Assembly: GCA_903915225.1 (NCBI GenBank)
Contig: CAIWSB010000030.1
Location: 1-56,679, forward strand
Reading direction: 5' to 3'
DNA: 56,679 nucleotides
Source of the DNA: an uncultured Candidatus Woesearchaeota archaeon
GTDB taxonomy: Archaea > Nanobdellota > Nanobdellia > Woesearchaeales > B29-G15
Shown here: piece after piece, positions 1 through 56,679 of the stretch
Numbering within the stretch: the stretch's first letter is position 1
How the letters are laid out: each line of letters opens with the position of its first letter
Notes under the pieces: model-generated
What the model was told of the DNA's origin: nothing
The model's input: the letters and a program-made list of their open reading frames with translations, nothing else
The model's database searches: none
Program-made: the position numbers and the translations under genes

Positions 1-47
1 ATGCCCAGCATATCCTCAAGTGAAAGCGCTGTTGTAATGCTGTTCAT
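1..47 (-). CDS. Array paralog, N-terminal fragment only (gene runs off the left edge)
   Basis: Reverse complement of 1-47 reads MNSITTALSLEDMLG, the same N-terminal helix as 6908..7339 (MSSITTALTLEEMVG). The ATG at 47 overlaps the TGA of 44..523 as ATGA, with AGGAGG 8 nt upstream. Confidence 0.7.
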   Translation of the reverse strand, partial: MNSITTALSLEDMLG

Positions 48-523
48 TTTCCCATCCTCCTGTACCATGGCAGCCTCTCAACCTTTTTCACAGGGCTGAA
101 AGTTGAGTCCTTCTCCAGAACCTGCTTGAGCTCGTCAATATCCTCTGTTTTTTTCTTCTCCCTAATTCTTTTCTCTTCAGCCTCCCTCTTCTGCCTTGCC
201 GCCTCCTCTGCATCGCGTTTCTTGGTGTACACCCCATCGGCAATCTCAAAGATACCCTTGGCATCATCGCCACTTAGCTGAGCAACCTCACTTCTCCCAT
301 ACATTACAGATACATTATACCTGTTGATAATCGTATCAGGGAAAAACATATTGACTTTTTTTGAATGGTAGAGGGATACATTTACAGTGACTTTCTTATC
401 AGTCCCCTTTGGTGTATATGCCCCTGACAGGGTAACCGTCTTTCCATCTGATGTATTACTGCAACTCCAATCCTGCACACCCTGTGTCATCCCCAAAATC
501 TCTTCCAGACTAATGGCGTTCAT
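44..523 (-). CDS. Array paralog, single module, type A/F hybrid, unknown function
   Basis: 159 aa. Head 'SLEEILGMTQGVQDW' and 'GDDAKGIFEIA', an ER/K-rich spacer, tail 'RLPWYRRMGK'. Start moved from track ATG 544 to ATG 523, which gives an ATGA overlap with the upstream stop and AGGAGG 8-9 nt upstream. Confidence 0.8.
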   Translation of the reverse strand: MNAISLEEILGMTQGVQDWSCSNTSDGKTVTLSGAYTPKGTDKKVTVNVSLYHSKKVNMFFPDTIINRYNVSVMYGRSEVAQLSGDDAKGIFEIADGVYTKKRDAEEAARQKREAEEKRIREKKKTEDIDELKQVLEKDSTFSPVKKVERLPWYRRMGK

Positions 524-933
524 CTCCCCAACCTCCTGTACCACGGCAGCTTATCCGGCTTTTTGGCCAACGCGTCACGGAGTACGTCTACCTTCTGCTC
601 CAGCGCCTCCTCCTGCATCTTCCTTATTTTGTTTTCCCATTTAATCGTTATAGGATGGGCTTGGGTATAGCTGTCCTTTGCAATATTGTAAATCTTCTCT
701 GCCTCTTGGCTTGCATCTGAGACAATGGTTGCACCCTGGAAATCCACTGATACTGTATAGTATTCCCCGTACTTGTCCTTGAGCTCGGAAACTTTAATCT
801 TGACCTTTGAGAATGACCCCTCTGGATAAAACCCGCCGGAATATCTCGCGAGCTGGTCCAATGTATTTTTTTTCCTCCATCTCTTGACCTGCTTCGCAAT
901 CCCCAAGACCTCCTCGAGAGTGAGCTGCTTCAT
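520..933 (-). CDS. Array paralog, single module, type A, unknown function
   Basis: 137 aa. 'LTLEEVLGIAKQVKRW', 'EAEKIYNIA', tail 'KLPWYRRLGR'. Start moved from 954 to ATG 933. ATGA overlaps on both sides. Confidence 0.8.
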   Translation of the reverse strand: MKQLTLEEVLGIAKQVKRWRKKNTLDQLARYSGGFYPEGSFSKVKIKVSELKDKYGEYYTVSVDFQGATIVSDASQEAEKIYNIAKDSYTQAHPITIKWENKIRKMQEEALEQKVDVLRDALAKKPDKLPWYRRLGR

Positions 934-1370
934 CTCCCCATCCTCCTGTACCATGGGATCTGCTCAGGTTTTCCAGAGAGATACTCCCTCATTTCCTCAA
1001 TCTTGTTCTCTTTTCTCTCTTTGCGGCTTTTTTCTGCATATCTCAAACTTGCCTGCGCCATCTGAACCCCGCGGGGATGTAGCTTTTTGCAGCAGGCCTC
1101 GGCCTCATCAAAGAGCTTCTGGGCGCTTTCACCATCAAGGCTTGCCAATTCCTCATCTTCAAATTCATCAGTCCTGTAATATACAGAGCCCTTATAGTTA
1201 CCTTCGGAGTGGGTTTTATTTACTTTAATTTTGACACTGGGCCCAAAGAAACCTTTTGGTGAAAAATCCCCGGAGTACCCTGCCTCATCCGTGCGGAAGG
1301 AGTATTCCCATTTTCTGACCCTGTGGGCCATAGCCAAAATTTCCTCAAGTGTTAGTTCCCCCTCTTTCAT
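930..1370 (-). CDS. Array paralog, single module, type A, unknown function
   Basis: 146 aa. 'LTLEEILAMAHRVRKW', 'GESAQKLFDEA', tail 'QIPWYRRMGR'. Start moved from 1391 to ATG 1370. ATGA overlaps. Confidence 0.8.
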   Translation of the reverse strand: MKEGELTLEEILAMAHRVRKWEYSFRTDEAGYSGDFSPKGFFGPSVKIKVNKTHSEGNYKGSVYYRTDEFEDEELASLDGESAQKLFDEAEACCKKLHPRGVQMAQASLRYAEKSRKERKENKIEEMREYLSGKPEQIPWYRRMGR

Positions 1371-1771
1371 TCCCCCAGCCTCCTGTACCATGGAACTCGC
1401 CCTGCCTTGGCCTTCTCCCTGACCTGCTCAACAATTCTTAGGTGCTTCTCTTTAGCAGCCTCCTTTTTCTTTTTTTCATCCTCAATTCTTTTGAGCTCCT
1501 TTGGGCTTAGGTTCTTTTCAGCATATTCATAGATCTTTTTTGCATCAATACCTAAGAGCTCACCAACCTTCTTTTCCTTATAGTAAACCTCTCCATCGTA
1601 ATTGAGGTTTCCGGCGGACAGGGTCTCTCGCGCCCATACCCTTGCTTTGGAAAAAGGTCCAAAACTCAGGTGGCCATCATATACGGTGGAGCTGGAATAA
1701 TCGTTTCTTGTCCAATCTGTAATCTGATGTGCAATTTTCAGAATCTCCTCCAGATTTAGGTTGTCGCTCAT
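1367..1771 (-). CDS. Array paralog, single module, type A, unknown function
   Basis: 134 aa. 'LNLEEILKIAHQITDW', 'GIDAKKIYEYA', K/E-rich spacer, tail 'RVPWYRRLGE'. ATGA overlaps. Confidence 0.8.
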   Translation of the reverse strand: MSDNLNLEEILKIAHQITDWTRNDYSSSTVYDGHLSFGPFSKARVWARETLSAGNLNYDGEVYYKEKKVGELLGIDAKKIYEYAEKNLSPKELKRIEDEKKKKEAAKEKHLRIVEQVREKAKAGRVPWYRRLGE

Positions 1772-2184
1772 CTCCCCAGCCTCCTGTACAATGGGAGCTG
1801 CTCGGGTTTAGGGGCAATCCTCTCCCGTAGTTCCTCAAGGGCCTTAAGGCGGTCCTCCTCTTGAGCCCGTTTCTTCTCCTCTTTCCTCTGCTGTCTCCTG
1901 AGTTCTGATTTGGTTAAGCAACCATCTGCCAATTCATAAAGGGATTTTGCTTCCGCGCCATGAAGCTCACCAATCTTCTCATTCATATAGTACACATACC
2001 CCTCGTATCTAGAGTCAGAAAGGTGTTTATCTCCCCTTGAGTAGATTTTTGTCCCCTTTAAAGGCCCGGACTTGAAGCGCCCAACGTATTTGTTATAATT
2101 AGTATAGCTTAACCTCTTCCATCTCTTTACCTGCTTCGCCATATCCAGAATCTCTTCCAAAGTGAGGTCCGAGCTTTCAGTCAT
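1768..2184 (-). CDS. Array paralog, single module, type A, unknown function
   Basis: 138 aa. 'LTLEEILDMAKQVKRW', 'GAEAKSLYELA', tail 'QLPLYRRLGR'. 8-nt overlap (ATGACTGA) with the upstream gene, GAGGT 6 nt upstream of the ATG. Confidence 0.8.
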   Translation of the reverse strand: MTESSDLTLEEILDMAKQVKRWKRLSYTNYNKYVGRFKSGPLKGTKIYSRGDKHLSDSRYEGYVYYMNEKIGELHGAEAKSLYELADGCLTKSELRRQQRKEEKKRAQEEDRLKALEELRERIAPKPEQLPLYRRLGR

Positions 2185-2536
2185 TTCCGTACCTCGCTAA
2201 GTGTTTCTTTAGTACAGACAACAAATTCTTGCCCCTTCTCCTAGTATTCCTCGCCATTATTCTGGATATCACAGATTCCCTATCCCTAGCGATTTCCAAG
2301 ACCTTGGCAGCGCTGTTTCCATAAAATATGTCAACAGTTTCCTTGGAATCAGAAACAATGAGCTGGTAAACCTCCCGGCTTTTTTCAATGTACCTAGCCA
2401 CCTCTAAAAAGAGATATTCACCTTTCCCAACCCGGAAGTCCCCCATGTAATTCTCTTCGGTTACGCAATCCCTTTCGTCAAACCATTGGGAGCATTGGGC
2501 CATTTTGATGAGTTCATCAAGAGAGAATGTGCTCAT
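2177..2536 (-). CDS. Array paralog, single module, type C, unknown function
   Basis: 119 aa. 'MSTFSLDELIKMAQCSQW', 'YGNSAAKVLEIA', tail 'LARYGND'. ATGA overlap upstream. Confidence 0.8.
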   Translation of the reverse strand: MSTFSLDELIKMAQCSQWFDERDCVTEENYMGDFRVGKGEYLFLEVARYIEKSREVYQLIVSDSKETVDIFYGNSAAKVLEIARDRESVISRIMARNTRRRGKNLLSVLKKHLARYGND

Positions 2537-2949
2537 CTTCCCAGCCTCCTCATGAATGGAAGTTTGTCAGGCTTTGGCACAAAGCGTTCCATTACCCTTT
2601 CACGCAAAGCCTCCTTCTTAACTTCTAATGGGGTTTCAGGCTTGTTGCCAGTGGCAATTAACTCCTTGACTTTCTCGTAAACCTGCGCTGCATCCTCTCC
2701 TCTCAGCCCGGCCACCTGCCTCCCGTCATATTTGATCCTCACAACATATTCCTCGTGCATGCCCTGTTCAATGGCTTCTTTCCTTGTTTTCAAAATCTCA
2801 ATGTCTCCTATGTAATACTTACCAAATATTTTCATGGGTTTAATGCTAAATTTCCCTGAGTAAGTTTCATATAAATGGTTCTGGGGCACTTCCCATTTTT
2901 CCACCTTATCAACAATCTCCAGAATTTGCTCCAGAGGCAGCTCGTTCAT
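2533..2949 (-). CDS. Array paralog, single module, type B, unknown function
   Basis: 138 aa. 'MNELPLEQILEIVDKVEKW', 'GEDAAQVYEKV', tail 'KLPFMRRLGR'. ATGA overlaps. Confidence 0.8.
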   Translation of the reverse strand: MNELPLEQILEIVDKVEKWEVPQNHLYETYSGKFSIKPMKIFGKYYIGDIEILKTRKEAIEQGMHEEYVVRIKYDGRQVAGLRGEDAAQVYEKVKELIATGNKPETPLEVKKEALRERVMERFVPKPDKLPFMRRLGR

Positions 2950-3407
2950 TTCCCCAGCCTCCTATACCAAGGCAGCCTCTCAGGTTTAGGGGCAATCATC
3001 TCCTTTAGCTCCTGCACTTTCCTTATGCGCCTCTCCTCACCAATCTGCTTTGCCCTTTCGCGCCTCTCCTCAGCAGCCAGTCTATCCCTCTCCTTCTTCT
3101 CTAATATTTTTATGACCTTCTGGTTTAGCTTTGATTCGGCAATCTCATAAATCCCTTTCGCATCATCGCCACTCAAGTTTGCCACCTGCTCATTCTTGAA
3201 GTAAACATACCCATAATAGCTGGTTGTAACGGAATATTCGGTCTTCCTGACCTCAATTCTGACTTTGCTCAAACCCCCATTGATCCTATAAAACCCATCC
3301 AATTCCGAAGTTTCATTAGAGTAGGTGTTGATTTTCTTCCATGCCTTAACCTGCCTCGCCATCTGAAGTATCTCTTCCAGTGTGAGCTCGGGGCTAACGC
3401 TGTTCAT
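2946..3407 (-). CDS. Array paralog, single module, type A, unknown function
   Basis: 153 aa. 'LTLEEILQMARQVKAW', 'GDDAKGIYEIA', ER/K spacer, tail 'RLPWYRRLGK'. ATG 3407 preferred over 3416 because GAGGT then lies 9 nt upstream. 14-nt overlap with 3394..3762. Confidence 0.75.
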   Translation of the reverse strand: MNSVSPELTLEEILQMARQVKAWKKINTYSNETSELDGFYRINGGLSKVRIEVRKTEYSVTTSYYGYVYFKNEQVANLSGDDAKGIYEIAESKLNQKVIKILEKKERDRLAAEERRERAKQIGEERRIRKVQELKEMIAPKPERLPWYRRLGK

Positions 3408-3762
3408 TTTTCTCATACCTCTTCATGTCCCTCTTTAGAGCCCTGAGCATTCCAGCTGCGCCACGCTCGGCCATCCAATGCCAATATTTCGCAGCTGTTG
3501 TAAGCCTATCCTTAGCTATTTCCAGAACCTTTTTGGCATCATCCCCATAGATGACCTCCTCAAGGTCATTCGAGTACATTACGATTAGCCTGTAAATTTC
3601 CTGGCCGTTGCTGAAGTGCCTTGAAGATACCAGGTTTAGCTTCTCATCTTTCCCCAGCTTGAAAGTCCCGTCATAATACTCCTCAACAACAGCGCTCCTG
3701 CCGCTTTTCCAGCGGGATTTCCCTGCAATATCCACAAGCTCGTCAATTGTGAATGTGCTCAT
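3394..3762 (-). CDS. Array paralog, single module, type C, unknown function
   Basis: 122 aa. 'MSTFTIDELVDIAGKSRW', 'YGDDAKKVLEIA', tail 'MKRYEKNEQR'. ATGA overlap upstream. Confidence 0.8.
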   Translation of the reverse strand: MSTFTIDELVDIAGKSRWKSGRSAVVEEYYDGTFKLGKDEKLNLVSSRHFSNGQEIYRLIVMYSNDLEEVIYGDDAKKVLEIAKDRLTTAAKYWHWMAERGAAGMLRALKRDMKRYEKNEQR

Positions 3763-4175
3763 TTTCCCAGCCTCCGTATGAGTGGCAGCTTTTCTGGCTT
3801 GGGTGCGAGAGCCGCTTTGACCTTGTCACGGACAGCTTTCTTCTGGATATCAGCCGAGTCCTCAAGCTCTATCTCGCCAACTATCTTCTTGACCTTGTCA
3901 TAGACTTTGGCTGCATCCTGGCCCCGGAGGCCAGCAACATCAAACCCATTGTACGTCACAACAACTGTGTAATCATCCATTACACCCTCCTTGACAGCGC
4001 CCTCCTTTGTCTTCAGTATCTGGACCTTCCCATAGTAAGGTTGCCCATTGATATAGTTGAAGCCGTTGTATGAGAAATTCCCAGAGTAACGCTCATGTGT
4101 GGGGTCGAAAACAAACTGCCAACTGTTCGCCTTCTCAACAATCTTCATAATCTCCTCAAGCGGCAGCTCGTTCAT
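3759..4175 (-). CDS. Array paralog, single module, type B, unknown function
   Basis: 138 aa. 'MNELPLEEIMKIVEKANSW', 'GQDAAKVYDKV', tail 'KLPLIRRLGK'. ATGA overlaps. Confidence 0.8.
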   Translation of the reverse strand: MNELPLEEIMKIVEKANSWQFVFDPTHERYSGNFSYNGFNYINGQPYYGKVQILKTKEGAVKEGVMDDYTVVVTYNGFDVAGLRGQDAAKVYDKVKKIVGEIELEDSADIQKKAVRDKVKAALAPKPEKLPLIRRLGK

Positions 4176-4513
4176 CTCCCAATCCTCCGATACCAGGGCA
4201 AAGCCTCGCCTTTCCTGGGTGGCAGCAGCCGGAAGAACCTCTGCTGATGGTAAGCCTCATCAGCAATCTCGTAAAGGCTCTTGGCCTCTTCGCCGCTCGT
4301 GTGTTTAAGGTGCTTGTTCTTTGGCACCAGAGCGAACATATCTCCCAGGTTGCCATGGGAATTATAACGGTAGGAGTCAATGTAATAGCTCATTAAATAG
4401 CAATTGCGGGCGGCACATTTCCCGTAGTAAACCACCATAGTTTCAGTGTCTATTAACCGCTTCCAAACAGGCACTTCCCTGGCAACCTCCAGCATGTCCT
4501 CAACGCCACTCAT
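4172..4513 (-). CDS. Array paralog, single module, short type A, unknown function
   Basis: 113 aa. 'MLEVAREVPVW', 'GEEAKSLYEIA', 'QQRFFRLLPP', tail 'EALPWYRRIGR'. No ER/K spacer. ATGA overlaps. Confidence 0.8.
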   Translation of the reverse strand: MSGVEDMLEVAREVPVWKRLIDTETMVVYYGKCAARNCYLMSYYIDSYRYNSHGNLGDMFALVPKNKHLKHTSGEEAKSLYEIADEAYHQQRFFRLLPPRKGEALPWYRRIGR

Positions 4514-5364
4514 TTCTTATCACCCAGGACATGCCTCTTCAGGGCCTCAATCCTCTCAAGCCGCGCCTTCTCTTCCCGCTCTTTCGCGAGCTCTGCCATC
4601 CGAGGGCCGATATAATCAAACAACGCCTTTGCCTCATCACCAGTCAGGTAGCCCACCTTGTTCCCTTTATGGTTTATCCAGCAGCCATAAAATTCCACTT
4701 CCACCTTTGGCTCTTTGAAATTAATGTTGGTTTTATGCACCTCAATCTTGACTGTTCCAATCTCCTTGAGCTTGAGTTTGCCTGAGAAATAATTGATTTC
4801 CCTATTTGTATTATACTCTACAACTTCACCCCAGCTGTACTTAATTTTATGGTAGGAGGGCCCAACAATACGATTTGGCTTCCAGGCAACATCCTGCGTC
4901 ATTTTCATGACCTCTTCCAACGAGAAAGGCGTTGCCCTTGAATCCCCGCCCAATGCTGCCCTCATCTTCCCCACTTTTACAAGGGCTTCAGTGGTTAAAT
5001 CTGGGCTGCCCCTCACCCACCAATCAGCCATTGCCTGCTTAAGCTCCCCCGACCTCTTCATTTCACGCATTTCCTTCTCCTTGACTTCTTTGTCCATCTT
5101 CACTTTCACATAATCGAAAAGCTGCCTGGCCTCATCCCCCTTCACTTCTGCCATTTTTTCAGGACCATATGAAAGAGATGATATGTAATCAAACTCTCCA
5201 CCCTTATCAATACGTTCGATATCAAAACGCAATAACTTGAAAGACCAAAATCTCGGGTAGGTTTCACCAGTGTATCTCGTGGTGTTTTCAGATATAGTGT
5301 GCTGCCAACTTTCTATCTTATCAGCCATCTTCATCAAATCCTCAAGGCTCAGCGGGCTGCTCAT
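4510..5364 (-). CDS. Array paralog, double module, type D, unknown function
   Basis: 284 aa. Module 1 'LSLEDLMKMADKIESW...GDEARQLFDYV', module 2 'FSLEEVMKMTQDVAW...GDEAKALFDYI', tail 'HVLGDKK'. ATGA overlaps. Confidence 0.8.
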   Translation of the reverse strand: MSSPLSLEDLMKMADKIESWQHTISENTTRYTGETYPRFWSFKLLRFDIERIDKGGEFDYISSLSYGPEKMAEVKGDEARQLFDYVKVKMDKEVKEKEMREMKRSGELKQAMADWWVRGSPDLTTEALVKVGKMRAALGGDSRATPFSLEEVMKMTQDVAWKPNRIVGPSYHKIKYSWGEVVEYNTNREINYFSGKLKLKEIGTVKIEVHKTNINFKEPKVEVEFYGCWINHKGNKVGYLTGDEAKALFDYIGPRMAELAKEREEKARLERIEALKRHVLGDKK

Positions 5365-5729
5365 CTTTCGTACCTCTTCCTGTCTTTCCTTAGCAGCTCC
5401 AGGTCATCTTTGCCGTGTTCTATTTCCTTCCTTGTAAGATATTTTGAAAACCTGGCGGCGCGCTGGCGTGCGATTTCCATTACCTTGGCTGCATCATCGC
5501 CGTAAACCACGTCAACGAGATTCTTGAAATTGCCCACTGTGAGTCGGCAAGTCTCCTGGGCATCCTCTTTGTACCTTGCAACCTGAAGCCAGATAGAATG
5601 CCCCAGTTCAAGCCTAAGCTTCCCCCAATATACCTCTTCAGCCAAGAGGTAATCAGATGCGACAACATCCTGGTACCAGCGTGAGGATTCGGCCATTCTC
5701 ACCATCTCATCAAGGCTGAACCTGCTCAT
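5361..5729 (-). CDS. Array paralog, single module, type C, unknown function
   Basis: 122 aa. 'MSRFSLDEMVRMAESSRW', 'YGDDAAKVMEIA', tail 'RKRYER'. ATGA overlaps. Confidence 0.8.
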   Translation of the reverse strand: MSRFSLDEMVRMAESSRWYQDVVASDYLLAEEVYWGKLRLELGHSIWLQVARYKEDAQETCRLTVGNFKNLVDVVYGDDAAKVMEIARQRAARFSKYLTRKEIEHGKDDLELLRKDRKRYER

Positions 5730-6139
5730 CTCCCCAGCCTCCTCATCAGAGGGAGTTTCTCCGGCCTTGGTGCGATGCGGCGCTTTATCTTTTCCCGTAG
5801 TGGCGTGTTATCACGCTGCTCCGCAGCTGGTTTTTCAGCCAGGAGTCCACTCTTGACTTTTTCATAAATAATTGACGCTTCCCTGCCATTAAATCCCGCA
5901 ATAATAGTATTATTATACTTGACGGTGACGTTATAGCTCTCATGGAGCCCTATCTTTTTTGCAGACTCATTTGTCTTTAGCACATATATCTCGCCGTATG
6001 TTTTGTCACTTCTGAAATCGCCCGAGGCTCTGATATAGAATTTCCCATGGCAGCAATCCTGATATGGCTCTTCAGTGACCTCCCAAGTATCAACCATATC
6101 CACAAACTCCAAAACCTCCTCCAGCGGCAGCTCGTTCAT
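5726..6139 (-). CDS. Array paralog, single module, type B, unknown function
   Basis: 137 aa. 'MNELPLEEVLEFVDMVDTW', 'GREASIIYEKV', tail 'KLPLMRRLGR'. ATGA overlaps. Confidence 0.8.
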   Translation of the reverse strand: MNELPLEEVLEFVDMVDTWEVTEEPYQDCCHGKFYIRASGDFRSDKTYGEIYVLKTNESAKKIGLHESYNVTVKYNNTIIAGFNGREASIIYEKVKSGLLAEKPAAEQRDNTPLREKIKRRIAPRPEKLPLMRRLGR

Positions 6140-6501
6140 TTCCCGTACCTCTCCCTGTGCTTTTTAAGCAGCTCCATGGATTTTCTGCTCTCTTTCGCAA
6201 GCCCTTTCATATACCTTGAGTTACCTCTTGCCTTGCCCCTGGCTATCTCCAAAACCCGGGCTGCATTGTCGCCATAAACAACCTCATAGTATTGATTGTA
6301 CTTGAACACAACGAGCCTGTATGTCTCCTGCCCTTCCTCATGATATTTGGAAATATCCAGCCACACCTTCCCATTATTTTCTAACCTCAATTTGCCCAGG
6401 TAGCCCTCATCTTCAATATAGCCCTCTGATGATACTGCAAGAGGCTCCCATTTCGAGTGCTCTGCCATTCCCACAAGTTCATCAAGGCTAAACGCGCTCA
6501 T
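6136..6501 (-). CDS. Array paralog, single module, type C, unknown function
   Basis: 121 aa. 'MSAFSLDELVGMAEHSKW', 'YGDNAARVLEIA', tail 'HRERYGK'. ATGA overlaps. Confidence 0.8.
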   Translation of the reverse strand: MSAFSLDELVGMAEHSKWEPLAVSSEGYIEDEGYLGKLRLENNGKVWLDISKYHEEGQETYRLVVFKYNQYYEVVYGDNAARVLEIARGKARGNSRYMKGLAKESRKSMELLKKHRERYGK

Positions 6502-6911
6502 TTCCCCAGCCTCCTGTGCAAAGGCAGCGGCTCTGGCTTGGGTGCAATTGCCTGCCTAATCTTGTCTTTCAATTCCTCTGGGAAATCCACATCCGGCTCT
6601 TTCCAATTTCCCAAGCTCTCTCTTATTCTCTCAAAAACCATATCAGCATCTTTGCCTTCAAGCCCGGCAACATAACTGCCGTTGTATCTTATTGTGACCA
6701 AGTCTCTTTGATGGAGCCCTTCCTTTATCCCCTGCTCACTTGTCTTCCGCACATAAATCTTCCCGTAAGTATTCTGCCCGGTGAAAAAATTCCAGGGTTT
6801 AAAATCAAATCTTCCGATATAACCAGTATAGGACGCACCCTTTTGGAAGGTCTCCCAGTGGTCAACCTTATCGACAAGCTCCATTACCTCCTCCAGCGGC
6901 AGCTCGTTCAT
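6498..6911 (-). CDS. Array paralog, single module, type B, unknown function
   Basis: 137 aa. 'MNELPLEEVMELVDKVDHW', 'GKDADMVFERI', tail 'PLPLHRRLGK'. ATGA overlaps. Confidence 0.8.
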   Translation of the reverse strand: MNELPLEEVMELVDKVDHWETFQKGASYTGYIGRFDFKPWNFFTGQNTYGKIYVRKTSEQGIKEGLHQRDLVTIRYNGSYVAGLEGKDADMVFERIRESLGNWKEPDVDFPEELKDKIRQAIAPKPEPLPLHRRLGK

Positions 6912-7339
6912 TTCCCAATCCTCCTCCAGAACGGCAACCTCTCTGGCTTTGGGGCGAGCCTCCCTTTCAACTCCTGTATTACCCTCTGGGTCTCAGTCAG
7001 TTTCTTCTGGCCTTTCTTATTAGCCAGCTCAAGCCTCTCCTGCTGGATTTTCGCATAGCCCGCATCAGCAACCTCAAAGAGCTTCCTTGCATCACTGCCG
7101 CTCAGGTTCGCAATTTCCTTTTCCTTGTAATGTATCTTTACCTCATAGGTTGGGTTTGTTTCTGAATAGGTCATCTTCTTGGCCTCAATCTTGACCTGCT
7201 TGGATGTGCCCCTGGGCTTGAAGTAGCCATCATAGGAAGTTGTGTACATGAGGTACGGACGAACCTTATCCCAGTCCTTCACCTGCCTCGCAATCCCCAC
7301 CATCTCCTCCAGTGTAAGCGCGGTTGTAATGCTGCTCAT
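6908..7339 (-). CDS. Array paralog, single module, type A, unknown function
   Basis: 143 aa. 'LTLEEMVGIARQVKDW', 'GSDARKLFEVA', tail 'RLPFWRRIGK'. Start moved from 7360 to ATG 7339 (ATGA overlap, AGGAGG upstream). Confidence 0.8.
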   Translation of the reverse strand: MSSITTALTLEEMVGIARQVKDWDKVRPYLMYTTSYDGYFKPRGTSKQVKIEAKKMTYSETNPTYEVKIHYKEKEIANLSGSDARKLFEVADAGYAKIQQERLELANKKGQKKLTETQRVIQELKGRLAPKPERLPFWRRIGK

Positions 7340-7713
7340 CTTCCAATCCTCCTGTACCAAGGCAATGCCTCAACATCTGATTCTTCCTTTGGCGGCAGCA
7401 GCTTGAAGAACCTCTGCTGACCATAGGCCTTATCGGCGATTTCATATAGTGATTTGGCATCGTCCCCGCTCGCAGCCTTTACTATGTGCCTTCTCCCGGG
7501 CCCGGAGAACAGGCCGGCAAGGTAATACATCTTTATGGCATTTGTACCCTTCTCTTTGTCTTTTACCCTCGCAATAAAAATATTGGAATTGTGATTGCGG
7601 CTCCTACCATTGTATGTGGTTGACTGGAACAAACTAGACCTTTTCCAGACAGGCACATCCTTGGCAATTTCAAGCATCTCCTCCAGTGAGACCTCGTTTG
7701 AAATGCTGTTCAT
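7336..7713 (-). CDS. Array paralog, single module, short type A, unknown function
   Basis: 125 aa. 'VSLEEMLEIAKDVPVW', 'GDDAKSLYEIA', 'QQRFFKLLPPKEESDVEALPWYRRIGR'. Start moved from 7734 to ATG 7713. Confidence 0.8.
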   Translation of the reverse strand: MNSISNEVSLEEMLEIAKDVPVWKRSSLFQSTTYNGRSRNHNSNIFIARVKDKEKGTNAIKMYYLAGLFSGPGRRHIVKAASGDDAKSLYEIADKAYGQQRFFKLLPPKEESDVEALPWYRRIGR

Positions 7714-8078
7714 TTCCCCATCCTCCTGTACCAAGGCAATGCCTCAACTTCAGATTCTTCCTTTGGCGGTAGCAGCTTGAAGAACCTCTGATTATCATAG
7801 ACCCCTTTGGCAATATCATATATCGATTTCGCATCGTCCCCTCTCGCAGATTTTATTACCTTATATCCCTGTGGTTCGAACACACCGCCAAAATAATCGG
7901 TGGTGGTGACACTCGTGTCTCTTTGCCTGTGCCTGAATTTCGCAATAAGCACAGAAGACCCGTGTTTGCGGCTTCGCCCATCGTAGAAGGTTAATGTCTT
8001 AGACCATCGGTGCCTTTTCCAAACAGGCACATCCTTGGCAATCTCAAGCATCTCCTCCAAAGTCATAGCACTACTCAT
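7710..8078 (-). CDS. Array paralog, single module, short type A, unknown function
   Basis: 122 aa. 'MTLEEMLEIAKDVPVW', 'GDDAKSIYDIA', 'NQRFFKLLPPKEESEVEALPWYRRMGK'. ATGA overlaps. Confidence 0.8.
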   Translation of the reverse strand: MSSAMTLEEMLEIAKDVPVWKRHRWSKTLTFYDGRSRKHGSSVLIAKFRHRQRDTSVTTTDYFGGVFEPQGYKVIKSARGDDAKSIYDIAKGVYDNQRFFKLLPPKEESEVEALPWYRRMGK

Positions 8079-8920
8079 TTTCCCCCATCCCCAAAAACAG
8101 CCCTCTTGAGCCCATCTGCCTTTGCCTGGCGCTGCCTTTCCTGCTTTTCAGCATCCAACTGGTCCTTGCGTCCTTGGACATATTGGTAAACCTTCTCTGC
8201 AGCATCCTCCCTAAGGCTCGCCACCTCTGCCCTCTTGAAGTAAACCCTGGCAGAGAATTTATTAGGAATAACATCGAATCCGTTAGAGTACCCTTCACAG
8301 ATTCCTGCAATTACCCGCACCATGTCCCGTGAGTTTGGTGTCTTGTGTTTCCCACTGTATTCAGTGACTGAATATTCACTCCAGAATCTATCATCATAAT
8401 ATTTTTTAGAAACCCTTTTCCATCCACCCATCTTTTGGGCTATCCCCAGGACCTCCTCAAGCGTAAGCGGGGTCTGCACAGAGGTTTTTTCTGGTTCGCA
8501 TCCCATTGTAGCCCGAAGCTCCTGCACCATCTTCAGGTTGATTGCTTCATGCCTCTTCTTGATGCTCCCTGAAACAACACCCTCAATTGAAGGCTCCTCA
8601 TCCCGAGCAGCCTCCTCAGCCTTTATCCTCTTTTTATTTACCTCCATCTGAATATAATCGAAAGGAAAAGAGGCAATCTCTCCCTTTAATTCAGCAACCT
8701 TCTCCTTGTCATAGGTCACTGAGACTGAATATTCAAACTTCCTTCCGCCATCCCCCTGCAGCTCTCTCCTTTCCACTTCAATATTCGCTTTCTTGGGTGA
8801 GAGGCGTTTGGGCCTGAATGCACCATTGTACCTGAGAATATTCCCCTCCTCTGACTTCCTCCAGCGCTTGACCCTGGCAGCCATTACAGTTATCTCCCCC
8901 ACATGGAAACTGGTGCTCAT
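8075..8920 (-). CDS. Array paralog, double module, type D, unknown function
   Basis: 281 aa. Module 1 'VGEITVMAARVKRW', module 2 'LTLEEVLGIAQKMGGW...EDAAEKVYQYV', tail 'AVFGDGGK'. ATGA overlaps. Confidence 0.8.
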   Translation of the reverse strand: MSTSFHVGEITVMAARVKRWRKSEEGNILRYNGAFRPKRLSPKKANIEVERRELQGDGGRKFEYSVSVTYDKEKVAELKGEIASFPFDYIQMEVNKKRIKAEEAARDEEPSIEGVVSGSIKKRHEAINLKMVQELRATMGCEPEKTSVQTPLTLEEVLGIAQKMGGWKRVSKKYYDDRFWSEYSVTEYSGKHKTPNSRDMVRVIAGICEGYSNGFDVIPNKFSARVYFKRAEVASLREDAAEKVYQYVQGRKDQLDAEKQERQRQAKADGLKRAVFGDGGK

Positions 8921-9762
8921 TTCTTCTCACCCAGGTATTGCCTCTTGAATGCCTCAAGCTGCTTCTGCTCTTCCTGCTCTCTTTTGGCCGCAATTTCCCT
9001 TTCCATTCTTGCCTGGGCCTCATGCCTCCTGCTCTCCTCATTTTCAGCAATGAGGTTGTGGGCCTTCTCAGCTGTGTAGACCATCCCGGTCCATATGTCC
9101 TTCCCCTTGTAAGAGATATTCGCCCTGAATTTCAAATCAAGAACAATGCTGCCATACTTTTTCCAGCTCCTTATTTTCACTTCATCCTTTAGGCCATCAA
9201 GCTGCAGCTTTCCCTCATATGATTCATAGAAAGGCCCTGCCCCATCACCACTAAAAACATCTGCAAAAGACCGGCGCTGTTTCTTCTTCCATTCTGGAAC
9301 CAGTTTAATCAGCCCCTCAACCTCATCCCAAGTTAGTTCGCTCAGTGCAGAGGCCTCCTGGCCCTTACCTAATGCAAACCTTATCTCCTGAACTCTTGTA
9401 AGGACTGGCATCTCCTTCCTTTGTTTCCTCTCCTCAATCGCCCTCTTCCGGGCCTCTTCCCTCTCTTTGTCAGCCCGAATCATGTCCTCGACCATCTTTC
9501 TGTTCTCCTCAGCTTTCTCATATGCAGCATCATACACTACCTTGCCATCCTTCCCTTCATAACTGGCAATAACCTTCTCTCCAAATTTCACATTTACCGC
9601 GTAGGTTTCATTATCCTTTTTCTGTAAGTGGAATTCCATAACCTTTTTCGACTCTGGAACCCCAAGTGCACCCTCCAGGCGGCCATCCTCCCAGTTAGTC
9701 CATTGCTCAATCTTCCGGGCCATCTCAGTAATCTGCTCCAAGGTGAATTCATTGGCGTTCAT
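8917..9762 (-). CDS. Array paralog, double module, type D, unknown function
   Basis: 281 aa. Module 1 'FTLEQITEMARKIEQW', module 2 'LTWDEVEGLIKLVPEW', ER/K-rich linkers, tail 'QYLGEKK'. ATGA overlaps. Confidence 0.8.
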   Translation of the reverse strand: MNANEFTLEQITEMARKIEQWTNWEDGRLEGALGVPESKKVMEFHLQKKDNETYAVNVKFGEKVIASYEGKDGKVVYDAAYEKAEENRKMVEDMIRADKEREEARKRAIEERKQRKEMPVLTRVQEIRFALGKGQEASALSELTWDEVEGLIKLVPEWKKKQRRSFADVFSGDGAGPFYESYEGKLQLDGLKDEVKIRSWKKYGSIVLDLKFRANISYKGKDIWTGMVYTAEKAHNLIAENEESRRHEAQARMEREIAAKREQEEQKQLEAFKRQYLGEKK

Positions 9763-10496
9763 TTTTTCTCACCCAGGATTCCCTTTTTCAGCCGCTCTAT
9801 CCTGGCCTCCTTTTCTTGTTCCTTTTTTAATTCAAAGAGGGTATCATATCTCATCGCCATCTCAGTCAATAGGCTCTGGGCTCGCCCACCCACTATCTCG
9901 AAAACTTTTTTCCCTGCGAACATCACGCTAACCTTCTCCAAATTGCCGCCCAAAATGGCAACTCTTTTATAGCCTGATATTACAACCGGTGAGTCAGCTG
10001 TGTCGAAGCTGCCGCGATATCTTGCAGCCGAACCTATATCCACATGGAAGTTTCGCTTATGCTCCTCGCAATCGCTCATCCCCCTAACCATTTTCAGCAC
10101 ATCATCGTAACTGAGAGGCTGAACAACTGAGCTCTCTGCAGGCGTGTTCCCGAGTGCAGCCCGCATCTCCAGCAGTGCCTTCTCTGCTTTGGAATTCTTG
10201 CATTGTTTCTTTCCGTATGCGATATTGAACGGCTCGGACACATTCTCGCCGTGGTAGTTGGCAATATCCTCATCATTATATGAGACTGTTACGCTGTATG
10301 TGTAACGTTGCCCGGCCTCGTCCTGAACAGCAAACTTGCCCACCTTCAGAACAAGTTTATCCAGCGAATACCATTTGGGCTTGACCTCCCCAACGTAGCT
10401 GGTTAGCTCAGCCCCGTTGTTCACATTATTCTTCCAGTGGGTAACCTTCCGGGCCATCTCGGTAATCTGCTCAAGTGTGAATCTGTTTGAGCTCAT
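9759..10496 (-). CDS. Array paralog, double module, type E, unknown function
   Basis: 245 aa. 'FTLEQITEMARKVTHW', 'KPKWYSLDKLVLKV', second module 'LSYDDVLKMVRGMSDC', tail 'GILGEKK' (GGTGAG = SD of the next gene). ATGA overlaps. Confidence 0.8.
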   Translation of the reverse strand: MSSNRFTLEQITEMARKVTHWKNNVNNGAELTSYVGEVKPKWYSLDKLVLKVGKFAVQDEAGQRYTYSVTVSYNDEDIANYHGENVSEPFNIAYGKKQCKNSKAEKALLEMRAALGNTPAESSVVQPLSYDDVLKMVRGMSDCEEHKRNFHVDIGSAARYRGSFDTADSPVVISGYKRVAILGGNLEKVSVMFAGKKVFEIVGGRAQSLLTEMAMRYDTLFELKKEQEKEARIERLKKGILGEKK

Positions 10497-11239
10497 TTCT
10501 CCTCACCAGCTGTCTTCTTGAAAAGCGCACCCTTCAGCTTCTCCAGCTTTTCTTTCTTTACCCTCTCTTGGCTCTCCCTTTTGAACTCATCACAGCGGGC
10601 CTTTGTGGCACCAATTATCTGGTCAATATCTCCATAATTGCGCTCCTCGAACACCCGCTCCCCATTGAACAGAACCCTTACAATCCAACAGTTCTCAGCG
10701 AAATTGACGCCCTGATAGATAATAACCCTTTGAGGTGAATTCTTCCCTTCGATATTCACACTGCCCTCAAATCTGTAGTCTACATGGCCAAATGTTTGAT
10801 ATGTGTATTTGCATTCTTCTACCCTGTTTATCAGCCCCAAAACCTCCTCCAGGGTGACCGGCTTAACAATTGAGCTCTGGTCAGGCTTGCTGGAAACCAG
10901 TGCCCTCAAATCCTGAACGGCCTTCTGCATTTTCGCTTCCTTATGCTGTTTCTTCTGGTAGGCGATCTGGAAAGGCTCAGATGCATCAAACTCAGCCACC
11001 TTTTCACCGCTGTAGGTAACTGTCACGCTGTATGAGCATATGGGTGGGCTATCGGCATCTGCACAACCGAAAACCGCCCTCCCCACCCTTAGCACCAGCT
11101 TCTCTGGGGAATACCATTTTGGCCTAATCTCACCAACATAGTGCAAAAAATAGGGATCATTATTGGCAGAATCCTTCCAGTGCCCAACCCTTCGTGCCAT
11201 CTCAGTGACCTGCTCCAGCGTGAATTCATTGCCGCTCAT
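10493..11239 (-). CDS. Array paralog, double module, type E, unknown function
   Basis: 248 aa. 'FTLEQVTEMARRVGHW', 'HYVGEIRPKWYS', 'VTLEEVLGLINRVEEC', 'FGHVDYRFEG', tail 'TAGEEK'. ATGA overlaps. Confidence 0.8.
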   Translation of the reverse strand: MSGNEFTLEQVTEMARRVGHWKDSANNDPYFLHYVGEIRPKWYSPEKLVLRVGRAVFGCADADSPPICSYSVTVTYSGEKVAEFDASEPFQIAYQKKQHKEAKMQKAVQDLRALVSSKPDQSSIVKPVTLEEVLGLINRVEECKYTYQTFGHVDYRFEGSVNIEGKNSPQRVIIYQGVNFAENCWIVRVLFNGERVFEERNYGDIDQIIGATKARCDEFKRESQERVKKEKLEKLKGALFKKTAGEEK

Positions 11240-11985
11240 GCCTTCTCGCCCCCGGACTTCTTAAAAAGCGCAGCCTTCATCTTCTCGAGCTTCTCTTTCC
11301 TAAGCTTATCTTGATCCTCTTTTCGGATATTCTGTCTACGAGCGCTTGCTTGACTAAATATCTCAGTCCACGCATCGTAATCACTTGATTCGAAAACCTT
11401 TTCACCATTAAACAGCACTTTTGCAGTGAACTCGTTTTTTATTGGATGGTAAATCTTGAAAAAAAGTACCTTGTAATTTTGTCCCTCGACTTTGATCCTG
11501 CCTTCAAATTTTACGTGCACACGGCCAAATTCTAAGGAGCAATCATAGCATTCATCGAGCTTACCAATCAAGCCCAAAATATCCTCAACAGTAACAGGCT
11601 TAACAACAGAGCTTTCCTCAGGTGTGCTGGACACAAGTGCCCTCAAATCCTGCATGGCCATCTGCATTTTCACTTCCTTCTGCTGCTTCTTCTGGTATGC
11701 AATCTCGAAAGGTTTAGACACATCATCACCGCCATAGGTGGCAACCTCTTCCCCGCCAAAATAGACTATGGCGCTGTACTTGTACTGTGGGGCGCAAGCA
11801 GAGTCCTCATTTGGCATAGTAATTCTGCCAACCCTTATCTCCAATTTATCCCCTGAGTACCATTTTGGCCTTATCTCGCCAACATAGTGCGTGAAGTAAG
11901 GCAAATTCTGGGCAGACTCCCTCCAGTGCCTCACCCTCCCTGCCATCTCAGTGACCTGCTCCAATGTGAAGGTGTTCTCGCTCAT
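11236..11985 (-). CDS. Array paralog, double module, type E, unknown function
   Basis: 249 aa. 'FTLEQVTEMAGRVRHW', 'HYVGEIRPKWYS', 'VTVEDILGLIGKLDEC', tail 'SGGEKA'. ATGA overlaps. Confidence 0.8.
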   Translation of the reverse strand: MSENTFTLEQVTEMAGRVRHWRESAQNLPYFTHYVGEIRPKWYSGDKLEIRVGRITMPNEDSACAPQYKYSAIVYFGGEEVATYGGDDVSKPFEIAYQKKQQKEVKMQMAMQDLRALVSSTPEESSVVKPVTVEDILGLIGKLDECYDCSLEFGRVHVKFEGRIKVEGQNYKVLFFKIYHPIKNEFTAKVLFNGEKVFESSDYDAWTEIFSQASARRQNIRKEDQDKLRKEKLEKMKAALFKKSGGEKA

Positions 11986-12737
11986 TTCTTTTCATCCCCT
12001 GGCTTCTTAAAAAGCACACCCTTCATTTTCTCAAGCTTCTCTTTCAAAGCCCTCTCTTGGTTCTCTTTTTTAACCTCATCAATGCGAGAATATGTGGCAC
12101 CAACTATACGGTCATCTTCTCCCACATTGCGTGTCTCGAATACCTTTTCCCCGTTGAAGAGTACCCTCACAATCCAATTATGTTCTTTGAAATTGCGAAC
12201 TCTGTAAACAAGAACCTTTTGAGGTTCATTCTTCCCTTCAACATTCACTCTGCCCTCAAATCTATAGTCCACATGGCCAAATGTTAGCTCAGTGTCTTTG
12301 CAATCTTCAACTTTTTTGATTAGCCCCAAAACGTCCTCAAGTGTGACTGGCTTTACAACAGAACTTTGCTCAGGTGTGTTAGACAGCACAGTCCTTATAT
12401 CCTGCAGGGCCATCTGCATTTTCATTTCCTTGCGCTGTTTCTTCTGGTAAGCAGTTTGGAAAGGAGCTGAAACATTTTCTCCATTGTATTCAGAAACTAT
12501 TATATCACCATAGGTGACTGTTGCGCTATAATTTCGCTGCGGTTCACACGTGGAATCTTTATTTGGCACAATAATCCTCCCCACAGTTATCTCCAATTTC
12601 TCAGAGGAGTACCATTTCGGCCTTATCTCGCCAACATAGTGCGTAGAGTAGGGCTCATTATTGGGCCAGCCCTTCCAGTGGCTAACCCTCCCGGCCATCT
12701 CAGTAACCTGCTCTAGGGTGAAGGAGTTCTCTCTCAT
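11982..12737 (-). CDS. Array paralog, double module, type E, unknown function
   Basis: 251 aa. 'FTLEQVTEMAGRVSHW', 'HYVGEIRPKWYS', 'VTLEDVLGLIKKVEDC', 'FGHVDYRFEG', tail 'PGDEKK'. ATGA overlaps. Confidence 0.8.
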   Translation of the reverse strand: MRENSFTLEQVTEMAGRVSHWKGWPNNEPYSTHYVGEIRPKWYSSEKLEITVGRIIVPNKDSTCEPQRNYSATVTYGDIIVSEYNGENVSAPFQTAYQKKQRKEMKMQMALQDIRTVLSNTPEQSSVVKPVTLEDVLGLIKKVEDCKDTELTFGHVDYRFEGRVNVEGKNEPQKVLVYRVRNFKEHNWIVRVLFNGEKVFETRNVGEDDRIVGATYSRIDEVKKENQERALKEKLEKMKGVLFKKPGDEKK

Positions 12738-13501
12738 TTCTTCTCACCCACCGTCTTCCTTACAATGGCCTTCTTGATACCCTCAAGCCTTGCTTCTACC
12801 CCTTTATTGTACCTCTCGCTTACAATTCCGCCAATGCGATTATCCATCAACTTTATTAGTTCCTGTGCAGGTTCACCCTCTATCTCGAATACTTTTTCTC
12901 CCTTGAAGAACCCCCTCACAAATAGTAAACTTCCCCCTATGTAATCATATTTCTTGGCGTAGCCGATTATTTTCACAGATGAGTTAGGCTGGTTTGTATT
13001 GAACTTGCCGTGATATTTATCGATGCCACCTTGATGAAGTGTCATGCCCATGCGGAACACCTTGCATTTACTCATTTTATTAATCATGCCAGCAACTTCG
13101 TCATATGTTAGAGGTGGAACAACAGAACTTTCCTGCGGCGTTCCTGTCAGCGTTTCTCTTAATTCCTGCAACGCCGTTTGGATTTTATCCTGCTTGATTT
13201 TTTTATTTCGGTAGGCGACTGCAAAAGGTCCAGAGGCACCTTCCCCTTGGTAGTCTGCGATTTTTTTGTCTGAATAGGTGACTGTTGCGCTGTATGTATA
13301 GCGTGGTAGAGTGGTTGGTTCTGTCACTTCAGCAAGAGCTCGGCCCACTTTTATGACCAATTTATCAAGTGAATACCATTTTGGGCTCATCATCCCAAAG
13401 TATGTTAAAGAGTTGGGCTCATTGCTGGTTGAATCCTTCCATAGCCTAACCTTTTTTGCCATTTCCGTAATCTGCTCCAGCGTGAAGGTGTTCTCGCTCA
13501 T
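12734..13501 (-). CDS. Array paralog, double module, type E, unknown function
   Basis: 255 aa. 'FTLEQITEMAKKVRLW', 'SPKWYSLDKLVIKV', 'LTYDEVAGMINKMSKC', tail 'TVGEKK'. ATGA overlaps. Confidence 0.8.
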   Translation of the reverse strand: MSENTFTLEQITEMAKKVRLWKDSTSNEPNSLTYFGMMSPKWYSLDKLVIKVGRALAEVTEPTTLPRYTYSATVTYSDKKIADYQGEGASGPFAVAYRNKKIKQDKIQTALQELRETLTGTPQESSVVPPLTYDEVAGMINKMSKCKVFRMGMTLHQGGIDKYHGKFNTNQPNSSVKIIGYAKKYDYIGGSLLFVRGFFKGEKVFEIEGEPAQELIKLMDNRIGGIVSERYNKGVEARLEGIKKAIVRKTVGEKK

Positions 13502-14259
13502 TTCTTCTCCACCTCCTTTCTCCTGAGAATGGCGCTCTTCATGCTCTCCAGCTTCTCTCTCTGGGACCTCTCCTTTTTGTCGTTCTTGAGGGCAACTATG
13601 CGTTTATCCGCCGCATCCAATATCTCCTCTTTTGTATCCCCATCCTCTGTTGCGTAAACCACATTCCCTCTGACGTAAATTGTCAAGATTATTTTTCTAT
13701 TAAATTCCTGTTTTGAGGCATATCTCTGGCGAATGGCCAGCTCCAGGTCCGGACTCTGCCCCCCTATCTTGATTCTCCCATTGTACTTAACGAAAGAATA
13801 GCCCGCACTACAAGTGCATTCATCAAATCTCTTAATTACACTCAGCACCTCATCAAGCGTGAGCTGCTTTACAATTGAGCTTTCCTGAGGCGTATCTGAA
13901 ATCAATCCACGCAGTTCCAGCAAGACCTTTTGTTTTTCTGATTCCACCTGCAGGTTACTCTTGTTTGCCACATCGAAAGGCTGGTTCGCATCTTGCCCTT
14001 TATAGTTTGCAATAATCTTGTCAGAATAGGATACAATGGCTGAGTAGGTTGACACAAGCGAATCTCCATTATGGCGGGTGTATCTCGCCACATTAAGCAC
14101 AAGCACGTCCAAGGAATACCATTTGGGCTTGATGTATCCAGTGTAGGCTGTTTTCTGCCCATCTGGGTAGATAACCCCTGAATCCATCCCGTCATTCCAA
14201 GTCCTGACCCTCTTGGCCATCTCTGTGATATCCTCCAGGGTGAATGCGTTCTCGCTCAT
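13498..14259 (-). CDS. Array paralog, double module, type E, unknown function
   Basis: 253 aa. 'FTLEDITEMAKRVRTW', 'KPKWYSLDVLVLNV', 'LTLDEVLSVIKRFDEC', tail 'KEVEKK'. ATGA overlaps. Confidence 0.8.
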   Translation of the reverse strand: MSENAFTLEDITEMAKRVRTWNDGMDSGVIYPDGQKTAYTGYIKPKWYSLDVLVLNVARYTRHNGDSLVSTYSAIVSYSDKIIANYKGQDANQPFDVANKSNLQVESEKQKVLLELRGLISDTPQESSIVKQLTLDEVLSVIKRFDECTCSAGYSFVKYNGRIKIGGQSPDLELAIRQRYASKQEFNRKIILTIYVRGNVVYATEDGDTKEEILDAADKRIVALKNDKKERSQREKLESMKSAILRRKEVEKK

Positions 14260-14975
14260 TTCTTCTCACCCTTGGATCTTATCCTCTCTTTCATCCTCTC
14301 GATGTGTTTTGACATCTCTGTCGTGCCCATCTCCTTCCTAATTTCTTTGAAGCGCTTGTCCATTTGCTCAATAAGACTGTCAGCAGGGAGTAGGTCGAAA
14401 AGTTTTTCGCCCTTATACTTCAAAGTAAAGTAAGTGAAGCCATCAACCGGTAAGTCATTCTTGCCAGCAATAATCTTAGCCCCTGGGATGCTTAATCTGC
14501 CTTTATAGGTGTAAGTTACTGCTTCGCCAGTGCTATGGCAATACCTGCTGCAGTCATCCATCTTTTTGATTATGCTTAGAACCTCCTCCAGCGTCAATGG
14601 TTTAACTATAGAGATATCCTGAAGAGGTTCCCCAAGCGCAGCTCGAACCTCCTGTATCCCCTTGTACTTTTTGGCCTCATGCGGGCGCTTTTTCGCGTAG
14701 GCGATTTCAAAGAGCTTTGATACATCTGGACCTGAGAATTCTGCCACCTTCTCCCCCAAAAAGGATACAGCCACTTTATAGGAGAATTTTTGCTCCGAAC
14801 TTTCTTCGAGGATTTTCGTGACATTTATTTCGAATTCTTTTAGTGACCACAATCTGGGACTGACTTTCCCACTGTAGCCGTAAGATCTGGGCTCGCCAAA
14901 GTAGCTTTCATTCCAGTATCCAACCTTCTGGGCCATCCCCATTATCTGTTCCAGGGTGAATGCGTTCTTGCTCAT
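14256..14975 (-). CDS. Array paralog, double module, type E, unknown function
   Basis: 239 aa. 'FTLEQIMGMAQKVGYW', 'LTLEEVLSIIKKMDDC', tail 'SKGEKK'. ATGA overlaps. Confidence 0.8.
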   Translation of the reverse strand: MSKNAFTLEQIMGMAQKVGYWNESYFGEPRSYGYSGKVSPRLWSLKEFEINVTKILEESSEQKFSYKVAVSFLGEKVAEFSGPDVSKLFEIAYAKKRPHEAKKYKGIQEVRAALGEPLQDISIVKPLTLEEVLSIIKKMDDCSRYCHSTGEAVTYTYKGRLSIPGAKIIAGKNDLPVDGFTYFTLKYKGEKLFDLLPADSLIEQMDKRFKEIRKEMGTTEMSKHIERMKERIRSKGEKK

Positions 14976-15709
14976 TTCTTCTCACCCGCAATCTTCTTCG
15001 AGAAGGCCCTCTTTATCTTCTCAATCCTCTCTTTCTTTTCCCTCTCTTGGATAACCCTATCTAAATCCCTCACGCGGTCATTTAGCTCTTGCAATATTTT
15101 GTGATATTTGAATTCAGTACCCTCTAAAACCGTTTCCCCCTTGTAATCCATTTTTAAGAACCATTTCCCATTGTTTTTATCGTAGTATCTTGAAATGAGA
15201 ATCCGCGAATCCTTCCCATCAAAATTAATTCTCCCGTCATATCTTGATGCAGTTCTATTCCTTTCGCTGTATTTGCACGAATCGAACCTCTTAATCAAGC
15301 CCACAACCTCGTCGCTACTGAGCGGGCTGACAGATGAGCCCTCCTGCGGCGTGTTTGAAATGAGTGTCCTCAATTCCGCCAGAGCCTTTTGTCTACTTAC
15401 TTCCTTAGATTCAATTTTCTTATTGGCAATATCAAATATATCAGAAACCTCATCACCCTGGTAATAGCCAATTGTCTCTTTGCCATATGTGACCCTCGCT
15501 GTGTACTTGTAATTCTGGCCGGACTGGGAATTCGCATCCTGGTAAGTCTGCCTGTCCACCTTAATGGCTAATCTATCAAGTGAATACCAATTTGGCTTAA
15601 TCCTCCCTGTAAAGCTGATATAGCCTAGCTTACTGTCGTCTTCTTCCTTCCAGCCCCTAACCCCCTTGGCCATTTCAGTAATCTGCTCCAGCGTGAAGGC
15701 ATCGCTCAT
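14972..15709 (-). CDS. Array paralog, double module, type E, unknown function
   Basis: 245 aa. 'FTLEQITEMAKGVRGW', 'KPNWYSLDRLAIKV', 'LSSDEVVGLIKRFDSC', tail 'IAGEKK'. ATGA overlaps. Confidence 0.8.
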   Translation of the reverse strand: MSDAFTLEQITEMAKGVRGWKEEDDSKLGYISFTGRIKPNWYSLDRLAIKVDRQTYQDANSQSGQNYKYTARVTYGKETIGYYQGDEVSDIFDIANKKIESKEVSRQKALAELRTLISNTPQEGSSVSPLSSDEVVGLIKRFDSCKYSERNRTASRYDGRINFDGKDSRILISRYYDKNNGKWFLKMDYKGETVLEGTEFKYHKILQELNDRVRDLDRVIQEREKKERIEKIKRAFSKKIAGEKK

Positions 15710-16164
15710 CCGAAAAACCTCCTGTACCAGGGCTGTTTCTTTTCAGCCAATTTGCATAATCTAGAATCCCCTGTGATGGCCTGCTTTATCTCTTCTATGA
15801 CAGCCAGTTTCTCATCCTCTCTCCTTTTTCGCTCAGCAAAAACCGCTTCATTTTCCTTGAGATAGTGGGCCTTCTCAGCAATAGCAAACACTCTTTTCGC
15901 TGCCTTGTAGCTCAACTTGGAGATTTCAGTTTCCCCGCAACTCAAAGAACCACTATAAATATCATTATAAAAATCCCTTTCAAAGAAATAGTTATATTTA
16001 GAAGTCCTATAGTGCGATACCTTCAGAATTACCTCCTTGCCAGACCCAGCGGGTGTGAAGACTCCACTGTATTCAAAACCGTAAGTGTCCTTGTTGTTCT
16101 TGTTCCACAGAGGAACTGCCCGAGCTACTTTCAGAATCTCCTCCAGGCTCAGGGTGTTTTTCAT
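15706..16164 (-). CDS. Array paralog, single module, type F, unknown function
   Basis: 152 aa. 'LSLEEILKVARAVPLW', 'YKAAKRVFAIA', tail 'QPWYRRFFG'. Start moved from 16209 to ATG 16164 (ATGA overlap, AGGAGG 9 nt upstream). Confidence 0.8.
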   Translation of the reverse strand: MKNTLSLEEILKVARAVPLWNKNNKDTYGFEYSGVFTPAGSGKEVILKVSHYRTSKYNYFFERDFYNDIYSGSLSCGETEISKLSYKAAKRVFAIAEKAHYLKENEAVFAERKRREDEKLAVIEEIKQAITGDSRLCKLAEKKQPWYRRFFG

Positions 16165-16610
16165 CCCAAAAACCTCCTGTACCAGTGCCTTTTTGGGTTT
16201 AAGCTGCACAAAGTTGAGTCGCCACTGAGAACCTGCTTCACCTGCTGGATGGTTGCCTGCTCTGCCTCCTGCTTTTTCCTGAACTCAGCATTGGCCGCCT
16301 CAGCTTTCTTCAATAAGATTTTCTTCTCAGCAATCTCATAGACCCTTTTTGCCTGCTTTTCATTTAGCTCAACTGCTCCAGTATCGTCTAATTTCAATGA
16401 ACCCAGATATTGATAGCTAGAATAATCACCAAACATTCCGTAATGTTTAGTTTCAATACCTGTTGCGCTCACATGCATGCTTTTGTCAGAGCCATTTGGC
16501 GTAAACTGGCCAGAGTATGTCTTAGTGTCAAAATGATTGGTATCCTCTTTCCACTCACTAACCCCCTTGGCAATTGTTACAATCTCCTCAAGGCGCAGGT
16601 TGCTGCTCAT
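16161..16610 (-). CDS. Array paralog, single module, type F, unknown function
   Basis: 149 aa. 'LRLEEIVTIAKGVSEW', 'EKQAKRVYEIA', tail 'RHWYRRFLG'. ATGA overlaps. Confidence 0.8.
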   Translation of the reverse strand: MSSNLRLEEIVTIAKGVSEWKEDTNHFDTKTYSGQFTPNGSDKSMHVSATGIETKHYGMFGDYSSYQYLGSLKLDDTGAVELNEKQAKRVYEIAEKKILLKKAEAANAEFRKKQEAEQATIQQVKQVLSGDSTLCSLNPKRHWYRRFLG

Positions 16611-17068
16611 TTCAGAAACCTCCTGTAAAATGGGCGCCTCTCTTTTGCTCCGAGGGTTGAATCCCCGCTTAGGGCCTGCTTCAGCTCCCCGATTGCTTCC
16701 GACTTCTTCTCTGCAACTTTCCTTAACATTTCCGCTTCCTCTCTTTTCTTGCGGTTGGCTTCCTCATCGATTTTATGTTGGATGGCTTTCTCAGCTGCAA
16801 AGTACACTTTTTTTGCCTGCCTTGCTGTTAGCTCTACGATTGTGGTGTCCCCGAATGACAATGTGGCCACATAATCGTTTCTATAGCCTGACCAGGTGGC
16901 TGGGGCCCAAAACCTAGTCACTGATGTGTTCACAACCACGGCCTTATCAGAGCCATTTGGCGTATAGGTTCCTGAGTAAGAGTACCCGCAGTCAATGGGT
17001 TTTTTAGTCCACTCTGAAATCCCATTTGCAATTGTTACAATCTCCTCAAGGCGCAGGTTGCTGCTCAT
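16607..17068 (-). CDS. Array paralog, single module, type F, unknown function
   Basis: 153 aa. 'LRLEEIVTIANGISEW', 'ARQAKKVYFAA', tail 'RPFYRRFLK'. Start moved from 17116 to ATG 17068 (ATGA overlap). Confidence 0.8.
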   Translation of the reverse strand: MSSNLRLEEIVTIANGISEWTKKPIDCGYSYSGTYTPNGSDKAVVVNTSVTRFWAPATWSGYRNDYVATLSFGDTTIVELTARQAKKVYFAAEKAIQHKIDEEANRKKREEAEMLRKVAEKKSEAIGELKQALSGDSTLGAKERRPFYRRFLK

Positions 17069-17517
17069 CCCAAAAACCTCCTGTAGAACGGCCGGCTCTC
17101 CTTGGCCAGAGTGCACAGGGTTGAATCCCCCTTGAGTGCCTCTTTCACCTGGAGAACTGCAGCTGCCTTTTCCTCATCAGCCTTTCTTCGTACTGCCTCC
17201 ACCTTCTCATCTTCCCTTTGTAGGTAGGCCTTCCTTACAGCCTGGTAGACCCTTTTAGCTTGCCCAGAAGTCAGCGATGTGAGCTCAGTCTCCCCCAATT
17301 TCAGTGAGGCATGATAAATTAATATTCTCCTGTCTGGGAGAAATTCATTGCGCTTCGTGCGAACAGAAATTGTTGCACTCACAACTATGCTCTTGTCAGA
17401 GCCATTTGGTGTATAGGCCCCTTTATAGAACGTATCATAGTCTTTCTTTTCGCGTTTCCACTCCGAAACGCCCTTGACAATTGTTACAATCTCCTCAAGG
17501 CGCAGGTTGTTGCTCAT
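17065..17517 (-). CDS. Array paralog, single module, type F, unknown function
   Basis: 150 aa. 'LRLEEIVTIVKGVSEW', 'SGQAKRVYQAV', tail 'RPFYRRFLG'. ATGA overlaps. Confidence 0.8.
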   Translation of the reverse strand: MSNNLRLEEIVTIVKGVSEWKREKKDYDTFYKGAYTPNGSDKSIVVSATISVRTKRNEFLPDRRILIYHASLKLGETELTSLTSGQAKRVYQAVRKAYLQREDEKVEAVRRKADEEKAAAVLQVKEALKGDSTLCTLAKESRPFYRRFLG

Positions 17518-17939
17518 CCCAAAAACCTCCTGTAGAATGGCCGGCTCTCCCTTGCTCCAATGGTAGAATCCCCTTTGAGTGCCTCTTTTACCTCGAGGAC
17601 AGCCTTCTTTCGCTCGGCATCCGCCCTTTCCTCCTCTTTTTGCAAGTACGCTCTTTTGACAGTCTCATAGACGCGTTTTGCCTGCCCTGGAGTCAGCGAT
17701 GTGAGCTTAGTTTCCCCCAATTTTAATGAGGCTTGATAAGAGTGAATTGTCCTATTAGGTAATAATTCGTTAATCTTAGTGCGAACCGCCATTGATGCGC
17801 TCACAAGTATACTTTTATTAGAGCCATTAGGAGTGTAAACCCCGGTGTAGGCAATATCATATTCTCTCTTATCGCGTTTCCACTCAGGAACGCCCTTGAC
17901 AATTGTTACAATCTCCTCAAGCGAAAGTTTTGTTGCCAT
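17514..17939 (-). CDS. Array paralog, single module, type F, unknown function
   Basis: 141 aa. 'LSLEEIVTIVKGVPEW', 'PGQAKRVYETV', tail 'RPFYRRFLG'. 4-nt gap to the upstream gene, AGGT 9 nt upstream of the ATG. Confidence 0.8.
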   Translation of the reverse strand: MATKLSLEEIVTIVKGVPEWKRDKREYDIAYTGVYTPNGSNKSILVSASMAVRTKINELLPNRTIHSYQASLKLGETKLTSLTPGQAKRVYETVKRAYLQKEEERADAERKKAVLEVKEALKGDSTIGARESRPFYRRFLG

Positions 17940-17943
17940 GGTC

Positions 17944-18312
17944 TTAACCTATATGGTATTCTAGGGCGTTTTTACCATCCCTAGCCCTAACTTGATAATT
18001 CTCATCCAATCTCTTTTGTGTGGTGGCCTGGATTTTCCCATAAAGCTTCTCAATCTCTGCACCCTCAAAATGGCATAATACCCCCGAGGAATCCGAGTAC
18101 ATCAGTGTGAATTCGCTTCCAGGTTTCAGAATCTCAAATCTGTATTTGTCTCCCGCATAAAAGATTTCACGGTAGTATCCAATAATGTTGTCACCTTCGT
18201 TATTGAGGATGACTTGCCAATCATTTACCTTTTCTGAAAAAGCAACCAAATCCTCAAGCTTTACACCGGTTCCTTTAGCATCCTCGCTCACAAATCTGAA
18301 TAAGTCTGTCAT
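17944..18312 (-). CDS. Array paralog, single module, type G, unknown function
   Basis: 122 aa. 'LEDLVAFSEKVNDWQVILNNEGDNIIGY', 'GAEIEKLYGKI'. No ER/K spacer and no WYRR tail. AGGTGAT 7 nt upstream of the ATG; this SD contains the TGA stop of the upstream gene. Confidence 0.75.
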   Translation of the reverse strand: MTDLFRFVSEDAKGTGVKLEDLVAFSEKVNDWQVILNNEGDNIIGYYREIFYAGDKYRFEILKPGSEFTLMYSDSSGVLCHFEGAEIEKLYGKIQATTQKRLDENYQVRARDGKNALEYHIG

Positions 18313-18319
18313 TTTTCAA

Positions 18320-18703
18320 TCACCTTAAAAAGCGCATCCCACGCTTGGCCCTCTCGGCCCTCTCTTTGAATTGTTCATCAATGAGCTTTTGGTGACAGCT
18401 GTTAATCCCCTCATAAAGCCCCGCAACCATTTCCCCCTCAAAATAGGATAAAATCCCTTGAGAGTCAGAGAGCGTCAATGTGAAGGCTGCTCCTGGCTTT
18501 CGTATCTCTAAATGGTAAACCTTGGGATTATAGGTAGAGGAGGAATTTCTGAAGTCCCTGCTAAACCCTATGATGTTGTCACCTTCATCGTTTAGGATAT
18601 GCTGCCAACCACTTTCTGTTATCTTGACCAGATTCTCCAACTCATCCAGTGAAGGACCGCATCCCTTAAAATCCGGGCTGACAAGCTTGTAATTGTCGCT
18701 CAT
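18320..18703 (-). CDS. Array paralog, single module, type G, unknown function
   Basis: 127 aa. 'LDELENLVKITESGWQHILNDEGDNIIGF', 'GEMVAGLYEGI'. ATGA overlap upstream. Confidence 0.75.
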   Translation of the reverse strand: MSDNYKLVSPDFKGCGPSLDELENLVKITESGWQHILNDEGDNIIGFSRDFRNSSSTYNPKVYHLEIRKPGAAFTLTLSDSQGILSYFEGEMVAGLYEGINSCHQKLIDEQFKERAERAKRGMRFLR

Positions 18704-19194
18704 TTTTTCTCAGCTCCCCGTGCAATGCTTATTACCTCAGCTGCCCGCTTCACAGATGAGCCATACACCTCATTGACCCTGCTGAGATACTCCTCCTCAA
18801 CCTTCCTGTAAAGCCGCTCAACCTCAGGTGAGGATTTCTTTGCAAGGATCTTTGGACCATCAGCCACACTCATGGGTGTTTCATCATGTAGGAATTGGTA
18901 GAGGTCTCGTGTCTTTCCTGAGTCCCAAGCAACTATCATATAGCCCTCGCCTGGCTTTCTCAACTCAACTTTGAAAGAATATGAAGTTGGCAGTCCTTTA
19001 TTTTCGCTATACCTTAGCCATGGCAGGTTGGCCTCGCCAATAAAGCCGGTCATGTTGTCCCCTTCATTATTAAACACAGGGACCCATTCCTTAACTAGCC
19101 CTGCAAGATACAATAAATCCTCCAAATCTGGCCCCATGGCCATGCGATCATCAGCTACCTTGCTAAAATCCCATTCTGTTTTTTGTCGGTTCAT
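18700..19194 (-). CDS. First gene of the array, single module, type G, unknown function
   Basis: 164 aa from ATG 19194 (MNRQKTEW...). 'LEDLLYLAGLVKEWVPVFNNEGDNMTGF', 'SPEVERLYRKV'. The track ORF extends to a TTG at 19407, but that extension has no similarity to the other type G genes. GGTGAG lies 4 nt upstream of ATG 19194. Confidence 0.7.
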   Translation of the reverse strand: MNRQKTEWDFSKVADDRMAMGPDLEDLLYLAGLVKEWVPVFNNEGDNMTGFIGEANLPWLRYSENKGLPTSYSFKVELRKPGEGYMIVAWDSGKTRDLYQFLHDETPMSVADGPKILAKKSSPEVERLYRKVEEEYLSRVNEVYGSSVKRAAEVISIARGAEKK

Positions 19195-19199
19195 TCCAC

Positions 19200-19295
19200 T
19201 CACCAGTTTACAGCTACATCTGTAGCAATAATTATCATTAAATTCCCCCAAATTACCTAACTGTATAGTGGTAACTCCTTGTTTAAAAAGGTTTT
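19200..19295 (-). promoter_or_regulatory. Candidate promoter region of the array
   Basis: On the minus strand there are AT-rich TATA-like boxes: 'CTTTTTAAAC' (plus-strand coordinates 19282-19289) and 'AATTTAATGATAATTATT' (19227-19243). This is the only sizeable non-coding stretch upstream of the first array gene. The exact box cannot be decided from sequence. Confidence 0.35.
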
Positions 19296-19397
19296 GGCTG
19301 TTTTCTCTCGAGAAAGCCAAAAAACATGCCCAAACCGAGCCAAAGGAGGAAAAAGGAGTATAGAGGGTTTTTTTTGTCGTCAATATACCTTTTAAAG

Positions 19398-19490
19398 GCA
19401 GCAACAACCCTGGCGGCCGTCGTCGCTAACGCTCCTCCCGGGGCACCCCGTAAGGGACAACCCCCGCCCCGGCGGCGCCACTGTTGCTGC
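19398..19490. ncRNA. GC-rich 93-nt hairpin element, copy A (candidate structured sRNA or MITE-like repeat)
   Basis: Perfect 9-nt terminal inverted repeat GCAGCAACA...TGTTGCTGC. Inner GGCGGCCG/CGGCGGCGCC pairing and a central CCCC-GTAA-GGG hairpin. Second copy at 34678..34769. Intergenic. Strand not determinable. Confidence 0.5.
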
Positions 19491-19503
19491 TCGCTACATC
19501 AGT

Positions 19504-19511
19504 TTTATAAA
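19504..19511 (+). promoter_or_regulatory. TATA box (TTTATAAA)
   Basis: Consensus-like archaeal TATA, centred about 32 nt upstream of ATG 19540. It is near-palindromic, so it could also fire toward the GC-rich element on the minus strand. Confidence 0.4.
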
Positions 19512-19539
19512 TAGTGCCCAATTTTCTCAAGCCGAGGTG

Positions 19540-19698
19540 ATGTCCATGGATCTAAAATTCACGTTAAGCGGCCCCAGGGGCAAGACCTGCGCAGACTGCT
19601 CCCATTTCCAGGCCCCAAAGCCAGGCTTGCTAAATGGAATGTGCTTCAATCATGAAGTCCCGGCCACAGCAGGGTGCAATTTCTTCAGGAAAAAGTGA
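19540..19698 (+). CDS. Small Cys-rich protein (52 aa, or 50 aa from ATG 19546), unknown function
   Basis: Not in the ORF track because it is under 60 aa. MSMDLKFTLSGPRGKTCADCSHFQAPKPGLLNGMCFNHEVPATAGCNFFRKK has four Cys (CxxC plus two single Cys). GAGGTG lies immediately upstream and a TATA box at 19504. Confidence 0.4.
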   Translation: MSMDLKFTLSGPRGKTCADCSHFQAPKPGLLNGMCFNHEVPATAGCNFFRKK

Positions 19699-19700
19699 CT

Positions 19701-20705
19701 TCACACAGAATAGAACATGAAGTTAAGGATTATGAATACAACATAGACTAGGATAAGGATAATACCCTCATGCCTGAGGATTGCAGCCTGCTTCCTCAAA
19801 TGCCCGTGGAATATGAATACCATCATCAGGAATGTCATGAAAATCATCATCGGGATGTCAAGGTAGAGCCATCTTTTCTCAATTGTGAACGGGGCAATGG
19901 TTGCCAGTAATCCAAGTGTGACAAGAAGTGTGAAAATATCAGACCCGAATGTCTCTGTGATTGCTATCTTGGTGTAATTCTTTACTGTCCCGCGGACAGC
20001 AGCAGCAATATTGGGGAGTGATGGGCCAATTGCTCCAAGAGTCAGCCCGATAATCACATCTGATAGTCCCGTGAACTGGGCCATCCTGATTAATGACTCG
20101 GAAAACAGATAGGAGCCAACCAGGAGAAATGCAGAGCCCAGGAAAAAGAGCCCAATGCCAGCTTTCATCTTGATTGCCCCAAGACCGATAACATCCAGCT
20201 CCTGCTTAATCTCCTTAAGTTCCTCTTCCCTGTGCTTCTTGGAGCTCCACTTCTCAAAGAACCAGACGTTGAGGATGTAGGGCACGAACAGGAGCATTAG
20301 CGTAATCCCCTCTTTCCTGTCAAATGTGAAGTCGGATCCAAACAGGAACACAATGATTGTGATTATCAATGCAAAAATACCATCCCTGACAACAACGCGC
20401 TTGTCAACAGAGAGCGGCTTGATTGTCGCGCTGAGCCCAGTCATGAGGCTGATGTTGCAGATTATAGAGCCAATGATGACACCCAGTGAAATCCCTACAT
20501 GCCCCATGAAGAAAGCATAGAGCGACACAAAAATCTCGGGTATGCTCAGCATTATGGACACAAGAATCGAGGCGACTGCAATATAGCTAGTCCCGAGGCG
20601 GTCTGCCACTGGGATTAAAGAGTCGGTGAGCCAGTCCGAGCCCTTTGTGAGCATTATTGTTCCCACAATTAGCACAAACGCGGTTAACAGGACTAGGGCA
20701 ATCAT
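19701..20705 (-). CDS. Ca2+/cation antiporter (CaCA / YrbG-like Na+/Ca2+ exchanger family)
   Basis: Multi-TM protein with two alpha-repeat-like motifs, 'SIPEIFVSL' and 'ETFGSDIFTLLV'. Start set to ATG 20705 (MIALVLL...), typical of the family. The track ORF extends to 20822. Confidence 0.75.
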   Translation of the reverse strand: MIALVLLTAFVLIVGTIMLTKGSDWLTDSLIPVADRLGTSYIAVASILVSIMLSIPEIFVSLYAFFMGHVGISLGVIIGSIICNISLMTGLSATIKPLSVDKRVVVRDGIFALIITIIVFLFGSDFTFDRKEGITLMLLFVPYILNVWFFEKWSSKKHREEELKEIKQELDVIGLGAIKMKAGIGLFFLGSAFLLVGSYLFSESLIRMAQFTGLSDVIIGLTLGAIGPSLPNIAAAVRGTVKNYTKIAITETFGSDIFTLLVTLGLLATIAPFTIEKRWLYLDIPMMIFMTFLMMVFIFHGHLRKQAAILRHEGIILILVYVVFIILNFMFYSV

Positions 20706-20846
20706 TACTAAATGATTTGCACCGGAGATTAATAAATTTATTGGAAAAACAGCTCCCAGTAGCCAAATTTGGCTATTTAAAATATAATAATGCAATGCAA
20801 GAATGCTTAAAAAGTCCAACACCCTATTTGAAAAAGGGTGATTTAA

Positions 20847-21218
20847 ATGAAAAAAATACTGTTTGTCTTGTTAATACTGTCTGTTGTGCTTTTGGGTTGT
20901 ACTTCCCAGAAGTCACCCGCACCAGCAGGCGGACTTGGAATAAAAAATGACGTTGAAATCTCCGGCTTTGCATTCGCACCTGCAAGTATAACCGTTCCTC
21001 TCGGGACAACAGTAATCTGGACGAACAAGGACGCAGCGCCACACACGATAGTCTCAGATTCAGGGAATGAAATCCAATCAGGCACCCTAAATCAAGGTGG
21101 CACATTCGCTCACTTGTTCGAGCACCCGGGTACGTTTGGCTACCACTGCAGCATACACCCCTCTATGAAAGGGACTGTAATTGTGCAGGACACCGGGGCA
21201 ACCGGGACCCAGCGTTAA
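20847..21218 (+). CDS. Cupredoxin (plastocyanin/amicyanin-like blue copper lipoprotein)
   Basis: Signal peptide with lipobox 'LLGC'. Type-1 Cu ligands: 'APHTIV' plus 'YHCSIHPSMKG' (His, Cys, His, Met). GGGTGAT 5 nt upstream of the ATG. Confidence 0.85.
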   Translation: MKKILFVLLILSVVLLGCTSQKSPAPAGGLGIKNDVEISGFAFAPASITVPLGTTVIWTNKDAAPHTIVSDSGNEIQSGTLNQGGTFAHLFEHPGTFGYHCSIHPSMKGTVIVQDTGATGTQR

Positions 21219-21248
21219 GCTTAAAAGATTCCCTCCATTACCCTATTT

Positions 21249-21860
21249 ATGACAGAGAGGATTCTGTTACCTAGTGAACAGGAAGTCTCAAAATACCTTC
21301 TAGATACACTAAGGCATGTGTTCCATGTTGAGTATTTCATATACCATCTAAAAATGGGCAATTCCCCAATTCAGCGCCCCCATGACATTCTTGGCGAGGG
21401 CAACAAGTTTGAGTGGGAGGTTATCTCTGGGCTTTCCCTGCAGAACCGGACACCAAAGGTGGATTTTGAAACATACATATAGCCTGCATTAAACAGGCAC
21501 AGGCTCCAGCACCACCACTTGATGTGGAACGAACCAAACCCTGCAGCCAAACCACAGGACATGTTTCTTGGGGCAATTGATGCAACATGCTCGCTCTTGG
21601 AGAACCGCGCATACCAGGGCGGCTCGCACGGCTATAAAGAGGTAAAGCAGATTCTTGACAATAACCCGGTCCATAAGATCCCATGGACGAAAATAATTGT
21701 CCCGAGAATGGCAATCCAACCTCAGCCCGACCTGGAGAAAATAACCCGCATCGAAAATTTCCCCAATATCGGCGTGCCAGAATTAATCTATGAGAAAATA
21801 GTTTACCGGGCTGCAGAGACAATCTCAATGCTCCAGCAGCGCGGGTATGCCCTGAAATAA
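21249..21860 (+). pseudogene. Hypothetical His-rich protein interrupted by one in-frame TAG (21480..21482)
   Basis: Track ORFs 21249..21482 and 21519..21860 are in the same frame. The sequence between them reads through as ...ETYI*PALNRHRLQHHHLMWNE... with no other stop. 'RPHDILG' and 'HHHLMW' suggest a metal-binding protein. Confidence 0.5.
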
Positions 21861-21864
21861 TTAA

Positions 21865-22185
21865 CTACAATGCGAAAATTTCCCTATCTTCACTCATTGC
21901 CCTAACATAAGGCTTCTGTGCAACTGCATATGCCTGGTTCCTTGTCATGCTAGCATACAAGGTGTTAATCAAATACAGCTTGCTCCCATCTGGAACAGTT
22001 ACCCCAAACGCTTTCTCCAGATCTGTGATCACATTATCCAATCTGTAATCTCCTGTAATCTCAACAATGCAGCGCACCCGTTGACCTTTTTTCAACCCGC
22101 GCAACTGCTTATCCAGCTCAGGTGAGACGACCCTATCGTGTTTCGTGGTTAACATCTTTTCAATGTCATTTTGTGTTTGTTTCAT
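21865..22185 (-). CDS. Small hypothetical protein (possibly propeptide/inhibitor-I9-like)
   Basis: 106 aa from ATG 22185, which sits 26 nt downstream of a TATA box. The C-terminus 'YVRAMSEDREIFAL' loosely resembles subtilase propeptides. The functional call is weak. Confidence 0.5.
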   Translation of the reverse strand: MKQTQNDIEKMLTTKHDRVVSPELDKQLRGLKKGQRVRCIVEITGDYRLDNVITDLEKAFGVTVPDGSKLYLINTLYASMTRNQAYAVAQKPYVRAMSEDREIFAL

Positions 22186-22207
22186 AGAGATATTAAGTAA
22201 GAGAATA

Positions 22208-22215
22208 ATTATAAA
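22208..22215 (-). promoter_or_regulatory. TATA box (TTTATAAT on the minus strand)
   Basis: Centred about 26 nt upstream of ATG 22185, which implies a leaderless transcript. Confidence 0.45.
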
Positions 22216-22245
22216 CTTTCGGGGGGTAAAATACACAATTGTGTA

Positions 22246-22689
22246 CTATAAATCCTCTTCAGAAATTACCTTTATCCCGTGTGCTTTGAGCAGAGCAGCT
22301 GTTACACCGTGACCCTTCTTCAGAATTTTTGAGAAGCTCCCATCATAAATCTGGCCGATGCCGCATGACGGGCTGTGCGACTTGAGTATTGCTTCGGTGA
22401 CATTATACATCTTGGCAATTCCAAGCACCTCTTTGGCTCCGCGGACGTAATGCTTGGTGACATCCTTATCCCCTTGATGCACCACACGCGCACGCCCCTC
22501 GAGGACATCATGCCCGTCGCCACCAACAATCTCTGAACTCGGCCTTGGTATCAAAAGCCCGCCGAGCTGTTCAGGGCATATAGGTATGAGTGTCTCTTTT
22601 TTTGCCAGCTCCAGGACCTTTTCATGGGGCCTGCTGGAGCCATCGAACCTGCACTTGTGGCCCATAAGGCAGGCACTGCACAGCTTCAT
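22246..22689 (-). CDS. DUF523 family protein (2-thiouracil desulfurase-like)
   Basis: 'CSACLMGHKCRFDG', 'ICPEQLGG', 'SPSCG'. Length 147 aa is typical of DUF523. Confidence 0.8.
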   Translation of the reverse strand: MKLCSACLMGHKCRFDGSSRPHEKVLELAKKETLIPICPEQLGGLLIPRPSSEIVGGDGHDVLEGRARVVHQGDKDVTKHYVRGAKEVLGIAKMYNVTEAILKSHSPSCGIGQIYDGSFSKILKKGHGVTAALLKAHGIKVISEEDL

Positions 22690-22725
22690 AATTATACTAT
22701 ATGTGCATGTTATTAAAAAAAGTTT

Positions 22726-23367
22726 CTAATTTGTGAGGTATGTATTTACCTCTTCCCTCAATTTTATCTGATTCTTGTAGGTGAAGTAGAGCATAAGCTC
22801 CACTGCATTCGTGCTGGCAGATGCCTTGATGGCGTCCAGAATTAGTTTCTTCGCCTTGAGCACGTTCGAAAGTTCCCCATTTGCCATGTTGTAGAATTCC
22901 AGGCATGCATCCAGGTCCGGACGAAGCAATGTAACGCCCTTGGCGTCAGCGCCAATGCCCTGGTATTTTGTCTCCATCTCCTCCTGAGTTGGAACAATAG
23001 CCCTATAGTCATTGACTACTGCATCCTTGCCATTTTTGGCTAATTCCACAAGGGCATGGTACGACTTCTTGCCCCATTTTGCCAGTGGAGTCCCATCTGC
23101 AAACTTTTTGGCCTTCTCAGCATCAAACTTGCCATCTGTGTAGAATGTGTCCTGCAGCCTCTGCCTGGTTTCGCCGTACACCTTCTGGGTTCCATCAATC
23201 ATGTCGTCAACAATGTCTGCAAGGTTTCCGAAAAACCCTTCCCTCTTGTCCACCTGCCTCTCTATTTCTCCAATTGTTCCATATAACTTCTCCTTCCCGA
23301 TTCCAAACAAGTCCTTAAAGCCCTCACCAATCTTGCCTAAAGCTTCCTTTGCATTTTTCTCGCCCAT
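22726..23367 (-). CDS. Operon protein 8, unknown function
   Basis: 213 aa from ATG 23367 (GGGGTG 8 nt upstream). The track start at 23376 is a GTG. Helical composition, no recognisable motifs. Confidence 0.7.
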   Translation of the reverse strand: MGEKNAKEALGKIGEGFKDLFGIGKEKLYGTIGEIERQVDKREGFFGNLADIVDDMIDGTQKVYGETRQRLQDTFYTDGKFDAEKAKKFADGTPLAKWGKKSYHALVELAKNGKDAVVNDYRAIVPTQEEMETKYQGIGADAKGVTLLRPDLDACLEFYNMANGELSNVLKAKKLILDAIKASASTNAVELMLYFTYKNQIKLREEVNTYLTN

Positions 23368-23397
23368 GTTCAACACCCCTAATAATTATATTGAAAT

Positions 23398-24807
23398 CTA
23401 AAAACTCCCAATGCTAATCATATCCCTTAGCGTGTCCTTCACGTTCCTTATTGTGCCGCCTGCCAGCTGGTAGTTCTTCACTGGTATGACCTTTGTGTTC
23501 TGGCCTGCTTCGTAGCCAATCTTCCTGATTGTCTTCTCTGCCTCAGCATCCCCGTCAACCAGGAAAATCCTCAGCATAATCTCCGGGTGGGACCTGAACT
23601 CTCGAGCTGCCAGTATTGCCTGCTGAACTGCGTCACCCTTCTCCGGGTCTGGCTTATCAGTCTGCGGCCTGCCATCTGTTATCAGGTAGGCAATTGAAGG
23701 CCCGCGGCCATCAAGCTTGTTGACTAGCCACTGCAGTGCAAGGTGCGTAGCTGTATAACCCGCAGGCTCGATTTCCTTCCAAAGCTCTAGCGCCGTAACA
23801 TCCTTTAGCTCGGTATTGTATACTGCCAGGGTTGTCTCGTTCTGAGGGTCAGCCTTTCTCATGCATGCGGTCAGCGCAAGGCAGGTCTTCCTGGCGATAA
23901 GCATCCTTTGGTTCTGTGTCATGCTGCCGCTGATATCCAGGCAAACAGCTGTTGGGACAGTGACCTTTGAATAGCCGTCGCGCTTTCCAACCAGCAGGTA
24001 TGGGTACGTCGGAACAGGATAGCCCTTCATCCTGGATAAGATTGCTGATTTCACCCAGTCAACATCCTTGAGTTGTGACAGGCTCTCAATCTGCTCATGG
24101 TTTTTCACAACACCCTCATAGGTTTCCTTGAGCTTGGCCATGAATCCCCCGCGGCCATCACTCGCCTCTATACCAGCAACTATCTCTTTGAGAAGAATAT
24201 CCTCAAGGGCATTGACCATCTGGCTCTCATCGAACTTGAGCTCGCCCTGGTCATCAACAGTCACATATTGAAGTTTTGAAATATGGCCTTGTAGCTGCGC
24301 TCTCACAATCTTGCTTGCATCCAGGGATTCGATAATCCTCTGGCGTTCCTCCTGCGCCTGGCAAACCACAGCAGCCTTCCTTTCCTCAAACTTCTGGGCA
24401 ACCTCGCCAGCTAACCGGGCCTTCTCATTGCCAATATTTGCACCCTGGTCAGCAAGGACACGCCTCTGCTCCTCTGCCTCCTTTAGCGCCTTTGCTTGTC
24501 TGGCTGCTTCCTCCTCTACCTGTGCCTTCTCTGCATTGAGCGCATCAATCTCAGCTGCAGTCTCAGTGTCCTGCATGTAGGTCTCGCAATACCTCCTCAA
24601 AAGCTTCTCTTTCTTTTTCTCATAACCCTTTGGTGAGAATGTCTTTGACATTGACAGCCCCCAGAGTGAAAATGGAGGCAGCTTCAGGTATGCATGGACA
24701 ATCTTCCTGAAATTTGGCTCGGTGTTGTATCTCTTGAGGTTTGATTCCACAGATTCATCTAATACATGATCGTCCTGCACTCTTCCCTCAAGATCGCCAT
24801 CGCTCAT
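23398..24807 (-). CDS. Operon protein 7: coiled-coil plus C-terminal von Willebrand factor A (MIDAS) domain
   Basis: MIDAS 'CLDISGSMT', downstream 'YLITDGRPQ'. A/E/Q-rich coiled-coil segment 'EAEEQRRVLADQ...'. 4-nt overlap with the upstream gene. Confidence 0.85.
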   Translation of the reverse strand: MSDGDLEGRVQDDHVLDESVESNLKRYNTEPNFRKIVHAYLKLPPFSLWGLSMSKTFSPKGYEKKKEKLLRRYCETYMQDTETAAEIDALNAEKAQVEEEAARQAKALKEAEEQRRVLADQGANIGNEKARLAGEVAQKFEERKAAVVCQAQEERQRIIESLDASKIVRAQLQGHISKLQYVTVDDQGELKFDESQMVNALEDILLKEIVAGIEASDGRGGFMAKLKETYEGVVKNHEQIESLSQLKDVDWVKSAILSRMKGYPVPTYPYLLVGKRDGYSKVTVPTAVCLDISGSMTQNQRMLIARKTCLALTACMRKADPQNETTLAVYNTELKDVTALELWKEIEPAGYTATHLALQWLVNKLDGRGPSIAYLITDGRPQTDKPDPEKGDAVQQAILAAREFRSHPEIMLRIFLVDGDAEAEKTIRKIGYEAGQNTKVIPVKNYQLAGGTIRNVKDTLRDMISIGSF

Positions 24808-25490
24808 TTTCGGAAGTACCCCCCTATTTTACCAAAGAAACTCTTGGCTGCACTGTAAATAGCATGGAATGGCCCCCTGTGCGCCTTGGGCTCCTCAACC
24901 TTGTCCTCAACTTTATCCTCAAGCCCGCCTGGCTCAGCCCCGCCTGCTATGTCCTCAAGTTTTTTGTCTTCATAATCAATTCCTTTCTCCCAACCGTCAA
25001 TTCCTGAGGCTTTCTTCCTAAGCTCCATCTTCTTCTTGCCGCCAAGTGCATTGAGGCGCTCGTTTATTGTCCTGTGCAGCTCAAGCATCCTGGCCTGCGC
25101 TGCTGTGTACGCTGTCCTCTTCTCTTCCAGCACCTGGTCTGTCTCCTGGTTCAATATCCCAAGTTGCTTGGCGCGCTCGGCATAGGCTGCATCCAGCTCC
25201 TCAAGCCTGCATTTCTTCTCTTCCTCAGTCTCAGCCACCCTTGCCTCAGAATAGTTGATTATCTGCCCAAGTGCATTTCTCCTCTGGTGGCTTATGTTTG
25301 GCTCGATCTTTTCCTGAAGCGCCCTAGCCACGTCACCTGTTAGGAGTTGGTCCAGGGCATATTCCGCTGAACTACCCTGCTGCCATGCAGTCATCAAAAT
25401 AGCCAGGATATCCGCATCAACCGCAGATAGGTCGATGACAGGAACCCTGAACAACTTACAGTCTGCATGCTCGTAGTCCTGGATTCTCAT
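24804..25490 (-). CDS. Operon protein 6: coiled-coil protein, unknown function
   Basis: 228 aa, heptad-like E/K/L/A-rich centre. 1-nt gap to the upstream AAA+ gene. Confidence 0.7.
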   Translation of the reverse strand: MRIQDYEHADCKLFRVPVIDLSAVDADILAILMTAWQQGSSAEYALDQLLTGDVARALQEKIEPNISHQRRNALGQIINYSEARVAETEEEKKCRLEELDAAYAERAKQLGILNQETDQVLEEKRTAYTAAQARMLELHRTINERLNALGGKKKMELRKKASGIDGWEKGIDYEDKKLEDIAGGAEPGGLEDKVEDKVEEPKAHRGPFHAIYSAAKSFFGKIGGYFRK

Positions 25491-25491
25491 A

Positions 25492-27792
25492 CTATTTCGC
25501 CTGTTCTAATCCCTCGTATGAAGCCACGTGGTAAGCAACCAGGTCAGTCACCTGGCCTGTTGTCATATTCTTTATCAATGGCTGTTCCTTGAACAGGAAG
25601 TCCATGAAAGGATACATGATCCTAGCCTTGGCAAGCTTCTCATCGCGAGGGCTTTCCATGGCTGCCTTAACTGCGGTGTAATTCTTGACAGCCTTCTCAG
25701 GGTTGGACCTGTATGTCTCAATCTCAGCTGTGAAGCTGGCAATTGTCCCTTCTACCTGCTTGTCTCTAATTGCTATCTTCTTGGTCACATTGCACCAGAA
25801 TTCCTTCTCCTCAGCCCTGAGGAATATTGGGTACTGCTCCTCAACCCAGGCATTCAGTGTTTCCTTGGTCTTCTGGCTTTTCTCCCTTTCCTGGATTTGA
25901 ACACGGCTGTCGATTGCGAACTGGATACCGGCAATTACATACTTCTGGTTTGGCATGCTGGGCATCTCCTCGAAGAATAGGTTGTCCACAATCCACATGG
26001 CAGCTGTTGCATCCAGTGAGTCGTTGATGCATCTTTGGCTTCCCATTATATTCTTCTTGCCCTCGTCCTTGTTCTCGTTCCTGAACTTCTTGTACATGGC
26101 TCCAATAGCCCTAACCATGGTTGATGGTATCGGCGTGTCACTCATCTTGTACCTTGGCTCAACATGGGTGTCTCCTATATCCACCTGCGAGGCCTCGTGG
26201 CCTTCACCGTAATATGTGCTTCTGATTATCCTGAAGAGTGTGTCCTCATCCTCAGGGTACCTTATTGCTATCAGGAACACACGGTCGTTGAATGCCTCTG
26301 AGAACTGGGTCTCATCGTTTGCAGTTGCAATCATCAGTGAGTTGGCTGGCACCAGAACCCTCATCTGGTCTGGCTTCACGCGCTTCTCTGAGAGCGCCAT
26401 GAGCAAGTGATCCTGGGTTGGCTGCCTTAGCTTGTCGCAGTCCTCCATGATGAACATTCCGTTGTTGGTCCTGCTGACTATTCCTGCGTTGAACATGTTT
26501 GGGTCATAGTCATGGTTGTTTGGATCTGAATTGTTGAACTGTGGCAGCTTGTAACCACGCAGGTCCTGCCCCATGAGGTCAACTGTACCTTCAACAAACT
26601 CAATCCCGTGGCCTTCGCTGAAGCCCACCACCTGCACTGGCACATCCTTTGGCTTGGGTGCGTGGAATATCTTGGTCTTCTTGTAGTTTGGATCATATTT
26701 TTCCATGCACTCCTCACATGCAGGCACGACCTTGGCAAACTCGGGGTCAAACAGGCTGAACGGGTTGCATCCCACCTGGCAGTCAGGCACTACAAAACGT
26801 ATGACTATCTGCTTGGCAATCTCCACAATGTCCTTTGCAGTCTGGGATTTACCACTACCTGGCATTCCGTAGAACAGGAAGTGGTCCTTACCGCTCATCA
26901 TCAGTGCGAGAACTATCCTCTCTGCACGGGCTGGCTCCAGCACTGACTTAGGGAAGAAGCTGATCATTGTCTCCTTCTTGACCTCTTCCTCCAGGTTCTT
27001 CGGGGCTTCCCCGCCCAGTGATGATGCCTCCATTGCATCAAGAGCGTTCTCGAGCCTCATTGTGAACTCAGTCCTGTCACCCCAAGCCCTTATCTTGCTG
27101 TCCAGCTTGAATGATAGGTAACCCTTGTCCTCGCTGACTCCTGTGAGTGTTGCAATTGTCCCTTTTGGGAATTGGGATAATTTTTCAAGAGTATAAGGCT
27201 GCGGTGTGTTTGTGTCTGATATCGGCCCTTCGTAGTCAACCTTGAATCTGACCTTATGGCCGAGCTTCTTGTCAGCTACTACACCCTGGGCTAGCTTGTA
27301 TGCCCTTAGCGGCTTGTCTTCAGTTCCATATAGCTTCATTGCATCTGGTGGCAAATAAGCCCCGTAGCCTGGCTTGCACCATTTCTCGCCTGTTACACCT
27401 GCGAGGAGTGGCCTGTCAAACTCAACTGCAATCTGGTCGCCCTTCTTGCTGAATCCCTGGACAATTCCATCAAGCCCGTCAACCTTGTTGACTCCAACAG
27501 AGCCAACACCCTTGACTTTCATGCCTGGCTTGACTAGCTTCAATATCTTGGCTGGGTCAGTCACAACCTCGCCTGCGCGAAGCTCTTCGTATTCCACAAT
27601 TTGCTCCCACTCTCCAACCATTTCTGCGCTCATCACTGAGGCAATCTGGTCCCTTATGGCCTGAAGGCGCTTCAATGCGACAATTGATAAGTGTGACGGG
27701 AAATCCTTGGGTATAACACCTAGGTTTATCAGGTCCTGTCCTGTCTTTACTGTTTTCTCATTGTATTTCACAAGTAGATCTTGTAGTGCCAT
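25492..27792 (-). CDS. Operon protein 5: large AAA+ ATPase of the ChlI/BchI-MoxR (Mg-chelatase-like) type
   Basis: Walker A 'GMPGSGKSQTAKD', Walker B 'GMFIMEDCDKL', 'LMIATANDE', 'NDRVFLI'. Cys-rich insert 'CQVGCNPF...ACEEC' after Walker A. About 290-aa N-terminal region and about 200-aa C-terminal region with no recognisable domains. Confidence 0.85.
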   Translation of the reverse strand: MALQDLLVKYNEKTVKTGQDLINLGVIPKDFPSHLSIVALKRLQAIRDQIASVMSAEMVGEWEQIVEYEELRAGEVVTDPAKILKLVKPGMKVKGVGSVGVNKVDGLDGIVQGFSKKGDQIAVEFDRPLLAGVTGEKWCKPGYGAYLPPDAMKLYGTEDKPLRAYKLAQGVVADKKLGHKVRFKVDYEGPISDTNTPQPYTLEKLSQFPKGTIATLTGVSEDKGYLSFKLDSKIRAWGDRTEFTMRLENALDAMEASSLGGEAPKNLEEEVKKETMISFFPKSVLEPARAERIVLALMMSGKDHFLFYGMPGSGKSQTAKDIVEIAKQIVIRFVVPDCQVGCNPFSLFDPEFAKVVPACEECMEKYDPNYKKTKIFHAPKPKDVPVQVVGFSEGHGIEFVEGTVDLMGQDLRGYKLPQFNNSDPNNHDYDPNMFNAGIVSRTNNGMFIMEDCDKLRQPTQDHLLMALSEKRVKPDQMRVLVPANSLMIATANDETQFSEAFNDRVFLIAIRYPEDEDTLFRIIRSTYYGEGHEASQVDIGDTHVEPRYKMSDTPIPSTMVRAIGAMYKKFRNENKDEGKKNIMGSQRCINDSLDATAAMWIVDNLFFEEMPSMPNQKYVIAGIQFAIDSRVQIQEREKSQKTKETLNAWVEEQYPIFLRAEEKEFWCNVTKKIAIRDKQVEGTIASFTAEIETYRSNPEKAVKNYTAVKAAMESPRDEKLAKARIMYPFMDFLFKEQPLIKNMTTGQVTDLVAYHVASYEGLEQAK

Positions 27793-27795
27793 TCT

Positions 27796-29205
27796 TCATC
27801 CCTCCATTAGCTTGAACTTGATTCCGGACTTTTCGCAGAACTCCTTGTGGTTCTGGTAGAGCCAGAGGTTAACATTATTGTTCTGTTGATTGCTGAACAT
27901 GATGTTTGACTTAACCAGGACAAGCATATCCTTGCGCTGCTTGTCAGTTGCCTTCTCGAATCTGTCCATGAATCCCAAACTATCATGGTACTCCCTGATG
28001 CTGGCGTTCCATGACATTCTCGGGAGCAGCTCGTGAACAACCGGGTCGTCGGTTGCTGGGTAAACAAAAAACTCCAGCAGCTCAGTTGGCTGCATTAGCG
28101 CGAACTCCTTCCTATACTCTGGGTTGGCCTTTGCGCAGAGCTGGGTATGGATTTCACGAAGCTTCTCAATCAATTTCTTGAAGTCCAGGTAGCCCTCGCT
28201 GAGCGGCTTCTTCATTCCGCGGGCTGCGTTTGCATACATGGTTGTGAGGTCAGTGATCCTGCTCTCCAGCAAAGCTGGGCTTGGGGCAAAAATCCCCATC
28301 TTCACCAGGCTCACAAGGGTTTCCTGGTAGTCCTCACCATTGAGCACTATCAATCCACGGGGCTCTTCAGTAAATGGAGAGCCTCCAAAGTGAACTGCAA
28401 TGTTTCTGCCCTTGGTTGGCTCATACAGATAGAACATTGTGGAGCCATTGCAGTTGACTATGCATGAATTGGTTTCCACATCGAACACATTTGTTTCAGG
28501 CACTTCGTATCTGGATAAAGCGCCCATGCTCCTCCTCAGCGCAATGGCCTTAGAAGCAACATCATCAACCTTGCCCTTGTCCAGCAGGCTCAGCTTTGGC
28601 TCTGCCTTGATTGCATTCAATGCCTGTTCCAGCTCCATAAATCCCTGGACGAACCTCTCTGGGGTTTCCAGCTGAAGCCTTAGTGTATATTGGCCTTTGT
28701 TGAATTTCTCTGGGAAAAGATGAGCTTCCTCAAGGCACAAGGGCTCCCCATCGGCGCCTGGCGCAAGGCAGCTCACTGTACCGTAAAGTGCTGAGTGTAT
28801 TGTAAAATCCATCAGGAGTTTCTTGCCATCAATAAAGAGGTTTTCCAGCAATGGGTTTAGGAACTGGCGTTCTGACAGTAAGTGATCTGCAACATTTTGG
28901 TTTAATGATGCAATTACGATTGTGTTTGGGTTTGATTGGCCGTTGAAAGCCCCTGAGATGTCAATTGCACTGGGCGTTTCCCCTTCGTAGCCCATTGCTT
29001 GCAGGGCTGCTGCGTATCGTGCTCGTTCTTCACCCTGGAGCTGGTAAAGCTTTGGTGCAACAACCAGGAGCTGGCTCTCTGGTACGTAGGCTGAGAAGGC
29101 AATGAAATCCTTCTCCAGCTGGTTCGTGTCAACATACCCGGACTTGCCGCTAGCAACTCGCTTCAAAAAGTGATTGTCCGCCAGGGTCTGAAGATCGATG
29201 CTCAT
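27796..29205 (-). CDS. Operon protein 4, unknown function
   Basis: 469-aa ORF, 3-nt gap to the downstream gene and 7-nt gap to the upstream gene. No recognisable motifs. Confidence 0.7.
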   Translation of the reverse strand: MSIDLQTLADNHFLKRVASGKSGYVDTNQLEKDFIAFSAYVPESQLLVVAPKLYQLQGEERARYAAALQAMGYEGETPSAIDISGAFNGQSNPNTIVIASLNQNVADHLLSERQFLNPLLENLFIDGKKLLMDFTIHSALYGTVSCLAPGADGEPLCLEEAHLFPEKFNKGQYTLRLQLETPERFVQGFMELEQALNAIKAEPKLSLLDKGKVDDVASKAIALRRSMGALSRYEVPETNVFDVETNSCIVNCNGSTMFYLYEPTKGRNIAVHFGGSPFTEEPRGLIVLNGEDYQETLVSLVKMGIFAPSPALLESRITDLTTMYANAARGMKKPLSEGYLDFKKLIEKLREIHTQLCAKANPEYRKEFALMQPTELLEFFVYPATDDPVVHELLPRMSWNASIREYHDSLGFMDRFEKATDKQRKDMLVLVKSNIMFSNQQNNNVNLWLYQNHKEFCEKSGIKFKLMEG

Positions 29206-29212
29206 ATCACTC

Positions 29213-30985
29213 TCACCTCGCCACTGAGGCTGCCTCCGATTTGCTTGTATCCTTCCTTTGGATTACTGCCTGGTAGAAGCGGTCCACATCGTTCGCTTTC
29301 CTGGACTCTTCAGCCTTGCGCTCTATTTCCATTCTTGTGTTTATGTAATCATCAATCTGGAAAATTACGTTGTCCTTTGTGATTAGGCCTTTTACCTTAT
29401 CTGTTCTGTAAGCAAGCTTATCTTCAAAGGGCTTGGTCAGCATTTCCTCAGGCACATCGTACTCTCCCCTAATCCTTCTGCAGACTGAGGTGATTTCCCT
29501 GTTTGAGAGTTTTGAGCCAAGCAAATATTGCCCAACATAGGCCCAGTCGTCTTCAGTCATCTCAATGCCTCCAGAAGCCCCCTTGGTGAGGAGACTCTTG
29601 GCTAGGGCAGTGAAGTCCTCGGCCTTGTCAAACCTCTTGTGCTCGATAATCTCATCAAAGAGCCTGCTCTTGGTGGCATCATCAATGCCCTGGAGTTCGT
29701 TGGCATCCATGATTACCATGAACTTGCCGTTCTTTGGTATGAGCGTGCCATCAAACATCTTGTTGTAAACAGCCAGAGTCTGCTTCTGCTCAATCCTAAG
29801 GTCTGGGTCTTTTCTGGAGACAAGTATTGTGTCTGCATCTGCAACATACATGACAACAATCCCCTTGAAATCCTTGATCTCCTTGGCCAGTGTGTTCAGC
29901 GCGTTTGCTGTCTCGTTCTGGTAAGATGTTGCATAGTCTGTTGAGCTGTGGGTATATGCCTTAAACGGTATGCCCAGCTTCTTGCAGAGATCGCCGAATG
30001 ACTGTACCATGGCGTGCGCTGTAAACGTCTTGCCTCCACCTGGCTCGCCGTATGTGAATATGCAGAATGCTGGGTCCATTGGGTTCTTGTTGCGGTCAAC
30101 ATCGTAGCATGCCAGCTTCATCAGGTTTCTCCATAGCTTTTCACCCAGCTCTTGAGTTCCGATAACGTCCTCTTTCTTTACCTGCATGAATTTGTCGTCT
30201 ATCTCAACAGAGTCAAACCTGCGCTTGAATTCCCCGTCCTTCATTGAGAAGGTCTTGTACTTCAGGTTGAGGCCTTTTACGCCGCGGGCCTCTGCCACCT
30301 TATCATGGGTGTACCAGTTGAATTGGTTAACCCATGTTGTGAATATGTTCTCGAGCACAACCTTCAGCTGCTCATCCATGTTCTTGCCATCAGCCTCAAT
30401 GCTCCTCCTGAGGTCAGTTGTTGCGGAATCTGCGAGGAAGGCCATCAGCAGCTCGTTATCTGGCGTTGCATCTAGCTTTGTCCCAAAATTGAACTTCTTC
30501 TTTGTGTTGGTCCCGGTTGACTTTAGAATTGCCAATCCTACCTGGCCTGCGAAGTACAATGCGTATCTGTTTGAAAAGAACACTGCCTCATTAACCTCCT
30601 TCTCTAGTGTGGCAAGCTCACCGTTGGGCTTGACATCCTCGCCCTTCTGCTGCCTGTCAAACTGGGCCTGCTTCAATGAGTTTAGCCTTGCCTCAAGGGT
30701 TTCAACATCCATCTCCTGCCTTAGGGCAATTGATGCTGCGCGGAAAACTCCAAGTGCTGCCTCGTATCCCTCAAGGTATTGAATCTGCTGGATACTGGGT
30801 CTTGTGCTCTTTGAGAGCAGCTCAATAATTGTCTGGTAGAGGTTGGGGCTCAGTGTTGCAGCCTTGTCCTCCTGATCCCTTAGCAAGTAAGCCTCAATGA
30901 TAGCATGACTGGTGCTGATTACTTCCCGAACTCTCTCTTCTCCATTCTCAACGTCTTTGTCCATTACAATGTCTTTAGTTACCAT
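29213..30985 (-). CDS. Operon protein 3: AAA+ ATPase (classical-clade-like) with a ~300-aa unknown N-domain
   Basis: Walker A 'GEPGGGKTFTA', Walker B 'IVVMYVADAD', sensor-1-like 'FMVIMDAN', 'ATKSRLFDEII'. TAATG 1-nt overlap with the upstream gene. Confidence 0.85.
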   Translation of the reverse strand: MVTKDIVMDKDVENGEERVREVISTSHAIIEAYLLRDQEDKAATLSPNLYQTIIELLSKSTRPSIQQIQYLEGYEAALGVFRAASIALRQEMDVETLEARLNSLKQAQFDRQQKGEDVKPNGELATLEKEVNEAVFFSNRYALYFAGQVGLAILKSTGTNTKKKFNFGTKLDATPDNELLMAFLADSATTDLRRSIEADGKNMDEQLKVVLENIFTTWVNQFNWYTHDKVAEARGVKGLNLKYKTFSMKDGEFKRRFDSVEIDDKFMQVKKEDVIGTQELGEKLWRNLMKLACYDVDRNKNPMDPAFCIFTYGEPGGGKTFTAHAMVQSFGDLCKKLGIPFKAYTHSSTDYATSYQNETANALNTLAKEIKDFKGIVVMYVADADTILVSRKDPDLRIEQKQTLAVYNKMFDGTLIPKNGKFMVIMDANELQGIDDATKSRLFDEIIEHKRFDKAEDFTALAKSLLTKGASGGIEMTEDDWAYVGQYLLGSKLSNREITSVCRRIRGEYDVPEEMLTKPFEDKLAYRTDKVKGLITKDNVIFQIDDYINTRMEIERKAEESRKANDVDRFYQAVIQRKDTSKSEAASVAR

Positions 30986-32121
30986 TAGTACTTCACCACC
31001 CTTACCTTCTGTCCTTCAACTGAACCTGAAACTTGAGCAGAGTACTGGCTTGGGCAAACTATGAACTCATCCCTCCAGTCCTCCATGTAGAGCTCCTGCT
31101 TTACCCCCTCTTTTGTGTTAATTGTATTTGGGGCAAATGAGTATTGGATGCTTGCCCTCAAAATCCCGGCGTTTTGGTCATCCTTTAGTATGGCTCCTGT
31201 AACCGGCAGCCTCTGATATGGGTTGCTGGAACTGGTCAGGAACCTGTTTTCAAAAGGGCCGATGAGCGCCCTGGTTACGTGGAATGGGTGCAGGCCTGGG
31301 AAATCCTCATCCAGCTTGCTGATTATGAACCAGCCGGTGTTTTCCTCTGAGAAATTGAGGCTTGCCTTCAGCATTGGTGCAATCTCCACTCCGTTCTCTG
31401 TCTCTGTGAAATATGAACTATGAAGCATCTCCTCCCAGGCGTGGATTATGTAAATCTGGAACATCCCGCTGGCAAGTGAGTATGACACAAGGTTAATGGC
31501 CCAGCAGGTCTCCCCACCGCGCCTCTCAATCTTGACAGCCTTTGGCTCTTTGCATTTCCCAATTAGGTTGTAGCCGACAAGCTCAGCATTGGTTAGCTGC
31601 TCAAGGAAGTTCCTCTTCATGGCGGCAGTTTGTATATTCCCGGCTTGCATTACAACCTGGTCAATGGATACATCATCGGTTTTTAGCATGTCAGCCAATT
31701 GCTGTGCAGACTGATCATAGCTGGGCATCTCTTCGAGAAGCTGTGGGGATTGCTCCTTAAGCCTCTGCAGTGTTATGAAGTTATACTGCCATGGAAGCCC
31801 TGTGTTAGAATTGATTTCGATTTCGTCAAAGTAACCTCGGTTCATTTGGGGCTCGTTGGGGAAAGTTAGCCAATCCAGCCACTGGTATTGCTCCTGGACT
31901 AATTTTATTTGCTCTGCCAGCGCAGCTGGGTTGTCAACTATGTTTGGAATCCTACTCCAATCCCATTCGTGCTTTTTCCCAAATTCCCTAAGGGTCTCTG
32001 TTAAGACAATATTTTTGGTTCCAGAAACTGCAGAAACCAGAGCTGCCAGTGCACTATTTACTTGGCGCATGTACGCGTTCTTTTCGCCTCCTTTGATAGT
32101 GTACTGGCTAGCTTGGTTCAT
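30985..32121 (-). CDS. Operon protein 2, unknown function
   Basis: 378-aa ORF, tightly packed in the operon. No recognisable motifs. Confidence 0.7.
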   Translation of the reverse strand: MNQASQYTIKGGEKNAYMRQVNSALAALVSAVSGTKNIVLTETLREFGKKHEWDWSRIPNIVDNPAALAEQIKLVQEQYQWLDWLTFPNEPQMNRGYFDEIEINSNTGLPWQYNFITLQRLKEQSPQLLEEMPSYDQSAQQLADMLKTDDVSIDQVVMQAGNIQTAAMKRNFLEQLTNAELVGYNLIGKCKEPKAVKIERRGGETCWAINLVSYSLASGMFQIYIIHAWEEMLHSSYFTETENGVEIAPMLKASLNFSEENTGWFIISKLDEDFPGLHPFHVTRALIGPFENRFLTSSSNPYQRLPVTGAILKDDQNAGILRASIQYSFAPNTINTKEGVKQELYMEDWRDEFIVCPSQYSAQVSGSVEGQKVRVVKY

Positions 32122-32139
32122 TTTAGTTCCCCCTCAAAC

Positions 32140-33435
32140 CTATTTTGGCGAGGTGTAGTGAGGCAGCTGGCGCTCAGCCTGCATCTGCTGGCCGATGTCA
32201 GTAGCCTTTTGGTTGAGCTCAACGTACTGCATTTTCAGCTCGCCGAACTCTTTCCTTCTTGCCTCTTCAGCCAGTCTGATCTCGTTCGCCTTATCTATGT
32301 CGTAGATAGGTGTTGTGAACTGGTCCCAGGTTTGGATGTCAAGATGTGCTGCCATCTTTGGCAATAGCTCCATCAACTTGGCTGTTATCTCAGCATACTG
32401 CTTGATAACATCCTTGTTCTTGAAGCCCTCCTGGAGTCCTGCTGCAATCTGGCCCTGTATCCTGAACACGTCCAGTGAGTACATCTTGATGTACCTGAAC
32501 ATTATCTCCTGTTCATAGAAGCTGTCCAGCATCGTCAGGATGACGTTGTAGTTCACCAGTGATGATGCAATTGCGCTCTTGGCAGCTTCGCTTCCCTTGG
32601 CGTGGTCCAGTAGGTCACGTCGCAATTCTGCGAGTGCACTGTCGCTTGCTCTCTTGCCTTCCATGACCTCGTGCTTGATGTTGAGCACGCCTGTCATCTC
32701 ATCAATGAGCTTCTTGACAGCGTCAACCTGACCTGCGGTCTTTGCCTCAGTGACTTTATTCTCGTAGTCCAGCAAAGTGGCGTCCAGGTCGTTAAGATCC
32801 TTGGTTATTCCATCAATTGCCTTTAGGAGCTCAGAGTCGCTGGCATTTCCTGTGTAGCCCTCTCTGAGGTGCCTGATGACTTCCTCATCCAGGAACTTGA
32901 TGTGGGCAATGTTCTTTGACTCGACTCCCCTCATCTTTGAAATTAGCTGGATGGCAGTCTGGTGTCTCTCTTCCATGACCTGGCCAATTCGCTCTACGAC
33001 GTCTTCAATTGTCTTTCCCCTTTTCATTGAAGCGTCAACCCACACCTTCTTAAACTGCTTATGCATGTGGAGTTTCTGGTAAACATAGCATTTGATTGCT
33101 TCTCCACGGCTTAACCCAACTGGGTTCTTTAGAAGGTCCCTGAAGTTGAGGTTCAGTTTGTCATAAGTGTCAGCAAAGTCCAGCATCTTGAGCTGGTATG
33201 CCTTGAATTCACCCCAAAGGGCGGACATACTGTCGTTACCAACGTTAATGTTTGGTGTCTTGCTTAATCTCTCCCTCTTCGTTTTGTTGGAATCCAACTC
33301 GAACTTCTTTGTAACTAGCTCTCGCGGACTCTCTGGCGAAGTTCTCTGATACTTCTGCATTATCCTTTCCAGCGCGGACTGTGATGGTGCTCCAGTCGCT
33401 GGAGCGGGTGCTGAAGTTGGTTGTTCATCTGTCAT
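32140..33435 (-). CDS. Operon protein 1: alpha-helical/coiled-coil protein with a disordered N-terminus, unknown function
   Basis: 431 aa, P/A/S-rich first ~25 aa followed by long helical segments. GAGGGGGAT 5 nt upstream of the ATG. First gene after the promoter. Confidence 0.7.
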   Translation of the reverse strand: MTDEQPTSAPAPATGAPSQSALERIMQKYQRTSPESPRELVTKKFELDSNKTKRERLSKTPNINVGNDSMSALWGEFKAYQLKMLDFADTYDKLNLNFRDLLKNPVGLSRGEAIKCYVYQKLHMHKQFKKVWVDASMKRGKTIEDVVERIGQVMEERHQTAIQLISKMRGVESKNIAHIKFLDEEVIRHLREGYTGNASDSELLKAIDGITKDLNDLDATLLDYENKVTEAKTAGQVDAVKKLIDEMTGVLNIKHEVMEGKRASDSALAELRRDLLDHAKGSEAAKSAIASSLVNYNVILTMLDSFYEQEIMFRYIKMYSLDVFRIQGQIAAGLQEGFKNKDVIKQYAEITAKLMELLPKMAAHLDIQTWDQFTTPIYDIDKANEIRLAEEARRKEFGELKMQYVELNQKATDIGQQMQAERQLPHYTSPK

Positions 33436-33479
33436 TTTTTATCCCCCTCATCATATTTTTACTTTCTTTTCTCGAGCGG

Positions 33480-33489
33480 TTAATATAAA
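33480..33489 (-). promoter_or_regulatory. TATA box (TTTATATTAA on the minus strand) of the 8-gene operon
   Basis: About 50 nt upstream of ATG 33435, leaving a ~25-nt leader that contains the SD. Confidence 0.45.
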
Positions 33490-33731
33490 GGTATTTCACA
33501 CCGCTTCTGAGTATTGGAGGTTATACCTCAATGTAATTAGGTAATTGCTGTCTCCCCAATTAACCCCCAATTCCCCAGAGTTGGTCTACAAACTGCAGAG
33601 TATTTTCTGTGATATAATGCCCCCCAGTTTGCTATCCAACAGGAAGGGGGAGAACCAACTTATTTATAAAGATTGTCTTTTATTGCCACTGTGTAATGGT
33701 AATCTTACTACCCTCATGACACGGCAAAAGC

Positions 33732-33739
33732 TTTAAATA
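33732..33739 (+). promoter_or_regulatory. TATA box (TTTAAATA)
   Basis: Centred 26 nt upstream of ATG 33762, which implies a leaderless mgtC-like transcript. Confidence 0.5.
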
Positions 33740-33761
33740 TTGGGGTTCCTGAATAGGGTAT

Positions 33762-34190
33762 ATGCTTAACGCTTACCTCACAGGTTATGAGATGGAGTTC
33801 GTCCTGGACATGGCCCTAGCGTTCCTCTGCGGGGTCATTATTGGCGGCGAGCGTGAAATCCGGGGCAAGGATGCAGGCATCGGTACCCACACTCTAGTTC
33901 TTGTTGGATCAATGCTCTTCACCTTCCTTTCCAAAATTGTGGATCCTCTCTCCACGTCAAGGATTGCTGCCCAGGTTATAACAGGAATTGGCTTCCTGGG
34001 TGCTGGGCTAATCCTCCACAAGGGTAACCACATCCAGAACCTCACAACTGCAGCCAGTATATTCTATGCAGCGGCAATCGGTATGGCAATTGGCTTCAAT
34101 TATTATCTAATTGCTATTATTGCCACACTCTCTTGCATTATAATTACAAGGTTCCCCAACATCCGGGGCGGACATCTGAACAAAGAGTAA
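33762..34190 (+). CDS. mgtC: MgtC/SapB family membrane protein
   Basis: 'GGEREIRGKDAGIGTHTLV' and 'ITGIGFLGAGLIL', four TM segments, 142 aa. Confidence 0.85.
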   Translation: MLNAYLTGYEMEFVLDMALAFLCGVIIGGEREIRGKDAGIGTHTLVLVGSMLFTFLSKIVDPLSTSRIAAQVITGIGFLGAGLILHKGNHIQNLTTAASIFYAAAIGMAIGFNYYLIAIIATLSCIIITRFPNIRGGHLNKE

Positions 34191-34204
34191 AGTTTTTTAT
34201 TCTA

Positions 34205-34642
34205 ATGGATTTTTGCAACAAAATGACAGACCAAAAATACCCAGAGCCAACTGTTGGCGCACTCATCTTCAACCCCAAGGGCGAACTTATCCTTATCAAA
34301 TCCCACAAATGGTTTGGCAAGTATGTCATCCCGGGGGGCCACATAGAGCTGGGGGAAACAATGGAGCATGCAGTTATCCGTGAGGCAAAGGAGGAGACTG
34401 GGCTAGACATAAGGGATATTGAATTCATCTGCTTCGAAGAATTCATATTCCACCCATCCTTCTACAAGAAAAGCCATTGCATATTCTTCGATTTCTCCTG
34501 CAAGACAGACTCAACCAATGTGATGCTTAATGACGAGGCAGAGGATTATATCTGGACCAAGCCCGAAGACGCCCTCAAACTTGATGTCGAGCCGTCAACA
34601 ATACGCACAATCAAGACGTATTTGAAGAAGAAAGGCAAGTAA
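34205..34642 (+). CDS. Nudix hydrolase
   Basis: Nudix box 'GGHIELGETMEHAVIREAKEETGL'. Start at ATG 34205 (alternative 34223). The track start at 34133 overlaps mgtC. Confidence 0.85.
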   Translation: MDFCNKMTDQKYPEPTVGALIFNPKGELILIKSHKWFGKYVIPGGHIELGETMEHAVIREAKEETGLDIRDIEFICFEEFIFHPSFYKKSHCIFFDFSCKTDSTNVMLNDEAEDYIWTKPEDALKLDVEPSTIRTIKTYLKKKGK

Positions 34643-34677
34643 TTAAGGGAAAGATTTGGTTTCTGAGTTTTTTGATT

Positions 34678-34769
34678 GCAGCAACAACTATGGCGGCCGT
34701 CGTCGCTACGCTCCTCCCGGGGTACCCCATAGGGGGCATCCCTCCCCCCGGCGGCGCCAATGTTGCTGC
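34678..34769. ncRNA. GC-rich 92-nt hairpin element, copy B
   Basis: Same termini as copy A (GCAGCAACA...TGTTGCTGC) and same flanks (GGCGGCCGTCGTCGCTACGCTCCTCCCGGGG / CCCGGCGGCGCCA). The centre has diverged but keeps a CCCC-ATA-GGGG hairpin. Confidence 0.5.
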
Positions 34770-34881
34770 TTCGAAAATATTCTGCTGCCTTGAAGAGAAT
34801 CTTGCCTCCTTGAAATATTTCCATTGAATCCATTCTTTACTATATTATAGATATAATATATAGCAATTCCATCAACTAAAA

Positions 34882-34889
34882 ATTTAAAA
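34882..34889 (+). promoter_or_regulatory. TATA box (ATTTAAAA)
   Basis: Centred 26 nt upstream of ATG 34912. Confidence 0.45.
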
Positions 34890-34911
34890 ACTTCAAAACT
34901 GAAAAAAAAGC

Positions 34912-35502
34912 ATGGAAGAGGTGATGGTTGTTGGCCGAGAGCGGCTTTTTGGGGGGAGCCACTTTGAGGGGTTCCGCAACCACGCTGACAAGGACCACGA
35001 GTCCTTGATTCTAAAGAATTTTGAGTTTGCGCCAAGGAGTGAGGTAGAGAACGACCCGAGCAGGAAGCAGCCAATTGCCTACTCGATTATCCTGAACCCC
35101 GAGACAAAGAAAGTGTTTGTATACAGGCGCCCGGGTAAGCACACAGAGCAGAGGCTGAAGAGCATGTGGTCCGTTGGCCTGGGAGGGCACATCAACAAGC
35201 ATGACCTGCACGGCGGAAACCCTGTGCGCATGAGCATGATGCGAGAACTCGCAGAAGAGATAGGGCTGGAAAAGCCATACAAGGCAAAGCCCCTGGGATA
35301 CATCAATTACGAGACAGATGCAGTTGGCCAGGTGCACTTTGGCATTGTTTTCATAATAGAGACCAGCGAAACAAAATTAAGCCCAGTATCAGAAGAGGTT
35401 CAGGAAGGCGAGTTCAAAACCCTGGAGCAGATATCCACACTCGGGCTTGAGGAATGGACAAAAATCTGCATTGAGCCTTTGAAACAATATTTAGGGCTTT
35501 AG
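34912..35502 (+). CDS. Nudix-family hydrolase (divergent)
   Basis: 'GLGGHINKHD...RMSMMRELAEEIGL' matches a relaxed Nudix box. 196 aa. Confidence 0.7.
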   Translation: MEEVMVVGRERLFGGSHFEGFRNHADKDHESLILKNFEFAPRSEVENDPSRKQPIAYSIILNPETKKVFVYRRPGKHTEQRLKSMWSVGLGGHINKHDLHGGNPVRMSMMRELAEEIGLEKPYKAKPLGYINYETDAVGQVHFGIVFIIETSETKLSPVSEEVQEGEFKTLEQISTLGLEEWTKICIEPLKQYLGL

Positions 35503-36716
35503 CGCCTGTAGCGCGGGCGCCCTTCTCTCTGGCCACCACTGCTCCCACCACGACCGCCGCGGTTTCCACGAAAGCCGCCCCTTCTCTCCATCCTTTGGAA
35601 TTCTATCCTCTGGATATACGGGCGCTCAACCTTTGTGACCTTGAGCTCATTGTCCTCAAGAACTCTGGAGAAGTTGTCATGGTCATTTGGGGCAATTAAG
35701 TTTATGACCTTGCCCTCTGCCCCTGCGCGGGCTGTCCTGCCAATCCTGTGTATGTATTCGCGGGCATCATCCGGCGCATCGTAGTTGTACACGTGCGAGA
35801 CACCTGGAATATCCAAACCACGAGCAGCCACATCTGTGCACACAAGCACATTGATGCGCTGTGAGTGGAAATCTGCCATTGTCTTTGAGCGCTTGTCCTG
35901 AGATAATCCCCCGTGGATTGCCAGCGCATTTATGCCAGCACCGTTGAGGTTGTTAGCAACAAAGTCCACTCCATGCCTTGTGTTGCAGAACACCATCACA
36001 AGCCCCGCGGACTCATTTTTCAGCAAATGTGCGAGGAGCGAGAACTTCAGGTCATAGGGTATGTCATAATAATACTGCGCCATCTTTCTCGGGTCAACAT
36101 ACTGCTCTGCTGAGATCTTGATTGGGGAGTTCATGTACTGCTGGGCAATATTTGCCAGCTCCGGATATATTGTTGCTGAGAAAAGCATTGTCTGCCTTGA
36201 TTTAGGGCATGCGCGGATTATCTTCTCAACATCGTCAATAAAGCCCATGTCGAGCATCCTGTCAGCCTCATCAAGTACCAATATCTTGATATTGTTCAGC
36301 TTCAGGGTCTCTCTCTCTAGGTGGTCAAGAATCCTGCCTGGCGTGCCTACAACAACATCAGCATGCTTGAGCCTCTGTATCTGCGGCTCAATTCCAACTC
36401 CGCCATAAATAGACACGACTTCCATCGGCCTGAATTTCGAGAATCCCTTCAGTGCAAGTGACACCTGGAGGCAAAGCTCCCTTGTTGGTGTCAAGACCAG
36501 AGTCTGGACGCCATTGCGGATATCCAGGCGCTGGATTATTGCAGCTCCAAACACAAGCGTCTTTCCCGAGCCTGTGGCAGAGCCTCCAATGACATCCTTG
36601 CCCTGCAATACGAGTGGTATTGCCTTCTCTTGTATTTCAGTTGGTTCTTCAAAACCTTGTTCCTTAATTGATTCCATCAACGGCTGGTTAAGGCCCAGCC
36701 TCAAAAACGATTCCAT
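35499..36716 (-). CDS. DEAD-box ATP-dependent RNA helicase with an RGG-rich tail
   Basis: Q-motif 'TEIQEKAIP', 'SATGSGKT', 'VLDEADRMLDMGF', 'SAT', 'ARGLDIP', 'HRIGRTARAG'. C-terminal 'RGGFRGNRGGRGGSSGG'. Confidence 0.95.
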   Translation of the reverse strand: MESFLRLGLNQPLMESIKEQGFEEPTEIQEKAIPLVLQGKDVIGGSATGSGKTLVFGAAIIQRLDIRNGVQTLVLTPTRELCLQVSLALKGFSKFRPMEVVSIYGGVGIEPQIQRLKHADVVVGTPGRILDHLERETLKLNNIKILVLDEADRMLDMGFIDDVEKIIRACPKSRQTMLFSATIYPELANIAQQYMNSPIKISAEQYVDPRKMAQYYYDIPYDLKFSLLAHLLKNESAGLVMVFCNTRHGVDFVANNLNGAGINALAIHGGLSQDKRSKTMADFHSQRINVLVCTDVAARGLDIPGVSHVYNYDAPDDAREYIHRIGRTARAGAEGKVINLIAPNDHDNFSRVLEDNELKVTKVERPYIQRIEFQRMERRGGFRGNRGGRGGSSGGQREGRPRYRR

Positions 36717-36818
36717 CTTTCTTAAGAATTTTTTATTTCTTACCTCTTTTACCTGTGTTTTAATAATGCTTTATAAAGCTTTGGTTTCTTTGGATGGCAA
36801 TTAAGTTAGAGGTTAGAA

Positions 36819-37499
36819 TTATTGTTCTCCGTCCTTGAAACCCAGCTGCAATGGCAGCTGCGGATAATCAAAATCGCGGGTATGGCTCTCTTGGCATTTA
36901 GTGTACATTCTCTCAGCCTCAGCAGGTGTAATTCTAAACTGCTTGGCTCCCGCAGCCACTGCTTCTGTGAGGAAATGCTCACAATTTCTGACATATCCAC
37001 TTTGGTCATCCCCGGCACCAGGGCTAAGGTCGCCCAAGTAATCATCAATAAAGCGCCCAATGAAATAATCCCTCTTAGTCAAATCGCCCCTTAGCATGGC
37101 TTCCATGACAATCTCATTTTTGGTGGTTTCATGTTTTACAAGCCTTGCTAAGCGAATCATATAATCATTTGACGGGCCACCCCTGAGCTTTTCAAAGTAT
37201 TGTAGGACAGTGGCTGGTTTTTCACTCTTTAATCTAAATAATATATGGTTGCCCTGAAGCCCATCTATGGGATTCATCTCCCCCTGGACAACTGTGCCAA
37301 TGCTTGAGGCAGGGATTTTTTTAGCCCTCTCCTCATTTCTGGCAACTTTCCATTTTCCCCTGCCAGCTGAGTTAAAATTCAGTGTGGCCAGCAAGGAGAA
37401 TTGTTCCTCATCGTGATTGAAGAAAGAATGATTGGGATTGGTTCTCCACCAAAGCTTGTAATCCTTAGTTCCAGGCTGGTGTTCTAGGAAATATGTCAT
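36819..37499 (-). CDS. Hypothetical protein
   Basis: 226 aa from ATG 37499 (alternative 37508), 26 nt downstream of a TATA box. The rest of track ORF 36819..38141 runs antisense through kae1 and is rejected. Confidence 0.6.
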   Translation of the reverse strand: MTYFLEHQPGTKDYKLWWRTNPNHSFFNHDEEQFSLLATLNFNSAGRGKWKVARNEERAKKIPASSIGTVVQGEMNPIDGLQGNHILFRLKSEKPATVLQYFEKLRGGPSNDYMIRLARLVKHETTKNEIVMEAMLRGDLTKRDYFIGRFIDDYLGDLSPGAGDDQSGYVRNCEHFLTEAVAAGAKQFRITPAEAERMYTKCQESHTRDFDYPQLPLQLGFKDGEQ

Positions 37500-37520
37500 A
37501 ATATTCATTACTCTATAGTA

Positions 37521-37530
37521 AATTATATAC
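37521..37530 (-). promoter_or_regulatory. TATA box (GTATATAATT on the minus strand)
   Basis: About 26 nt upstream of ATG 37499. Divergent from the kae1 promoter. Confidence 0.45.
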
Positions 37531-37570
37531 TTTACGGTTCTAGAATATAAAATCAACACCTCTCTCGGAA

Positions 37571-37580
37571 CTTTTAAAAA
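37571..37580 (+). promoter_or_regulatory. TATA box (CTTTTAAAAA)
   Basis: About 27 nt upstream of the kae1 ATG at 37603 (leaderless). Confidence 0.5.
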
Positions 37581-37602
37581 CCCCTGCCCCATCACAATTT
37601 CC

Positions 37603-38550
37603 ATGATATGCCTCGGCATCGAATCCACTGCACATACCCTCGGCCTGGGTGTGATTGATGGGAAAAAAGTTGTAGAGAACATATCAGCCACATTCACAAC
37701 CACAACAGGGGGCATGATTCCGAGCAAGGTCTCAGATTTCCTTGTAGAAAACCTCCCAATCCTTCTGGCCAAATTAAAAACTCCCCTCAATAAAGTAGAC
37801 CTGATTGCATTCTCCCAAGGCCCAGGCATAGGCCACTCACTCAGAATCGGCCAGTTCCTGGCATCTGCACTTTCGTTTAAGCTAAAAATACCAATCATCG
37901 GCGTAAACCACTGCGTTGCCCATCTCGAGATAGGCAAGCTGGTCACAAAGGCAAAAGACCCGGTGCTGCTGTACACATCAGGCGCAAACACACAGGTGAT
38001 TGCATTCGAGGGAGGCCAGTACAGGATTTTTGGTGAAACATTGGACATGGGCGTTGGGAATTTCCTTGACGCATTCTCAAGAGAGCTCGGATTAGGATTT
38101 CCCGGCGGGCCGAAGCTGGAAAAGCTGGCGCTTAAAAGCAAAAATTACATCAAACTCCCATATGTAGTCAAGGGCATGGACGTCTCATTTGGCGGCCTCC
38201 TCACAAATTTGAAGTCAAAACTCAAGTCAGAAAAGAAGGAAGACTTAGCCTTCTCAGTGCAGGAAACTGTTTTCGCAATGCTTATGGAAGTTTCTGAGCG
38301 TGCAATGGCCCATTGCGGCAAATCTGAACTCCTCCTTGGCGGTGGCGTTGCCTGCAACAGCCGTCTCCAACAAATGGCAGGGATTATGTGCAAAGAGAGA
38401 AAAGCCAAGCTGTTTGTTCCAGAAAAACAATTCCTGGTTGATAACGGCGCAATGATAGCCTGGCTCGGGCTTGTGCAATACAATGCAGGAAAGAGAATGA
38501 AAGCATCTAACATAGACATCAGACCAGATTGGCGCACTGACCAGGCCTGA
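37603..38550 (+). CDS. kae1: tRNA N6-adenosine threonylcarbamoyltransferase Kae1 (stand-alone, not fused to Bud32)
   Basis: 'MICLGIESTAHTLGLGV', metal-binding 'NHCVAHLEIG', 'GGGVACNSRL'. 315 aa. Confidence 0.95.
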   Translation: MICLGIESTAHTLGLGVIDGKKVVENISATFTTTTGGMIPSKVSDFLVENLPILLAKLKTPLNKVDLIAFSQGPGIGHSLRIGQFLASALSFKLKIPIIGVNHCVAHLEIGKLVTKAKDPVLLYTSGANTQVIAFEGGQYRIFGETLDMGVGNFLDAFSRELGLGFPGGPKLEKLALKSKNYIKLPYVVKGMDVSFGGLLTNLKSKLKSEKKEDLAFSVQETVFAMLMEVSERAMAHCGKSELLLGGGVACNSRLQQMAGIMCKERKAKLFVPEKQFLVDNGAMIAWLGLVQYNAGKRMKASNIDIRPDWRTDQA

Positions 38551-38607
38551 AATAATTCCGGTTTTCTGAATTAAAATTAAATTAAGCCAATATCCATTGC
38601 AACCCAA

Positions 38608-38940
38608 ATGGACAATAGCCAGCTGATGAGGCTTGCACTTATAATTTCACTTCTCGGGCTTCTCTGCCTTGTGCTTCTGGTTGGCTTTGTCCAGCCCGTG
38701 CCATATTCCCCAAACAAGGCGCAGCTCAACCGCGAGGTGAAGCTTACCGGAAAAGTCCTGCGGGTCCAGCAAACAGAAAAAGTGGCTTTCATTGAGCTCG
38801 TACACGCAGCAAAGACAGAGGTGACCTTATTCAAGCCCAGGGCTTTGTCGTTAAATGAAAATGATACAATCACAGTTAGAGGAGTAATGGAGGAATATCA
38901 AGGAGAAAAGAACCTTGTCGCCTATAGCATAACCCGCTGA
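38608..38940 (+). CDS. Membrane-anchored OB-fold protein
   Basis: N-terminal TM 'LALIISLLGLLCLVLLVGF', then a beta-rich 'VKLTGKVLRV...ITVRGVMEEYQGEKNLV' typical of tRNA_anti-like OB folds. Confidence 0.55.
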   Translation: MDNSQLMRLALIISLLGLLCLVLLVGFVQPVPYSPNKAQLNREVKLTGKVLRVQQTEKVAFIELVHAAKTEVTLFKPRALSLNENDTITVRGVMEEYQGEKNLVAYSITR

Positions 38941-39016
38941 TTTGTGCTCTCCATACTCTATTTTCCAATTCAGAAGTATTAATAAACCCCAAAAAGGAAT
39001 CTTCTCCGGGGGGAAA

Positions 39017-40123
39017 ATGAACGTCCAGGGTAAGCACTACAGGACAATCTGGTTTAAGGATTATGGTGTAATTCAGGCTATTGACCAGACTAAGCTCCCT
39101 CATGAATTCTGCATTGAAGACATGCATACCATCGATGACGTAATCGCGGCAATAAACACTATGCATGTCCGTGGGGCAGGACTCCTGGGTGCAGCTGCAG
39201 GCTATGGCATGTACCTTGCTGCATTTGAAGCCCCAGAAGGGAATTTCTCAAGTCATATGGAAGAGGCAGGAAAACGACTTCTGGCAACCAGGCCGACAGC
39301 AGTAAATATCCGAATGGCAGTTGAGGGGCAACTCAATGCAATCCGCGATGTTGATGAGCAAAAGGAAGGAATTGAAAAATTGCTCAAAAAAGCCAATGCA
39401 ATTGCAGATGAAGATGCTGAATTCTGCTGGAGGATTGGCGAGCACGGGCTAAGGCTTATTGAAGAGATAAGCAAAAGGAAGGGCGGAGAGCCAGTAAATA
39501 TTCTCACCCATTGCAATGCAGGCTGGCTGGCATTTGTGGATTACGGAACTGCAACTGCGCCAATATATGCAGCCCATAACAAGGGCATCGCTGTGCATGT
39601 ATGGGTTGATGAAACCCGCCCAGTCAACCAAGGCTCAAGACTCACAGCATGGGAACTTGGACACCAAGGAGTGCCACATACAGTTGTCGCAGATAATACT
39701 GGCGGCCACCTTATGCAGAAAGGGCTTGTGGATATTGTTCTGGTTGGCTCAGACAGAGTAACAAGGCGCGGAGATGCTGCCAACAAGATAGGAACCTACC
39801 TTAAGGCACTGGCAGCAAAAGACAACAACATCCCATTCTATGTCGCAATCCCATCAACCTCAATTGACTGGAGGATGATGGACGGCGGGGCAATCCAGAT
39901 AGAACAGCGCAGTGGGGATGAGGTGAAATACATCACCGGGCTTGCAGATGGCAAAATCACAAGGATGCTGCTAACTCCAGAAAACAGCGAAGCAGCGAAT
40001 TATGCATTTGATGTGACCCCAGGCAGGCTTATCACAGGTATCATCACAGACCGAGGAATCTGCAAGGCCGACTTTGTGAACCTGATGCAACTATATCCTG
40101 AGACCATACCCAAGGGCGGATGA
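39017..40123 (+). CDS. aIF-2B-like sugar-phosphate isomerase (methylthioribose-1-phosphate isomerase or ribose-1,5-bisphosphate isomerase family)
   Basis: 'AIDQTKLPHEF', 'VRGAGLLGAAAGYG', 'ILTHCNAG', 'VDETRPVNQGSRLTAWEL', 'GDAANKIGTY'. Start moved to ATG 39017 (GGGGGGA upstream). Confidence 0.85.
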   Translation: MNVQGKHYRTIWFKDYGVIQAIDQTKLPHEFCIEDMHTIDDVIAAINTMHVRGAGLLGAAAGYGMYLAAFEAPEGNFSSHMEEAGKRLLATRPTAVNIRMAVEGQLNAIRDVDEQKEGIEKLLKKANAIADEDAEFCWRIGEHGLRLIEEISKRKGGEPVNILTHCNAGWLAFVDYGTATAPIYAAHNKGIAVHVWVDETRPVNQGSRLTAWELGHQGVPHTVVADNTGGHLMQKGLVDIVLVGSDRVTRRGDAANKIGTYLKALAAKDNNIPFYVAIPSTSIDWRMMDGGAIQIEQRSGDEVKYITGLADGKITRMLLTPENSEAANYAFDVTPGRLITGIITDRGICKADFVNLMQLYPETIPKGG

Positions 40124-40740
40124 AGATGACTGAGAAAGGATACATAAAATTCAATTGCGAATGGAAGCAGACAGCTCCTCTGCCAAAGTTAGAAGTTGAG
40201 GAACTGGCACACTGGCGAAACCAGCTCTATGATCTGGGGCTTGTGGGCGCATACAAGGATGGGGTTGGCTTTGGTAATGTGAGCATCAGGCTCGGGAATT
40301 CCCTTGAGTTTATAATAACAGGCTCAGCCACGGGCCACATACCGCAAATTACTGAAGAGCACTGCACGCTTGTTAAGGAGTATTCCTTCGAGAAGAATTG
40401 GCTTCACTGCGAAGGCCCAATCAAAGCCTCATCAGAATCCCTCACCCATGCTGCAATATATCAAGTGGCCCCAAATGTAAAGGCAGTAGTCCATGTCCAT
40501 AACCTTGATTTATGGAACAGCCTCTTGGACAAGGTACCCACCACTTCGCCTAATGTTGAGTATGGCACTCCAGATATGGCCCGGGAGATGATTCGGCTTT
40601 TGGGCGAAACTAGAACCCTAAAAATGGGAATCCTAGTGATGGCTGGCCACAAGGAAGGCGTAATCTCATTTGGGAAAAACCTCGATGAGGCTGGTGATAT
40701 TATCAAGAGATATTTTGCAGAATCTAAGGCACAAAAATGA
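40120..40740 (+). CDS. Class II aldolase/adducin-family protein (MtnB-like dehydratase/aldolase)
   Basis: 'GNVSIR', 'ITGSATG', 'SSESLTHAAIY', 'VVHVHN'. ATGA overlap with the upstream gene. Confidence 0.75.
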   Translation: MKMTEKGYIKFNCEWKQTAPLPKLEVEELAHWRNQLYDLGLVGAYKDGVGFGNVSIRLGNSLEFIITGSATGHIPQITEEHCTLVKEYSFEKNWLHCEGPIKASSESLTHAAIYQVAPNVKAVVHVHNLDLWNSLLDKVPTTSPNVEYGTPDMAREMIRLLGETRTLKMGILVMAGHKEGVISFGKNLDEAGDIIKRYFAESKAQK

Positions 40741-41342
40741 GAGTATATTTCGCAACAACTAACCCGGGAAAAGTAAACACATTTGGCAAGGTCTTTGAGC
40801 AATACGGCCACGAGATTGTTGAGGTCAAGATGGAGCTTCCAGAGCCAAGGACCGAGGATATAAATAAAATCGCAATTGCAAAAGTGAAATATGCCTATGA
40901 GAAATTAAAATCCCCCTGCTTTGCCCATGACTCTGGGTTTTACCTGCACGCCTTAGGCGGCTATCCTGGCTCTTATGTAAATTCCATACTAAAGAACCCA
41001 AAGATGAACATCCCGAAGATACTGAAGCTGATGGAGGGCGAGCCCCGTGAGGCTGGATTTTTGAACACAATCGCCTACCTGGACAGCACCCTCGCTGAGC
41101 CGATGTGCTTCACCTCCTCAATCGAAGGCCGCCTCTCAGAACAGCCCATGGGGACACTAAAAGAGTATTCCCTGTCAGATCTCCACCTTATCTTCATCCC
41201 AGAAGGATGCACAAAGACCATGGCTGACATGACGCGGGAGGAATATTTTGAGTGGAGAACCATAAGGCAGCCAAATTCCGTGGCAAGCAAGTTCGGCGAG
41301 TGGCTCTCAAGCCGTGAAACACCAGCAAAACTTTTTAAATAG
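40737..41342 (+). CDS. Non-canonical purine NTP pyrophosphatase (Ham1/ITPase family)
   Basis: 'FATTNPGKV', 'HDSGFYLHALGGYPGSYV'. ATGA overlap upstream. Confidence 0.8.
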   Translation: MRVYFATTNPGKVNTFGKVFEQYGHEIVEVKMELPEPRTEDINKIAIAKVKYAYEKLKSPCFAHDSGFYLHALGGYPGSYVNSILKNPKMNIPKILKLMEGEPREAGFLNTIAYLDSTLAEPMCFTSSIEGRLSEQPMGTLKEYSLSDLHLIFIPEGCTKTMADMTREEYFEWRTIRQPNSVASKFGEWLSSRETPAKLFK

Positions 41343-41361
41343 TACTTCTAACTGTTTCTTT

Positions 41362-41868
41362 ATGAAAAACAGAATCGTGGGCTACTTTGTCATTGGGATT
41401 GCAGCGTTAATCGGGCTAATCATCTACCTATTCAACCACGCATTGACAACCATTGTAAACACATCATGCTCCCACGGCACAACATGCCCAATGTGGGGGA
41501 CAATTAATTTCCAGACAAACATAAGCCTGGTGATACTCATCCTAATCCTTCTAATCGGACTTTACCTCATATTCCTCAGCAAGGAAGAGGTAATTGTGAC
41601 TAAGATTAAGCGAGTGAAAGAGCAGATAACCCCAAAGCATGTCACAAAGAAAAACTATGAGAAGGTAATGGAATCCTTAGACGATGAAGAGAAAAAGCTC
41701 CTCGGCCTAATCATAGACTCAGAAGGCACAATCTTCCAATCTGATTTGGTCGAAAAGACAAAGCTTGGCAAGGTAAAGGTAACGAGAATCCTTGACAGGC
41801 TTGAAGGAAAAGACTTAATAGAGAGAAAGCGCCGCGGCATGACTAATGTTGTAATTCTTAAACATTAA
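41362..41868 (+). CDS. Membrane-anchored winged-helix (MarR-like) transcription regulator
   Basis: Two TM segments, then 'IFQSDLVEKTKLGKVKVTRILDRLEGKDLIERKRRGMTNVV'. Start at ATG 41362. Confidence 0.7.
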   Translation: MKNRIVGYFVIGIAALIGLIIYLFNHALTTIVNTSCSHGTTCPMWGTINFQTNISLVILILILLIGLYLIFLSKEEVIVTKIKRVKEQITPKHVTKKNYEKVMESLDDEEKKLLGLIIDSEGTIFQSDLVEKTKLGKVKVTRILDRLEGKDLIERKRRGMTNVVILKH

Positions 41869-41949
41869 GCTGCCATCTAAAATGAGAGTAGAGTTGGCGA
41901 AACTAGTTTCACTCCATCCTTCTTAAGCTGTTTCAGTTTTCTAGTCTTC

Positions 41950-42591
41950 ATGAAAAACAAAAATACTCCAAAACCAGGTTGTTGTAACACTAAGCATGAA
42001 AAAGGCAAAGGGTTCCTGAGCGGACTATTGTACGCCCTGATACCCCACACCGGGTGCATATTATTCATTGTATTTACTGTGCTCGGTGTGACAGCTGCAA
42101 CAGCAGTATTCAGGCAGTTCCTGATGAATCCCTACGCATTTTACATACTCATAGGGCTTTCATTTGTGCTGGCCACAGTGTCTGCAATAATTTACCTTCG
42201 CAGAAACGTCGGGCTAAACGTGGACGGCATGAAAAGGAAATGGAAGTACCTATCCATCCTATATGGAACAACACTAATTGTCAACGTGCTGTTCTTCACA
42301 GTCATTTTCCCTGCTGCAACAAATGCAATCACAGTGCAAGGGCCAGACACAGGGCAGGTAGTGGAGCCCTTATCTGTTTCCCTCCAGGTTACCATACCCT
42401 GCTCTGGCCATGCCCTGCTGATTAGCAGTGAGATTCAGAAAGTAAATGGAGTCTTGGGAGTAAAATATCGCCAGCCGAACTTTTTCGACGTCTCATACGA
42501 CGGCTCGAAAACCAATGAGGGAGCAATACTCAAAATTGACGTCTTCAAGACATACCCTGCAAGGGTCACTGCATCAAACTTCGGGGTCTAA
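41950..42591 (+). CDS. Membrane protein with N-terminal Cys pair and C-terminal HMA-like fold (putative metal handling)
   Basis: 'KPGCCNTKH', 'IPHTGC', 4 TM segments, C-terminal 'VSLQVTIPCSGHALLISSEIQKVNGVLGV' (ferredoxin-like, no CxxC). Immediately upstream of copA. Confidence 0.5.
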   Translation: MKNKNTPKPGCCNTKHEKGKGFLSGLLYALIPHTGCILFIVFTVLGVTAATAVFRQFLMNPYAFYILIGLSFVLATVSAIIYLRRNVGLNVDGMKRKWKYLSILYGTTLIVNVLFFTVIFPAATNAITVQGPDTGQVVEPLSVSLQVTIPCSGHALLISSEIQKVNGVLGVKYRQPNFFDVSYDGSKTNEGAILKIDVFKTYPARVTASNFGV

Positions 42592-42641
42592 TTTAAATAG
42601 TAATGGCAATGGTACAAATCGGAAGGGATAGTGTGGATTAA

Positions 42642-44843
42642 ATGGAACGAATAACAATCAATATAGGGGGAATGCACTGCGCCTCATGCGCTGCAAACAT
42701 AGAAAAGAAGCTCATTGGCATGAGAGGGGTAATCTCGGCCAATGTGAATTTTGCAACTGAGAAGGCCACTGTTGAGTTTGACCCAGGAATTCAGGCAAAA
42801 TCCTCTCTGCTTAAGGCAATCTCCAAGCTGGGATACAAACCAACTGAGGAAATCTCGAAAGGCGCAGACGCCCAGCAGCAAGGCATGGACTCTGAGACAA
42901 AGAAGTTGAAACGACTATTCATACTATCTCTTGCCTTCGCCCTGCCAATATTCGTACTATCAATGCCAGAAATATTCAGGATTAGTGTTCCACCAATTGT
43001 CCTGTTCATCCTGGCAACACCTGTGCAGTTCATTGTTGGCTTTAGGTTCTACAGGGGCGCCTGGCGTGCACTAATGTCAAAAACAGCCAGCATGGATACA
43101 TTAATCGCCGTTGGCACATCTGCTGCATACATCTACAGCACCTTGGTTGTATTCGGCCAGCTGCCAGGCGATTCATTATATTTTGACACATCTGCGGTTA
43201 TAATCACATTTATCCTCCTGGGAAAATGGCTTGAGGCAATCACAAAAGGCAAGGCCTCAATGGCCATCAAGAGGCTCATCGGGCTCCAGCCCAAGACAGC
43301 AATTGTGATTAGAGACAACAAGGAACTCACAATCCCAATTGATGATGTAAAGGTGGGTGACATAGTACTGGTAAAGCCCGGCCAGAAAATCCCAGTGGAT
43401 GGTATTGTCAAATTCGGCTCTTCTTCAGTTGATGAATCTATGATTACAGGTGAGAGCATGCCTGTTGAGAAGAAGCCAGGTGACAAGCTGATTGGCGCAA
43501 CAATAAACAAGAATGGCATGATGAGATTTAAGGCAACCCAGGTTGGCCAGGACACTGTGCTCAGCCAGATTATCGCCATGGTTGGCGCAGCCCAGGGCAG
43601 CAAGGCGCCAATCCAGAGGCTTGCCGACAAGGTGAGCGGTTACTTTGTCCCTGCAGTAATATTAATCGCAATCGCCTCTTTCCTGGTGTGGTTCCTCTTG
43701 GTTGGGCAATCCCTTGTATTCTCCATGAGCATTTTTGTTACAGTATTAATCATTGCATGCCCGTGCGTGCTCGGGTTAGCAACACCCACAGCAATAATGG
43801 TCGGTACAGGAAAGGCAGCTGAGAACGGCGTCCTAATAAAAAGCGGAGAGGCTCTTGAGAATGCCCACAAGGTCACTACTGTTGTTTTTGACAAGACAGG
43901 CACACTGACAGAAGGAAAGCCAAGGGTAACAGATATCCTGACAGCAGACGGGCTAAATGCAAAAGAGGTTCTGACATATGCAGCAATTGCAGAAAAAGGC
44001 TCTGAGCATCCATTGGCAGATGCAATCCTAGAAAAGGCTGGGAAAATGAAAATCCCAGACGCGAGCCATTTTCAGGCAATCCCTGGGCATGGTATACTCG
44101 CTAAACACAATTCAAAGGAAATCCTCTTCGGCAACAGGGAGCTTTTCCTCAAATATCGTGTGGATATTTCCCCGATTGAATCCGAACTGGGCAAGCTGGA
44201 GCATGGAGGCAAGACAGCCATGATTCTAGGCCTAGACAGGAAGATTGTGGGGATAATCGCTGTCTCAGACCAGGTTAAGGAGTCCTCAAAGGAAGCCATC
44301 CAGCAGCTAAAGGCAATGGGCAAAAAGGTTGTAATGCTGACAGGTGACAATAAGAGGACTGCAGCAGCAATTGCCTCGCAGCTGAAGATTGACCGTGTGA
44401 TTGCAGGAGTCATCCCGCAGCATAAAGAAGAGGAGATTGAAAGGCTCCAGCAGCAGGGTGAGTTTGTGGCAATGGTTGGCGATGGAATAAATGACGCCCC
44501 TGCGCTGGCTAAGGCAGACCTTGGGATTGCAATTGGTGCAGGAACAGATGTTGCTCTGGAAACAGGGCAGGTTGTCCTAATCAAGAATGACCTGCGTGAT
44601 GTGGCAACTGCCATTGATCTCAGCAATTATACATTAAAGAAAATCAAGCAGAACCTCTTCTGGGCATTTTTCTACAATTCCATCGGGCTCACAGTCGCAG
44701 CAGGCGTGTTTTACCCATCAATAGGGCTACTGCTGAACCCCATGATTGCAGGCGCTGCAATGGCATTCAGCTCAGTGTCTGTTGTCAGCAACTCACTCCT
44801 CATGATGAGGTATAAAAGAAAGACATATCGGCATGTTAAATAG
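42642..44843 (+). CDS. copA: Copper-translocating P1B-type ATPase
   Basis: HMA 'GMHCASC', 'TGESMP', 'CPC', 'DKTGTLT', 'GDGINDAP'. 733 aa. Confidence 0.97.
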
Positions 44844-44850
44844 TCCTGTC

Positions 44851-45579
44851 CTATTTTGATTTCAAGAAGTAGTTGATATTTTTTATGTCATTGTCGAGGC
44901 CAGTGGTTTTGGGGGTTTCAAAAGTGAGCATGGCATTGTTGAGTGCCTCAATCCTTTTCTTTATGGATTTTATATCGAAATCCCCCTCGCCAAGGTTCAG
45001 GTGCTCATCCTTGTCGCTGTCCCTATGCCCATCAGAGATGTGGAACATCTTGGGGCCTAAAGACAGGAATTGGGGAATAAAGTCCTTTTTCAGGGTATGG
45101 CCTGCCTTAATTGCGTGGGAGAAATCCAGGCAGAACCCAAACCCTGCTTTCAGGAATAGGGAAATCTCCTCTGGGGTTGCGCCTATGCAATCCTCGCCGT
45201 TCAGGCCGCTCTTCGGCATGTTCTCAATCAGGGAGTTTTTTATTCCCTTGGTCTTTAGGAACCTGATAGATTGCTCAATCTCCCCGAACTCAGGATGGAA
45301 AATTACAAACTCCGGCTTCAGCAGCAGAGCGAATTGCTCGATCTCATCATAAATCTCAGAATTCTTTTTATTATTCCTATCCGCGGCGTTAAAGCCATGG
45401 CGGGAGTGCGGGGCATGCAGAACAAGCGGGATGCCCATCTTTTTCAGAATCACACAATTCTTAATAGTTCCCGGCACCATGTAAACCTCAAGGTATGAAA
45501 ACATTTCCTGCTTGTAGAGCTCCTCTGCAATCGGGAACAGCTCAGTGTTTGTCGACCAAATCTTGATTCCAATCCTCAT
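44851..45579 (-). CDS. Xylose-isomerase-like TIM-barrel protein (sugar phosphate isomerase/epimerase family)
   Basis: 242 aa with conserved His/Asp/Glu spacing ('LHAPH', 'IFHPE', 'HISDGH...DEHL'). Last gene of the glycan cluster. Confidence 0.55.
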   Translation of the reverse strand: MRIGIKIWSTNTELFPIAEELYKQEMFSYLEVYMVPGTIKNCVILKKMGIPLVLHAPHSRHGFNAADRNNKKNSEIYDEIEQFALLLKPEFVIFHPEFGEIEQSIRFLKTKGIKNSLIENMPKSGLNGEDCIGATPEEISLFLKAGFGFCLDFSHAIKAGHTLKKDFIPQFLSLGPKMFHISDGHRDSDKDEHLNLGEGDFDIKSIKKRIEALNNAMLTFETPKTTGLDNDIKNINYFLKSK

Positions 45580-46268
45580 TTGTTTCCACTCCTGATTATT
45601 GAGAGCGATTCCTCTCCCATGTTGAACAACAGGTCAATCACACCCAGGAATGGCATAAACTCGCCAAACAATTGATTATATTTTGGGTGCGTGAATTCCT
45701 GGTAAGCGAGTTTGATGTTTTCTTTCGGGAAGAGGTTGTTCTCCTCAATGTATTCCCTTGAGCCCTGGGGCGATATATACTCATCGCATTTCATGGCCTT
45801 GCATATCGTTATCAGCCTTTCCACCTTGTCTGCATTCCCAAGGCCCAATTCAGAGGATATCTTAATGGTGGTCTTAATCCCTAACTCCTTCTTTGCCCAT
45901 GTTATTATTTTCATGTTGAAATCGCATAACCTGTCGAATTTGCCTGAGTAAATCTTTTCCAAAGGCCCAATGTATTTATCGAAGAAACTGCTCCTCGAGT
46001 AGTTCGCCTTGATCGAAAGTAAGTGCTTCTTTTGCCAATCCTGCGTGTTATCAATAAGGACATCCTTAATCAGCTGCCTTTTGTCCTTGTCCTTGACAGG
46101 GATTGTCAGCCATAACTCTCCCGCGCTGCCCTTAATCCTGTTCCTCTGCTGCCAGCTCTGCTTGCTGAACTCAACGTCATCCAGAAAAACAAACCTGTCA
46201 ACGCTGTCCATAAGTGCAAAATATCCTGCCCACGGCAAATAGGTTGGCTGCATTATGGCTAGCTTCAT
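45576..46268 (-). CDS. WbqC family protein
   Basis: 'MQPTYLPWAGYF', 'QQRNRI'. Start at ATG 46268 (GGGTG 7 nt upstream). The track start at 46274 is a GTG. Confidence 0.8.
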   Translation of the reverse strand: MKLAIMQPTYLPWAGYFALMDSVDRFVFLDDVEFSKQSWQQRNRIKGSAGELWLTIPVKDKDKRQLIKDVLIDNTQDWQKKHLLSIKANYSRSSFFDKYIGPLEKIYSGKFDRLCDFNMKIITWAKKELGIKTTIKISSELGLGNADKVERLITICKAMKCDEYISPQGSREYIEENNLFPKENIKLAYQEFTHPKYNQLFGEFMPFLGVIDLLFNMGEESLSIIRSGNK

Positions 46269-46270
46269 TT

Positions 46271-47782
46271 TCACACCCTTTTCTTGAGGTCCTCCAGCAG
46301 GTCTATATGTTCGTGTTTCAGCACCCTGTCCAGGACATAGGGCCTGTAAAGCACTCTGGGCTTATTAACCTTCTCAACCCCCTCAAAGATTTTCCTTAGC
46401 TTTGCATCGCCCTCTAAAAATCCTTTGCTTTCCGCAGATAGCTCTATGTTGTTTATCTGGAACACATCATTAAATATTTCACAGTATTTATGGAGGAAAT
46501 AGTATCTCTCATTGTCAAGCCACGGTCTGAATTTTTTCCCGACTTCTACGCCGCTATCGAACGAGGCCTCCTCAAAATCCTTAAGTGTTTCAGGCAATTC
46601 CAACCCCATTGTGTTTTTTACATACTCAGTAATTGGTGTGCAGGGCAATGGCAGGAAGAAATAGCACAATGACCTGACGTAAGGGTTGATTGCTTTCAGC
46701 CTAACCATCATCTCGAAGTTCATTCGCAGATCTGCATCTCTTTCTGTAGGCAGCCCGATAATGAAATTGTGGGTTGTTGTTATGCCTTTTTTGAATAATT
46801 TCCGATTAATCTCGGGGATTCTCTCCAGTAGTATATTCTTGTTGAGCAATTTCTGCAGCAGAGGAGAGGCAGATTCAATTGAGTAAATAACTGTCTGCAC
46901 AATCCCCCCCATCGCATCTATAATCTCATCATCGAGGTTGTTCAAATGAGCTATGCATTGTTCAATGTAAAATCCCTTTTTGCGCATCCATCTCAATATC
47001 TCCAGAACCCTTTTCTTATTCACAACGAAATTATCATCGCCGAATGTGAAAACTGTGGTTTTGGTCTCCCTGTTTATCTTCTCTATCTCTGCGATAACAT
47101 GGCTTGCAGTCCTTGACCTCCACAATGGGGAGCCCTTCTTTAATTCGCTATCAATTGACTGGCTGTAGCAGAAGCTGCACTGGAACGGGCATCCCTTGCT
47201 GCTCATAATCCTGAAATAGTATGGGATTTGCTCCAAGTTGTAATTCTTGCCGAAAACCTTCCAGTTGGGCACAGGCAGCTTGTCCAGGTCATTCTCCAGC
47301 GGGCGTGGCTTGTTGGTGTATACAATCCCATTGAGTTTGTATGAAAGCCCTTTTATTTCCCTGATGTCGAGCTTCCCTTCCAAATACTGTAAGAGCTCAA
47401 ATAAGGTGTATTCCCCCTCGTATCTCACTGCAAAGTCAACATCATACTCCTTGAGCATCTCCTCAGGGTAGAGCGAAGCCATGACCCCTCCTATGCAAAT
47501 GGGGATTTTCGGATTAATCGACTTAATCCTCTTTGAAAACTCCTTTGTGTTCTTCATGAACTCCCCGATGAACACAGTGAAGCCAACAAGGGAATATTCG
47601 CCATTCTTTATCTTGGCCCAATCTATCTCTTCAAATGCGGTATTGACTATCTCGCATTCATAGCCTTTCTCTGCAATGAATGAGGCCAGGTTCAGAAGAC
47701 CAATCGGCGGCTCCTGCCGCAAAACCGCCTTTGAGGTTTTGTGCACCTTGTATGACGGGCTTATGAGGAGTATTTTTTTCAT
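46271..47782 (-). CDS. B12-binding-domain radical SAM enzyme
   Basis: N-terminal Rossmann-like B12-binding region and a 'SKGCPFQCSFCY' CxxxCxxC cluster. 503 aa. Confidence 0.85.
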   Translation of the reverse strand: MKKILLISPSYKVHKTSKAVLRQEPPIGLLNLASFIAEKGYECEIVNTAFEEIDWAKIKNGEYSLVGFTVFIGEFMKNTKEFSKRIKSINPKIPICIGGVMASLYPEEMLKEYDVDFAVRYEGEYTLFELLQYLEGKLDIREIKGLSYKLNGIVYTNKPRPLENDLDKLPVPNWKVFGKNYNLEQIPYYFRIMSSKGCPFQCSFCYSQSIDSELKKGSPLWRSRTASHVIAEIEKINRETKTTVFTFGDDNFVVNKKRVLEILRWMRKKGFYIEQCIAHLNNLDDEIIDAMGGIVQTVIYSIESASPLLQKLLNKNILLERIPEINRKLFKKGITTTHNFIIGLPTERDADLRMNFEMMVRLKAINPYVRSLCYFFLPLPCTPITEYVKNTMGLELPETLKDFEEASFDSGVEVGKKFRPWLDNERYYFLHKYCEIFNDVFQINNIELSAESKGFLEGDAKLRKIFEGVEKVNKPRVLYRPYVLDRVLKHEHIDLLEDLKKRV

Positions 47783-48465
47783 CTGTGAAAAAACCCCTCA
47801 ATGTCTGCCAAAGAGAAGCCAATTCTGGGATCGAAAAATTCTATAATATCCTTGATTAAGACAAAATCGTCTGTATAGTCCACGCACAATCTGATATCCT
47901 GGGTTTTTAATTTCTTCTTTGGATTAATATACTGCGTCTTGAATTTCCTCGGGTTTTTGGTTATGTAGAGTGTGACATGCTCCCTCTCTGATCTGGATTT
48001 TGCCTCCTTGTTTGTCCTTTCAAGTGTGGCAAAACCAAATATCTCCACATCCTGGCCGCGCGGGAAATGCCTCCCAGACTCAACATTTGTGGCAGTGTAC
48101 TGATTTTTTTTCTTAAGATGTTCCTTGATCACCATATCAACGAGATTTGGATCAATCAGCGGGCAGTCTGCTGTTATCCTGATAATCTGATCTGCCTTCT
48201 CTTTTTTTGCGCAGTCATAGTACCTTTTAAGCACATCAGCCTCAGAACCCCTGAAGCAAGCTGTTTTAGTCTTTTTGCAGAACTTCTCAATGGCGTCATT
48301 CTCCTTCTGGACTGAAGTTGCCACAACAATCCTTCCAATGCCGCGGGAAAGCTTCAGCCTCTTAATGACATACCATAAAATGGGCTTTCCTCTTATTCTC
48401 TTGAGCACCTTCCCAGGAAGCCTGTTGGAACCCATTCTGGCTTGGACAATGGCAATTATCTTCAT
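47779..48465 (-). CDS. Cytidylyltransferase (SpsF-like; candidate CMP-nonulosonate synthetase)
   Basis: 'AIVQARMGSNRLPGKVL'. Start set to ATG 48465 (ATGA overlap with the upstream stop). The track start is 48486. Confidence 0.75.
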   Translation of the reverse strand: MKIIAIVQARMGSNRLPGKVLKRIRGKPILWYVIKRLKLSRGIGRIVVATSVQKENDAIEKFCKKTKTACFRGSEADVLKRYYDCAKKEKADQIIRITADCPLIDPNLVDMVIKEHLKKKNQYTATNVESGRHFPRGQDVEIFGFATLERTNKEAKSRSEREHVTLYITKNPRKFKTQYINPKKKLKTQDIRLCVDYTDDFVLIKDIIEFFDPRIGFSLADIEGFFHR

Positions 48466-49577
48466 TTTTCCAGCAGGTGTTCCCATTTAATGCCCTGGCC
48501 ATAACACACGGGCTTATGCAGCTTGGCGCCAATTATCCCCTTGAAATACCTGGGATGCAACCCCGGGCTCAAGTTTCGTTCAGTCCTCAGCACTGCAACA
48601 GAATGTGGAGTTATTCTCTCCCCAATCTTCATATCCTTTATGGCCACGATGCTTCTCTTATCTCCCGGGTAGAGTTCCTTTTCAGACTCAGGTATAATCT
48701 TTCTGAAAACCCCCAATATTTTGCCCAATTCCTTTTCCCTAATCAGGGAATTCAACATCTTCCATTGCTCTTCATGTTCTAATTTTTCAAACTCGCGTAT
48801 TGATGTGACCATCTGCTTTAGCTCCTCAGGGTTCAGGGCAAACCTATGGTCCGGGCCTTCCATCTTCTTGTCCAGGGTAAGGTGTTTCTCAATTATTGAG
48901 GCCCCTTTAAACACAGCAACCAGCGGACCATAAATCGGGTGCAATGTGTGGTCTGAGAAACCAACAGGAATATCAAATATTTTCCTAAATGTCTCAATAA
49001 CATTCAGGTTGCAGTCCTCAAGCGGTGCGGGATATGCGCTCACGCAGTGGAGTATTGCTATTCTCTTATTGAATTTGGAGATCGTATCAATTGCCTCATC
49101 AATCTCACATATTTTTGACAGTCCGGTGGACATAATAATCGGCTTTCCCTTCTTGGCTATATATTCCAGCAGAGGGATGTGGTTCAGCTCAGGCGAGGCG
49201 ATTTTGAAGGCATCCACGCTGATTTCTGCCAATTCATCAACTGCCTGCTCGTCGAAGGGCGAGCATAGGAATATCAGTTTTTTATGTTCCGCATGTAGCT
49301 TCAATTCAACTAGCCATTTGACTGGTAGTTCCATATTTTTAATGAGCTTAAAGAAGTCCACTTCCTTATTATTCAGCCTGACATTCCCGCAATTGGACGG
49401 GTATAGCTTCTCTGCCCTGAACAGTTGGAACTTGACTGCATCTGCCTTAGCCTCGGCTGCTGCATCAATTAGTTTTTTTGCCAGGAGAATATCCTTGTTG
49501 TGGTTGCTCCCTGCCTCAGCGATGATGAAGCAGTTTTTCTCATCTCCAATAAGCTTGTTTTTTATCTTAAATGCCAT
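48462..49577 (-). CDS. Nonulosonic acid synthase (NeuB/PseI/SpsE family) with a C-terminal SAF domain
   Basis: 'CFIIAEAGSNHN', 'AVKFQ', 'GFSDHT'. 371 aa. Confidence 0.9.
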   Translation of the reverse strand: MAFKIKNKLIGDEKNCFIIAEAGSNHNKDILLAKKLIDAAAEAKADAVKFQLFRAEKLYPSNCGNVRLNNKEVDFFKLIKNMELPVKWLVELKLHAEHKKLIFLCSPFDEQAVDELAEISVDAFKIASPELNHIPLLEYIAKKGKPIIMSTGLSKICEIDEAIDTISKFNKRIAILHCVSAYPAPLEDCNLNVIETFRKIFDIPVGFSDHTLHPIYGPLVAVFKGASIIEKHLTLDKKMEGPDHRFALNPEELKQMVTSIREFEKLEHEEQWKMLNSLIREKELGKILGVFRKIIPESEKELYPGDKRSIVAIKDMKIGERITPHSVAVLRTERNLSPGLHPRYFKGIIGAKLHKPVCYGQGIKWEHLLEK

Positions 49578-49578
49578 T

Positions 49579-50208
49579 TTATTTCTTCTCCATTAAAAAG
49601 ATATTATCTGTCTTGTCAGGTTCATTAATGTACTTCAGCTTCCTCTCCTTGACCAGCTTGAGTTTTGGGAACCTCTCAAGAAACAATTTCAGGAAATTGT
49701 CCTTCCATAGTTTATTAGTATTGCCTCTATAAACAATTTCTTCCAGCTTATCAGAATAATACTCAAGGCACAGGATGTATCTTTTTGACATGCGGTACAT
49801 CTCATCCATTGCCTTGGGCAGGTCGCTTGGGTGGATGTGTATCAGCACCCCGTTGGTGAAAACCAAATCAAAGAAACCATCCTTGAATGGGACATCAAGA
49901 ATTGAGCCCTCAACAAGGTTTAGGTCTTTGTCTTCTTGTGCCAATAGGAGCGCGCTCCTGTTTATTTCAAATCCCCATAGGCTCTGGAACCCCTCTTTCT
50001 TTAAAAGCTTGAGCTGCCAGCCGTGATTGCACCCGCACTCAAGTATGGCGCTTGTTTTAGGGATGCCCTTGAAAAATTCCCTGTTCAGCTCTGTTTTTGT
50101 TACCCCATATTGATTTTTATAATAAGTGTCCAAATCCCCTGAGCATCGCTTTGTGTACTCATCCCCAAATTCCCCTTTCCAAAACTCAGACTGCTCATTA
50201 ATTGCCAT
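49579..50208 (-). CDS. Class I SAM methyltransferase (pseudaminic acid biosynthesis-associated methylase-like)
   Basis: 'FWKGEFGDEYTKR', SAM motif 'ILECGCNHGW'. 209 aa. Confidence 0.75.
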   Translation of the reverse strand: MAINEQSEFWKGEFGDEYTKRCSGDLDTYYKNQYGVTKTELNREFFKGIPKTSAILECGCNHGWQLKLLKKEGFQSLWGFEINRSALLLAQEDKDLNLVEGSILDVPFKDGFFDLVFTNGVLIHIHPSDLPKAMDEMYRMSKRYILCLEYYSDKLEEIVYRGNTNKLWKDNFLKLFLERFPKLKLVKERKLKYINEPDKTDNIFLMEKK

Positions 50209-50209
50209 T

Positions 50210-51337
50210 TTAATTATTGAAAAATCCTTTTATTGCTTCAATAACGTAATCCTGATCCTTTTCAGTTAAATTGGGAAAGATTGGGATTGAGATTATCCTT
50301 TCATAGAAATCCTCTGAAACCGGGCAGGACCCTTTCTTGTACCCCAAGGATTGGTAGTAGGGGTGCCAATATAAGGGGATATAATGGACCTGGCAATAGA
50401 TGTTCTTTTCCCTTAAATGATTGAACAGCCCCAGTCTCTTTGATTTGTCTTTCAATTTTATCACATAGAGATGGTAGGCGCAGGTTGTTCCGGGCGAACC
50501 TGATACAAACGTCAAGTGCTTGCTGTTTGAGAACGCATCGTCATATCTCTTTGCTATCCTCTTCCTCTTATCAATGAACATATTGACCCTTTCAATCTGG
50601 CTTAAGCCGAGGGCTGCCTGTATATCCGTTAGCCTGTAATTGTAGCCCAGCATCTGCATCTCATGGTACCATGGACCCTCGTTCTTGTTTTTATAGTCTG
50701 CAGGATTTTTGGTAATGCCATGGGTCCTGAGTATCATCAGCTTGTCATAAAGCTCCTTGGAGTTTGTTGTAATAATCCCGCCCTCGCCGGTTGTGATGTG
50801 CTTTACAGGATGGAGCGAGAAAATCGCCATGTCGGAATACCCGCATGAGCCTATCCTTGAATTCTTGTATGTTGAGCCGACTGCATGGCTCGCATCTTCA
50901 ATAATTGTCAGGCCGCTCGCAATTTCCCTTATCTTGTCCATCTCGCAGGGGAAACCCCCGTAATGTACCGGAATAATTATTTTTGTCTTGTTAGTTATCT
51001 TTTTTTCAATCAAATCTGGGTCAATCAACCCATTCCCATTTATATCTGAAAACACAGGCTTGGCGTTGCAATAGAGTGCGCAATTGGCAGAGGCTGCAAA
51101 GGTCATAGGCGTTGTTATCAGCTCATCGCCCTTAGAAAGCTCTGCTGCCAGGCATGCCAGGTGCAGCGCAGCAGTACCGTTGGAAACAGCAACTGCATAT
51201 TTTGAGCCAACAAAGGTGGCAAACTTTTTCTCAAAGGCAGGTATGGTTGGCCCGCAGGTGAGAAAATCGCTTTTCAGGACATCGGTGACTGCCTTAATAT
51301 CGCTATCATCAATTGTCTGTCTTCCATAAGGAATCAT
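50210..51337 (-). CDS. pseC: DegT/PseC-type PLP aminotransferase (UDP-4-amino-4,6-dideoxy-sugar transaminase)
   Basis: 'IPYGRQTIDDSDI', 'NGTAALHLA', PLP lysine 'SLHPVKHITTGEGG'. Confidence 0.9.
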   Translation of the reverse strand: MIPYGRQTIDDSDIKAVTDVLKSDFLTCGPTIPAFEKKFATFVGSKYAVAVSNGTAALHLACLAAELSKGDELITTPMTFAASANCALYCNAKPVFSDINGNGLIDPDLIEKKITNKTKIIIPVHYGGFPCEMDKIREIASGLTIIEDASHAVGSTYKNSRIGSCGYSDMAIFSLHPVKHITTGEGGIITTNSKELYDKLMILRTHGITKNPADYKNKNEGPWYHEMQMLGYNYRLTDIQAALGLSQIERVNMFIDKRKRIAKRYDDAFSNSKHLTFVSGSPGTTCAYHLYVIKLKDKSKRLGLFNHLREKNIYCQVHYIPLYWHPYYQSLGYKKGSCPVSEDFYERIISIPIFPNLTEKDQDYVIEAIKGFFNN

Positions 51338-52356
51338 TATAATAACCCTAATTGCTTGAACAGCTTTTCAATCTGGGGAATCCCGATTACTGCATGCTCT
51401 GAGGTGTATTCTTTCATCACAGATTCATTCAGCAGATTCCTCTTGACATAATACGCCGGCTTCCTGACATCGACATACTTCTCGATGGAGCTCGTGATGA
51501 CATACATGTTCTTGAATCTGAATGTCCTTGGGATTTCTGCTGAATTGACCATTGTCTCATGGATCTTTTCGCCCGGCCGAAGCCCTATCAGCTCTGTGCC
51601 GACATCAGAGCTGTGCTTCTTTTTCAGAATCTTGATGAGGTCTGTGACTTTAAAAGCCGGGAGAATTGGCACAAAGACCTCACCCCCAACACTATATTCA
51701 AGAGCATCAAAGATGAGATTCACTGCCTGGTCTGAGCTTATTATGAAGCGCGTCATCCGCGGGTCAGTCAGGGGGATTTTCTCATTGTTTTTTATTTTCG
51801 ATTCAAAAAAGGGGATGACCGAGCCCGTGCTCTCAAGCACGTTCCCATAGCGCACGCATGTGAAGACTATGTTCCGGGCGCCCTTGTTAAAGTTGCTCTC
51901 ATTGAAAATCCTTTCACTGACAAATTTGCACGCCCCGTAGGTGTTTACAGGCGAGCATGCCTTGTCTGTTGATATGAAGATCGCCTTTTGGACATTGGAT
52001 TGGAGGCAGGCGTTTACCACGTTCAATGTTCCAAGTATGTTTGTCTTGATTGACTCCTCCACATTGTACTCAAGAAGGTCCAGCCTCTTAAGGGCAGCTG
52101 CATGAATCACAATATCCGCGCCTTCGCAGGCCTTTTTCAGCCTCTCAAAGTCCCTGACGTCGCCAACGAGGTTTCTCAGCTTAGGGTTGAACTTGAACAA
52201 TTCCTGCACCTTATGGTGCTTGAACTCATCCCTGCTGAACACCCGGATGCTTTTGGGCTCGTATTCAAGGATTTTCGCAACTAGCGCTTTCCCCAGAAAT
52301 CCTGTTCCTCCAGTGATCAAAATTACCTTATTATTGAATAATTTCTTGTAATCCAT
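51337..52356 (-). CDS. pseB: UDP-N-acetylglucosamine 4,6-dehydratase (PseB/FlaA1-like SDR)
   Basis: 'ILITGGTGFLGKAL', catalytic 'YGACKF'. TAATG overlap with pseC. Confidence 0.9.
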   Translation of the reverse strand: MDYKKLFNNKVILITGGTGFLGKALVAKILEYEPKSIRVFSRDEFKHHKVQELFKFNPKLRNLVGDVRDFERLKKACEGADIVIHAAALKRLDLLEYNVEESIKTNILGTLNVVNACLQSNVQKAIFISTDKACSPVNTYGACKFVSERIFNESNFNKGARNIVFTCVRYGNVLESTGSVIPFFESKIKNNEKIPLTDPRMTRFIISSDQAVNLIFDALEYSVGGEVFVPILPAFKVTDLIKILKKKHSSDVGTELIGLRPGEKIHETMVNSAEIPRTFRFKNMYVITSSIEKYVDVRKPAYYVKRNLLNESVMKEYTSEHAVIGIPQIEKLFKQLGLL

Positions 52357-52380
52357 AAGGGTTGTTTTAACCTGGCAGAG

Positions 52381-52388
52381 TATTTAAA
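52381..52388 (-). promoter_or_regulatory. TATA box (TTTAAATA on the minus strand) of the glycan operon
   Basis: Centred 28 nt upstream of the pseB ATG at 52356 (leaderless). Confidence 0.5.
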
Positions 52389-52543
52389 CTTTCTGGTCAA
52401 AAAACTCGATGCAAAACACGAGTTTAGCCTCTTTCCAGGTTTGATTTTGCAATCCCTTTTTTGGGGCACTAGGAAAACAAAAAATTAATGAATACTCCTT
52501 GTTTTTTCATCTAAAGAGTTGAGTGTTTGTTAAGGCATAAAGA

Positions 52544-54301
52544 ATGAAGATTGTTGTTAATGTCCAGACAATGTATTCAGGGGATATTGTTGTTGATGGA
52601 GTCTCCCATGAACTCTTCAGCTTTTCGACCAAGCACTCATTGGACTGGCGCAATGCTGCAACAGCAATGTATGCAAAATTATCACGCTTCCTGGTGGTTG
52701 ACGGATTCAATTATTCTTACCTTTTCAATTACTTCCTTGAATACTCCACTGATAAATTTACTGTGCCCGGGCTTGATTTTATCTTGAACTACATTGGCTT
52801 TCTTGACCGGCATGTGACTGGCGACGTTGAGCTGGAGGTAACCGACCCTTTCGGTGATGTGTTCTTTGAATGCTGCAAGCTTGTCTGCAAGAGAAAGGGG
52901 TTTAAGTGCAGGCTAACATCTGCTAATCGCTCAAAATCACTCTCAGCACGCATTGTCAGCAATCAAATGGCGTCAAGGGCAATTCTACATTCCTGGCTGT
53001 TTATCCGAAGTGCTTTGGGGTTGATTCGGCTTCCCTTTAAAACCAGGAAAAGGGGAGATGTGCTTTTCCTTTCAAACATCCGTTTCTCTGCCAAGGATGA
53101 AACAAAAAACTCCCTTTTTGGCAGCCTGATTTCTGCTTTAAAGCAGAAACATGTGGCTTACAAGGTTGTGAGATATGAGCAGATGAACCAGCTTGCTAAC
53201 TTGAATAGGTTTGTGAGGCATTTCCTGTTCAGCCCGGTTGCGTATTTTGGTGATTATTACTCCTTTTCCCATTATTCATGGCTGAGAAGTGAGATGAGGA
53301 AATTCCGGTTGCTCTGGCGAAAGCTATCTGTAGACAAGGATTTTACAGGCATTTTCTCTTATCGCGGGTATGACTTATTCCCATTAATCAGGCCAAGGCT
53401 CGAGCTTATTTTTGGGTCACTTTGCATTATTTCCATGGATGCCAGAAAGATAACTGAAACTATTCTCAAGAAGGAGAAGCCCCGCCTTGTAGTTATTGAC
53501 CACGAGGAAAACATCTATGGAAAGGCGCTAATGCTTAACGCAAGATTAAACCCTAAAGTTAAGACACTTGCGCTTTCTCACGAGCTGATTTATCCTGGCT
53601 GTGTTCACACTCACACAGAATACCCATCTTCGCTGGACCGCAAAAGCCCTTTCTGGCGGCCGCTGCCAAACCTGAAATGTGTCTGGAGCGAATATTCCAA
53701 GGAGGTATTGTTAGAATACTGTAATTATCCGCCAAAAATAATTAAGGTCACCGGGAACCCAAAATTTGATTTTGTAAAATCCTGGAAATTCTCCCCGCCT
53801 GTCGGGAACAGGATACTTTTTGCTTCCCAATGGACTTCCGGCAACCTCAGGGCAATGCTGCAGATAGCCTCATCTCACCCTTCTTTTGATGTGACTGTAA
53901 AACCCCACCCCACACAGTCATTGACCCTCAAAAACCCCCCGTACAATGTTTCAGTTGTGTCACGCTATTCTGACATATACAGGCTCATCCGCTCTTCGGA
54001 TTATGTTGTGACCTCTGCCTCAACTGTTGGCATTGAGGCGATGCTTATGGGCAAAGTTGTTTTTATCATCAATTTTAAGCGCTCCCATCTTGATGGGCTC
54101 CCTTACCTGCCTGAGGGTGCTGCAATAGAGATCTGTTCAAAGGCTGATTTTGATAAGGCCCTTGGCAAACTCAAGGATAAAAAATATCTGGCGGAACTCA
54201 AAGCCAGGATTTCCCGCTTTGTCGAACATTACCATTACAAGAACGACGGCTTTGCAGCAGAACGCATAGGCAAATTAATCCAGCAGCAACTCGGGAAATA
54301 G
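52544..54301 (+). CDS. GT-B-like surface-carbohydrate biosynthesis protein (candidate glycosyltransferase)
   Basis: The C-terminal half resembles GT-B/capsule biosynthesis proteins ('KVTGNPKFD', 'YVVTSASTVGIEAMLMGKVV'). Divergent from the pseB operon. The exact function is uncertain. Confidence 0.5.
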   Translation: MKIVVNVQTMYSGDIVVDGVSHELFSFSTKHSLDWRNAATAMYAKLSRFLVVDGFNYSYLFNYFLEYSTDKFTVPGLDFILNYIGFLDRHVTGDVELEVTDPFGDVFFECCKLVCKRKGFKCRLTSANRSKSLSARIVSNQMASRAILHSWLFIRSALGLIRLPFKTRKRGDVLFLSNIRFSAKDETKNSLFGSLISALKQKHVAYKVVRYEQMNQLANLNRFVRHFLFSPVAYFGDYYSFSHYSWLRSEMRKFRLLWRKLSVDKDFTGIFSYRGYDLFPLIRPRLELIFGSLCIISMDARKITETILKKEKPRLVVIDHEENIYGKALMLNARLNPKVKTLALSHELIYPGCVHTHTEYPSSLDRKSPFWRPLPNLKCVWSEYSKEVLLEYCNYPPKIIKVTGNPKFDFVKSWKFSPPVGNRILFASQWTSGNLRAMLQIASSHPSFDVTVKPHPTQSLTLKNPPYNVSVVSRYSDIYRLIRSSDYVVTSASTVGIEAMLMGKVVFIINFKRSHLDGLPYLPEGAAIEICSKADFDKALGKLKDKKYLAELKARISRFVEHYHYKNDGFAAERIGKLIQQQLGK

Positions 54302-54302
54302 C

Positions 54303-55730
54303 TTACTCTGCTTTCTTCTCCTTAGCCTTCCCCAACACTTCCCCCATCCATTCCTTAATATCGCCGCGTGTGCAATCGCACGATGTTTCCCCGCCAACAA
54401 GCCCTGCACGCACTGCGCTGCGGGAGTCGTACATTATCATTTTCTTGATGGGGCTCCCATACTGCTCAGGTGACATGATTGAGCGTGCCTCTGCCACCAT
54501 CAGCCCACCAATTATTTCATTGCTCATAATCACGCTGGCCTCAACAGCATGGGTGCAGCTGTGGCTCACACGCTCCTTGCCCAGTGCCGCATCAACCTGG
54601 TATCTGCAGTCCAGGCAAGAGCTCTCGCCTGGCTTGTAAACCATGACCTGGCCTTTGAATGGGCTGGTGCCGCCGCTAATCAGAGGCACCTTGTATTTCA
54701 CAGCGAAAAAGTTTGAGAATGCACGGGTTGCCTGGTTGTCAACGCAGTCAATAATCAGGTCAAGCTGGTTTTTCTCAAAATACTCAGTGTAATTCTCATC
54801 AAGCTTCCCGTTGATGCCCTTGGCCTTGCACTTGGGGTTGATGAGCTTGAGCTTCGCAGCCAGTGCCTTGGCCTTATTCTGGCCCACTGCATCGTAAAAG
54901 AGGATCTGCCTCGCAAGGTTTGTGACCTCAACATTGTCAAAATCCAACATGTCAACTTTGCCCACACCTGCTATTGCCAACCCGAGCCCCACGAAATTCC
55001 CGAGCGCGCCGGCGCCTATCATAAGCACGCGCTTGCCTGAGAAGTTGTCTGTGCCGATTTCAACTTCTTTATCCCTGGAGAACCTCTTGGGTGAGGCGCA
55101 TGAATAGGTGAACTGTTTTATGGGCTCATCCCCGTCACCCAGTGGCATGATGATTTTTCTTGCCTCATCTGCAATAAAGCCGGCAAGAACCTCAGCTGGC
55201 ACTGCCCCCTGGGGCTTGCCTTCATAGGCATCCATATTGCCGCCATTATCCCCGGGCTGTCTCACGTAAATCTCCCCCCAGTTCAAGTCCGCAGATGCTG
55301 AAATCACAGGTATCTTGCGCTTGTCAGCATACTCATAAACAACCTTCTTTGAAGCAGGTGAGTTGGTGGCCTCGATTATTAGCTTTGGCTTCCACAGTAG
55401 CTCAGCCATGGCAGGTGAATCCATCTTGGCATGAACCCCTATGACATTAACCATCGGGTTCATTTTACCGAGTATATCTTCAAGTGCCTCAACCTTAGAA
55501 CCAGTAACCTCGCTCAGCTTGAGCAGGAATTCCGTCGGATCTGCCTTGGTGAACCTGGCGTTGTCATATATTGTGACCTCGCCAAAGCCCAGCGCAGCCA
55601 GGCTGGCTGAGGTGAAGCCCGCCAGGGCGTCTGAGCCAACAATTGCAACAGAGGCCTTGCTAATCTTTTCCTGCTTCCACCCGGATATCAGTTCCTGCCG
55701 GTTGTATCGGTTCTCAATAATCTCTGCCAT
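54303..55730 (-). CDS. E1-like (ThiF/MoeB/UBA-type) enzyme with tandem degenerate and intact adenylation domains
   Basis: Domain 1 'RYNRQ...VAIVGSDALAG' has a degenerate P-loop. Domain 2 'VLMIGAGALGNFV...DFDNVEVTNLARQ' is intact. Cys pairs 'CLDC' and 'CDC'. Start at ATG 55730 (GGTGAG 4 nt upstream). The track start at 55742 is a TTG. Confidence 0.85.
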   Translation of the reverse strand: MAEIIENRYNRQELISGWKQEKISKASVAIVGSDALAGFTSASLAALGFGEVTIYDNARFTKADPTEFLLKLSEVTGSKVEALEDILGKMNPMVNVIGVHAKMDSPAMAELLWKPKLIIEATNSPASKKVVYEYADKRKIPVISASADLNWGEIYVRQPGDNGGNMDAYEGKPQGAVPAEVLAGFIADEARKIIMPLGDGDEPIKQFTYSCASPKRFSRDKEVEIGTDNFSGKRVLMIGAGALGNFVGLGLAIAGVGKVDMLDFDNVEVTNLARQILFYDAVGQNKAKALAAKLKLINPKCKAKGINGKLDENYTEYFEKNQLDLIIDCVDNQATRAFSNFFAVKYKVPLISGGTSPFKGQVMVYKPGESSCLDCRYQVDAALGKERVSHSCTHAVEASVIMSNEIIGGLMVAEARSIMSPEQYGSPIKKMIMYDSRSAVRAGLVGGETSCDCTRGDIKEWMGEVLGKAKEKKAE

Positions 55731-55735
55731 TTTTC

Positions 55736-56656
55736 TCACCAACGATCCTCAACATCTTCCGGTCCACCATCATTCTGGTCCCCGCTGTCCTGTCCTATAT
55801 TAGGCCCTGTTATTGGGATGACAAACACAATTTTTCCATCTATAACCGTGGGTTTAATTGGTTGTACCTCTGGTTTTTTCACTGGCTGGATTTTAACTTC
55901 AACTTCAGGTTCAGTTACAATTGGTGCAGCATCAGTTTTCTCTGGCTCAGCAGCCCCATCCAGCTTTTCCACACGTTCAATGGCAGCCTCAAGGCCCGGT
56001 TTTGAAGATCCAGGTAACCCACCACCAGGTGTTTCGATAACCGGCCCAGTCAGAGCCTCCTGCTGGGTTGATTGTGTTATTATTCTTCCTGGCACATAAC
56101 TTTCATCTTCACCAAGCAATATTGCATCACGTGCATCATGTTTCTCTACCTGTCCTCCCTTTTCCTTGAGGTAATCCCTCCAATGCTTCTTGCTGCCCTT
56201 GCCACCTAGCCAGGAAGGTACGGAAAAGATGAATTGCCTTTTCATTTTGGATCTGATTTCTCTAACCAGCTGCTTTTCTGTGTATGGCGCAACATCACCA
56301 CTGACAACCACCAGCTTGACCTGTTCCTTTGAGTGCTCGCCGTTGCATCCCAGTGGGCAGTAGGTTTTGGTGGCAATCTCTGCGTGGGGCTTATCGCCGC
56401 GTGCGTTTACAACAATGCTGTATGCAAATGCAACCTTGGCAGGCAGGTATATCTTGGCATTCTTGGCCATGCCAAGAGTCTTGGCATCGAACTCTGCCTC
56501 GGGCAGCTCAACACTGAGTTTTTTTCCCGGACGCTCCTTGTCGTAAATCTCCAGCGCCTTTCCCCTGCGCCTCACGCCAACAGATTCACCCAGCACAGGT
56601 ATCTCCTTATAGATCTCAACATAATTCGATGGGGCCAGCGCATTAACAACAACCAT
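55736..56656 (-). CDS. Hypothetical protein coupled to the E1-like gene (may extend beyond the right edge)
   Basis: 306 aa from ATG 56656, but the frame stays open to position 56679. P/E/V-rich C-terminal third. Its stop lies 5 nt before the E1 ATG, and its last codons carry the GGTGA SD. Confidence 0.6.
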   Translation of the reverse strand: MVVVNALAPSNYVEIYKEIPVLGESVGVRRRGKALEIYDKERPGKKLSVELPEAEFDAKTLGMAKNAKIYLPAKVAFAYSIVVNARGDKPHAEIATKTYCPLGCNGEHSKEQVKLVVVSGDVAPYTEKQLVREIRSKMKRQFIFSVPSWLGGKGSKKHWRDYLKEKGGQVEKHDARDAILLGEDESYVPGRIITQSTQQEALTGPVIETPGGGLPGSSKPGLEAAIERVEKLDGAAEPEKTDAAPIVTEPEVEVKIQPVKKPEVQPIKPTVIDGKIVFVIPITGPNIGQDSGDQNDGGPEDVEDRW

Positions 56657-56679
56657 GATGTTGTTGTCATCTGTGCCTG

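What the first reader, a model, noticed from the sequence alone, without database searches (positions are those of the whole stretch)
1..19194. Gap-free 19-kb array of at least 38 paralogous small ORFs (~49 copies of one module) with no recognisable family
From the left edge to 19194 every base is covered by minus-strand ORFs: 37 complete genes plus a truncated 38th, with no gap above 7 nt. All genes share one module:
- an N-terminal helix [ST]-L-[ED]-[ED]-[ILVM]-x2-[MIV]-A-x2-V-x2-W;
- a beta-rich stretch containing Y-x-G;
- a helix G-x-[DE]-A-x2-[LIV]-[YF]-[ED]-x-A.

26 genes carry one module and 11 carry two. Eight sequence types sit in contiguous blocks:
- G: 17944-19194
- F: 15706-17939
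- E: 9759-15709
- D: 8075-9762 and 4510-5364
- A, short A, B and C interleaved from 44 to 8078

I see no signal peptides, no TM segments, no invariant catalytic-looking residues and no motif of any family I know. An array this long and this tightly packed is unusual for an archaeal chromosome. It could be an accordion-type expansion in a conflict locus (polyimmunity or decoy array, or a virus-like multigene family), or a set of subunits made in fixed ratios for one assembly. The array continues beyond the window.
Basis: partly seen in the sequence, partly recalled or inferred. Interest (0 to 1): 0.95.

Follow-up and report, generated by a model that had tools for sequence, protein, structure and literature searches.

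The report
Giant operon of one orphan protein
An uncultured archaeon carries a gap-free operon of about 42 genes (21.6 kb) built from some 50 diverged copies of one small protein module that matches no known family or structure, and its function is still unknown.

Summary
Bases 44-19194 hold 37 back-to-back minus-strand genes with 48 copies of one ~100-aa module, plus a truncated 38th gene at the left edge. An overlapping public contig adds five genes, giving 42 genes over about 21.6 kb.

- **Gene chaining:** 32 of 36 junctions are ATGA stop/start overlaps. Each gene's Shine-Dalgarno lies in the last codons of the gene before it.
- **Age and selection:** paralogues are 20-66% identical. Codon usage matches the rest of the contig. 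Orthologues in a related population give dN/dS 0.22-0.33.
- **Structure:** AlphaFold models are confident (pLDDT 91.5 and 85.7) and show helix, five strands, long helix. Conserved residues form the core. The exposed sheet face is hypervariable.
- **No known relatives:** Pfam, NCBIfam, PHROGs, PADLOC, PDB sequences, and Foldseek against PDB and BFVD gave no significant match.
- **Rarity:** only 62 of 1.84 billion representative proteins match. About 25 are distant homologues, in 1-3 copies where context could be checked.

My best reading is a co-translated panel of diversified binding modules, 19 of which share a C-terminal docking peptide. Subunits of one assembly is nearly as likely. A recent accordion expansion or a viral origin is not supported.

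The parts
1..47 (-). 5' end (15 codons) of the 38th array gene, cut by the window edge. It matches P0022, 128 aa, A-like type.
   Evidence: The ATGA overlap with the g1 stop is present.
44..523 (-). g1, type A: single module + charged stalk + tail LPWYRRMGK
520..933 (-). g2, type A, tail LPWYRRLGR
930..1370 (-). g3, type A, tail IPWYRRMGR
1367..1771 (-). g4, type A, tail VPWYRRLGE
1768..2184 (-). g5, type A, tail LPLYRRLGR
2177..2536 (-). g6, type B: short, no tail, ends ..ARYGND. The SD for the next gene lies in the R-Y codons.
2533..2949 (-). g7, type C, tail LPFMRRLGR
2946..3416 (-). g8, type A (start 3416 or 3407), tail LPWYRRLGK. Residues 6-109 were modelled.
   Evidence: (pLDDT 91.5)
3394..3762 (-). 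g9, type B
3759..4175 (-). g10, type C, tail LPLIRRLGK
4172..4513 (-). g11, short-A type: module + tail, almost no stalk
4510..5364 (-). g12, type D: two fused modules, ends ..VLGDKK
5361..5729 (-). g13, type B
5726..6139 (-). g14, type C, tail LPLMRRLGR
6136..6501 (-). g15, type B
6498..6911 (-). g16, type C, tail LPLHRRLGK
6908..7339 (-). g17, type A, tail LPFWRRIGK. P0016, from outside the window, is 78% identical (putative orthologue; its source contig was not looked up).
7336..7713 (-). g18, short-A type
7710..8078 (-). g19, short-A type
8075..8920 (-). g20, type D, two modules. Its orthologue P0011 on L005 is 80% identical, dN/dS 0.22.
8917..9762 (-). g21, type D, two modules. Its orthologue on L005 is 78% identical, dN/dS 0.33.
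9759..10496 (-). g22, type E, two modules, ends ..GEKK (GGTGAG acts as the SD for the next gene)
10493..11239 (-). g23, type E, two modules
11236..11985 (-). g24, type E, two modules
11982..12737 (-). g25, type E, two modules. The full length was modelled.
   Evidence: pLDDT 85.7, pTM 0.70
12734..13501 (-). g26, type E, two modules
13498..14259 (-). g27, type E, two modules
14256..14975 (-). g28, type E, two modules
14972..15709 (-). g29, type E, two modules
15706..16164 (-). g30, type F: module + stalk + ..GDS.L.. + tail QPWYRRFFG
16161..16610 (-). g31, type F
16607..17068 (-). g32, type F. A 92-aa variant, P0031, identical over 87 residues and then divergent, exists elsewhere in the collection.
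17065..17517 (-). g33, type F
17514..17939 (-). g34, type F
17944..18312 (-). g35, type G: acidic, NNEGDNIIG motif, divergent member
18320..18703 (-). g36, type G
18700..19194 (-). g37, type G, first gene of the operon (ATG at 19194, GGTGA 8 nt upstream)
19195..19400 (-). AT-rich leader and candidate promoter region of the operon, with TTTAAA-type boxes near 19290 and 19395. Not verified.
   Evidence: sequence only; GC 0.34-0.40

Best explanation
**What is shown.** This is a native, ancient, single-strand super-operon. It holds 42 back-to-back genes (37 complete in the window) and at least 52 copies of one ~100-aa module; two of the five off-window genes were not checked for family membership.
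- The module belongs to an orphan archaeal small-protein family. Where I could check context, outside members occur in 1-3 copies per contig.
- Genes are chained by ATGA stop/start overlaps.
- The Shine-Dalgarno of each gene is written into the last codons of the previous one: RR = AGGAGG, RY = AGGTAC, GE = GGTGAG. Ribosomes can therefore pass from gene to gene, and the paralogues are made together from one message.

**What the products look like.**
- Each is a soluble protein, basic in 32 of 37 cases. It has a head (helix, five-stranded antiparallel sheet, helix), a long K/E/R-rich helical stalk and, in 19 genes, an almost invariant tail [hydrophobic]-P-[aromatic]-[aromatic]-R-R-[hydrophobic]-G.
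- All residues conserved among the 48 modules are core or helix-capping positions.
- The alternate, outward-facing strand positions and the loops are close to maximally variable.

**What I infer.** The locus makes a panel of roughly 50 different binding surfaces on one scaffold. They are deployed together and, for about half of them, tethered through a common docking peptide to one shared partner. I think the most likely use is as specific intracellular binders, either adaptors or neutralisers, in a conflict or symbiosis setting. I do not think they are enzymes. The ligand class is not resolved.
For: **Array and coupling**
- 37 ORFs with 32 of 36 junctions at -4 nt.
- Elsewhere in the window only 6 of 24 same-strand junctions are -4 nt (Fisher p = 8.5e-7, coordinates).
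- RR codons are AGG in 36 of 38 cases against a background of 0.51 (p = 5e-9). The tail Pro uses all four codons, so the tail is constrained both as RNA and as protein.

**One family**
- HMM hits, HHalign between types and a reciprocal outside profile.

**Scaffold and variable face**
- AF2 models at pLDDT 91.5 and 85.7.
- Column entropy alternates in the strands, 1-2.5 bits at hydrophobic positions and 3.2-3.8 bits at outward positions.

**Real genes, native, old**
- dN/dS is 0.22 and 0.33 against orthologues at 83% nt identity.
- Synonymous codon usage correlates with the rest of the contig at r = 0.93.
- Paralogues are 20-66% identical.
- Gene order is the same on an independently assembled contig covering 20 genes, and a second 1.8-kb contig is 99.8% identical. 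Type order F-F-E and C-B-C is kept in more distant relatives.

**Soluble and basic**
- pI, GRAVY; hydropathy.

**Not an enzyme or known family**
-.

**Precedent**
- Large tandem sets of diverged small non-enzymatic paralogues are read as specificity repertoires in the SUKH study (PMC3113570).
Against: - No ligand, toxin, secretion system or mobile element is linked in the window.
- Gene content looks stable, not fast-turning-over. This is unlike typical conflict loci.
- Immunity proteins do not usually carry stalks or shared tails.
- Near-perfect translational coupling and 11 fused module pairs are at least as easily read as subunits of one assembly.
- The distant homologues whose contigs I could read sit next to ordinary archaeal housekeeping or regulator genes such as Spt5-L11, TrmB and HTH_10. 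That hints at an ancestral housekeeping role.
- Exposure of the variable positions is inferred from strand periodicity, not from coordinates.
- No expression data were available.
Confidence: 0.35

Rival explanations
1. The genes encode fixed-ratio subunits of one large hetero-oligomeric cytoplasmic assembly, such as a scaffold, lattice, filament or cage. The paralogues would pair through their heads and stalks. Each unique sheet face would specify a unique neighbour, and the shared tail would dock the set onto a common core.
For: - 89% of junctions are ATGA overlaps with embedded SDs, far more than elsewhere in the contig.
- 11 genes are fusions of two modules, and the relative orientation of the two is confidently predicted (pTM 0.70).
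- The fusion arose once and has been kept.
- Long helical stalks are predicted.
- Order is conserved, orthology where it could be tested (g19-g21 on L005) is 1:1, and selection is purifying.
- The SUKH paper itself raises a single complex as one reading of tandem paralogues.
Against: - I know of no prokaryotic assembly with about 40 distinct paralogous subunits (own knowledge).
- The outward sheet face is polar and hypervariable, not hydrophobic and conserved.
- Only 19 of 37 products carry the tail.
- No structural match to any known cage, filament or shell protein was found.
Confidence: 0.3
2. The genes encode cargo or effector proteins. The conserved C-terminal peptide behind a flexible stalk would be a targeting signal. 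It would load the variable heads into a compartment or export them into a host cell, as expected for an episymbiotic DPANN archaeon.
For: - The tail is almost invariant while the heads have diverged to 20-30% identity, and it is constrained at the protein level.
- The head-linker-signal layout resembles encapsulin or BMC cargo peptides and C-terminal secretion signals (own knowledge).
- The closest hits for the one marker tested are mostly Woesearchaeota/Nanoarchaeia MAGs.
- An AAA+/vWA gene cluster of unknown role lies 3.5 kb upstream on the same strand.
Against: - 18 of 37 genes lack the tail.
- Part of the tail is explained by the embedded ribosome-binding site.
- No shell, encapsulin or secretion genes were recognised in the window.
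- There is no motif match to known cargo peptides.
- The taxonomic placement rests on one gene.
Confidence: 0.12
3. The genes encode paralogous nucleic-acid-binding or regulatory proteins. The fold would be a dsRBD-like helix-sheet-helix, and the products would be basic proteins with an aromatic-arginine tail.
For: - 32 of 37 products have pI above 7.5.
- Several dsRBD-containing chains (Drosha/DGCR8, HYL1, probably mitoribosomal mL44) appear among the weak Foldseek hits.
- PUR and Whirly folds appear among the weak hits of the two-module model.
- Two of the distant homologues whose contigs I read sit directly after TrmB or HTH_10 regulators.
Against: - All these structural hits have E of 0.1-0.7, probability <= 0.35 and TM <= 0.4.
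- There is no Pfam dsrm hit even at E <= 1.
- The sheet has five strands, not three.
- The lysine after G-x-D-A is not conserved across types.
- The three G-type proteins are acidic.
Confidence: 0.08
4. The array is non-functional or selfish DNA: decaying duplicates or an assembly artefact.
For: No expression data are available. One 92-aa variant of g32 that diverges after residue 87 exists in the public collection (P0031).
Against: - All 37 frames are intact.
- dN/dS is 0.22-0.33.
- SD and ATGA signals are kept at nearly every junction.
- AF2 folds are confident.
- The same array was recovered from several independent assemblies.
Confidence: 0.02

Closest known systems
Tandem arrays of SUKH (SMI1/KNR4) and other immunity proteins of polymorphic-toxin systems (Zhang, Iyer and Aravind 2011, PMC3113570)
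   Same: - Both are tandemly linked, strongly diverged paralogues of a small, non-enzymatic, cytoplasmic alpha+beta domain.
- Both include two-domain fusions.
- Both are lineage-specific expansions.
- Both face the same two readings, one complex or many specificities.
   Different: - There is no sequence or fold similarity.
- No adjacent toxin, CDI, Rhs or nuclease gene is present.
- There are 42 genes in one coupled operon, against 'up to six' in tandem (about 20 per genome) in that paper.
- Order is conserved and selection purifying where comparison was possible, rather than high turnover.
- A stalk and a shared C-terminal tail are present.
- The host is archaeal.
Operons of paralogous structural subunits, for example gas-vesicle gvp genes, microcompartment shell paralogues and archaellin or pilin arrays (own knowledge)
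   Same: Several paralogues of one small protein are co-transcribed and translationally coupled to build one structure in set proportions.
   Different: - Those operons use 2-10 paralogues together with non-paralogous accessory genes.
- Here there are about 42 genes of one family and nothing else.
- There is no homology or fold match, no signal peptides and no hydrophobic assembly face.
dsRNA-binding domain (alpha-beta-beta-beta-alpha)
   Same: Both have a helix, an antiparallel sheet and a helix, with both helices presumably on one face. A Gly precedes the second helix. The proteins are basic.
   Different: The sheet has five strands. There is no Pfam dsrm match. The dsRBD-containing Foldseek hits have E of 0.17-0.7. 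The RNA-contact motifs are not conserved.
Orphan archaeal small-protein family defined here (alignment A5; P0034-P0061)
   Same: It has the same N-terminal helix L-[ST]-L-[ED]-E...A..V..W, Y-x-G, the strand pattern and the Y/F-containing helix. Profile hits are reciprocal.
   Different: - Outside members are 100-200 aa.
- Every contig I could read carries 1-3 copies.
- They lack the P-W-Y-R-R tail.
- They lie on low-GC (29-39%) contigs, five of the seven read carrying ordinary archaeal genes.
- They are never in long arrays in the contigs retrieved.

Membership tests
Orphan archaeal small-protein family (this work, A2/A5) | Reciprocal profile similarity over the whole ~100-aa module | tested here: met
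   The A2 profile finds 25 outside proteins at E 1e-6 to 1e-3 among 1.84e9 representatives. An A5 profile built only from outside proteins finds 45 of the 48 window modules, at domain E down to 6e-15, and nothing elsewhere in the window.
Translationally coupled operon | Same strand, no intergenic space, stop/start overlap, SD within the upstream gene | tested here: met
   32 of 36 junctions are ATGA. AGGAGG, GAGGT or GGTGA lies 7-12 nt upstream of most starts. Transcription as one unit was not tested.
SUKH / Imm-type immunity proteins | Profile match to a SUKH or other immunity-protein model | tested here: not met
   Pfam at E <= 1 on 10 representatives and E <= 0.1 on 24 outside members returned no immunity family. 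PADLOC returned none.
SUKH / Imm-type immunity proteins | Genomic linkage to a toxin (nuclease, deaminase, CDI, Rhs or polymorphic-toxin cassette) | tested here: not met
   No toxin domain was found among the window ORFs scanned with Pfam, NCBIfam and PADLOC. The far end of the array abuts LemA and GIDE genes.
SUKH / Imm-type immunity proteins | Variable gene content between close strains | tested here: inconclusive
   Gene order and lengths are identical in an overlapping contig of the same population. Only 0.5-1.7-kb fragments of other species were available.
dsRNA-binding domain | Pfam dsrm match, or a significant structural match with alpha-beta3-alpha topology | tested here: not met
   There is no dsrm hit. 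The dsRBD-containing chains among the Foldseek hits have E 0.17-0.7 and probability <= 0.35. The model has five strands.
Phage or viral multigene family | Homologues in viral genomes, or a viral or mobile context | tested here: not met
   - PHROGs gave only two noise-level hits, E ~1e-3, to families of unknown function.
- IMG/VR pattern scan found none.
- GenBank phages and PLSDB plasmids by tblastn found none.
- BFVD best hit was E 7.7e-3 with TM 0.42.
- Codon usage is native.
Known anti-phage defence systems | Match to any PADLOC model | tested here: not met
   Array proteins gave 0 hits. Neighbours gave only weak AAA-type hits, such as TRIP13 at 4.6e-6.
Encapsulin or BMC cargo with a targeting peptide | A shell-protein gene nearby and a known cargo-peptide motif | tested here: not met
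   No encapsulin or BMC Pfam domain was found among the window ORFs. The tail motif differs from the known ones (own knowledge). Binding is not testable here.

The most novel reading that the evidence does not exclude
A clade of uncultured, probably DPANN, archaea has built a new kind of cellular system from a single orphan fold. About 50 distinct heads are co-translated from one ~21.6-kb message and tethered by stalks and a shared C-terminal docking peptide to a common hub. The result would be a combinatorial protein assembly or recognition organelle, possibly serving symbiont-host interaction, with no counterpart among known prokaryotic machines.
Probability: 0.3. Interest if true: 0.9.

Novelty: categorically new. 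Interest (0 to 1): 0.78.

Why it matters
- If the host genome is as small as DPANN genomes usually are (about 1-1.5 Mb, own knowledge), this one operon takes roughly 1.5-2% of it. That is costly to keep without a strong selective reason.
- The operon consists solely of one protein family that none of the sequence or structure libraries tested here recognises.
- It is an extreme case of translational coupling. The ribosome-binding sites are dual-coded inside conserved C-terminal peptides in three different ways.
- It offers a confident new small fold with a conserved core and a hypervariable face, which is a natural binder scaffold.
- Working out its partner(s) could reveal how such archaea deal with hosts or competitors, or uncover a new multi-paralogue assembly.

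Tried and rejected
**Searches on array proteins with no significant result**
- Pfam, NCBIfam, PHROGs and PADLOC.
- Pfam on 24 outside homologues.
- PDB sequence profiles A1 and A5.
- Foldseek of both AF2 models against PDB, and of the single module against BFVD. Nothing reached E <= 1e-3. TM-scores are <= 0.42 against PDB and <= 0.54 against BFVD.
- Rfam on the whole window, and a sensitive scan of 19150-22300.
- tRNA scan.

**Searches for more arrays**
- Pattern scans of GTDB genomes, IMG/VR and JGI metagenomes with A3 or A4 found no relative. A1 was too diverse to scan.
- tblastn against phages and plasmids found nothing.
- The word-index protein search found only the organism's own proteins and a few ENA relatives.

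**Ideas tested and dropped**
- *Two-module genes are fusions of a C-type and a B-type gene.* HHalign shows D/E first modules and D/E second modules each group together and not with B.
- *Synteny would show an empty site.* Eleven MAG contigs with the orthologous Na/Ca exchanger share no other neighbour and carry no family member.
- *Oligo-T depletion would indicate one long transcript.* T-run density equals that of other coding sequence, so this is uninformative.
- *The PMBR hit to the N-terminal helix is real.* It has E 0.025-0.13 and is treated as noise.
- *P0036 is a family member.* This 1168-aa protein matches the first helix only and is treated as unrelated.
- *The tail is a PIP-box, HbYX, MIM2 or ubiquitin-like motif.* I considered these from memory. 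None fits the spacing and none could be tested.

Full report
**1. Observation.**

The ORF list and translations show 37 consecutive minus-strand ORFs between 44 and 19194.
- With starts chosen by Shine-Dalgarno position, 32 of 36 junctions are 4-nt ATGA overlaps. One is -8, one is -23, and two are gaps of 4 and 7 nt.
- Bases 1-47 encode the first 15 residues of a further gene. These are identical to P0022, a 128-aa protein.
- An overlapping 15.6-kb public contig (ENA ERZ1426812, also in NCBI) carries 20 consecutive genes with the same lengths and order as g1-g20. After g1 it adds genes of 128, 150, 146, 130 and 251 aa. Convergent LemA and GIDE genes follow.
- P0033 (150 aa) and P0062 (251 aa, a divergent two-module protein) are family members. 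P0062 was placed on that contig by look-up; P0022 and P0033 are assigned to it by length and, for P0022, by the window-edge sequence. The 146- and 130-aa genes were not checked.
- The operon therefore has 42 genes over about 21.6 kb.
- A second assembly, L001, is 99.8% identical over 1.8 kb. The array is not an assembly artefact.

**2. One family.**

- An HMM from 19 single-module proteins detects 48 modules: 26 single-module genes and 11 two-module genes.
- Paralogues are 20-66% identical.
- HHalign between ten type-specific sub-alignments links every type to type A at 97% probability or better. The G type links to C, E-N and D-N at 89-94%.
- The first modules of D and E group together, and so do their second modules. 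The fusion therefore arose once.
- No DNA repeat exceeds 96% identity over 47 nt. DNA similarity is concentrated at the junctions.

**3. Rarity and relatives.**

An exhaustive HMMER search of 1.84 billion cluster representatives with the 48-module profile returned 62 proteins at E <= 1e-3. By BLASTP they break down as follows:

| Group | Count |
|---|---|
| Window's own products | 26 |
| Continuation of the array (P0022, P0033, P0062) | 3 |
| Related arrays in other samples | 7 |
| Distant 99-217-aa proteins | 25 |
| Helix-only match (P0036) | 1 |

- A profile made only from 24 distant proteins (A5) finds 45 of the 48 modules in the window, all inside the array.
- The distant homologues whose contigs I could read are present in 1-3 copies per contig. 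They lie on low-GC (29-39%) contigs. Five of the seven contigs read carry ordinary archaeal genes: aIF5A, FtsZ, Spt5-L11, aEF-1beta, TrmB and HTH_10.
- Related arrays exist only as short ENA or NCBI contigs:
  - L005 carries orthologues of g21-g20-g19 at 83% nt and 79% aa identity.
  - L006 has the type order F-F-E at 33-39% aa identity.
  - L024 has a C-type tail, then a B-type gene, then a C-type start.
- Scans of GTDB genomes, IMG/VR and JGI metagenomes found none.

**4. Host.**

- The adjacent Na/Ca exchanger (19701-20822) is 66-75% identical to proteins of 11 archaeal MAGs. Eight are labelled Woesearchaeota, Nanoarchaeia or Nanoarchaeota, and three are labelled Methanosarcinales.
- None of these MAGs has the family next to the exchanger, and none shares further synteny.
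- The rest of the window is ordinary chromosome: MtnA, RdgB, a Cu-ATPase, a DEAD helicase, NeuB/DegT/PseB-type sugar genes and ThiF.
- Codon usage of the array matches it (r = 0.93, GC3 0.54 against 0.56).
- I conclude the host is an archaeon, probably DPANN. This rests on one marker gene.

**5. Real genes.**

- Nei-Gojobori dN/dS between window and L005 orthologues is 0.22 for g20 (dS 0.56) and 0.33 for g21 (dS 0.36).
- Identity along the pair is mosaic, from 65% to 98%.

**6. Translational coupling and dual coding.**

- The SD of each gene lies in the C-terminal codons of its predecessor, in three ways:

| Types | C-terminal residues | Codons giving the SD |
|---|---|---|
| A, short A, C, F | Y-R-R | TAC AGG AGG |
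| B | R-Y | AGG TAC |
| D, E | G-E-K-K | GGT GAG AAG AA(A) |

- Each pattern is followed by the ATGA overlap.
- In the 19 tails, Arg codons are AGG in 36 of 38 cases against 0.51 genome-wide (p = 5e-9). The conserved Pro uses all four codons and the Leu uses four.
- The tail is therefore selected as an RNA signal and also as a peptide.
- ATGA junctions are 89% in the array against 25% (6 of 24) elsewhere in the window (p = 8.5e-7).

**7. Protein anatomy.**

- AF2 with the 48-module alignment gives pLDDT 91.5 and pTM 0.80 for g8 residues 6-109. The elements are helix 8-17, strands 20-23, 31-39, 46-55, 60-68 and 71-77, and helix 79-103.
- The two-module g25 gives pLDDT 85.7 and pTM 0.70. Each head is followed by a 33-38-residue helix.
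- Column entropies show that conserved positions fall into three classes:
  - the N-cap box T-L-E-E;
  - the hydrophobic faces of both helices, W21 and G36;
  - every second strand residue, which is at least 80% hydrophobic at 1-2.5 bits.
- The intervening strand residues and the loops reach 3.2-3.9 bits. No conserved polar cluster suggests catalysis.
- The products are hydrophilic (GRAVY -0.5 to -1.2). 32 of 37 have pI above 7.5, and the G type is acidic. None has a TM-like segment.
- Nineteen products end in the tail. In the alignment of single-module proteins both Arg are invariant, Pro is in 18 of 19, and an aromatic precedes RR in 15 of 19.

**8. Comparison with what is known.**

- No significant match was found in Pfam, NCBIfam, PHROGs, PADLOC or PDB sequences.
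- Foldseek gave nothing significant against PDB or BFVD. The best were E 0.06 with TM 0.33 and E 0.008 with TM 0.42.
- Weak recurring hits to dsRBD-containing chains and to PUR/Whirly folds are leads only.
- No library of predicted cellular structures was available, so fold novelty is not fully tested.
- The closest conceptual analogue is the tandem array of SUKH immunity genes. It reaches up to six genes in tandem and has the same two competing readings (PMC3113570). None of its defining features (profile match, linked toxin) is met here.

**9. Interpretation.**

- **Shown:** a native, old, purifying-selected, translationally chained operon of one orphan family. The family has a conserved scaffold, a hypervariable face, stalks and a shared tail.
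- **Inferred, best reading (0.35):** a co-translated panel of about 50 binding specificities, about half of them tethered to one partner.
- **Rivals:**
  - subunits of one hetero-assembly (0.30), favoured by the coupling and the fusions;
  - targeted cargo or effectors (0.12);
  - nucleic-acid binders (0.08);
  - junk (0.02).
- A recent accordion expansion and a viral origin are not supported.

**10. Verdict.**

The function remains open. The locus is unusual enough to merit experimental follow-up.

Noticed in passing
window 19397-19494 (either strand; minus-strand TATA-like TTTATAAA at ~19505-19512): A 98-nt, 70% GC element in a ~47% GC contig, closed by a 9-bp stem (GCAGCAACA / TGTTGCTGC). 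It folds at -53 kcal/mol with only a modest z-score of -1.8. There is no Rfam or tRNA match. It could be a small structured RNA between the array leader and the next gene.
   Followed up: partly
window 19540-19698 (+): An unannotated 52-aa ORF (MSMDLKFTLSGPRGKTCADCSHF...GCNFFRKK) with a CxxC...C...C pattern. It has GAGGTG just upstream and a TTTATAAATA box about 35 nt upstream. Its 3' end lies within 3 nt of the exchanger's stop codon.
   Followed up: no
window 22726-33435 (-): Eight tightly packed co-directional genes of unknown function lie 3.5 kb upstream of the array on the same strand.
- Two are divergent AAA+ proteins: 590 aa, TRIP13/CDC48-like, and 766 aa, MoxR/Mg-chelatase-like.
- One is a coiled-coil protein with a C-terminal vWA-like DxSxS motif (23398-24807).
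- Five have no family match.

No PADLOC or NCBIfam system was recognised.
   Followed up: partly
window 21421-21860 (both strands): Overlapping ORFs on both strands have odd, Pro/Gly/Arg/Ser-rich translations and no obvious gene. There is no Rfam hit even at E <= 1. The region is unexplained.
   Followed up: partly
P0031 (public variant of g32, window 16607-17068): A 92-aa version of g32 exists in the public collection. It is identical to g32 over its first 87 residues and then diverges. It may be a frameshifted allele or an assembly error.
   Followed up: no
L023 234-1457; L018 9292-10420: Two of the distant homologues whose contigs I read lie directly downstream of transcription regulators on the same strand. 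One follows TrmB with a 12-nt gap. The other follows HTH_10 with a 46-nt gap. This may hint at the ancestral role of the family.
   Followed up: partly
P0036 (1168 aa, metagenomic): This protein has about 15 tandem repeats of a ~30-aa unit (L-[ST]-L-[DE]-Q-[VF]-x-E-I-A-x-x-x-x-W-[DN]...). The unit resembles only the first helix of the module. It is probably an unrelated helical repeat.
   Followed up: no
window 46271-52356 (-): A sugar-modification cluster (B12-binding radical SAM, NeuB, DegT-type aminotransferase, PseB-like dehydratase) suggests synthesis of a nonulosonic acid such as pseudaminic or legionaminic acid.
   Followed up: no
L002 6080-7982: In one low-GC archaeal contig, the single family member (P0034) is followed by four overlapping small genes (121, 126, 142 and 115+ aa). 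They do not match the module profile but are chained in the same way.
   Followed up: partly

Follow-up and report, generated by a model that had tools for sequence, protein, structure and literature searches.

Junction codons of a large tandem gene array from a probable DPANN archaeon double as Shine-Dalgarno sequences for the next gene

The window analyzed here is a 56,679-nt stretch of DNA from an uncultured organism that is probably a DPANN archaeon. A tandem array of 37 co-directional paralogous genes (113–284 aa) occupies positions 44–19194 of the minus strand, as rebuilt from the sequence in the form of an ORF chain, a junction table and family alignments. Eleven of the 37 genes are two-domain fusions. 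Intergenic space is absent at 35 of the 37 array junctions, a count that includes the junction at 44–47 leading into a 38th gene, of which only the start is present (1–47, minus strand; ATG at 47–45, MNSITTALSLEDML... / MNSITTALSLEDMLG...). The contig ends within this gene, and the array therefore extends past the window. Its complete protein, P0018 (128 aa), is present on other contigs, and the gene list of contig a_LZE8B4 contains approximately 5 further genes downstream. The array thus comprises at least 38 genes, and would number about 42 with its apparent continuation on another contig counted. At the opposite end, the first array gene (18700–19194, minus strand) likely starts at ATG 19194 (MNRQKTEWDF...), which is preceded by GGTGA at 19203–19199; its mechanical ORF reaches a TTG at 19407, and that extension is probably non-coding.

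The encoded family is uncharacterized and very rare. None of 10 array proteins scanned against Pfam reached the curated cut-off, Foldseek gave no significant structural neighbor in the PDB (best E-value 0.11) and no significant match in BFVD (best E-value 0.013, TM-scores <0.4), and no family matches were found in phage and plasmid collections. An AlphaFold2 model of an array protein has a pLDDT of 92.8, and the architecture of each protein is a small β-sheet domain plus a helix of ~60 residues. The array genes have dN/dS values of 0.26–0.35 relative to orthologous fragments. No toxin, secretion or defense genes were identified beside the array using libraries other than PADLOC and PHROGs.

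Adjacent array genes are joined in a nearly uniform manner. A 4-nt ATGA overlap is found at 33 of 37 junctions, and all distances fall within −14 to +7 nt (33 at −4 and one each at −8, −14, +4 and +7). Our recount reproduces the figure given in an earlier note on this DNA, together with its description of the other four junctions as 8- and 14-nt overlaps and 4- and 7-nt gaps. The same note had stated that the stop is always TGA, which is incorrect, as TGA is used at 35 of 37 junctions, with TAG at 3394 and TAA at 17944. Outside the array, ATGA occurs at 6 of ~18 same-strand junctions in the window. Seven genes, with mechanical ORF starts at 544, 954, 1391, 7360, 7734, 16209 and 17116, had previously been reassigned to an internal ATG, and this was justified on four grounds: the upstream in-frame ATG, TTG or GTG is a by-product of Pro-Trp codons (CCA, CCT or CCG followed by TGG); it lacks an SD sequence of its own; the internal ATG lines up with the N-terminus of every paralogue; and a public gene call on another contig has identical starts.

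The four exceptions, all on the minus strand, are as follows. In the 14-nt overlap (3394–3407), the upstream gene ends with TAG at 3396–3394 and the downstream ATG lies at 3407, a start with which the public gene call agrees, with GAGGT positioned 9 nt upstream. In the 8-nt overlap (2177–2184, ATGACTGA), GAGGT lies 6 nt upstream. The 4-nt gap (17940–17943) follows a TAA stop at 17946–17944 and is the sole junction without a convincing SD (−3.6 kcal/mol). At the 7-nt gap (18313–18319, within the feature at 18313–18322), the SD AAGGTGA takes in the upstream TGA stop (TTA AGG TGA, encoding LR and stop).

We then asked how strongly the gene ends resemble Shine-Dalgarno (SD) sequences. Because the 16S rRNA lies outside the window, the anti-SD was taken as the canonical ...AUCACCUCCU-3′. 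With this assumption, an SD-like sequence (duplex energy −7 kcal/mol or stronger) is found within the last codons of the upstream gene at 36 of 37 junctions, in agreement with the earlier proposal that these codons spell the next gene's ribosome-binding site, and 27 of 37 reach −8.4 kcal/mol or stronger. The pattern exceeds chance, since junction energies are stronger than the array background of −4.2 kcal/mol, the mean anti-SD duplex energy of 17-mers across the array. SD matches at non-array junctions are weaker (−2.6 to −10.5 kcal/mol). Because the junctions are copies of one another among paralogues, they do not count as independent events, and binomial-type p-values overstate the evidence.

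Several types of tail carry these sequences, all on the minus strand. An RR tail is present in 19 genes, and GGAGG in all 19. Fourteen junctions (44–7730; stops at 7710, 7336, 6908, 6498, 5726, 4172, 3759, 2946, 2533, 1768, 1367, 930, 520 and 44; all ATGA) follow tails of the form P-[WFL]-x-R-R-[LMI]-G-[KRE]-stop, with GGAGG spanning −13 to −9 relative to the following ATG. Five others (15706–17530; stops at 17514, 17065, 16607, 16161 and 15706) follow [FW]YRRF[LF][GK]-stop, read TAC AGG AGG TTT ... then ATGA, and have energies of −11.2 kcal/mol each. The earlier description of an invariant RR encoded by AGGAGG 8–9 nt before the ATG requires adjustment: AGGAGG is present in 17 of 19 tails and CGGAGG in 2, so that the invariant core is GGAGG, and the spacing is exactly 8 nt. 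Likewise, the exemplar TGG TAC AGG AGG CTG GGG AAA TGA is a composite, as the WYRRLGK gene (2946) reads TAT and not TAC. The ten junctions at 8075–14990 (stops at 14972, 14256, 13498, 12734, 11982, 11236, 10493, 9759, 8917 and 8075; all ATGA) follow two-domain genes with tails ending in G-E-K-K-stop (GGT GAG AAG AAA TGA), where the SD is GGTGA or AAGGAGGTG. A 284-aa two-domain gene has the tail HVLGDKK (4510–4530; CTG GGT GAT AAG AAA TGA; SD GGTGA; ATGA). RKRYER (5361–5381; AGG AAG AGG TAC GAA AGA TGA; SD GAGGT; ATGA) and HRERYGK (6136) are of one type, with energies of −7.2 and −7.7 kcal/mol. The first and second genes are joined by ATGA at 18700–18703, with the tail ARGAEKK, GGGGAGCTGAG upstream and an energy of −9.3 kcal/mol.

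Three different tail peptides (RR, GE and RY) thus encode parts of one SD, and codon tests, not appearance alone, now back the suggestion that the apparent peptide motif partly reflects nucleotide-level selection. The observed mean duplex energy of the tails is −10.1 kcal/mol, compared with −6.4 ± 0.5 kcal/mol in synonymous resamples that preserve the peptide. The RR codons (R185/R186) are AGG in 36 of 38 cases and CGG in 2, against 48% AGG in gene bodies (binomial probability ~7e-10, uncorrected for relatedness). In GEKK-type tails, Gly is encoded by GGT in 7 of 8 codons versus 17% in gene bodies, which produces GGTGA, another register of the same SD. Within RR tails, no variation is seen in GGAGG, the T at −7 or ATGA, and the third base of the Pro codon, position −8 and positions −6 to −1 vary.

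Could the motif P-[WF]-Y-R-R-L-G-K instead be conserved purely as a functional C-terminal peptide, for example for docking or targeting, with its SD likeness a result of preferred AGG usage in a purine-rich gene? AGG is the most common Arg codon in array genes, the Pro and aromatic residues are conserved even though they lie outside the SD, and the tail is modeled as a short helix (pLDDT 71–81). In the relative L003, P-F-Y-K-K-I-G-K is retained with basic residues replacing RR. Neither the AGG excess nor the SD strength, which was reached by 0 of 500 synonymous resamples (500/500 were weaker), is accounted for in this way, however, and the unrelated tails GEKK, RYGK and LR encode SDs as well. 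The motif also follows the junctions. WYRR or RR is absent from the internal domain boundary in 11 of 11 two-domain fusions, and the C-terminal tail is absent from distant solitary homologues in our homologue comparison. In L003, 15 nt separate the gene from the next start, which is preceded by an intergenic AAGGTGA of its own, and the tail is PFYKKIGK... (AAG AAA); RR becomes KK where the next start does not overlap, and the motif is therefore tied to the downstream start. We regard conservation of the peptide alone as very improbable.

An equally slim chance attaches to a neutral origin, in which the junctions resemble each other through the youth of the array or because its repeats are kept uniform by gene conversion or unequal crossing-over. 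Recombination is common in tandem arrays, DNA-level conservation peaks at the junction together with the N-terminal LTLEEIL region, and some neighbors are close copies, such as the tails at 17514 and 17065. The paralogues are nevertheless only 19–43% identical at the protein level in the family alignment, and the invariant G41, A108, V20, L10 and P182 columns use 4–5 synonymous codons each, indicating that synonymous sites are otherwise saturated. The position-specific conservation of the tail is not what homogenization by conversion would yield. Moreover, in orthologous fragments from other samples (dS about 0.39–0.56), GGAGG is never altered, and 5 of 6 comparisons show a difference in the third base of the Pro codon. 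The SD core is under purifying selection at the nucleotide level, beyond the needs of the peptide.

Selection at the amino acid level, raised in the earlier note as a caveat, also receives support. Of the 19 tails, 18 retain the Pro that precedes the SD while drawing on all four Pro codons, and the Pro-aromatic residues upstream of the SD are separately selected at the amino acid level in the subfamilies that have them. These residues sit 6–8 codons before the stop, and one might speculate from their conservation that the P-W-Y tail acts as a TnaC/SecM-like nascent-peptide termination or arrest motif, slowing termination from within the ribosome.

By published criteria, the geometry of the junctions predicts translational coupling (PMC6728339, PMC10666635). 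Coupled pairs are defined as same-strand neighbors that either overlap by 1, 4 or 8 nt or lie no more than 10 nt apart. The array junctions show the distances that characterize this class and, with a canonical anti-SD assumed, the SD that is typical of it but not obligatory. Huber et al. (2023) treated a distance of −8 to +10 nt as predictive of termination-reinitiation (PMC10666635), and 36 of 37 junctions fall in that range; the −8.4 kcal/mol level used above is the strong-SD threshold of Huber et al. (2019) (PMC6728339). In Haloferax volcanii and E. coli, strict coupling was observed in 13 of 14 overlapping pairs tested, and removal of the SD usually lowered reinitiation (PMC6728339).

By analogy with these systems, termination-reinitiation coupling is the most likely mechanism, and we consider it probable that the array combines dual-use junctions with a reinitiation relay and grew by tandem duplication in what is probably a DPANN archaeon. 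The unit of repeated duplication would be one gene plus its junction. The same 20–25 nt encode the upstream C-terminal tail, carry an SD complementary to the 3′ end of 16S rRNA (GGAGG in RR tails, GGTGA in GEKK tails or GAGGT in RY tails, 6–9 nt before the start), and set the next ATG over the TGA stop, an arrangement that obliges the second codon of the downstream gene to begin with A. A ribosome terminating at TGA would be held through SD/anti-SD pairing and re-initiate at the overlapping ATG, and a single long transcript would be read gene by gene as a relay, giving products in roughly constant ratios.

A single ~19-kb polycistron with gene-to-gene dependence would fit this relay, and transcription signals in the sequence offer little guidance on it. 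A putative archaeal promoter for the array is TTTTAAAC, a TATA-box-like motif at 19282–19289 (minus strand) that lies ~90 nt ahead of the first start codon. Indirect hints of a shared transcript are the lack of intergenic space and of any TTTAWAWA motif on the coding strand within the array; sigma-70-like sites are as frequent as chance would give. Against a single mRNA, T-runs, which could act as archaeal terminators, are not avoided: runs of ≥5 on the array coding strand number 22 versus ~19 expected, including one T7 run at 11465.

In a rival scheme, the genes would share long transcripts but each be started separately. The strong SDs could be equally compatible with de novo initiation at every gene, each recruiting its own ribosomes, with ATGA reflecting compaction and inheritance by duplication. 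The array SDs are strong enough for a de novo start, and a neighboring operon (23398–33435) has equally strong SDs with 1–21 nt gaps. Predicted SD accessibility (0.37 versus a background of 0.43, p = 0.07) is like background, so nothing in the predicted structure suggests a block to independent initiation. The E. coli bioBF pair provides a precedent for de novo initiation despite overlap (Huber et al., 2019; PMC6728339). Against this stand the predominance of strict coupling among the overlapping pairs tested in the same study and the retention of the ATGA register throughout most of the array despite saturated synonymous sites. In addition, an 11-codon mini-ORF (MAEDISGREKK) between two genes in L003 retains an SD, a start codon and a terminal ATGA, as though it were the chain that is being preserved. 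Independent initiation is, in our estimation, unlikely.

Classic coupled junctions such as E. coli trpE-trpD and trpB-trpA have overlapping stop and start codons and an SD that falls within the preceding reading frame, an arrangement thought to yield equimolar synthesis. The array junctions share both features; the trp examples differ in being single pairs of non-homologous enzyme-subunit genes. Tandem arrays of small paralogous or immunity-like genes in prokaryotic genomes likewise line up many small, fast-evolving, lineage-specific genes on one strand, a resemblance of layout only. Array genes share with coupled ATGA/TGATG overlaps of archaea and bacteria a common direction, the −4 nt ATGA register and spacings that permit reinitiation in experiments (PMC6728339, PMC10666635). 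Strong SDs at overlapping pairs, and several leading genes in the window without an SD, resemble the published pattern for some archaeal groups. ATGA overlaps with an SD in the upstream gene are thus an established phenomenon, and the array is less novel than the earlier note implied. In the published coupled cases, however, the partners are different genes arranged in pairs or short operons, frequently encoding subunits of a single complex (PMC6728339, PMC10666635). Here, at least 37 consecutive junctions, with coupling proposed by analogy, join paralogues of one family, and the SD-bearing tail belongs to the duplicated unit and so shows up as a family-wide "peptide motif". What makes the array unusual is its size, together with the protein family it encodes.

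Constraint on 3′-end codons and stop codons in closely spaced genes was described by Eyre-Walker (1996) as a weak statistical, genome-wide trend (summarized in PMC8410138). As there, the tail of each upstream gene has to specify both its own amino acids and the next ribosome-binding site, synonymous codons are biased, and TGA is favored at 4-nt overlaps. Unlike the trend described there, the effect in the array fixes RR in 19 paralogues and is legible in an alignment.

The array is a textbook-quality natural illustration that what passes for a "conserved peptide motif" may for the most part be an RNA signal; those who build family profiles or motifs would otherwise take RR as a functional protein feature. 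Its junction variants on a common background (ATGA, −8, −14, +4 and +7, three SD registers and 11 fused controls) form a series useful for testing the rules of archaeal termination-reinitiation. A more ambitious reading would have the array act as a single ribosome relay of ~42 genes that fixes the proportions of dozens of paralogous subunits of one heteromeric assembly, with each tail combining an SD, a stop/start overlap and a Pro-aromatic peptide that retains the ribosome on the mRNA or aids subunit assembly; we hold this to be quite doubtful. Were it true, in a small-genome DPANN archaeon, an array of >19 kb would represent a sizeable share of the genome. The protein family is undescribed and massively amplified in one lineage, and is noteworthy apart from its junctions.

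An open reading frame chain rebuilt from the sequence comprises 37 unbroken genes on the minus strand (44-19194) encoding proteins of 113-284 aa, and a 38th, with its start at position 47, continues past the contig end. Another public contig with the same proteins carries ~5 further genes downstream, and then LemA and GIDE genes in the opposite orientation, which brings the array to ~42 genes in total. Family alignments show that all array genes are paralogous, with a shared N-terminal helix (L-[ST]-L-E-E-[IV]-L), an invariant Trp, a beta-sheet and a G-x-x-A-K-x-[IVL]-Y-E-I-A helix. Several subfamilies can be distinguished, and 11 genes are two-domain fusions. The AlphaFold2 model of one member (pLDDT 92.8) consists of one helix, five strands, a ~58-residue helix and a short terminal helix. 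Ten members scanned against Pfam gave no match, and a Foldseek search of PDB and BFVD with one modelled member returned no credible fold neighbour. Comparison of array genes with orthologous fragments from other samples gave dN/dS values of 0.26-0.35 at dS 0.39-0.56, indicating that these are real protein-coding genes which evolve fairly fast. On the opposite (plus) strand, a mechanical list of 1-19400 contains many ORFs of 60-180 aa; these probably arise spuriously, as the coding strand is strongly biased toward purines (A 32%, G 29%, GC skew about -0.25).

Junctions between array genes are nearly uniform in geometry. With an internal ATG taken as the start of seven genes, 33 of 37 are ATGA overlaps; of the rest, two overlap by 8 and 14 nt and two leave gaps of 4 and 7 nt, in full agreement with the earlier note on 44-18703. 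Once these seven starts are moved, all N-termini align, and independent public gene calls agree. The upstream "MVQE..." starts were rejected, as their in-frame ATG, TTG or GTG is a by-product of Pro-Trp codons (CCA, CCT or CCG followed by TGG) and has no Shine-Dalgarno sequence (SD) of its own. The stop codon, described as always TGA, is TAG at 3394 and TAA at 17944. The overlap of TGA with ATG fixes A as the first base of the second codon in every ATGA-coupled gene; Ser occupies the second position in 21 genes, Asn in 9, Lys in 3, Thr in 2, and Arg and Ala in 1 each, the lone Ala lying at a non-ATGA junction. Dual coding thus constrains both proteins at each junction.

We then asked how strongly the tail codons, which had been proposed to double as the SD of the next gene, are selected as nucleotides. 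No rRNA or tRNA lies within the window, and the anti-SD was assumed to be the canonical 16S tail, ...AUCACCUCCU-3', the host's own 16S being outside it. Predicted anti-SD duplexes reach -7 kcal/mol or stronger at 36 of 37 junctions and -8.4 or stronger at 27 of 37, compared with a mean of -4.2 for background 17-mers across the array. The comparison of synonymous choice in the last seven codons with the rest of each gene, suggested in the earlier note, revealed a bias of the tails toward the SD. Keeping the peptide fixed and drawing on the array's own codon usage, 500 resamples of these codons gave a mean of -6.4 +/- 0.48 versus -10.1 observed, and none (0/500) was as strong as the observed set. 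The two Arg columns of the RR tails (WYRRLGK-like) are encoded by AGG 36 times and CGG twice, whereas AGG accounts for only 48% of Arg codons in gene bodies. Columns in which Gly, Ala, Val, Leu or Pro is invariant or nearly so use 4-5 synonymous codons each; set against the near-uniform AGG, this means that synonymous sites are saturated except in the SD core.

Conservation at the junctions is also position-specific. All 19 RR tails have GGAGG at -13 to -9, T at -7 and ATGA, while the Pro codon alongside varies freely at its third base (A8, T5, G3, C2). Such a pattern is unlike the product of homogenisation by gene conversion, and that explanation was rejected. The motif had been given as AGGAGG, 8-9 nt before the next ATG; AGGAGG holds for 17 of 19 RR tails, but CGGAGG occurs in the other 2, so the invariant core is GGAGG, and the spacing of RR tails is exactly 8 nt. 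Orthologous junctions in three metagenomic relatives (L004, L009 and L016; 80-86% nucleotide identity) never alter GGAGG; one AGG has become CGG, and in 5 of 6 comparisons the Pro codon has another third base. Tail peptides of three unrelated types spell one SD in different registers: RR as AGGAGG, G-E as GGTGAG and R-Y as (G)AGGTAC. In G-E tails, 7 of 8 Gly codons are GGT, versus 17% in gene bodies, and at one further junction the stop codon itself falls within the SD (AAGGTGA). Conservation of the peptide alone was rejected on the strength of the resampling, the AGG excess and the different tail peptides that encode SDs. Based on resampling, codon bias, position-specific conservation, the three registers and the orthologues, the dual-coding interpretation of the tails is supported.

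Sites without an overlapping downstream start act as controls for the tail. Each of the 11 two-domain proteins arose by fusion with loss of the tail, stop and start, and between its two domains the sequence is ...TP(E/Q)ESS(V/I)VKP followed by (L/V)TLEEVL, where neither RR nor an aromatic-Tyr motif occurs. A relative in another genome, L003 (GCA_041643175.1, contig JBGGHA010100412.1), includes a family gene without an overlap on its neighbour, whose tail, P-F-Y-K-K-I-G-K-M-L-T-T-R-W, has AAG AAA where AGG AGG would stand and AAGGTGA in the spacer. More distant homologues (E-values 1e-7 to 1e-4) are missing the tail altogether. Taken together, these cases indicate that RR goes along with an overlapping start of the next gene. 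The caveat in the earlier note that the peptide may be selected as well is borne out: Pro and the next hydrophobic or aromatic residues, which lie outside the SD, are conserved as amino acids with free synonymous sites. Together with the basic residues (KK) at the RR position of L003, this points to some peptide-level constraint in the subfamilies that have them. Between two family genes of L003 (455-506) is an 11-codon mini-ORF, MAEDISGREKK, with its own AAGGTGA SD and start and an ATGA over the next gene; its sequence suggests a family gene that was deleted except for just enough to keep the chain linked. At the other end of the proteins, the conserved L-E-E is usually encoded by CTG GAG GAG across 44-18703, producing a second SD-like GGAGGAG ~20-35 nt inside most array genes. 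GAG makes up 32 of 36 Glu codons there versus 64% in gene bodies, which may reflect the peptide alone or a nucleotide-level role as well.

Of 14 overlapping pairs tested in Haloferax volcanii and E. coli, 13 proved to be coupled, with a variable but usually positive SD contribution (Huber et al., PMC6728339). Reinitiation collapses once the distance reaches ~20 nt, and -4 is the commonest distance across 1,695 species (PMC10666635); 36 of 37 array junctions fall within the -8 to +10 nt window of that study. The array resembles in its junction geometry pairs that were experimentally shown to be strictly coupled by termination-reinitiation (PMC6728339), and translational coupling along it, as one transcript, is plausible. 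Sigma-70-like sites within the array are at chance level (28 versus 23 +/- 6 expected), archaeal TATA-like 8-mers are absent from it with only ~3 expected, and T5 runs are not depleted. Predicted SD accessibility is 0.37 versus 0.43 for background (p = 0.07); like the site and T-run counts, it weighs neither for nor against coupling along one transcript. The main rival to coupling starts from the strength of the SDs, at each of which initiation would be independent; we consider it unlikely. Coupling, the favoured reading, would work by overlap plus SD, a mechanism that is already known.

SD usage elsewhere in the window varies. An operon upstream of the array (22726-33435, minus strand) encodes large proteins without family matches except for two AAA-type ATPase domains (29213-30985 and 25492-27792), and strong SDs (GGAGG, GAGGTGA, GGTGGTGA) precede most of its genes. 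PDB sequence searches with two proteins of this operon gave a weak AAA-domain match for one and none for the other. Most other genes (34-56 kb) have weak or absent SDs. A pseudaminic-acid-type sugar synthesis cluster (46271-52356) encodes a PseB-like dehydratase, a DegT aminotransferase, a NeuB synthase, a cytidylyltransferase, a Pse-associated methylase and a B12-binding radical SAM protein; ATGA overlaps also join several genes of this cluster, with weaker SD matches. Two intergenic copies of a ~92-nt GC-rich element (19395-19490 and 34678-34769, both minus strand) share conserved internal sequence and are closed by a long stem, GCAGCAACA...TGTTGCTGC. A 20-nt probe matches both with at most 1 mismatch (0 matches expected by chance), and in front of the first copy lies TTTATAAAA (19510-19502), similar to an archaeal TATA box. 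The element has no Rfam match and could represent a structured small RNA or else a miniature mobile element.

The family has few relatives. Among 1.84 billion representative proteins, a profile search yielded only 43 matches, mostly from the array locus itself, and relatives turned up only as short fragments from a few metagenomes (L003, L004, L009, L010 and L016). For three distant homologues the contigs were inspected, and each proved to be a lone gene in an archaeal neighbourhood. Searches with array proteins (tblastn) found no match in phage or plasmid collections, and the two-domain (GEKK-tail) subfamily alignment found none in JGI metagenomes or viral contigs. The junction DNA pattern, likewise absent from viral contigs, recovered one true relative, L016, in JGI metagenomes and 2 matches among 185,579 species genomes (one genome per species), both unrelated on inspection and fitting chance (~4 expected by our own estimate). 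At L001 (5810-5833 of Lachnospiraceae MAG JAUNGD010000030.1), ...EEWYRRIGK is the C-terminus of an unrelated protein of 337 aa whose junction over the next gene is exactly the same TGGTACAGGAGG...ATGA, illustrating how the SD-plus-overlap arrangement leads unrelated proteins to share a tail peptide. For two housekeeping proteins of the window, the best-matching named relatives come from Woesearchaeota, Nanoarchaeota and other DPANN archaea (62-66% identity); these names and the archaeal surroundings of the distant homologues are the basis for placing the host. If the host is such an archaeon with a genome of ~1 Mb, a size known from DPANN archaea, the >19-kb array would occupy a notable share of its genome.

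The array represents no new mechanism; it is an unusually large and clean case of a known arrangement. What is unusual is its scale, with at least 37 consecutive junctions in one paralogous family, so that an RNA signal appears as a family-wide "peptide motif". The family itself is also unusual in its few profile matches and its lack of a Pfam match or fold neighbour among the members searched. Its value is as a teaching-quality example, a natural series for the rules of reinitiation and an unexplained gene family.

Follow-up and report, generated by a model that had tools for sequence, protein, structure and literature searches.

We found that the 11 double-module genes of an archaeal gene array, which appears to be translationally coupled and encodes an undescribed protein family, probably descend from one ancestral fusion of two neighboring genes, followed by whole-gene duplication. 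Fusion of operon neighbors and coupling through ATGA overlaps are both well known; this locus has both at an unusual scale, within one family and in one place. Its dozens of chained paralogues have ribosome-binding sites frozen into conserved C-terminal peptides, and the linker of one fused gene carries what appear to be a fossil SD and start codon.

A gene array of one small-protein family

The array comprises 37 paralogous genes with 48 modules of ~115 to 155 aa, all on the minus strand from position 19194 to position 44 of the window, the whole 56,679-nucleotide stretch analyzed here (g01 at 18700 to 19194 through g37 at 44 to 523 in the ORF listing). It runs past the low end of the window, where a longer contig carries five extra genes (128, 150, 146, 130, and 251 aa) followed by LemA/GIDE genes on the opposite strand; together, the window and these five genes give at least 42 genes and at least 53 modules. 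The host is an uncultured archaeon from freshwater sediment. We interpret the locus as an expansion, specific to this lineage, of a family of small archaeal proteins not described before; 64 proteins among 1.84 billion representatives match the family profile. The array proteins had no match in Pfam, NCBIfam, PADLOC, PHROG, PDB, or BFVD, and the family is new to Pfam, NCBIfam, PDB, and BFVD; for defense and phage families specifically, PADLOC gave zero hits and PHROG only weak matches of unknown function (E values of 9e-4 or worse). The array genes are real and under purifying selection (dN/dS of 0.20 to 0.35 over the compared genes).

Several module types follow one another along the minus strand. 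Three divergent F-type singles (g01 to g03; 17944 to 19194) form the head of the array and have the weakest link to the family in hhalign comparisons; the start of g01 was set at the ATG at 19194, which is preceded by GGTGA. Next come five E-type singles (g04 to g08; 15706 to 17939; bootstrap, 0.975) with tails ending GDST...PFYRRFLG before the stop. Beyond the main block of doubles, the ORF listing and BLASTP place D-type g19 and g20 and S-type g21 at 6908 to 8078, followed by two A-B gene pairs (g22-g23 and g24-g25; 5361 to 6911; bootstrap, 1.0 each for A and B), with further pairs in the same A-then-B order at 3394 to 4175 and 2177 to 2949. A-type proteins begin MNELPLEE and end APKPEKLPLxRRLGK; the B type, always next, begins MSxFSLDEL and ends RYGK. 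Five S-type singles (g33 to g37; 44 to 2184), with tails ending KPExLPWYRRLGK, lie at the low end. The S type is the hub of the family, being the closest type to all other groups by hhalign. Single-module genes (113 to 164 aa) are interspersed among the doubles at 5361 to 8078, and split genes neighbor fused ones, as originally predicted.

Stop and start codons overlap as ATGA, the four-nucleotide overlap of coupled gene pairs, at 32 of the 36 junctions in the window, including 25 consecutive junctions from g04 to g29; another such junction, with its cassette, lies at the window edge (44 to 67). Two of the four non-ATGA junctions are in the g01-to-g03 region. The SD motif for each next gene sits within the last codons of the upstream gene, where it is written as peptide (YRR for TAC AGG AGG, or G-E for GGT GAG) and fixed in the conserved C-terminal WYRRLGK or GEKK. 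One example of this SD-stop-start cassette, TGGTATAGGAGGCTGGGGAAATGA (2946 to 2969, minus strand), encodes W Y R R L G K and the stop codon TGA, which the next ATG overlaps. The sequence TGGTAYAGGAGGNTNGGNRRATGA has seven exact matches in the window versus 0 expected, and at least 5 nt of AGGAGGTGATC are located 3 to 18 nt upstream of 31 of the 37 starts.

Double-module genes and their linkers

Exactly 11 minus-strand ORFs of 239 to 284 aa hold the module twice, as judged from alignments and an AlphaFold2 model, which agrees with the number and positions originally proposed. Ten are contiguous: g09 (245 aa; 14972 to 15709; N module at 15323 to 15709, C module at 14975 to 15322, linker at ~15323 to 15376), g10 (239 aa; 14256 to 14975; linker at ~14598 to 14651), g11 (253 aa; 13498 to 14259; linker at ~13864 to 13917), g12 (255 aa; 12734 to 13501; linker ELRETLTGTPQESSVVPP at ~13112 to 13165), g13 (251 aa; 11982 to 12737; linker at ~12348 to 12401), g14 (249 aa; 11236 to 11985; linker at ~11596 to 11649), g15 (248 aa; 10493 to 11239; linker DLRALVSSKPDQSSIVKP at ~10859 to 10912; the double chosen for the AlphaFold2 model), g16 (245 aa; 9759 to 10496; linker at ~10116 to 10169), g17 (281 aa; 8917 to 9762; linker at ~9337 to 9390), and g18 (281 aa; 8075 to 8920; linker ELRATMGCEPEKTSVQTP at ~8468 to 8521). 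The eleventh, g26 (284 aa; 4510 to 5364), is set apart, and its linker (KMRAALGGDSRATP at ~4927 to 4980) resembles an E-type tail.

The three linker peptides quoted in the original prediction (from the genes at 10493 to 11239, 12734 to 13501, and 8075 to 8920) are exact. The gene junction set beside them had the right tail, that of the gene at 2946 to 3416, but its head, ELTLEEILQMA, belongs to that same gene, and the real neighbor starts MNELPLEQIL; this slip is harmless. The proposed homology between linker and junction holds insofar as the first half of the linker matches a single-gene C-terminal tail and the next module's N-terminal helix makes up the second half, but a significant cassette relic occurs only in g17. 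In 8 of the 11 doubles, the best-scoring window (of ~235 to 270 per protein) for a 13-residue profile of single-gene tails coincided exactly with the linker, indicating similarity beyond chance; the second-best window was usually the C terminus of the double. A stand-alone 16-residue HMM was not significant. The [KT]P[ED][QKE] core, described as kept, is strictly present in only 3 of 11 linkers (TPEQ, TPEE, and KPDQ), and a looser P-[QEDA]-[EQK] is found in 9.

The doubles had also been described as lacking the SD/stop/start cassette, which is accurate for the DNA of the other linkers but not for g17, whose linker keeps an in-frame CAGGAGG-N8-CTG-AGC (9340 to 9360, minus strand; CAGGAGG CC TCT GCA CTG AGC, encoding Q E A S A L S). 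Its counterpart at real junctions, in the downstream frame, is CAGGAGG CT GGG GAG ATG AGC. Scored with a position weight matrix from 18 junctions, the g17 stretch reaches 14.0 bits and ranks first of 766 gene positions; its peptide ranks first of 274, and the stretch is identical in the orthologue on contig L014. It appears to combine the SD and spacer with a start codon that has mutated, all read in the frame of the downstream gene. In the other ten linkers, the mid-linker showed no DNA or peptide likeness to the cassette beyond a Q-E dipeptide, which aligns equally well with the P-E of the upstream-frame tail.

Origin of the doubles

All 48 modules align end to end. In all-against-all BLASTP, N halves matched S-type singles at E values of 1e-7 to 1e-13, and the C halves of g17, g18, and g26 matched singles at 1e-5 to 1e-7; hhalign against the S type gave 97.6 to 99.6% for every group except the divergent F type. 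Each half of a double is therefore homologous to a separately encoded protein, the pattern by which gene fusions are recognized. Between sub-groups, hhalign gave 99.7% for N8-N3 and 98.9% for C8-C3, versus 75 to 95% for N against C. In the neighbor-joining tree, the 11 N halves form one clade (bootstrap, 34%) and the 11 C halves another (27%), with weakly supported deep nodes. N and C halves were sisters in only 1.5% of bootstrap replicates, the two subtrees are congruent, and a (g13,g14,g15) clade recurs in both halves (support, 0.86 and 0.985). Separate N and C clades with this shared sub-clade point to one fusion, copied as a unit, and not to the eleven fusions first envisaged. That earlier idea had been set against a phylogeny with two ancient N and C clades unrelated to any single-module type; we did recover an N and a C clade, yet each has clear ties to single-module types.

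Under one ancestral fusion, a deletion immediately 5' of the SD would have joined a single-module gene in frame to its downstream neighbor. The linker would then carry the upstream tail (EL[KR]xxLxx[KT]P), followed by the SD, which today reads Gln-Glu, and the spacer; the old start codon, changed to Leu or Val, would lead into the neighbor's N-terminal helix. Tandem and segmental duplication could have amplified the two-module gene to 11 copies, which then diverged, with the cassette relic presumably surviving only in the gene at 8917 to 9762.

Since only the g17 linker holds a significant relic, g17 could be a separate, later fusion, and we consider it possible but unlikely that at least two independent fusions occurred (for example, g17 separately from, and more recently than, the ancestor of g09 to g16, with g18/g26 separate again). 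Consistent with this, the g26 (GGDSRATP) and g17 linkers are unlike the SSVVKP type, BLASTP puts the C halves of g17, g18, and g26 nearer singles (g36, g05/g30, and g30, respectively) than g09C to g16C, and deep bootstraps are low. Several fusions are harder to reconcile with the N3-N8 and C3-C8 similarities, which lie above those to any single type, with the recovery of both 11-member clades, with two features shared by 10 of 11 linkers (a two-plus-six-residue spacing ahead of the C-module helix and a Ser in the fourth linker position), and with the short G[DE]xK tail that ends all 11 doubles. Internal tandem duplication within one gene is a common route to two-domain proteins and would likewise leave homologous halves of the same fold. 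We regard it as improbable because the N and C halves are each nearer S-type singles than each other, the tail of a single gene is intact in the N half, and an SD, spacer, and start-like codon remain at cassette spacing in the g17 linker; this tail and spacing suggest a former gene junction and not a breakpoint within a gene.

The original prediction viewed the array as a repeat protein broken into pieces, or the reverse. Fission of ancestral doubles, or of a longer repeat protein, into singles by inserted SD-stop-start cassettes would account for the A-B pairs, which recur as two-gene units resembling split doubles, and for an array that reads as one repeat protein in pieces. This direction seems very improbable: outside the lineage, the ~30 relatives occur in other archaea as solitary genes (28 singles and 2 doubles), which indicates that the split state is ancestral, and the A and B types are each nearest S-type singles, not N or C halves. 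The doubles are also the most clustered and least divergent group, as expected of a recent expansion. Pieces first and fusion later is thus the order that the distant singles and the proximity of all groups to the S type support. Apart from the repetitive nature of the locus, nothing favors assembly chimeras or sequencing frameshifts at junctions as the source of the doubles, and the chance of such an artifact is negligible. Linker regions had zero differences from short contigs of four independent sequencing runs (contigs of run X1, for example, cover 12592 to 13157 in g12 and 10494 to 11113 in g15), the linkers differ from junctions and have no in-frame stop, orthologous doubles exist in other assemblies, and dN/dS is ~0.3.

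In a related organism, the orthologues of g09, g11, g17, and g18 are likewise doubles. On contig L003, the g09 orthologue (P0003) has 73% aa identity and a dN/dS of 0.35, and the g11 orthologue (763 to 1314) has the same linker and a dN/dS of 0.31; no g10 orthologue lies between them. The g17 orthologue is at 2 to 748 of L014, and the g18 orthologue (P0009; 280 aa) shares 80% identity. On L012, a g26C-like gene end precedes the g19 and g20 orthologues (dN/dS, 0.27 and 0.28). The search for split/fused polymorphism proposed with the original prediction found none among the orthologues on L003 and L014.

Fold and comparison with known systems

AlphaFold2 predicted the single module as a helix, five strands, and a long helix (pLDDT, 93.5) and the double (g15) as the same fold twice (pLDDT, 85). 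In each module, a helix at the N terminus precedes a sheet of five strands, and the single long C-terminal helix is charged and ends in a short tail. The N-terminal helix motif, LTLEEILxMAxxVxxW, gave sub-threshold hits to the pseudomurein-binding repeat (PMBR; PF09373), but array proteins have no signal peptide, and the best hit (21.7 bits over only ~27 residues) is below the Pfam gathering score of 24.9, so we rejected membership. In PUR-alpha/Whirly repeats and SRP9/14, paired small alpha-beta units form one domain, within or between chains, and as in the array, a small sheet-plus-helix unit can stand alone as a protein or occur twice in one chain. Although these folds gave the top hits, we rejected them as well, given E values far from significant (Foldseek, 0.019 for PURA repeat I-II and 0.15 at best for the single module; SRP14 profile, 0.28), TM-scores of 0.14 to 0.22, and differences in strand number and the N-terminal helix. 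They serve only as an analogy for a possible equivalence of the single and double forms.

Neighbors of the array include genes for a Na/Ca exchanger, a copper-binding lipoprotein (probable, from sequence only), and LemA/GIDE. Immunity-gene arrays beside polymorphic toxin loci contain many divergent, small, same-strand paralogues without enzymatic motifs, as this array does, but they are not known for strict ATGA coupling or for long charged helices. With no toxin, Rhs, or secretion gene adjoining the array, no match to a known immunity or defense family, and no Pfam domain, we rejected this identity.

The locus is a natural system for how coupled neighbors turn into domains of one protein. It suits the study of dual coding, in which a peptide tail also specifies an SD, as a sequence constraint, and of a possible role for very long coupled arrays in stoichiometric assembly. 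Four-nucleotide overlaps cause termination-reinitiation coupling in experiments and are enriched among pairs encoding subunits of heteromeric complexes (Huber et al. 2019, PMC6728339; Huber et al. 2023, PMC10666635). Like those pairs, the array genes are on the same strand, with ATGA overlaps and the SD inside the upstream ORF. Unlike them, the overlaps join paralogues of one family at nearly every junction, the SD is a conserved C-terminal peptide, and coupling is predicted. A search for RNA runs containing the locus returned none. Ribosomes may terminate and restart at each successive gene, so that the products are roughly equimolar, and neighboring products probably assemble with one another during synthesis. 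The suggestion that array products are cotranslationally assembled, equimolar partner subunits draws on the pattern of coupling, the alternation of A and B types, and analogy. A more speculative idea, which we consider possible but unlikely, is that the entire set of coupled genes encodes the distinct subunits of one large assembly, hetero-oligomeric or filamentous, with a previously unseen fold, and supplies them in a fixed order and in equal amounts. In such an assembly, the basic helix-tail of each product would dock on the acidic head of the next, and doubles would be covalently joined neighbor pairs of a repeat protein in pieces.

Fusions of adjacent genes in the his and trp operons, of the Rosetta-stone type (PMC10138114, PMC2395257), are the closest parallel to the doubles in that two cotranscribed neighbors merged into one ORF and the split form persists alongside the fused form. 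Unlike in those operons, the fused partners here are paralogous to each other, the fused gene has been amplified 11-fold in the same array, and one linker still appears to show, in frame, the SD and start codon of the earlier junction.

Composition, fold, and relatives of the array

The window is an entire contig of 56,679 nt, recovered from a freshwater-sediment metagenome. We assign it to an archaeon because its Kae1 protein matches TIGR03722 at 408.9 bits, above the NCBIfam cutoff of 375. ORF listing delineated a paralogous array of 37 genes of one family (numbered g01 to g37) on the minus strand, from 19194 down to 44. The module occurs once in 26 genes (113 to 164 aa) and twice in the other 11 (239 to 284 aa), for a total of 48 modules in the window; the double-module genes lie at 8075-15709 (ten) and 4510-5364 (one), and both the coordinates in the original prediction and the peptides it quoted were correct. 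A longer contig with the same proteins carries five further genes (128, 150, 146, 130, and 251 aa) past the window's low end and, beyond these, LemA and GIDE genes on the opposite strand. Two types of single-module genes, A and B, always occur in that order, in four pairs at 2177-4175 and 5361-6911. Recurrence of the segment [double, D-type single, ..., A, B] in g18-g23 and g26-g29 indicates multigene segmental duplication. One contig from the source run X1 goes back 871 nt, rejoining 17899 to 17029 with 22 shared letters, which suggests a copy-number variant or recombinant of the E-type singles (g04 to g08) in the population. We also noted, antisense to the array in positions 1 to 18000, many long plus-strand ORFs, such as one of 180 aa at 6516-7058. 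These ORFs accompany a coding strand that is strongly purine biased (GC skew, about -0.25), and nothing supports them as genes.

All 48 modules align end to end and share an order of features: the motif LTLEEILxMAxxVxxW in an N-terminal helix, a Y-x-G motif, beta strands, a helix start (DAxxL/Y), a long charged helix, and the closing motif h-x-E-[LIVM]-[KR]-x-x-[LI]. An AlphaFold2 model of the single at 2946-3416, based on an alignment of 47 paralogues, has a pLDDT of 93.5 and places a helix at residues 13 to 21, five strands at 26 to 82, and one helix at 84 to 141, followed by a tail. The double at 10493-11239 is predicted to adopt the single's fold twice (pLDDT, 85; pTM, 0.67). The proteins are hydrophilic, without signal or membrane segments, and have a median pI of 8.8; the head is slightly acidic and the helix-tail basic. 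Values of dN/dS of 0.20 to 0.35, both between orthologues and between recent paralogues, point to real genes under constraint.

Neither the array proteins nor their distant relatives matched Pfam or NCBIfam above threshold, and the sole trace in the array proteins was a subthreshold PMBR match on the N-terminal helix. PADLOC scans of array proteins and distant relatives likewise gave no match, and PHROG scans gave nothing above threshold, with weak matches to families of unknown function. When the models of a single and a double were searched with Foldseek against PDB and BFVD, none matched at an E value of ≤0.001; the best matches were PURA repeats (E 0.019 with the double, E 0.15 with the single), and the best profile match to PDB sequences was SRP14 (E 0.28). 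Thus, both family and fold are without a described counterpart.

Relatives are rare. A module profile searched against 1.84 billion representative proteins yielded 64 matches at an E value of ≤1e-3, about half of which come from the window itself or are close orthologues of its proteins. The remainder comprise about 28 single-module proteins (99 to 157 aa) and two doubles from other samples, P0042 (217 aa) and P0056 (251 aa), which are two-module members of another lineage and whose N-terminal halves are mutual best matches (1.6e-6). The linker of P0042 (...AWKRLGVTDKPTLDELV) resembles the WYRRLG tail read through in the upstream frame. Three long multirepeat proteins among the profile matches are probably spurious. 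P0061, a protein of 1168 aa from another sample, has at least 17 tandem repeats of about 32 aa (LTLDQVLEIAERMNWNESIVSRAL...) matching the family's N-terminal helix motif, with only subthreshold Pfam matches to PMBR and other helix motifs. A word-indexed protein search returned very few relatives, a search of viral contigs returned nothing, and metagenome contigs searched with the doubles gave no match. The two distant relatives with readable contigs are solitary genes amid housekeeping genes in other archaea. We therefore regard the large array as a lineage-specific expansion; a lone single-module gene is the usual form of the family.

Gene junctions and their probable traces in the linkers

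Start overlaps stop as ATGA at 32 of the 36 internal junctions, 25 of them in an unbroken run from g04 to g29, and at least 5 nt of AGGAGGTGATC lie 3 to 18 nt upstream of 31 of the 37 starts. The SD is encoded by the final residues of the upstream protein: the tail PWYRRLGK with its stop is written TAC AGG AGG CTG GGG AAA TGA, and the tail GEKK with its stop is written GGT GAG AAG AAA TGA. There are 7 occurrences of the pattern TGGTAYAGGAGGNTNGGNRRATGA across the window, versus 0 expected. Dual coding thus accounts, at least in part, for the conserved peptides at the C termini. Experiments have demonstrated that overlaps of 4 nt can couple translation through termination-reinitiation, and such overlaps are overrepresented among genes for subunits of heteromeric complexes (PMC6728339, PMC10666635); by analogy, translation along this array is probably coupled. 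A search of metagenome contigs with the SD-stop-start cassette pattern recovered one true relative (L012) and two chance matches (L011 and L013), and the same search of genome contigs returned a single stretch, from a bacterial (Lachnospiraceae) MAG, which we took for a chance match as well.

For comparison of tails with linkers, the conserved [KR] in the closing motif served as the anchor in all modules. After this anchor, S- and A-type singles read x-x-[IL]-[AS]-x-K-P-[ED]-x and then LPWYRRLGK and the stop, and the N-terminal halves of doubles read x-x-[LIV]-[SGT]-x-[TK]-P-[QED]-[EQ], SSVVKP, and then the next helix. When a 13-residue profile of the single-gene tail was slid along whole doubles, the top score fell exactly at the linker in 8 of the 11, with the C terminus of the double usually second, which argues that the first half of the linker is a single-gene tail. 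By itself, a 16-residue HMM of the tail did not reach significance against shuffled sequences; the result draws its strength from position and full-length homology.

The second half of the linker retains less. The seven codons that precede the C-terminal module gave no significant local DNA alignment with the cassette (z 0.4). In the frame of the downstream gene, junctions read ...[VL]-Q-E-[AVD]-[GFW]-[EGK]-M-x-x-, where Q-E is the SD (CAG GAG G). The linker of g17 (8917-9762) reads Q-E-A-S-A-L-S-E and then L-T-W-D-E-V, ranking 1 of 274 against junction peptides, and its DNA (CAGGAGGCCTCTGCACTGAGC, 9340-9360) scores 14 bits on a PWM from 18 junctions, the top rank among the gene's 766 positions and precisely where predicted. 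The linker of g09 (14972-15709; QEGSSVSP) ranks 2 of 238 as peptide and 12 of 658 as DNA, and the others are indistinguishable from background once Q-E is left out. The proposed homology of linker and gene junction is partly supported, by the tail-like first half and, in g17 only, by an SD and former start codon that seem to survive; the accompanying claim that the cassette is absent would then not hold for g17. The g17 relic is identical in its orthologue within a stretch that is 92 to 97% identical overall, so this identity is uninformative on special conservation. An in-frame look-alike of SD plus start appears to lie a few codons into the helix of nearly every module, since the motif LEE[IV]LG[ML] is coded by GAGGAGG-N8-ATG/CTG at the equivalent place in most genes (e.g., 10835-10855 inside g15, 10493-11239); the g15 look-alike scores 14.1 bits on the junction PWM, as good as the g17 relic.

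In 10 of the 11 doubles the linker has a common spacing of two residues plus six before the helix, the same distance as between SD and helix at junctions where the downstream gene begins M-x-x-[LI][TS]LEE. Deletion of 3n+2 nt could have put the tail codons in frame with the downstream gene immediately ahead of the SD; SD, spacer, and start codon would then have turned into linker codons and decayed except in g17.

History of the two-module genes

The N-terminal halves of all 11 doubles group together, as do the C-terminal halves, by BLASTP, profile-profile comparison, and an NJ tree. Sub-groups within each half match at 99.7% (N8-N3) and 98.9% (C8-C3) in hhalign, and both 11-member clades appear in the tree, with low bootstrap values of 34% (N) and 27% (C). 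N and C halves are never closest relatives (hhalign, 75 to 95%; sisters in 1.5% of bootstraps), and both are nearer the S-type singles (N, 99.0 to 99.3%; C, 98.3%). Sub-clades match across the halves, with g13/g14/g15 supported at 0.86 and 0.985, and g12 plus g16 has a support of 0.86 in the C part. The ten contiguous doubles are spanned by DNA repeats with a period of 734 to 764 nt. In a related organism from samples ERZ27248074 and Ga0315275, with 73 to 80% protein identity (dS, 0.4 to 0.55), the orthologues of g09, g11 (13498-14259), g17, and g18 (8075-8920) are all doubles, and a gene end like the C half of g26 is also present. Its 1315-nt stretch L003 runs from the g09 orthologue directly into the g11 orthologue without g10 (14256-14975), and in L014 (1701 nt) the g18 orthologue is followed by a gene (MSSTMSLDDMLKIVERIKIW...) that is not orthologous to g19. 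Array copy number and order therefore differ between close relatives, and the fused state is constant.

The simplest history suggested by these comparisons is one fusion before the split of the two organisms, after which the two-module gene was duplicated as a unit. Since N and C halves each group, we prefer this ancestral fusion and amplification to eleven separate fusions; the original prediction had described the eleven doubles as looking like fusions of adjacent single genes. At least two fusions, with that of g17 separate, form the main alternative, which is less likely but plausible because the deep nodes of the module tree are weak. The original prediction also allowed either direction, a repeat protein broken into pieces or the reverse; the evidence favors fusion. 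Fission of ancestral doubles into singles is unlikely, given that the outgroup is single-module and that the A and B types, although paired four times, are each closest to S singles and not to N or C halves, for which reason we also rejected A as the split equivalent of N and B as that of C. That the doubles are an artefact is excluded by independent contigs from four runs that match the linker regions with zero differences and by orthologues of the doubles in other assemblies.

Genomic surroundings and possible function

Just upstream of the array, at 19385-19500 on the minus strand, lies a GC-rich element of ~95 nt forming a long hairpin (-54 kcal/mol; z -1.9). Its depth in the source runs is 13 to 33, versus 2 to 5 for the array, and contigs exit it on both sides into unrelated sequence, showing that it is multicopy; it has no Rfam match, and Rfam and tRNA scans found nothing. 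An eight-gene minus-strand cluster at 22726-33435, with a Na/Ca exchanger and other genes between it and the array, encodes two AAA+ ATPases (590 and 766 aa) and a weakly VWA-like protein; the remaining five genes have no Pfam match above threshold, and the cluster may represent an uncharacterized system.

Bearing on function are the near-universal ATGA, junctions that nearly all carry a conserved SD, two-gene units that recur, acidic heads with basic helix-tails, and long charged helices. From this indirect evidence, we suggest with modest confidence that many distinct subunits are made in equimolar amounts and pair or chain with their neighbors as they are made, the doubles being covalently fixed neighbor pairs. 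The main functional alternative is a diversified binding or immunity-like array. No toxin, secretion, or defense gene adjoins the genes. Fusion of operon neighbors and coupling by termination-reinitiation are both phenomena of known kinds; here, the proposed fusion and the probable coupling concern a family and fold without a described counterpart.

Follow-up and report, generated by a model that had tools for sequence, protein, structure and literature searches.

We propose, tentatively and at a little short of even confidence, that a compact operon in the window (the whole stretch of 56,679 nucleotides that was analysed) encodes a lineage-specific, chromosomally inherited and ATP-driven machine for protein assembly or remodelling in DPANN archaea, composed of two co-evolving sub-modules. 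The conserved unit is a set of seven genes in two permutable blocks, accompanied by an eighth gene as a looser accessory, and on sequence evidence the cluster is an operon restricted to the DPANN. These archaea make up a large radiation, for the most part uncultured, whose ultrasmall cells depend on hosts and whose small genomes are rich in dark matter, and to our knowledge their growth, division and interaction with hosts are largely unknown. Because the cluster has stayed together in lineages that diverged deeply, it offers a concrete and testable case of what may be a cellular machine specific to this group.

When the open reading frames of the window are listed, the operon appears as a minus-strand run of eight tightly packed genes, g1 to g8, in the order and with the sizes given in the preliminary description. 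Block A comprises g1 (32140-33435; 431 aa, helical/coiled-coil), g2 (30985-32121; 378 aa, Trp-rich), g3 (29213-30985; 590 aa, a divergent classical-clade AAA ATPase) and g4 (27796-29205; 469 aa, an alpha/beta protein), and block B comprises g5 (25492-27792; 766 aa, a BchI/ChlI-like, MoxR-related AAA+ protein), g6 (24804-25490; 228 aa, a coiled coil with a C-terminal tail) and g7 (23398-24807; 469 aa, a coiled coil with a vWA domain). The last gene, g8, encodes a helical accessory of 216 aa when read from a GTG (22726-23376), or of 213 aa, the size given earlier, from an ATG at 23367 (22726..23367) that is preceded by AGGGGTG. From g1 to g8 the junctions measure +18, -1, +7, +3, +1, -4 and +21 nt, all inside the range of -4 to +21 nt claimed before. 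The single TATA/SD promoter previously placed at about 33485 could likewise be located: the region 5' of g1 (33441..33490, minus strand) reads as a putative archaeal TATA promoter, TTTATATTAA, at about 33480-33489, and a putative Shine-Dalgarno sequence, GAGGGGGAT, at 33441-33449, 5-6 nt ahead of the g1 ATG. At the other end a run of seven T (T7; 22715..22721, minus strand) lies 4 nt past the g8 stop and, because archaea are known to use oligo-T terminators, is likely to be the terminator that ends the operon. The motifs quoted in the preliminary description were all found, namely GEPGGGKT and YVADAD in g3, GMPGSGKS and FIMEDCD in g5, and DISGSMT in g7, and none of the eight proteins has a transmembrane segment.

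The synteny in other genomes on which the preliminary description had hinged is pronounced: about 13 independent metagenomic loci are long enough to display the whole set, and g1-g7 are contiguous in all of these. Since the cluster proteins of the other loci are only 21-49% identical to the window copies, finding the same seven families contiguous in about 13 loci is far beyond chance. Gene number, within-block order, protein lengths and domain order are constant across these loci, with the g7 gene always two genes downstream of g5, while the blocks themselves (A, g1-g4; B, g5-g7) occur in four arrangements: collinear, swapped, divergent and split. Pairwise identities co-vary across the blocks (Spearman rho 0.4-0.8), with the exception of the fast-evolving g6, and the flanks differ between loci, consisting mostly of housekeeping genes (an rpoA/S12/S7/EF-2 operon, LeuRS, PolB/FEN1, gyrB). 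Contiguity in all adequate loci, persistence through four arrangements among unrelated flanks, and co-varying identities together argue that the seven genes act as one functional unit. No further recurrent family was found in the locus neighbourhoods. The eighth gene, g8, is looser and marks the edge of the cluster in five loci, its edge homologues being those of L020, L027, L029 and L001, the last with two copies; its product combines a Gly/Lys/Ala-rich N-terminus with a conserved core, YRxLVPSxEE..YxGIG..LRPDxEAC, and has no match in the Pfam, NCBIfam, PADLOC or PHROGs libraries.

The assignment of g5 as a ChlI/BchI-like AAA+ protein was borne out by profile comparison with the PDB, which matched BchI at 7e-10 (from Walker B to the Arg finger) and ChlI at about 1e-6. 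In Pfam, Mg_chelatase scored 24.6 bits against a cut-off of 20.3, over the Walker A region only, and the MoxR-type models AAA_3, AAA_5 and bpMoxR all fell under their cut-offs (bpMoxR, E 0.09). Walker A, the sensor-1 Asn, the Arg finger, the sensor-2 Arg and four cysteines are invariant, and 21 of 22 members have the Walker B Glu, which reads E-D in the window copy. With these matches and motifs g5 is a putative member of the helix-2-insert (MoxR/ChlI/MCM) clade. The protein begins with an N-terminal region of approximately 285 aa, carries the invariant cysteines in a CxxxC...CxxC insert and ends in a C-terminal helical extension. Its partner g7 has the coiled coil and the vWA domain that had been described; a conserved segment at the N-terminus precedes the coiled coil, and a middle domain separates the latter from the vWA domain at the C-terminus. 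VWA_2 is matched by 9/10 orthologues (best 5.7e-08) and VWA by 3/10, and the MIDAS is complete and invariant (D291-x-S293-x-S295, T354, D378). Pfam, the alignment and orthologue searches revealed no AAA-like region in g7. Between these two genes lies g6, for which an alignment of 10 orthologues shows conservation at both ends: the N-domain is conserved, as is a C-terminal tail of cationic, aromatic and amphipathic character, and between them lie a coiled coil and a variable linker. The tail has a net charge of +2 to +8 in 16/18 sequences and 4-6 aromatic residues in 16/18, and its helical hydrophobic moment reaches at least the 94th percentile of background in 16/18, features that suggest it is probably a membrane anchor.

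In block A, the classical AAA identity claimed for g3 holds, with a Pfam AAA match at 7e-10 and profile matches to Cdc48 D2, katanin and Msp1 at about 1e-6. The best whole-length alignments of its AAA domain are with Msp1 and katanin, and when g3 is aligned to Msp1 several deviations become apparent: an invariant A-D-A-D stands opposite the Walker B D-E-I-D of Msp1, an S-R stands opposite the R-R pair so that one Arg finger is lost and a single one is left, and the pore-loop aromatics are out of register. Judged from these residues, the capacity of g3 for ATP hydrolysis and for threading is uncertain. A profile of its N-terminal region (approximately 290 aa) has no PDB match at E<=10, and weak matches to TRIP13 in PADLOC (4.6e-06) and to phrog_3757 in PHROGs (9.4e-07) were recorded. 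We considered g3 as a Vps4-type AAA with an MIT domain, as in the ESCRT-III/Vps4 (Cdv) system, and rejected this, as there is no Vps4 family match, the N-terminal profile revealed no MIT-like or otherwise known domain, and the Walker B is non-canonical. Orthologues of g1 occur in all complete clusters and carry a conserved P-H-Y-A motif at the C-terminus. The protein has no relatives in Pfam, NCBIfam, PADLOC or the PDB; its weak matches are of coiled-coil type (BST2, GCN4, and Rx_N in 5/8 orthologues, best E 0.0013), with weak SesA-type matches also among the orthologues, and neither Snf7 nor PspA_IM30, the families of ESCRT-III and PspA/Vipp1 polymerising subunits, was among the best 25 of the 43 weak families matched by the eight orthologues. 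Its composition and these weak matches make g1 a putative coiled-coil or filament protein.

The remaining two proteins of this block were modelled with AlphaFold2. The g2 model (pLDDT 94.5, pTM 0.92) shows an N-terminal helical bundle followed by a C-terminal domain of long-stranded beta-sheet, and the g4 model has a pLDDT of 89.1 and a pTM of 0.85. Foldseek searches of the PDB gave a best E of 0.11 and TM <=0.15 for g2, and a best E of 0.8 and TM <=0.13 for g4; among the viral predicted structures of BFVD, g2 again had no match (TM <=0.15). The predicted folds of g2 and g4 have no detectable structural relative. Both proteins have many invariant polar residues, and the invariant residues of g2 include GLPW, HPxH, GPxE and APN; instead of being structural clients, g2 and g4 may therefore have an enzymatic or effector role.

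Searches for a described system led to the same conclusion as the preliminary description, which had recognised none. As it stated, five of the eight proteins are without a recognised family: g1, g2, g4, g6 and g8 had no significant match in Pfam, NCBIfam, PADLOC or PHROGs, and PDB searches gave no sequence relatives. The PADLOC-DB v2 models gave generic P-loop and coiled-coil matches only, all at E >= 1e-3 besides the TRIP13 match of g3, and the general Pfam and PADLOC models identified no VMAP-C or iSTAND component in the same five proteins. A literature search found no publication on such a system. Across these sequence, fold and literature searches, no homology of the five proteins to a characterised machine was detected.

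The families are small and narrowly distributed. An exhaustive HMMER search of 1.84 billion representatives returned 64 matches for g2, there are about 40 full-length g2 representatives at 50% identity, and the g4 family amounts to 27 clusters in 5.8 billion proteins. All relatives with names are Woese-, Pace- or Nanoarchaeota (DPANN), and the cluster is found in only a minority of DPANN genomes, a pattern that suits accessory or defence functions too. In two related loci, L009 and L026, the cluster occupies the same position (LeuRS 85% identical, cluster proteins 61-86%). The 2.9 million contigs of IMG/VR yielded no relatives of g2, g3, g4 or g7; tblastn with g5 and g3 against 50,697 phage records gave no hits, and a search of plasmids with g4 found no relatives either. 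Given the housekeeping flanks, the shared position in L009 and L026, the DPANN-only names and the absence of viral, phage or plasmid relatives, inheritance of the cluster is best read as cellular and vertical.

From these features we infer physical interactions, membrane binding, a role of co-encoded proteins as clients and a cellular purpose along the following lines. Block B (g5-g6-g7) would act as a MoxR/ChlI-vWA chaperone, a logic suggested by the BchI match of g5 with its intact catalytic motifs, by the invariant MIDAS of g7 and by the documented chaperone-like maturation role of MoxR-vWA pairs, a viral case with p618 and p892 among them (PMC3893208). In such an arrangement g5 would be the motor, the g7 MIDAS would latch onto an acidic residue of the client, and the coiled coils of g6 and g7 would form a stalk. 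A membrane-proximal location is suggested because the g6 tail is conserved and amphipathic and the eight proteins have no transmembrane segments; the tail may tether the assembly to the membrane from the cytoplasmic side. Block A (g1-g4) would provide the client or scaffold together with its own regulator, the scaffold being made of the elongated coiled-coil g1 and the novel-fold g2 and g4, and the Msp1/katanin-like AAA g3 controlling assembly or disassembly. The altered Walker B suggests that g3 may be a slow, switch-like ATPase. The g8 protein would be an optional helical accessory.

Among solved structures the AAA+ core of g5 is closest to the Mg-chelatase motor subunits BchI and ChlI, and g7 shares with BchD/ChlD a C-terminal vWA domain with a MIDAS in the motor's partner. 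In the chelatase D subunit the vWA domain follows an AAA-like N-domain and an acidic/Pro linker; in g7, however, a coiled coil takes the place of the AAA-like N-domain of ChlD, and g5 adds to the BchI/ChlI plan its 285-aa N-terminal region, Cys4 insert and C-terminal extension. MoxR-vWA pairs (RavA-ViaA, CbbQ-CbbO, NorQ-NorD, CoxD-CoxE) likewise have neighbouring AAA+ and vWA/MIDAS genes, and the same adaptor-plus-motor logic is expected here. Such pairs are chaperone-like maturation systems, typically for specific enzyme complexes, and ViaA is partly membrane-localised (PMC3893208), which resembles the proposed anchoring by the g6 tail. The closeness of g5 to BchI and ChlI, the typical role of MoxR systems in maturing enzyme complexes and the intact MIDAS of g7 would favour a dedicated chelatase-, NorQD-, CbbQO- or CoxDEF-like chaperone that matures, or inserts a cofactor into, an enzyme whose gene lies outside the cluster; g1-g4 would then be assembly factors. 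We consider this very unlikely. About 17 loci contain neither a linked target enzyme nor a ChlH/CobN-like subunit, g7 has no ChlD-type N-domain, and no recognisable metalloenzyme recurrently adjoins the cluster. The large porphyrin-binding H/CobN subunit of the Mg/Co chelatases (ChlIDH / CobNST) is found neither among the eight proteins nor among recurrent neighbours. Unlike in Mg-chelatase, the g5 and g7 genes are obligatorily linked to a second AAA and three orphan proteins, and unlike the MoxR-vWA pairs the cluster has the g6 coiled-coil tether, a constant four-gene block with a classical AAA, no linked client enzyme and a g5 below the cut-off of the Pfam MoxR-type models. Seven dedicated proteins, including the second AAA, are far above the needs of known insertases. 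For a motor and a vWA protein that build a coiled-coil scaffold, the nearest functional analogy is found in the tail-development chaperones of Acidianus two-tailed virus (ATV), where p618, a MoxR ATPase, and p892, which forms filaments, interact (PMC3893208). A viral or mobile-element module of this kind, whether domesticated or resident and with virion or tail assembly chaperones, might also account for the weak phrog_3757 match of g3 and for the orphans that make up most of the cluster's proteins, but it is extremely improbable, since the viral and phage searches described above, including that of viral predicted structures with g2, found no relatives (for p618/p892, g5 and g3 by tblastn), the surroundings of the examined loci yielded no integrase, capsid or terminase genes, and the chromosomal context is stable in L009 and L026; the cluster is cellular, not viral.

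MoxR-vWA cores are also known in conflict systems, of which the ternary VMAP / iSTAND systems (Kaur et al. 2020, PMC7159879) join a MoxR-like AAA+ and vWA core to conserved partners and use coiled-coil or superstructure-forming elements, as the cluster does. We regard as unlikely a novel NTP-dependent anti-virus or conflict system. In it, sensing or licensing would fall to the MoxR-like/vWA pair, and g2, g4 or g1 would be effectors of an unrecognised kind, such as helical bundles that disrupt membranes or new enzymes. Patchy distribution within the lineage, the weak Rx_N/SesA-type and TRIP13 matches, the invariant polar residues of g2 and g4 and the toxin-antitoxin genes close to some loci are consistent with it, and were the cluster a defence system, it would represent a new archaeal type with a MoxR-vWA core. 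Effector displacement and domain accretion are hallmarks of such systems (PMC7159879), yet the architecture here is invariant and shows neither, and this rigidity argues against the option that had earlier been left open. The known ternary systems are from multicellular bacteria, whereas the cluster is DPANN archaeal, with a fixed architecture and no variable effector domains; moreover, PADLOC models match none of the five unassigned proteins, the flanks are mostly housekeeping genes rather than defence islands, closely related genomes hold the cluster at the same position, and no spread was seen beyond one archaeal lineage or onto viruses or plasmids.

Msp1/ATAD1, katanin and Vps4 are classical 'meiotic-type' AAA proteins that act at membranes or polymers, where they extract or disassemble proteins. 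Of these, g3 aligns best with Msp1 and katanin, and it departs from them in its Walker B, Arg fingers and pore loops. Its co-encoding with the long helical g1 and the conserved C-terminal motif of the latter is reminiscent of ESCRT-III/Vps4 logic. A previously undescribed membrane-remodelling or membrane-biogenesis apparatus, functionally analogous to ESCRT/Vps4 or RavA-ViaA and with largely novel folds, is quite unlikely in our estimation. There, g1, g2 and g4 would self-assemble into a coiled-coil scaffold at the inner membrane face, the ChlI-like/vWA module held by the g6 tail would place it, and the Msp1-like g3 would reset it. DPANN cells are lipid-auxotrophic and episymbiotic, and might use such an apparatus when the membrane grows, at division or in contact with the host, the handling of host-derived lipids included.

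Whichever reading applies, the cluster combines two different AAA+ motors, a MIDAS adaptor, a predicted membrane-targeting tether and two confidently modelled folds without structural relatives. The two new folds, as predicted models, and the unusual AAA variant with A-D for D-E in its Walker B are structural and mechanistic targets. The operon occupies 10.7 kb, about 1% of a roughly 1-Mb genome.

The open reading frame (ORF) list agrees with the preliminary description in placing eight consecutive genes (g1-g8, with g1 first) on the minus strand at 22726-33435, at identical coordinates and with junctions of +18, -1, +7, +3, +1, -4 and +21 nt, and the motifs quoted there (GEPGGGKT and YVADAD in g3, GMPGSGKS and FIMEDCD in g5, DISGSMT in g7) are all present in the translated proteins. 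The TATA/SD promoter it proposed is matched by elements that can be read upstream of g1: a putative promoter element, TTTATATTAA, at about 33480-33489, and a putative Shine-Dalgarno sequence, GAGGGGGAT, directly 5' of the g1 ATG. At the other end of the operon, the likeliest start of g8 is the ATG at 23367, which is preceded by AGGGGTG and yields the 213 aa originally reported. A T7 run (22715-22721) follows g8, and the gene beyond this run, which has an A/T-rich upstream region of its own, encodes a 2-thiouracil desulfurase. None of the eight translated proteins contains a transmembrane-like segment; g6 has a single borderline hydrophobic window, which lies inside its charged, conserved N-domain. 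At 0.48-0.50, the GC content of the operon is marginally higher than that of its surroundings. The window is ordinary chromosome: it carries genes for a DEAD helicase, MgtC, a Na/Ca exchanger, a Cu-ATPase and an IF-2B-like protein, as well as a sugar cluster of the nonulosonic-acid type, and tRNA and Rfam searches of it returned no matches.

Relatives of the operon are rare. A search of 5.8 billion proteins with g5 returned only 37 clusters, at no more than 44% identity, and all of those that are named belong to Pacearchaeota, Woesearchaeota, Nanoarchaeia or Nanoarchaeota; the cluster counts for g4 and g2 were 27 and 7. An exhaustive HMMER search with a g2 profile, covering 1.84 billion representatives, gave 64 matches (46 at <1e-30), and in the GTDB species collection the g5 profile had two matches, both in Nanoarchaeota MAGs. 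As the generic Walker A pattern dominated the g5-profile scan of the genome collection, which yielded 2 loci only, loci (L-numbers below) were gathered instead by scanning metagenomes with g4 and by exact look-ups, and annotated with family HMMs.

The gene-neighbourhood comparison called for in the preliminary description revealed synteny of g1-g7 in other loci; these genes are contiguous in every inspected locus with a long enough contig. They fall into two blocks, g1-g4 (block A) and g5-g6-g7 (block B). The order g1-g2-g3-g4-g5-g6-g7 is found in the window, L012 and L019, and g5-g6-g7-g1-g2-g3-g4 in L003, L009, L011, L016, L018, L020, L023, L025 and L026, as well as in L001, where four inserted genes separate block B from block A; the blocks are divergent in L010 and 8 kb apart in L006. 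At the cluster edge, g8 or a relative of it occurs in the window as well as in L001 (two copies), L020, L027 and L029. No further family recurs around the cluster in as many as three loci, and the flanking genes vary by locus, being housekeeping genes for the most part. L009 and L026 have a common LeuRS neighbour (85% identity between the two loci), and for their cluster proteins the identity is 61-86%; this indicates that the cluster descended at a fixed locus. Pairwise identities of the block A and block B families co-vary (rho 0.4-0.8), and L012 is the nearest relative of the window copy in five of the seven families.

Several loci depart from this pattern in detail. In one sub-lineage (L001 14565-17136; L007 4764-6702) the four genes inserted between block B and block A encode proteins of 335, 164, 165 and 189 aa, some of them mutually paralogous and none with a Pfam match. 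A truncated g1 paralogue of 271 aa (L006 1996-2832, minus strand; HMM E 5e-36) adjoins the full-length g1. The fragmented g1, g3 and g4 of L002 were rejected as real and read as assembly frameshifts, because the same contig also has a fragmented RNA polymerase gene. The exhaustive search also returned distant g2-like proteins (L014 759-3609; L013 1-4550) at E 1e-4 to 1e-8, and a divergent g1-g2-g3-g4 block is present in L013; both observations hint at a broader, more diverged superfamily. The context of one such protein, P0122, differs: it adjoins a 98-aa protein with a weak Phasin match and an uncharacterised 431-aa protein, and no AAA gene is in view on its short contig.

The g5/g7 pair is of the broad known kind 'MoxR/ChlI-class AAA+ plus vWA'. 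The g5 profile matched BchI (7e-10) and also ChlI in the PDB, with Pfam Mg_chelatase above cut-off. Invariant in the family are Walker A, sensor 1, the Arg finger and sensor 2, as well as a CxxxC...CxxC insert. In Walker B, Glu occupies the second position in 21 of 22 members (x-E), the first being D, E, S or G; the acidic pair of the window copy (26440-26451) is E-D (FIMEDCD), a substitution that may slow hydrolysis. For g7, VWA_2 was matched by nine of ten orthologues (best 5.7e-08), the MIDAS residues are invariant and a coiled coil of ~100 residues lies N-terminal to the vWA domain. In g6 the conserved N-domain is followed by a coiled coil, which a variable, low-complexity linker separates from a conserved tail of type RFFRKxWxxLNYKLW. 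This tail has a charge of +2 to +8, 4-6 aromatics and a hydrophobic moment that reaches or exceeds the 94th percentile of the background, each in 16 of 18 orthologues. By analogy with tails of the MinD and FtsA type, the g6 tail is probably a membrane-targeting helix.

Block A is essentially unprecedented. The AAA domain of g3 belongs to the classical clade, and when it is aligned to Msp1 an invariant A-D-A-D lies opposite D-E-I-D and S-R opposite R-R, with the pore-loop aromatics out of register; a profile of its N-terminal 290 residues had no match at all in the PDB. Profiles of g1, g2 and g4 gave chance-level matches only against PDB sequences; g1, which ends in a conserved PHYA motif, had weak matches only, all of coiled-coil type. 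From MSAs assembled from search-returned proteins, AlphaFold2 produced confident models of g2 (pLDDT 94.5, pTM 0.92) and g4 (pLDDT 89.1, pTM 0.85). Foldseek found nothing with TM >0.15 for either model in the PDB (g2, best E 0.11, TM ≤0.15; g4, best E 0.8, TM ≤0.13) or for g2 in BFVD (best E 0.004, TM ≤0.15), and the predicted folds appear to be new. Weak Foldseek listings of actin-capping protein, MACPF, lipid-transfer proteins and levivirus maturation proteins were dismissed as noise. Hidden paralogy of g2 and g4 was ruled out by profile-profile comparison, which likewise found none between g1 and g8. The sole hhalign match of the latter two families (E 0.085) is a short motif: residues ~366-387 of g1 (32275-32340), 'TF..L.TP(L/I)YD.EKA', resemble residues ~71-90 of g8, 'TFYTDGKFDAEKAKKF', and may represent a docking peptide common to both or chance.

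The best-supported reading is that the cluster encodes a cellular remodelling machine with two modules, inherited vertically. It may instead be a conflict or defence system, given its patchy distribution, the weak Rx_N-type matches in g1 and the existence of conflict systems with MoxR-vWA cores; however, the architecture is rigid rather than variable in effectors (a criterion from the work that describes those systems, PMC7159879), PADLOC gave no significant system match and the genomic context is housekeeping. A rival reading as a cofactor-insertion chaperone is opposed by the linkage of neither a client nor a ChlH-like subunit. Nothing supports a viral or mobile module: IMG/VR held no relative of g2, g3, g4 or g7, phage records none of g5 or g3, and plasmids none of g4, and the search of g2 against BFVD gave nothing with TM >0.15.

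For the remodelling machine, everything past domain identity, conservation and the physicochemistry of the g6 tail is what we infer. Block B would act as a MoxR/ChlI-vWA chaperone whose parts are a motor, an adaptor with a MIDAS site and a tether, and which the g6 tail probably keeps at the membrane. Block A would contribute the helical g1, the novel-fold partners g2 and g4 and, in g3, a divergent AAA that may be switch-like, and we propose that its proteins are the assembly that is built or remodelled. The chaperone-type action is suggested by precedent, since a chaperone-like role is documented for MoxR-vWA pairs: the MoxR protein p618 of ATV interacts with the filament-forming p892, and ViaA localises partially to the membrane (PMC3893208).

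The cluster differs from Mg-chelatase in lacking its defining features, from the VMAP/iSTAND ternary systems in lacking their variable effector domains, and from ESCRT-III/Vps4 in lacking the Vps4/MIT feature. Pfam and PADLOC showed no VMAP-C or iSTAND component for g1, g2, g4, g6 or g8, and neither Snf7 nor PspA_IM30 was among the 25 of 43 weak families listed for eight g1 orthologues. For g1, g2, g4, g6 and g8 no significant match came from Pfam, NCBIfam, PADLOC or PHROGs, and our literature search found no paper describing the cluster, so the original remark that it corresponds to no described system stands. Here the pair is obligatorily coupled to a second, atypical AAA, a coiled-coil tether with a candidate tail anchor and three orphan proteins, a coupling with no counterpart found in the literature and confined to a single archaeal lineage.

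Elsewhere in the window, an array on the minus strand (8075-17517) contains 10 tandem paralogous genes (239-281 aa) with 4-nt stop/start overlaps, and 3 shorter relatives (150-169 aa), at pairwise identities of 21-62%. Most of the proteins begin 'MS.N.FTLEQ(I/V)TEMA' and end '...GEKK'; all are soluble, and Pfam returned no match for them. So long and diversified a paralogue array is unusual for a presumably small DPANN genome. A sugar-modification cluster (46271-52356, minus strand), typical of nonulosonic-acid (pseudaminic or legionaminic acid-like) synthesis, suggests surface glycan decoration; it includes, all on the minus strand, a PseB-like dehydratase (51337-52356), a DegT aminotransferase (50210-51337), NeuB plus SAF (48462-49577) and a B12-binding radical SAM enzyme (46271-47782). 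The gene at 54303-55742 (minus strand) encodes a 479-aa protein that is ThiF/E1-like, with matches over two stretches, and it adjoins those of two uncharacterised proteins of 306 aa (55736-56656) and 585 aa (52544-54301).
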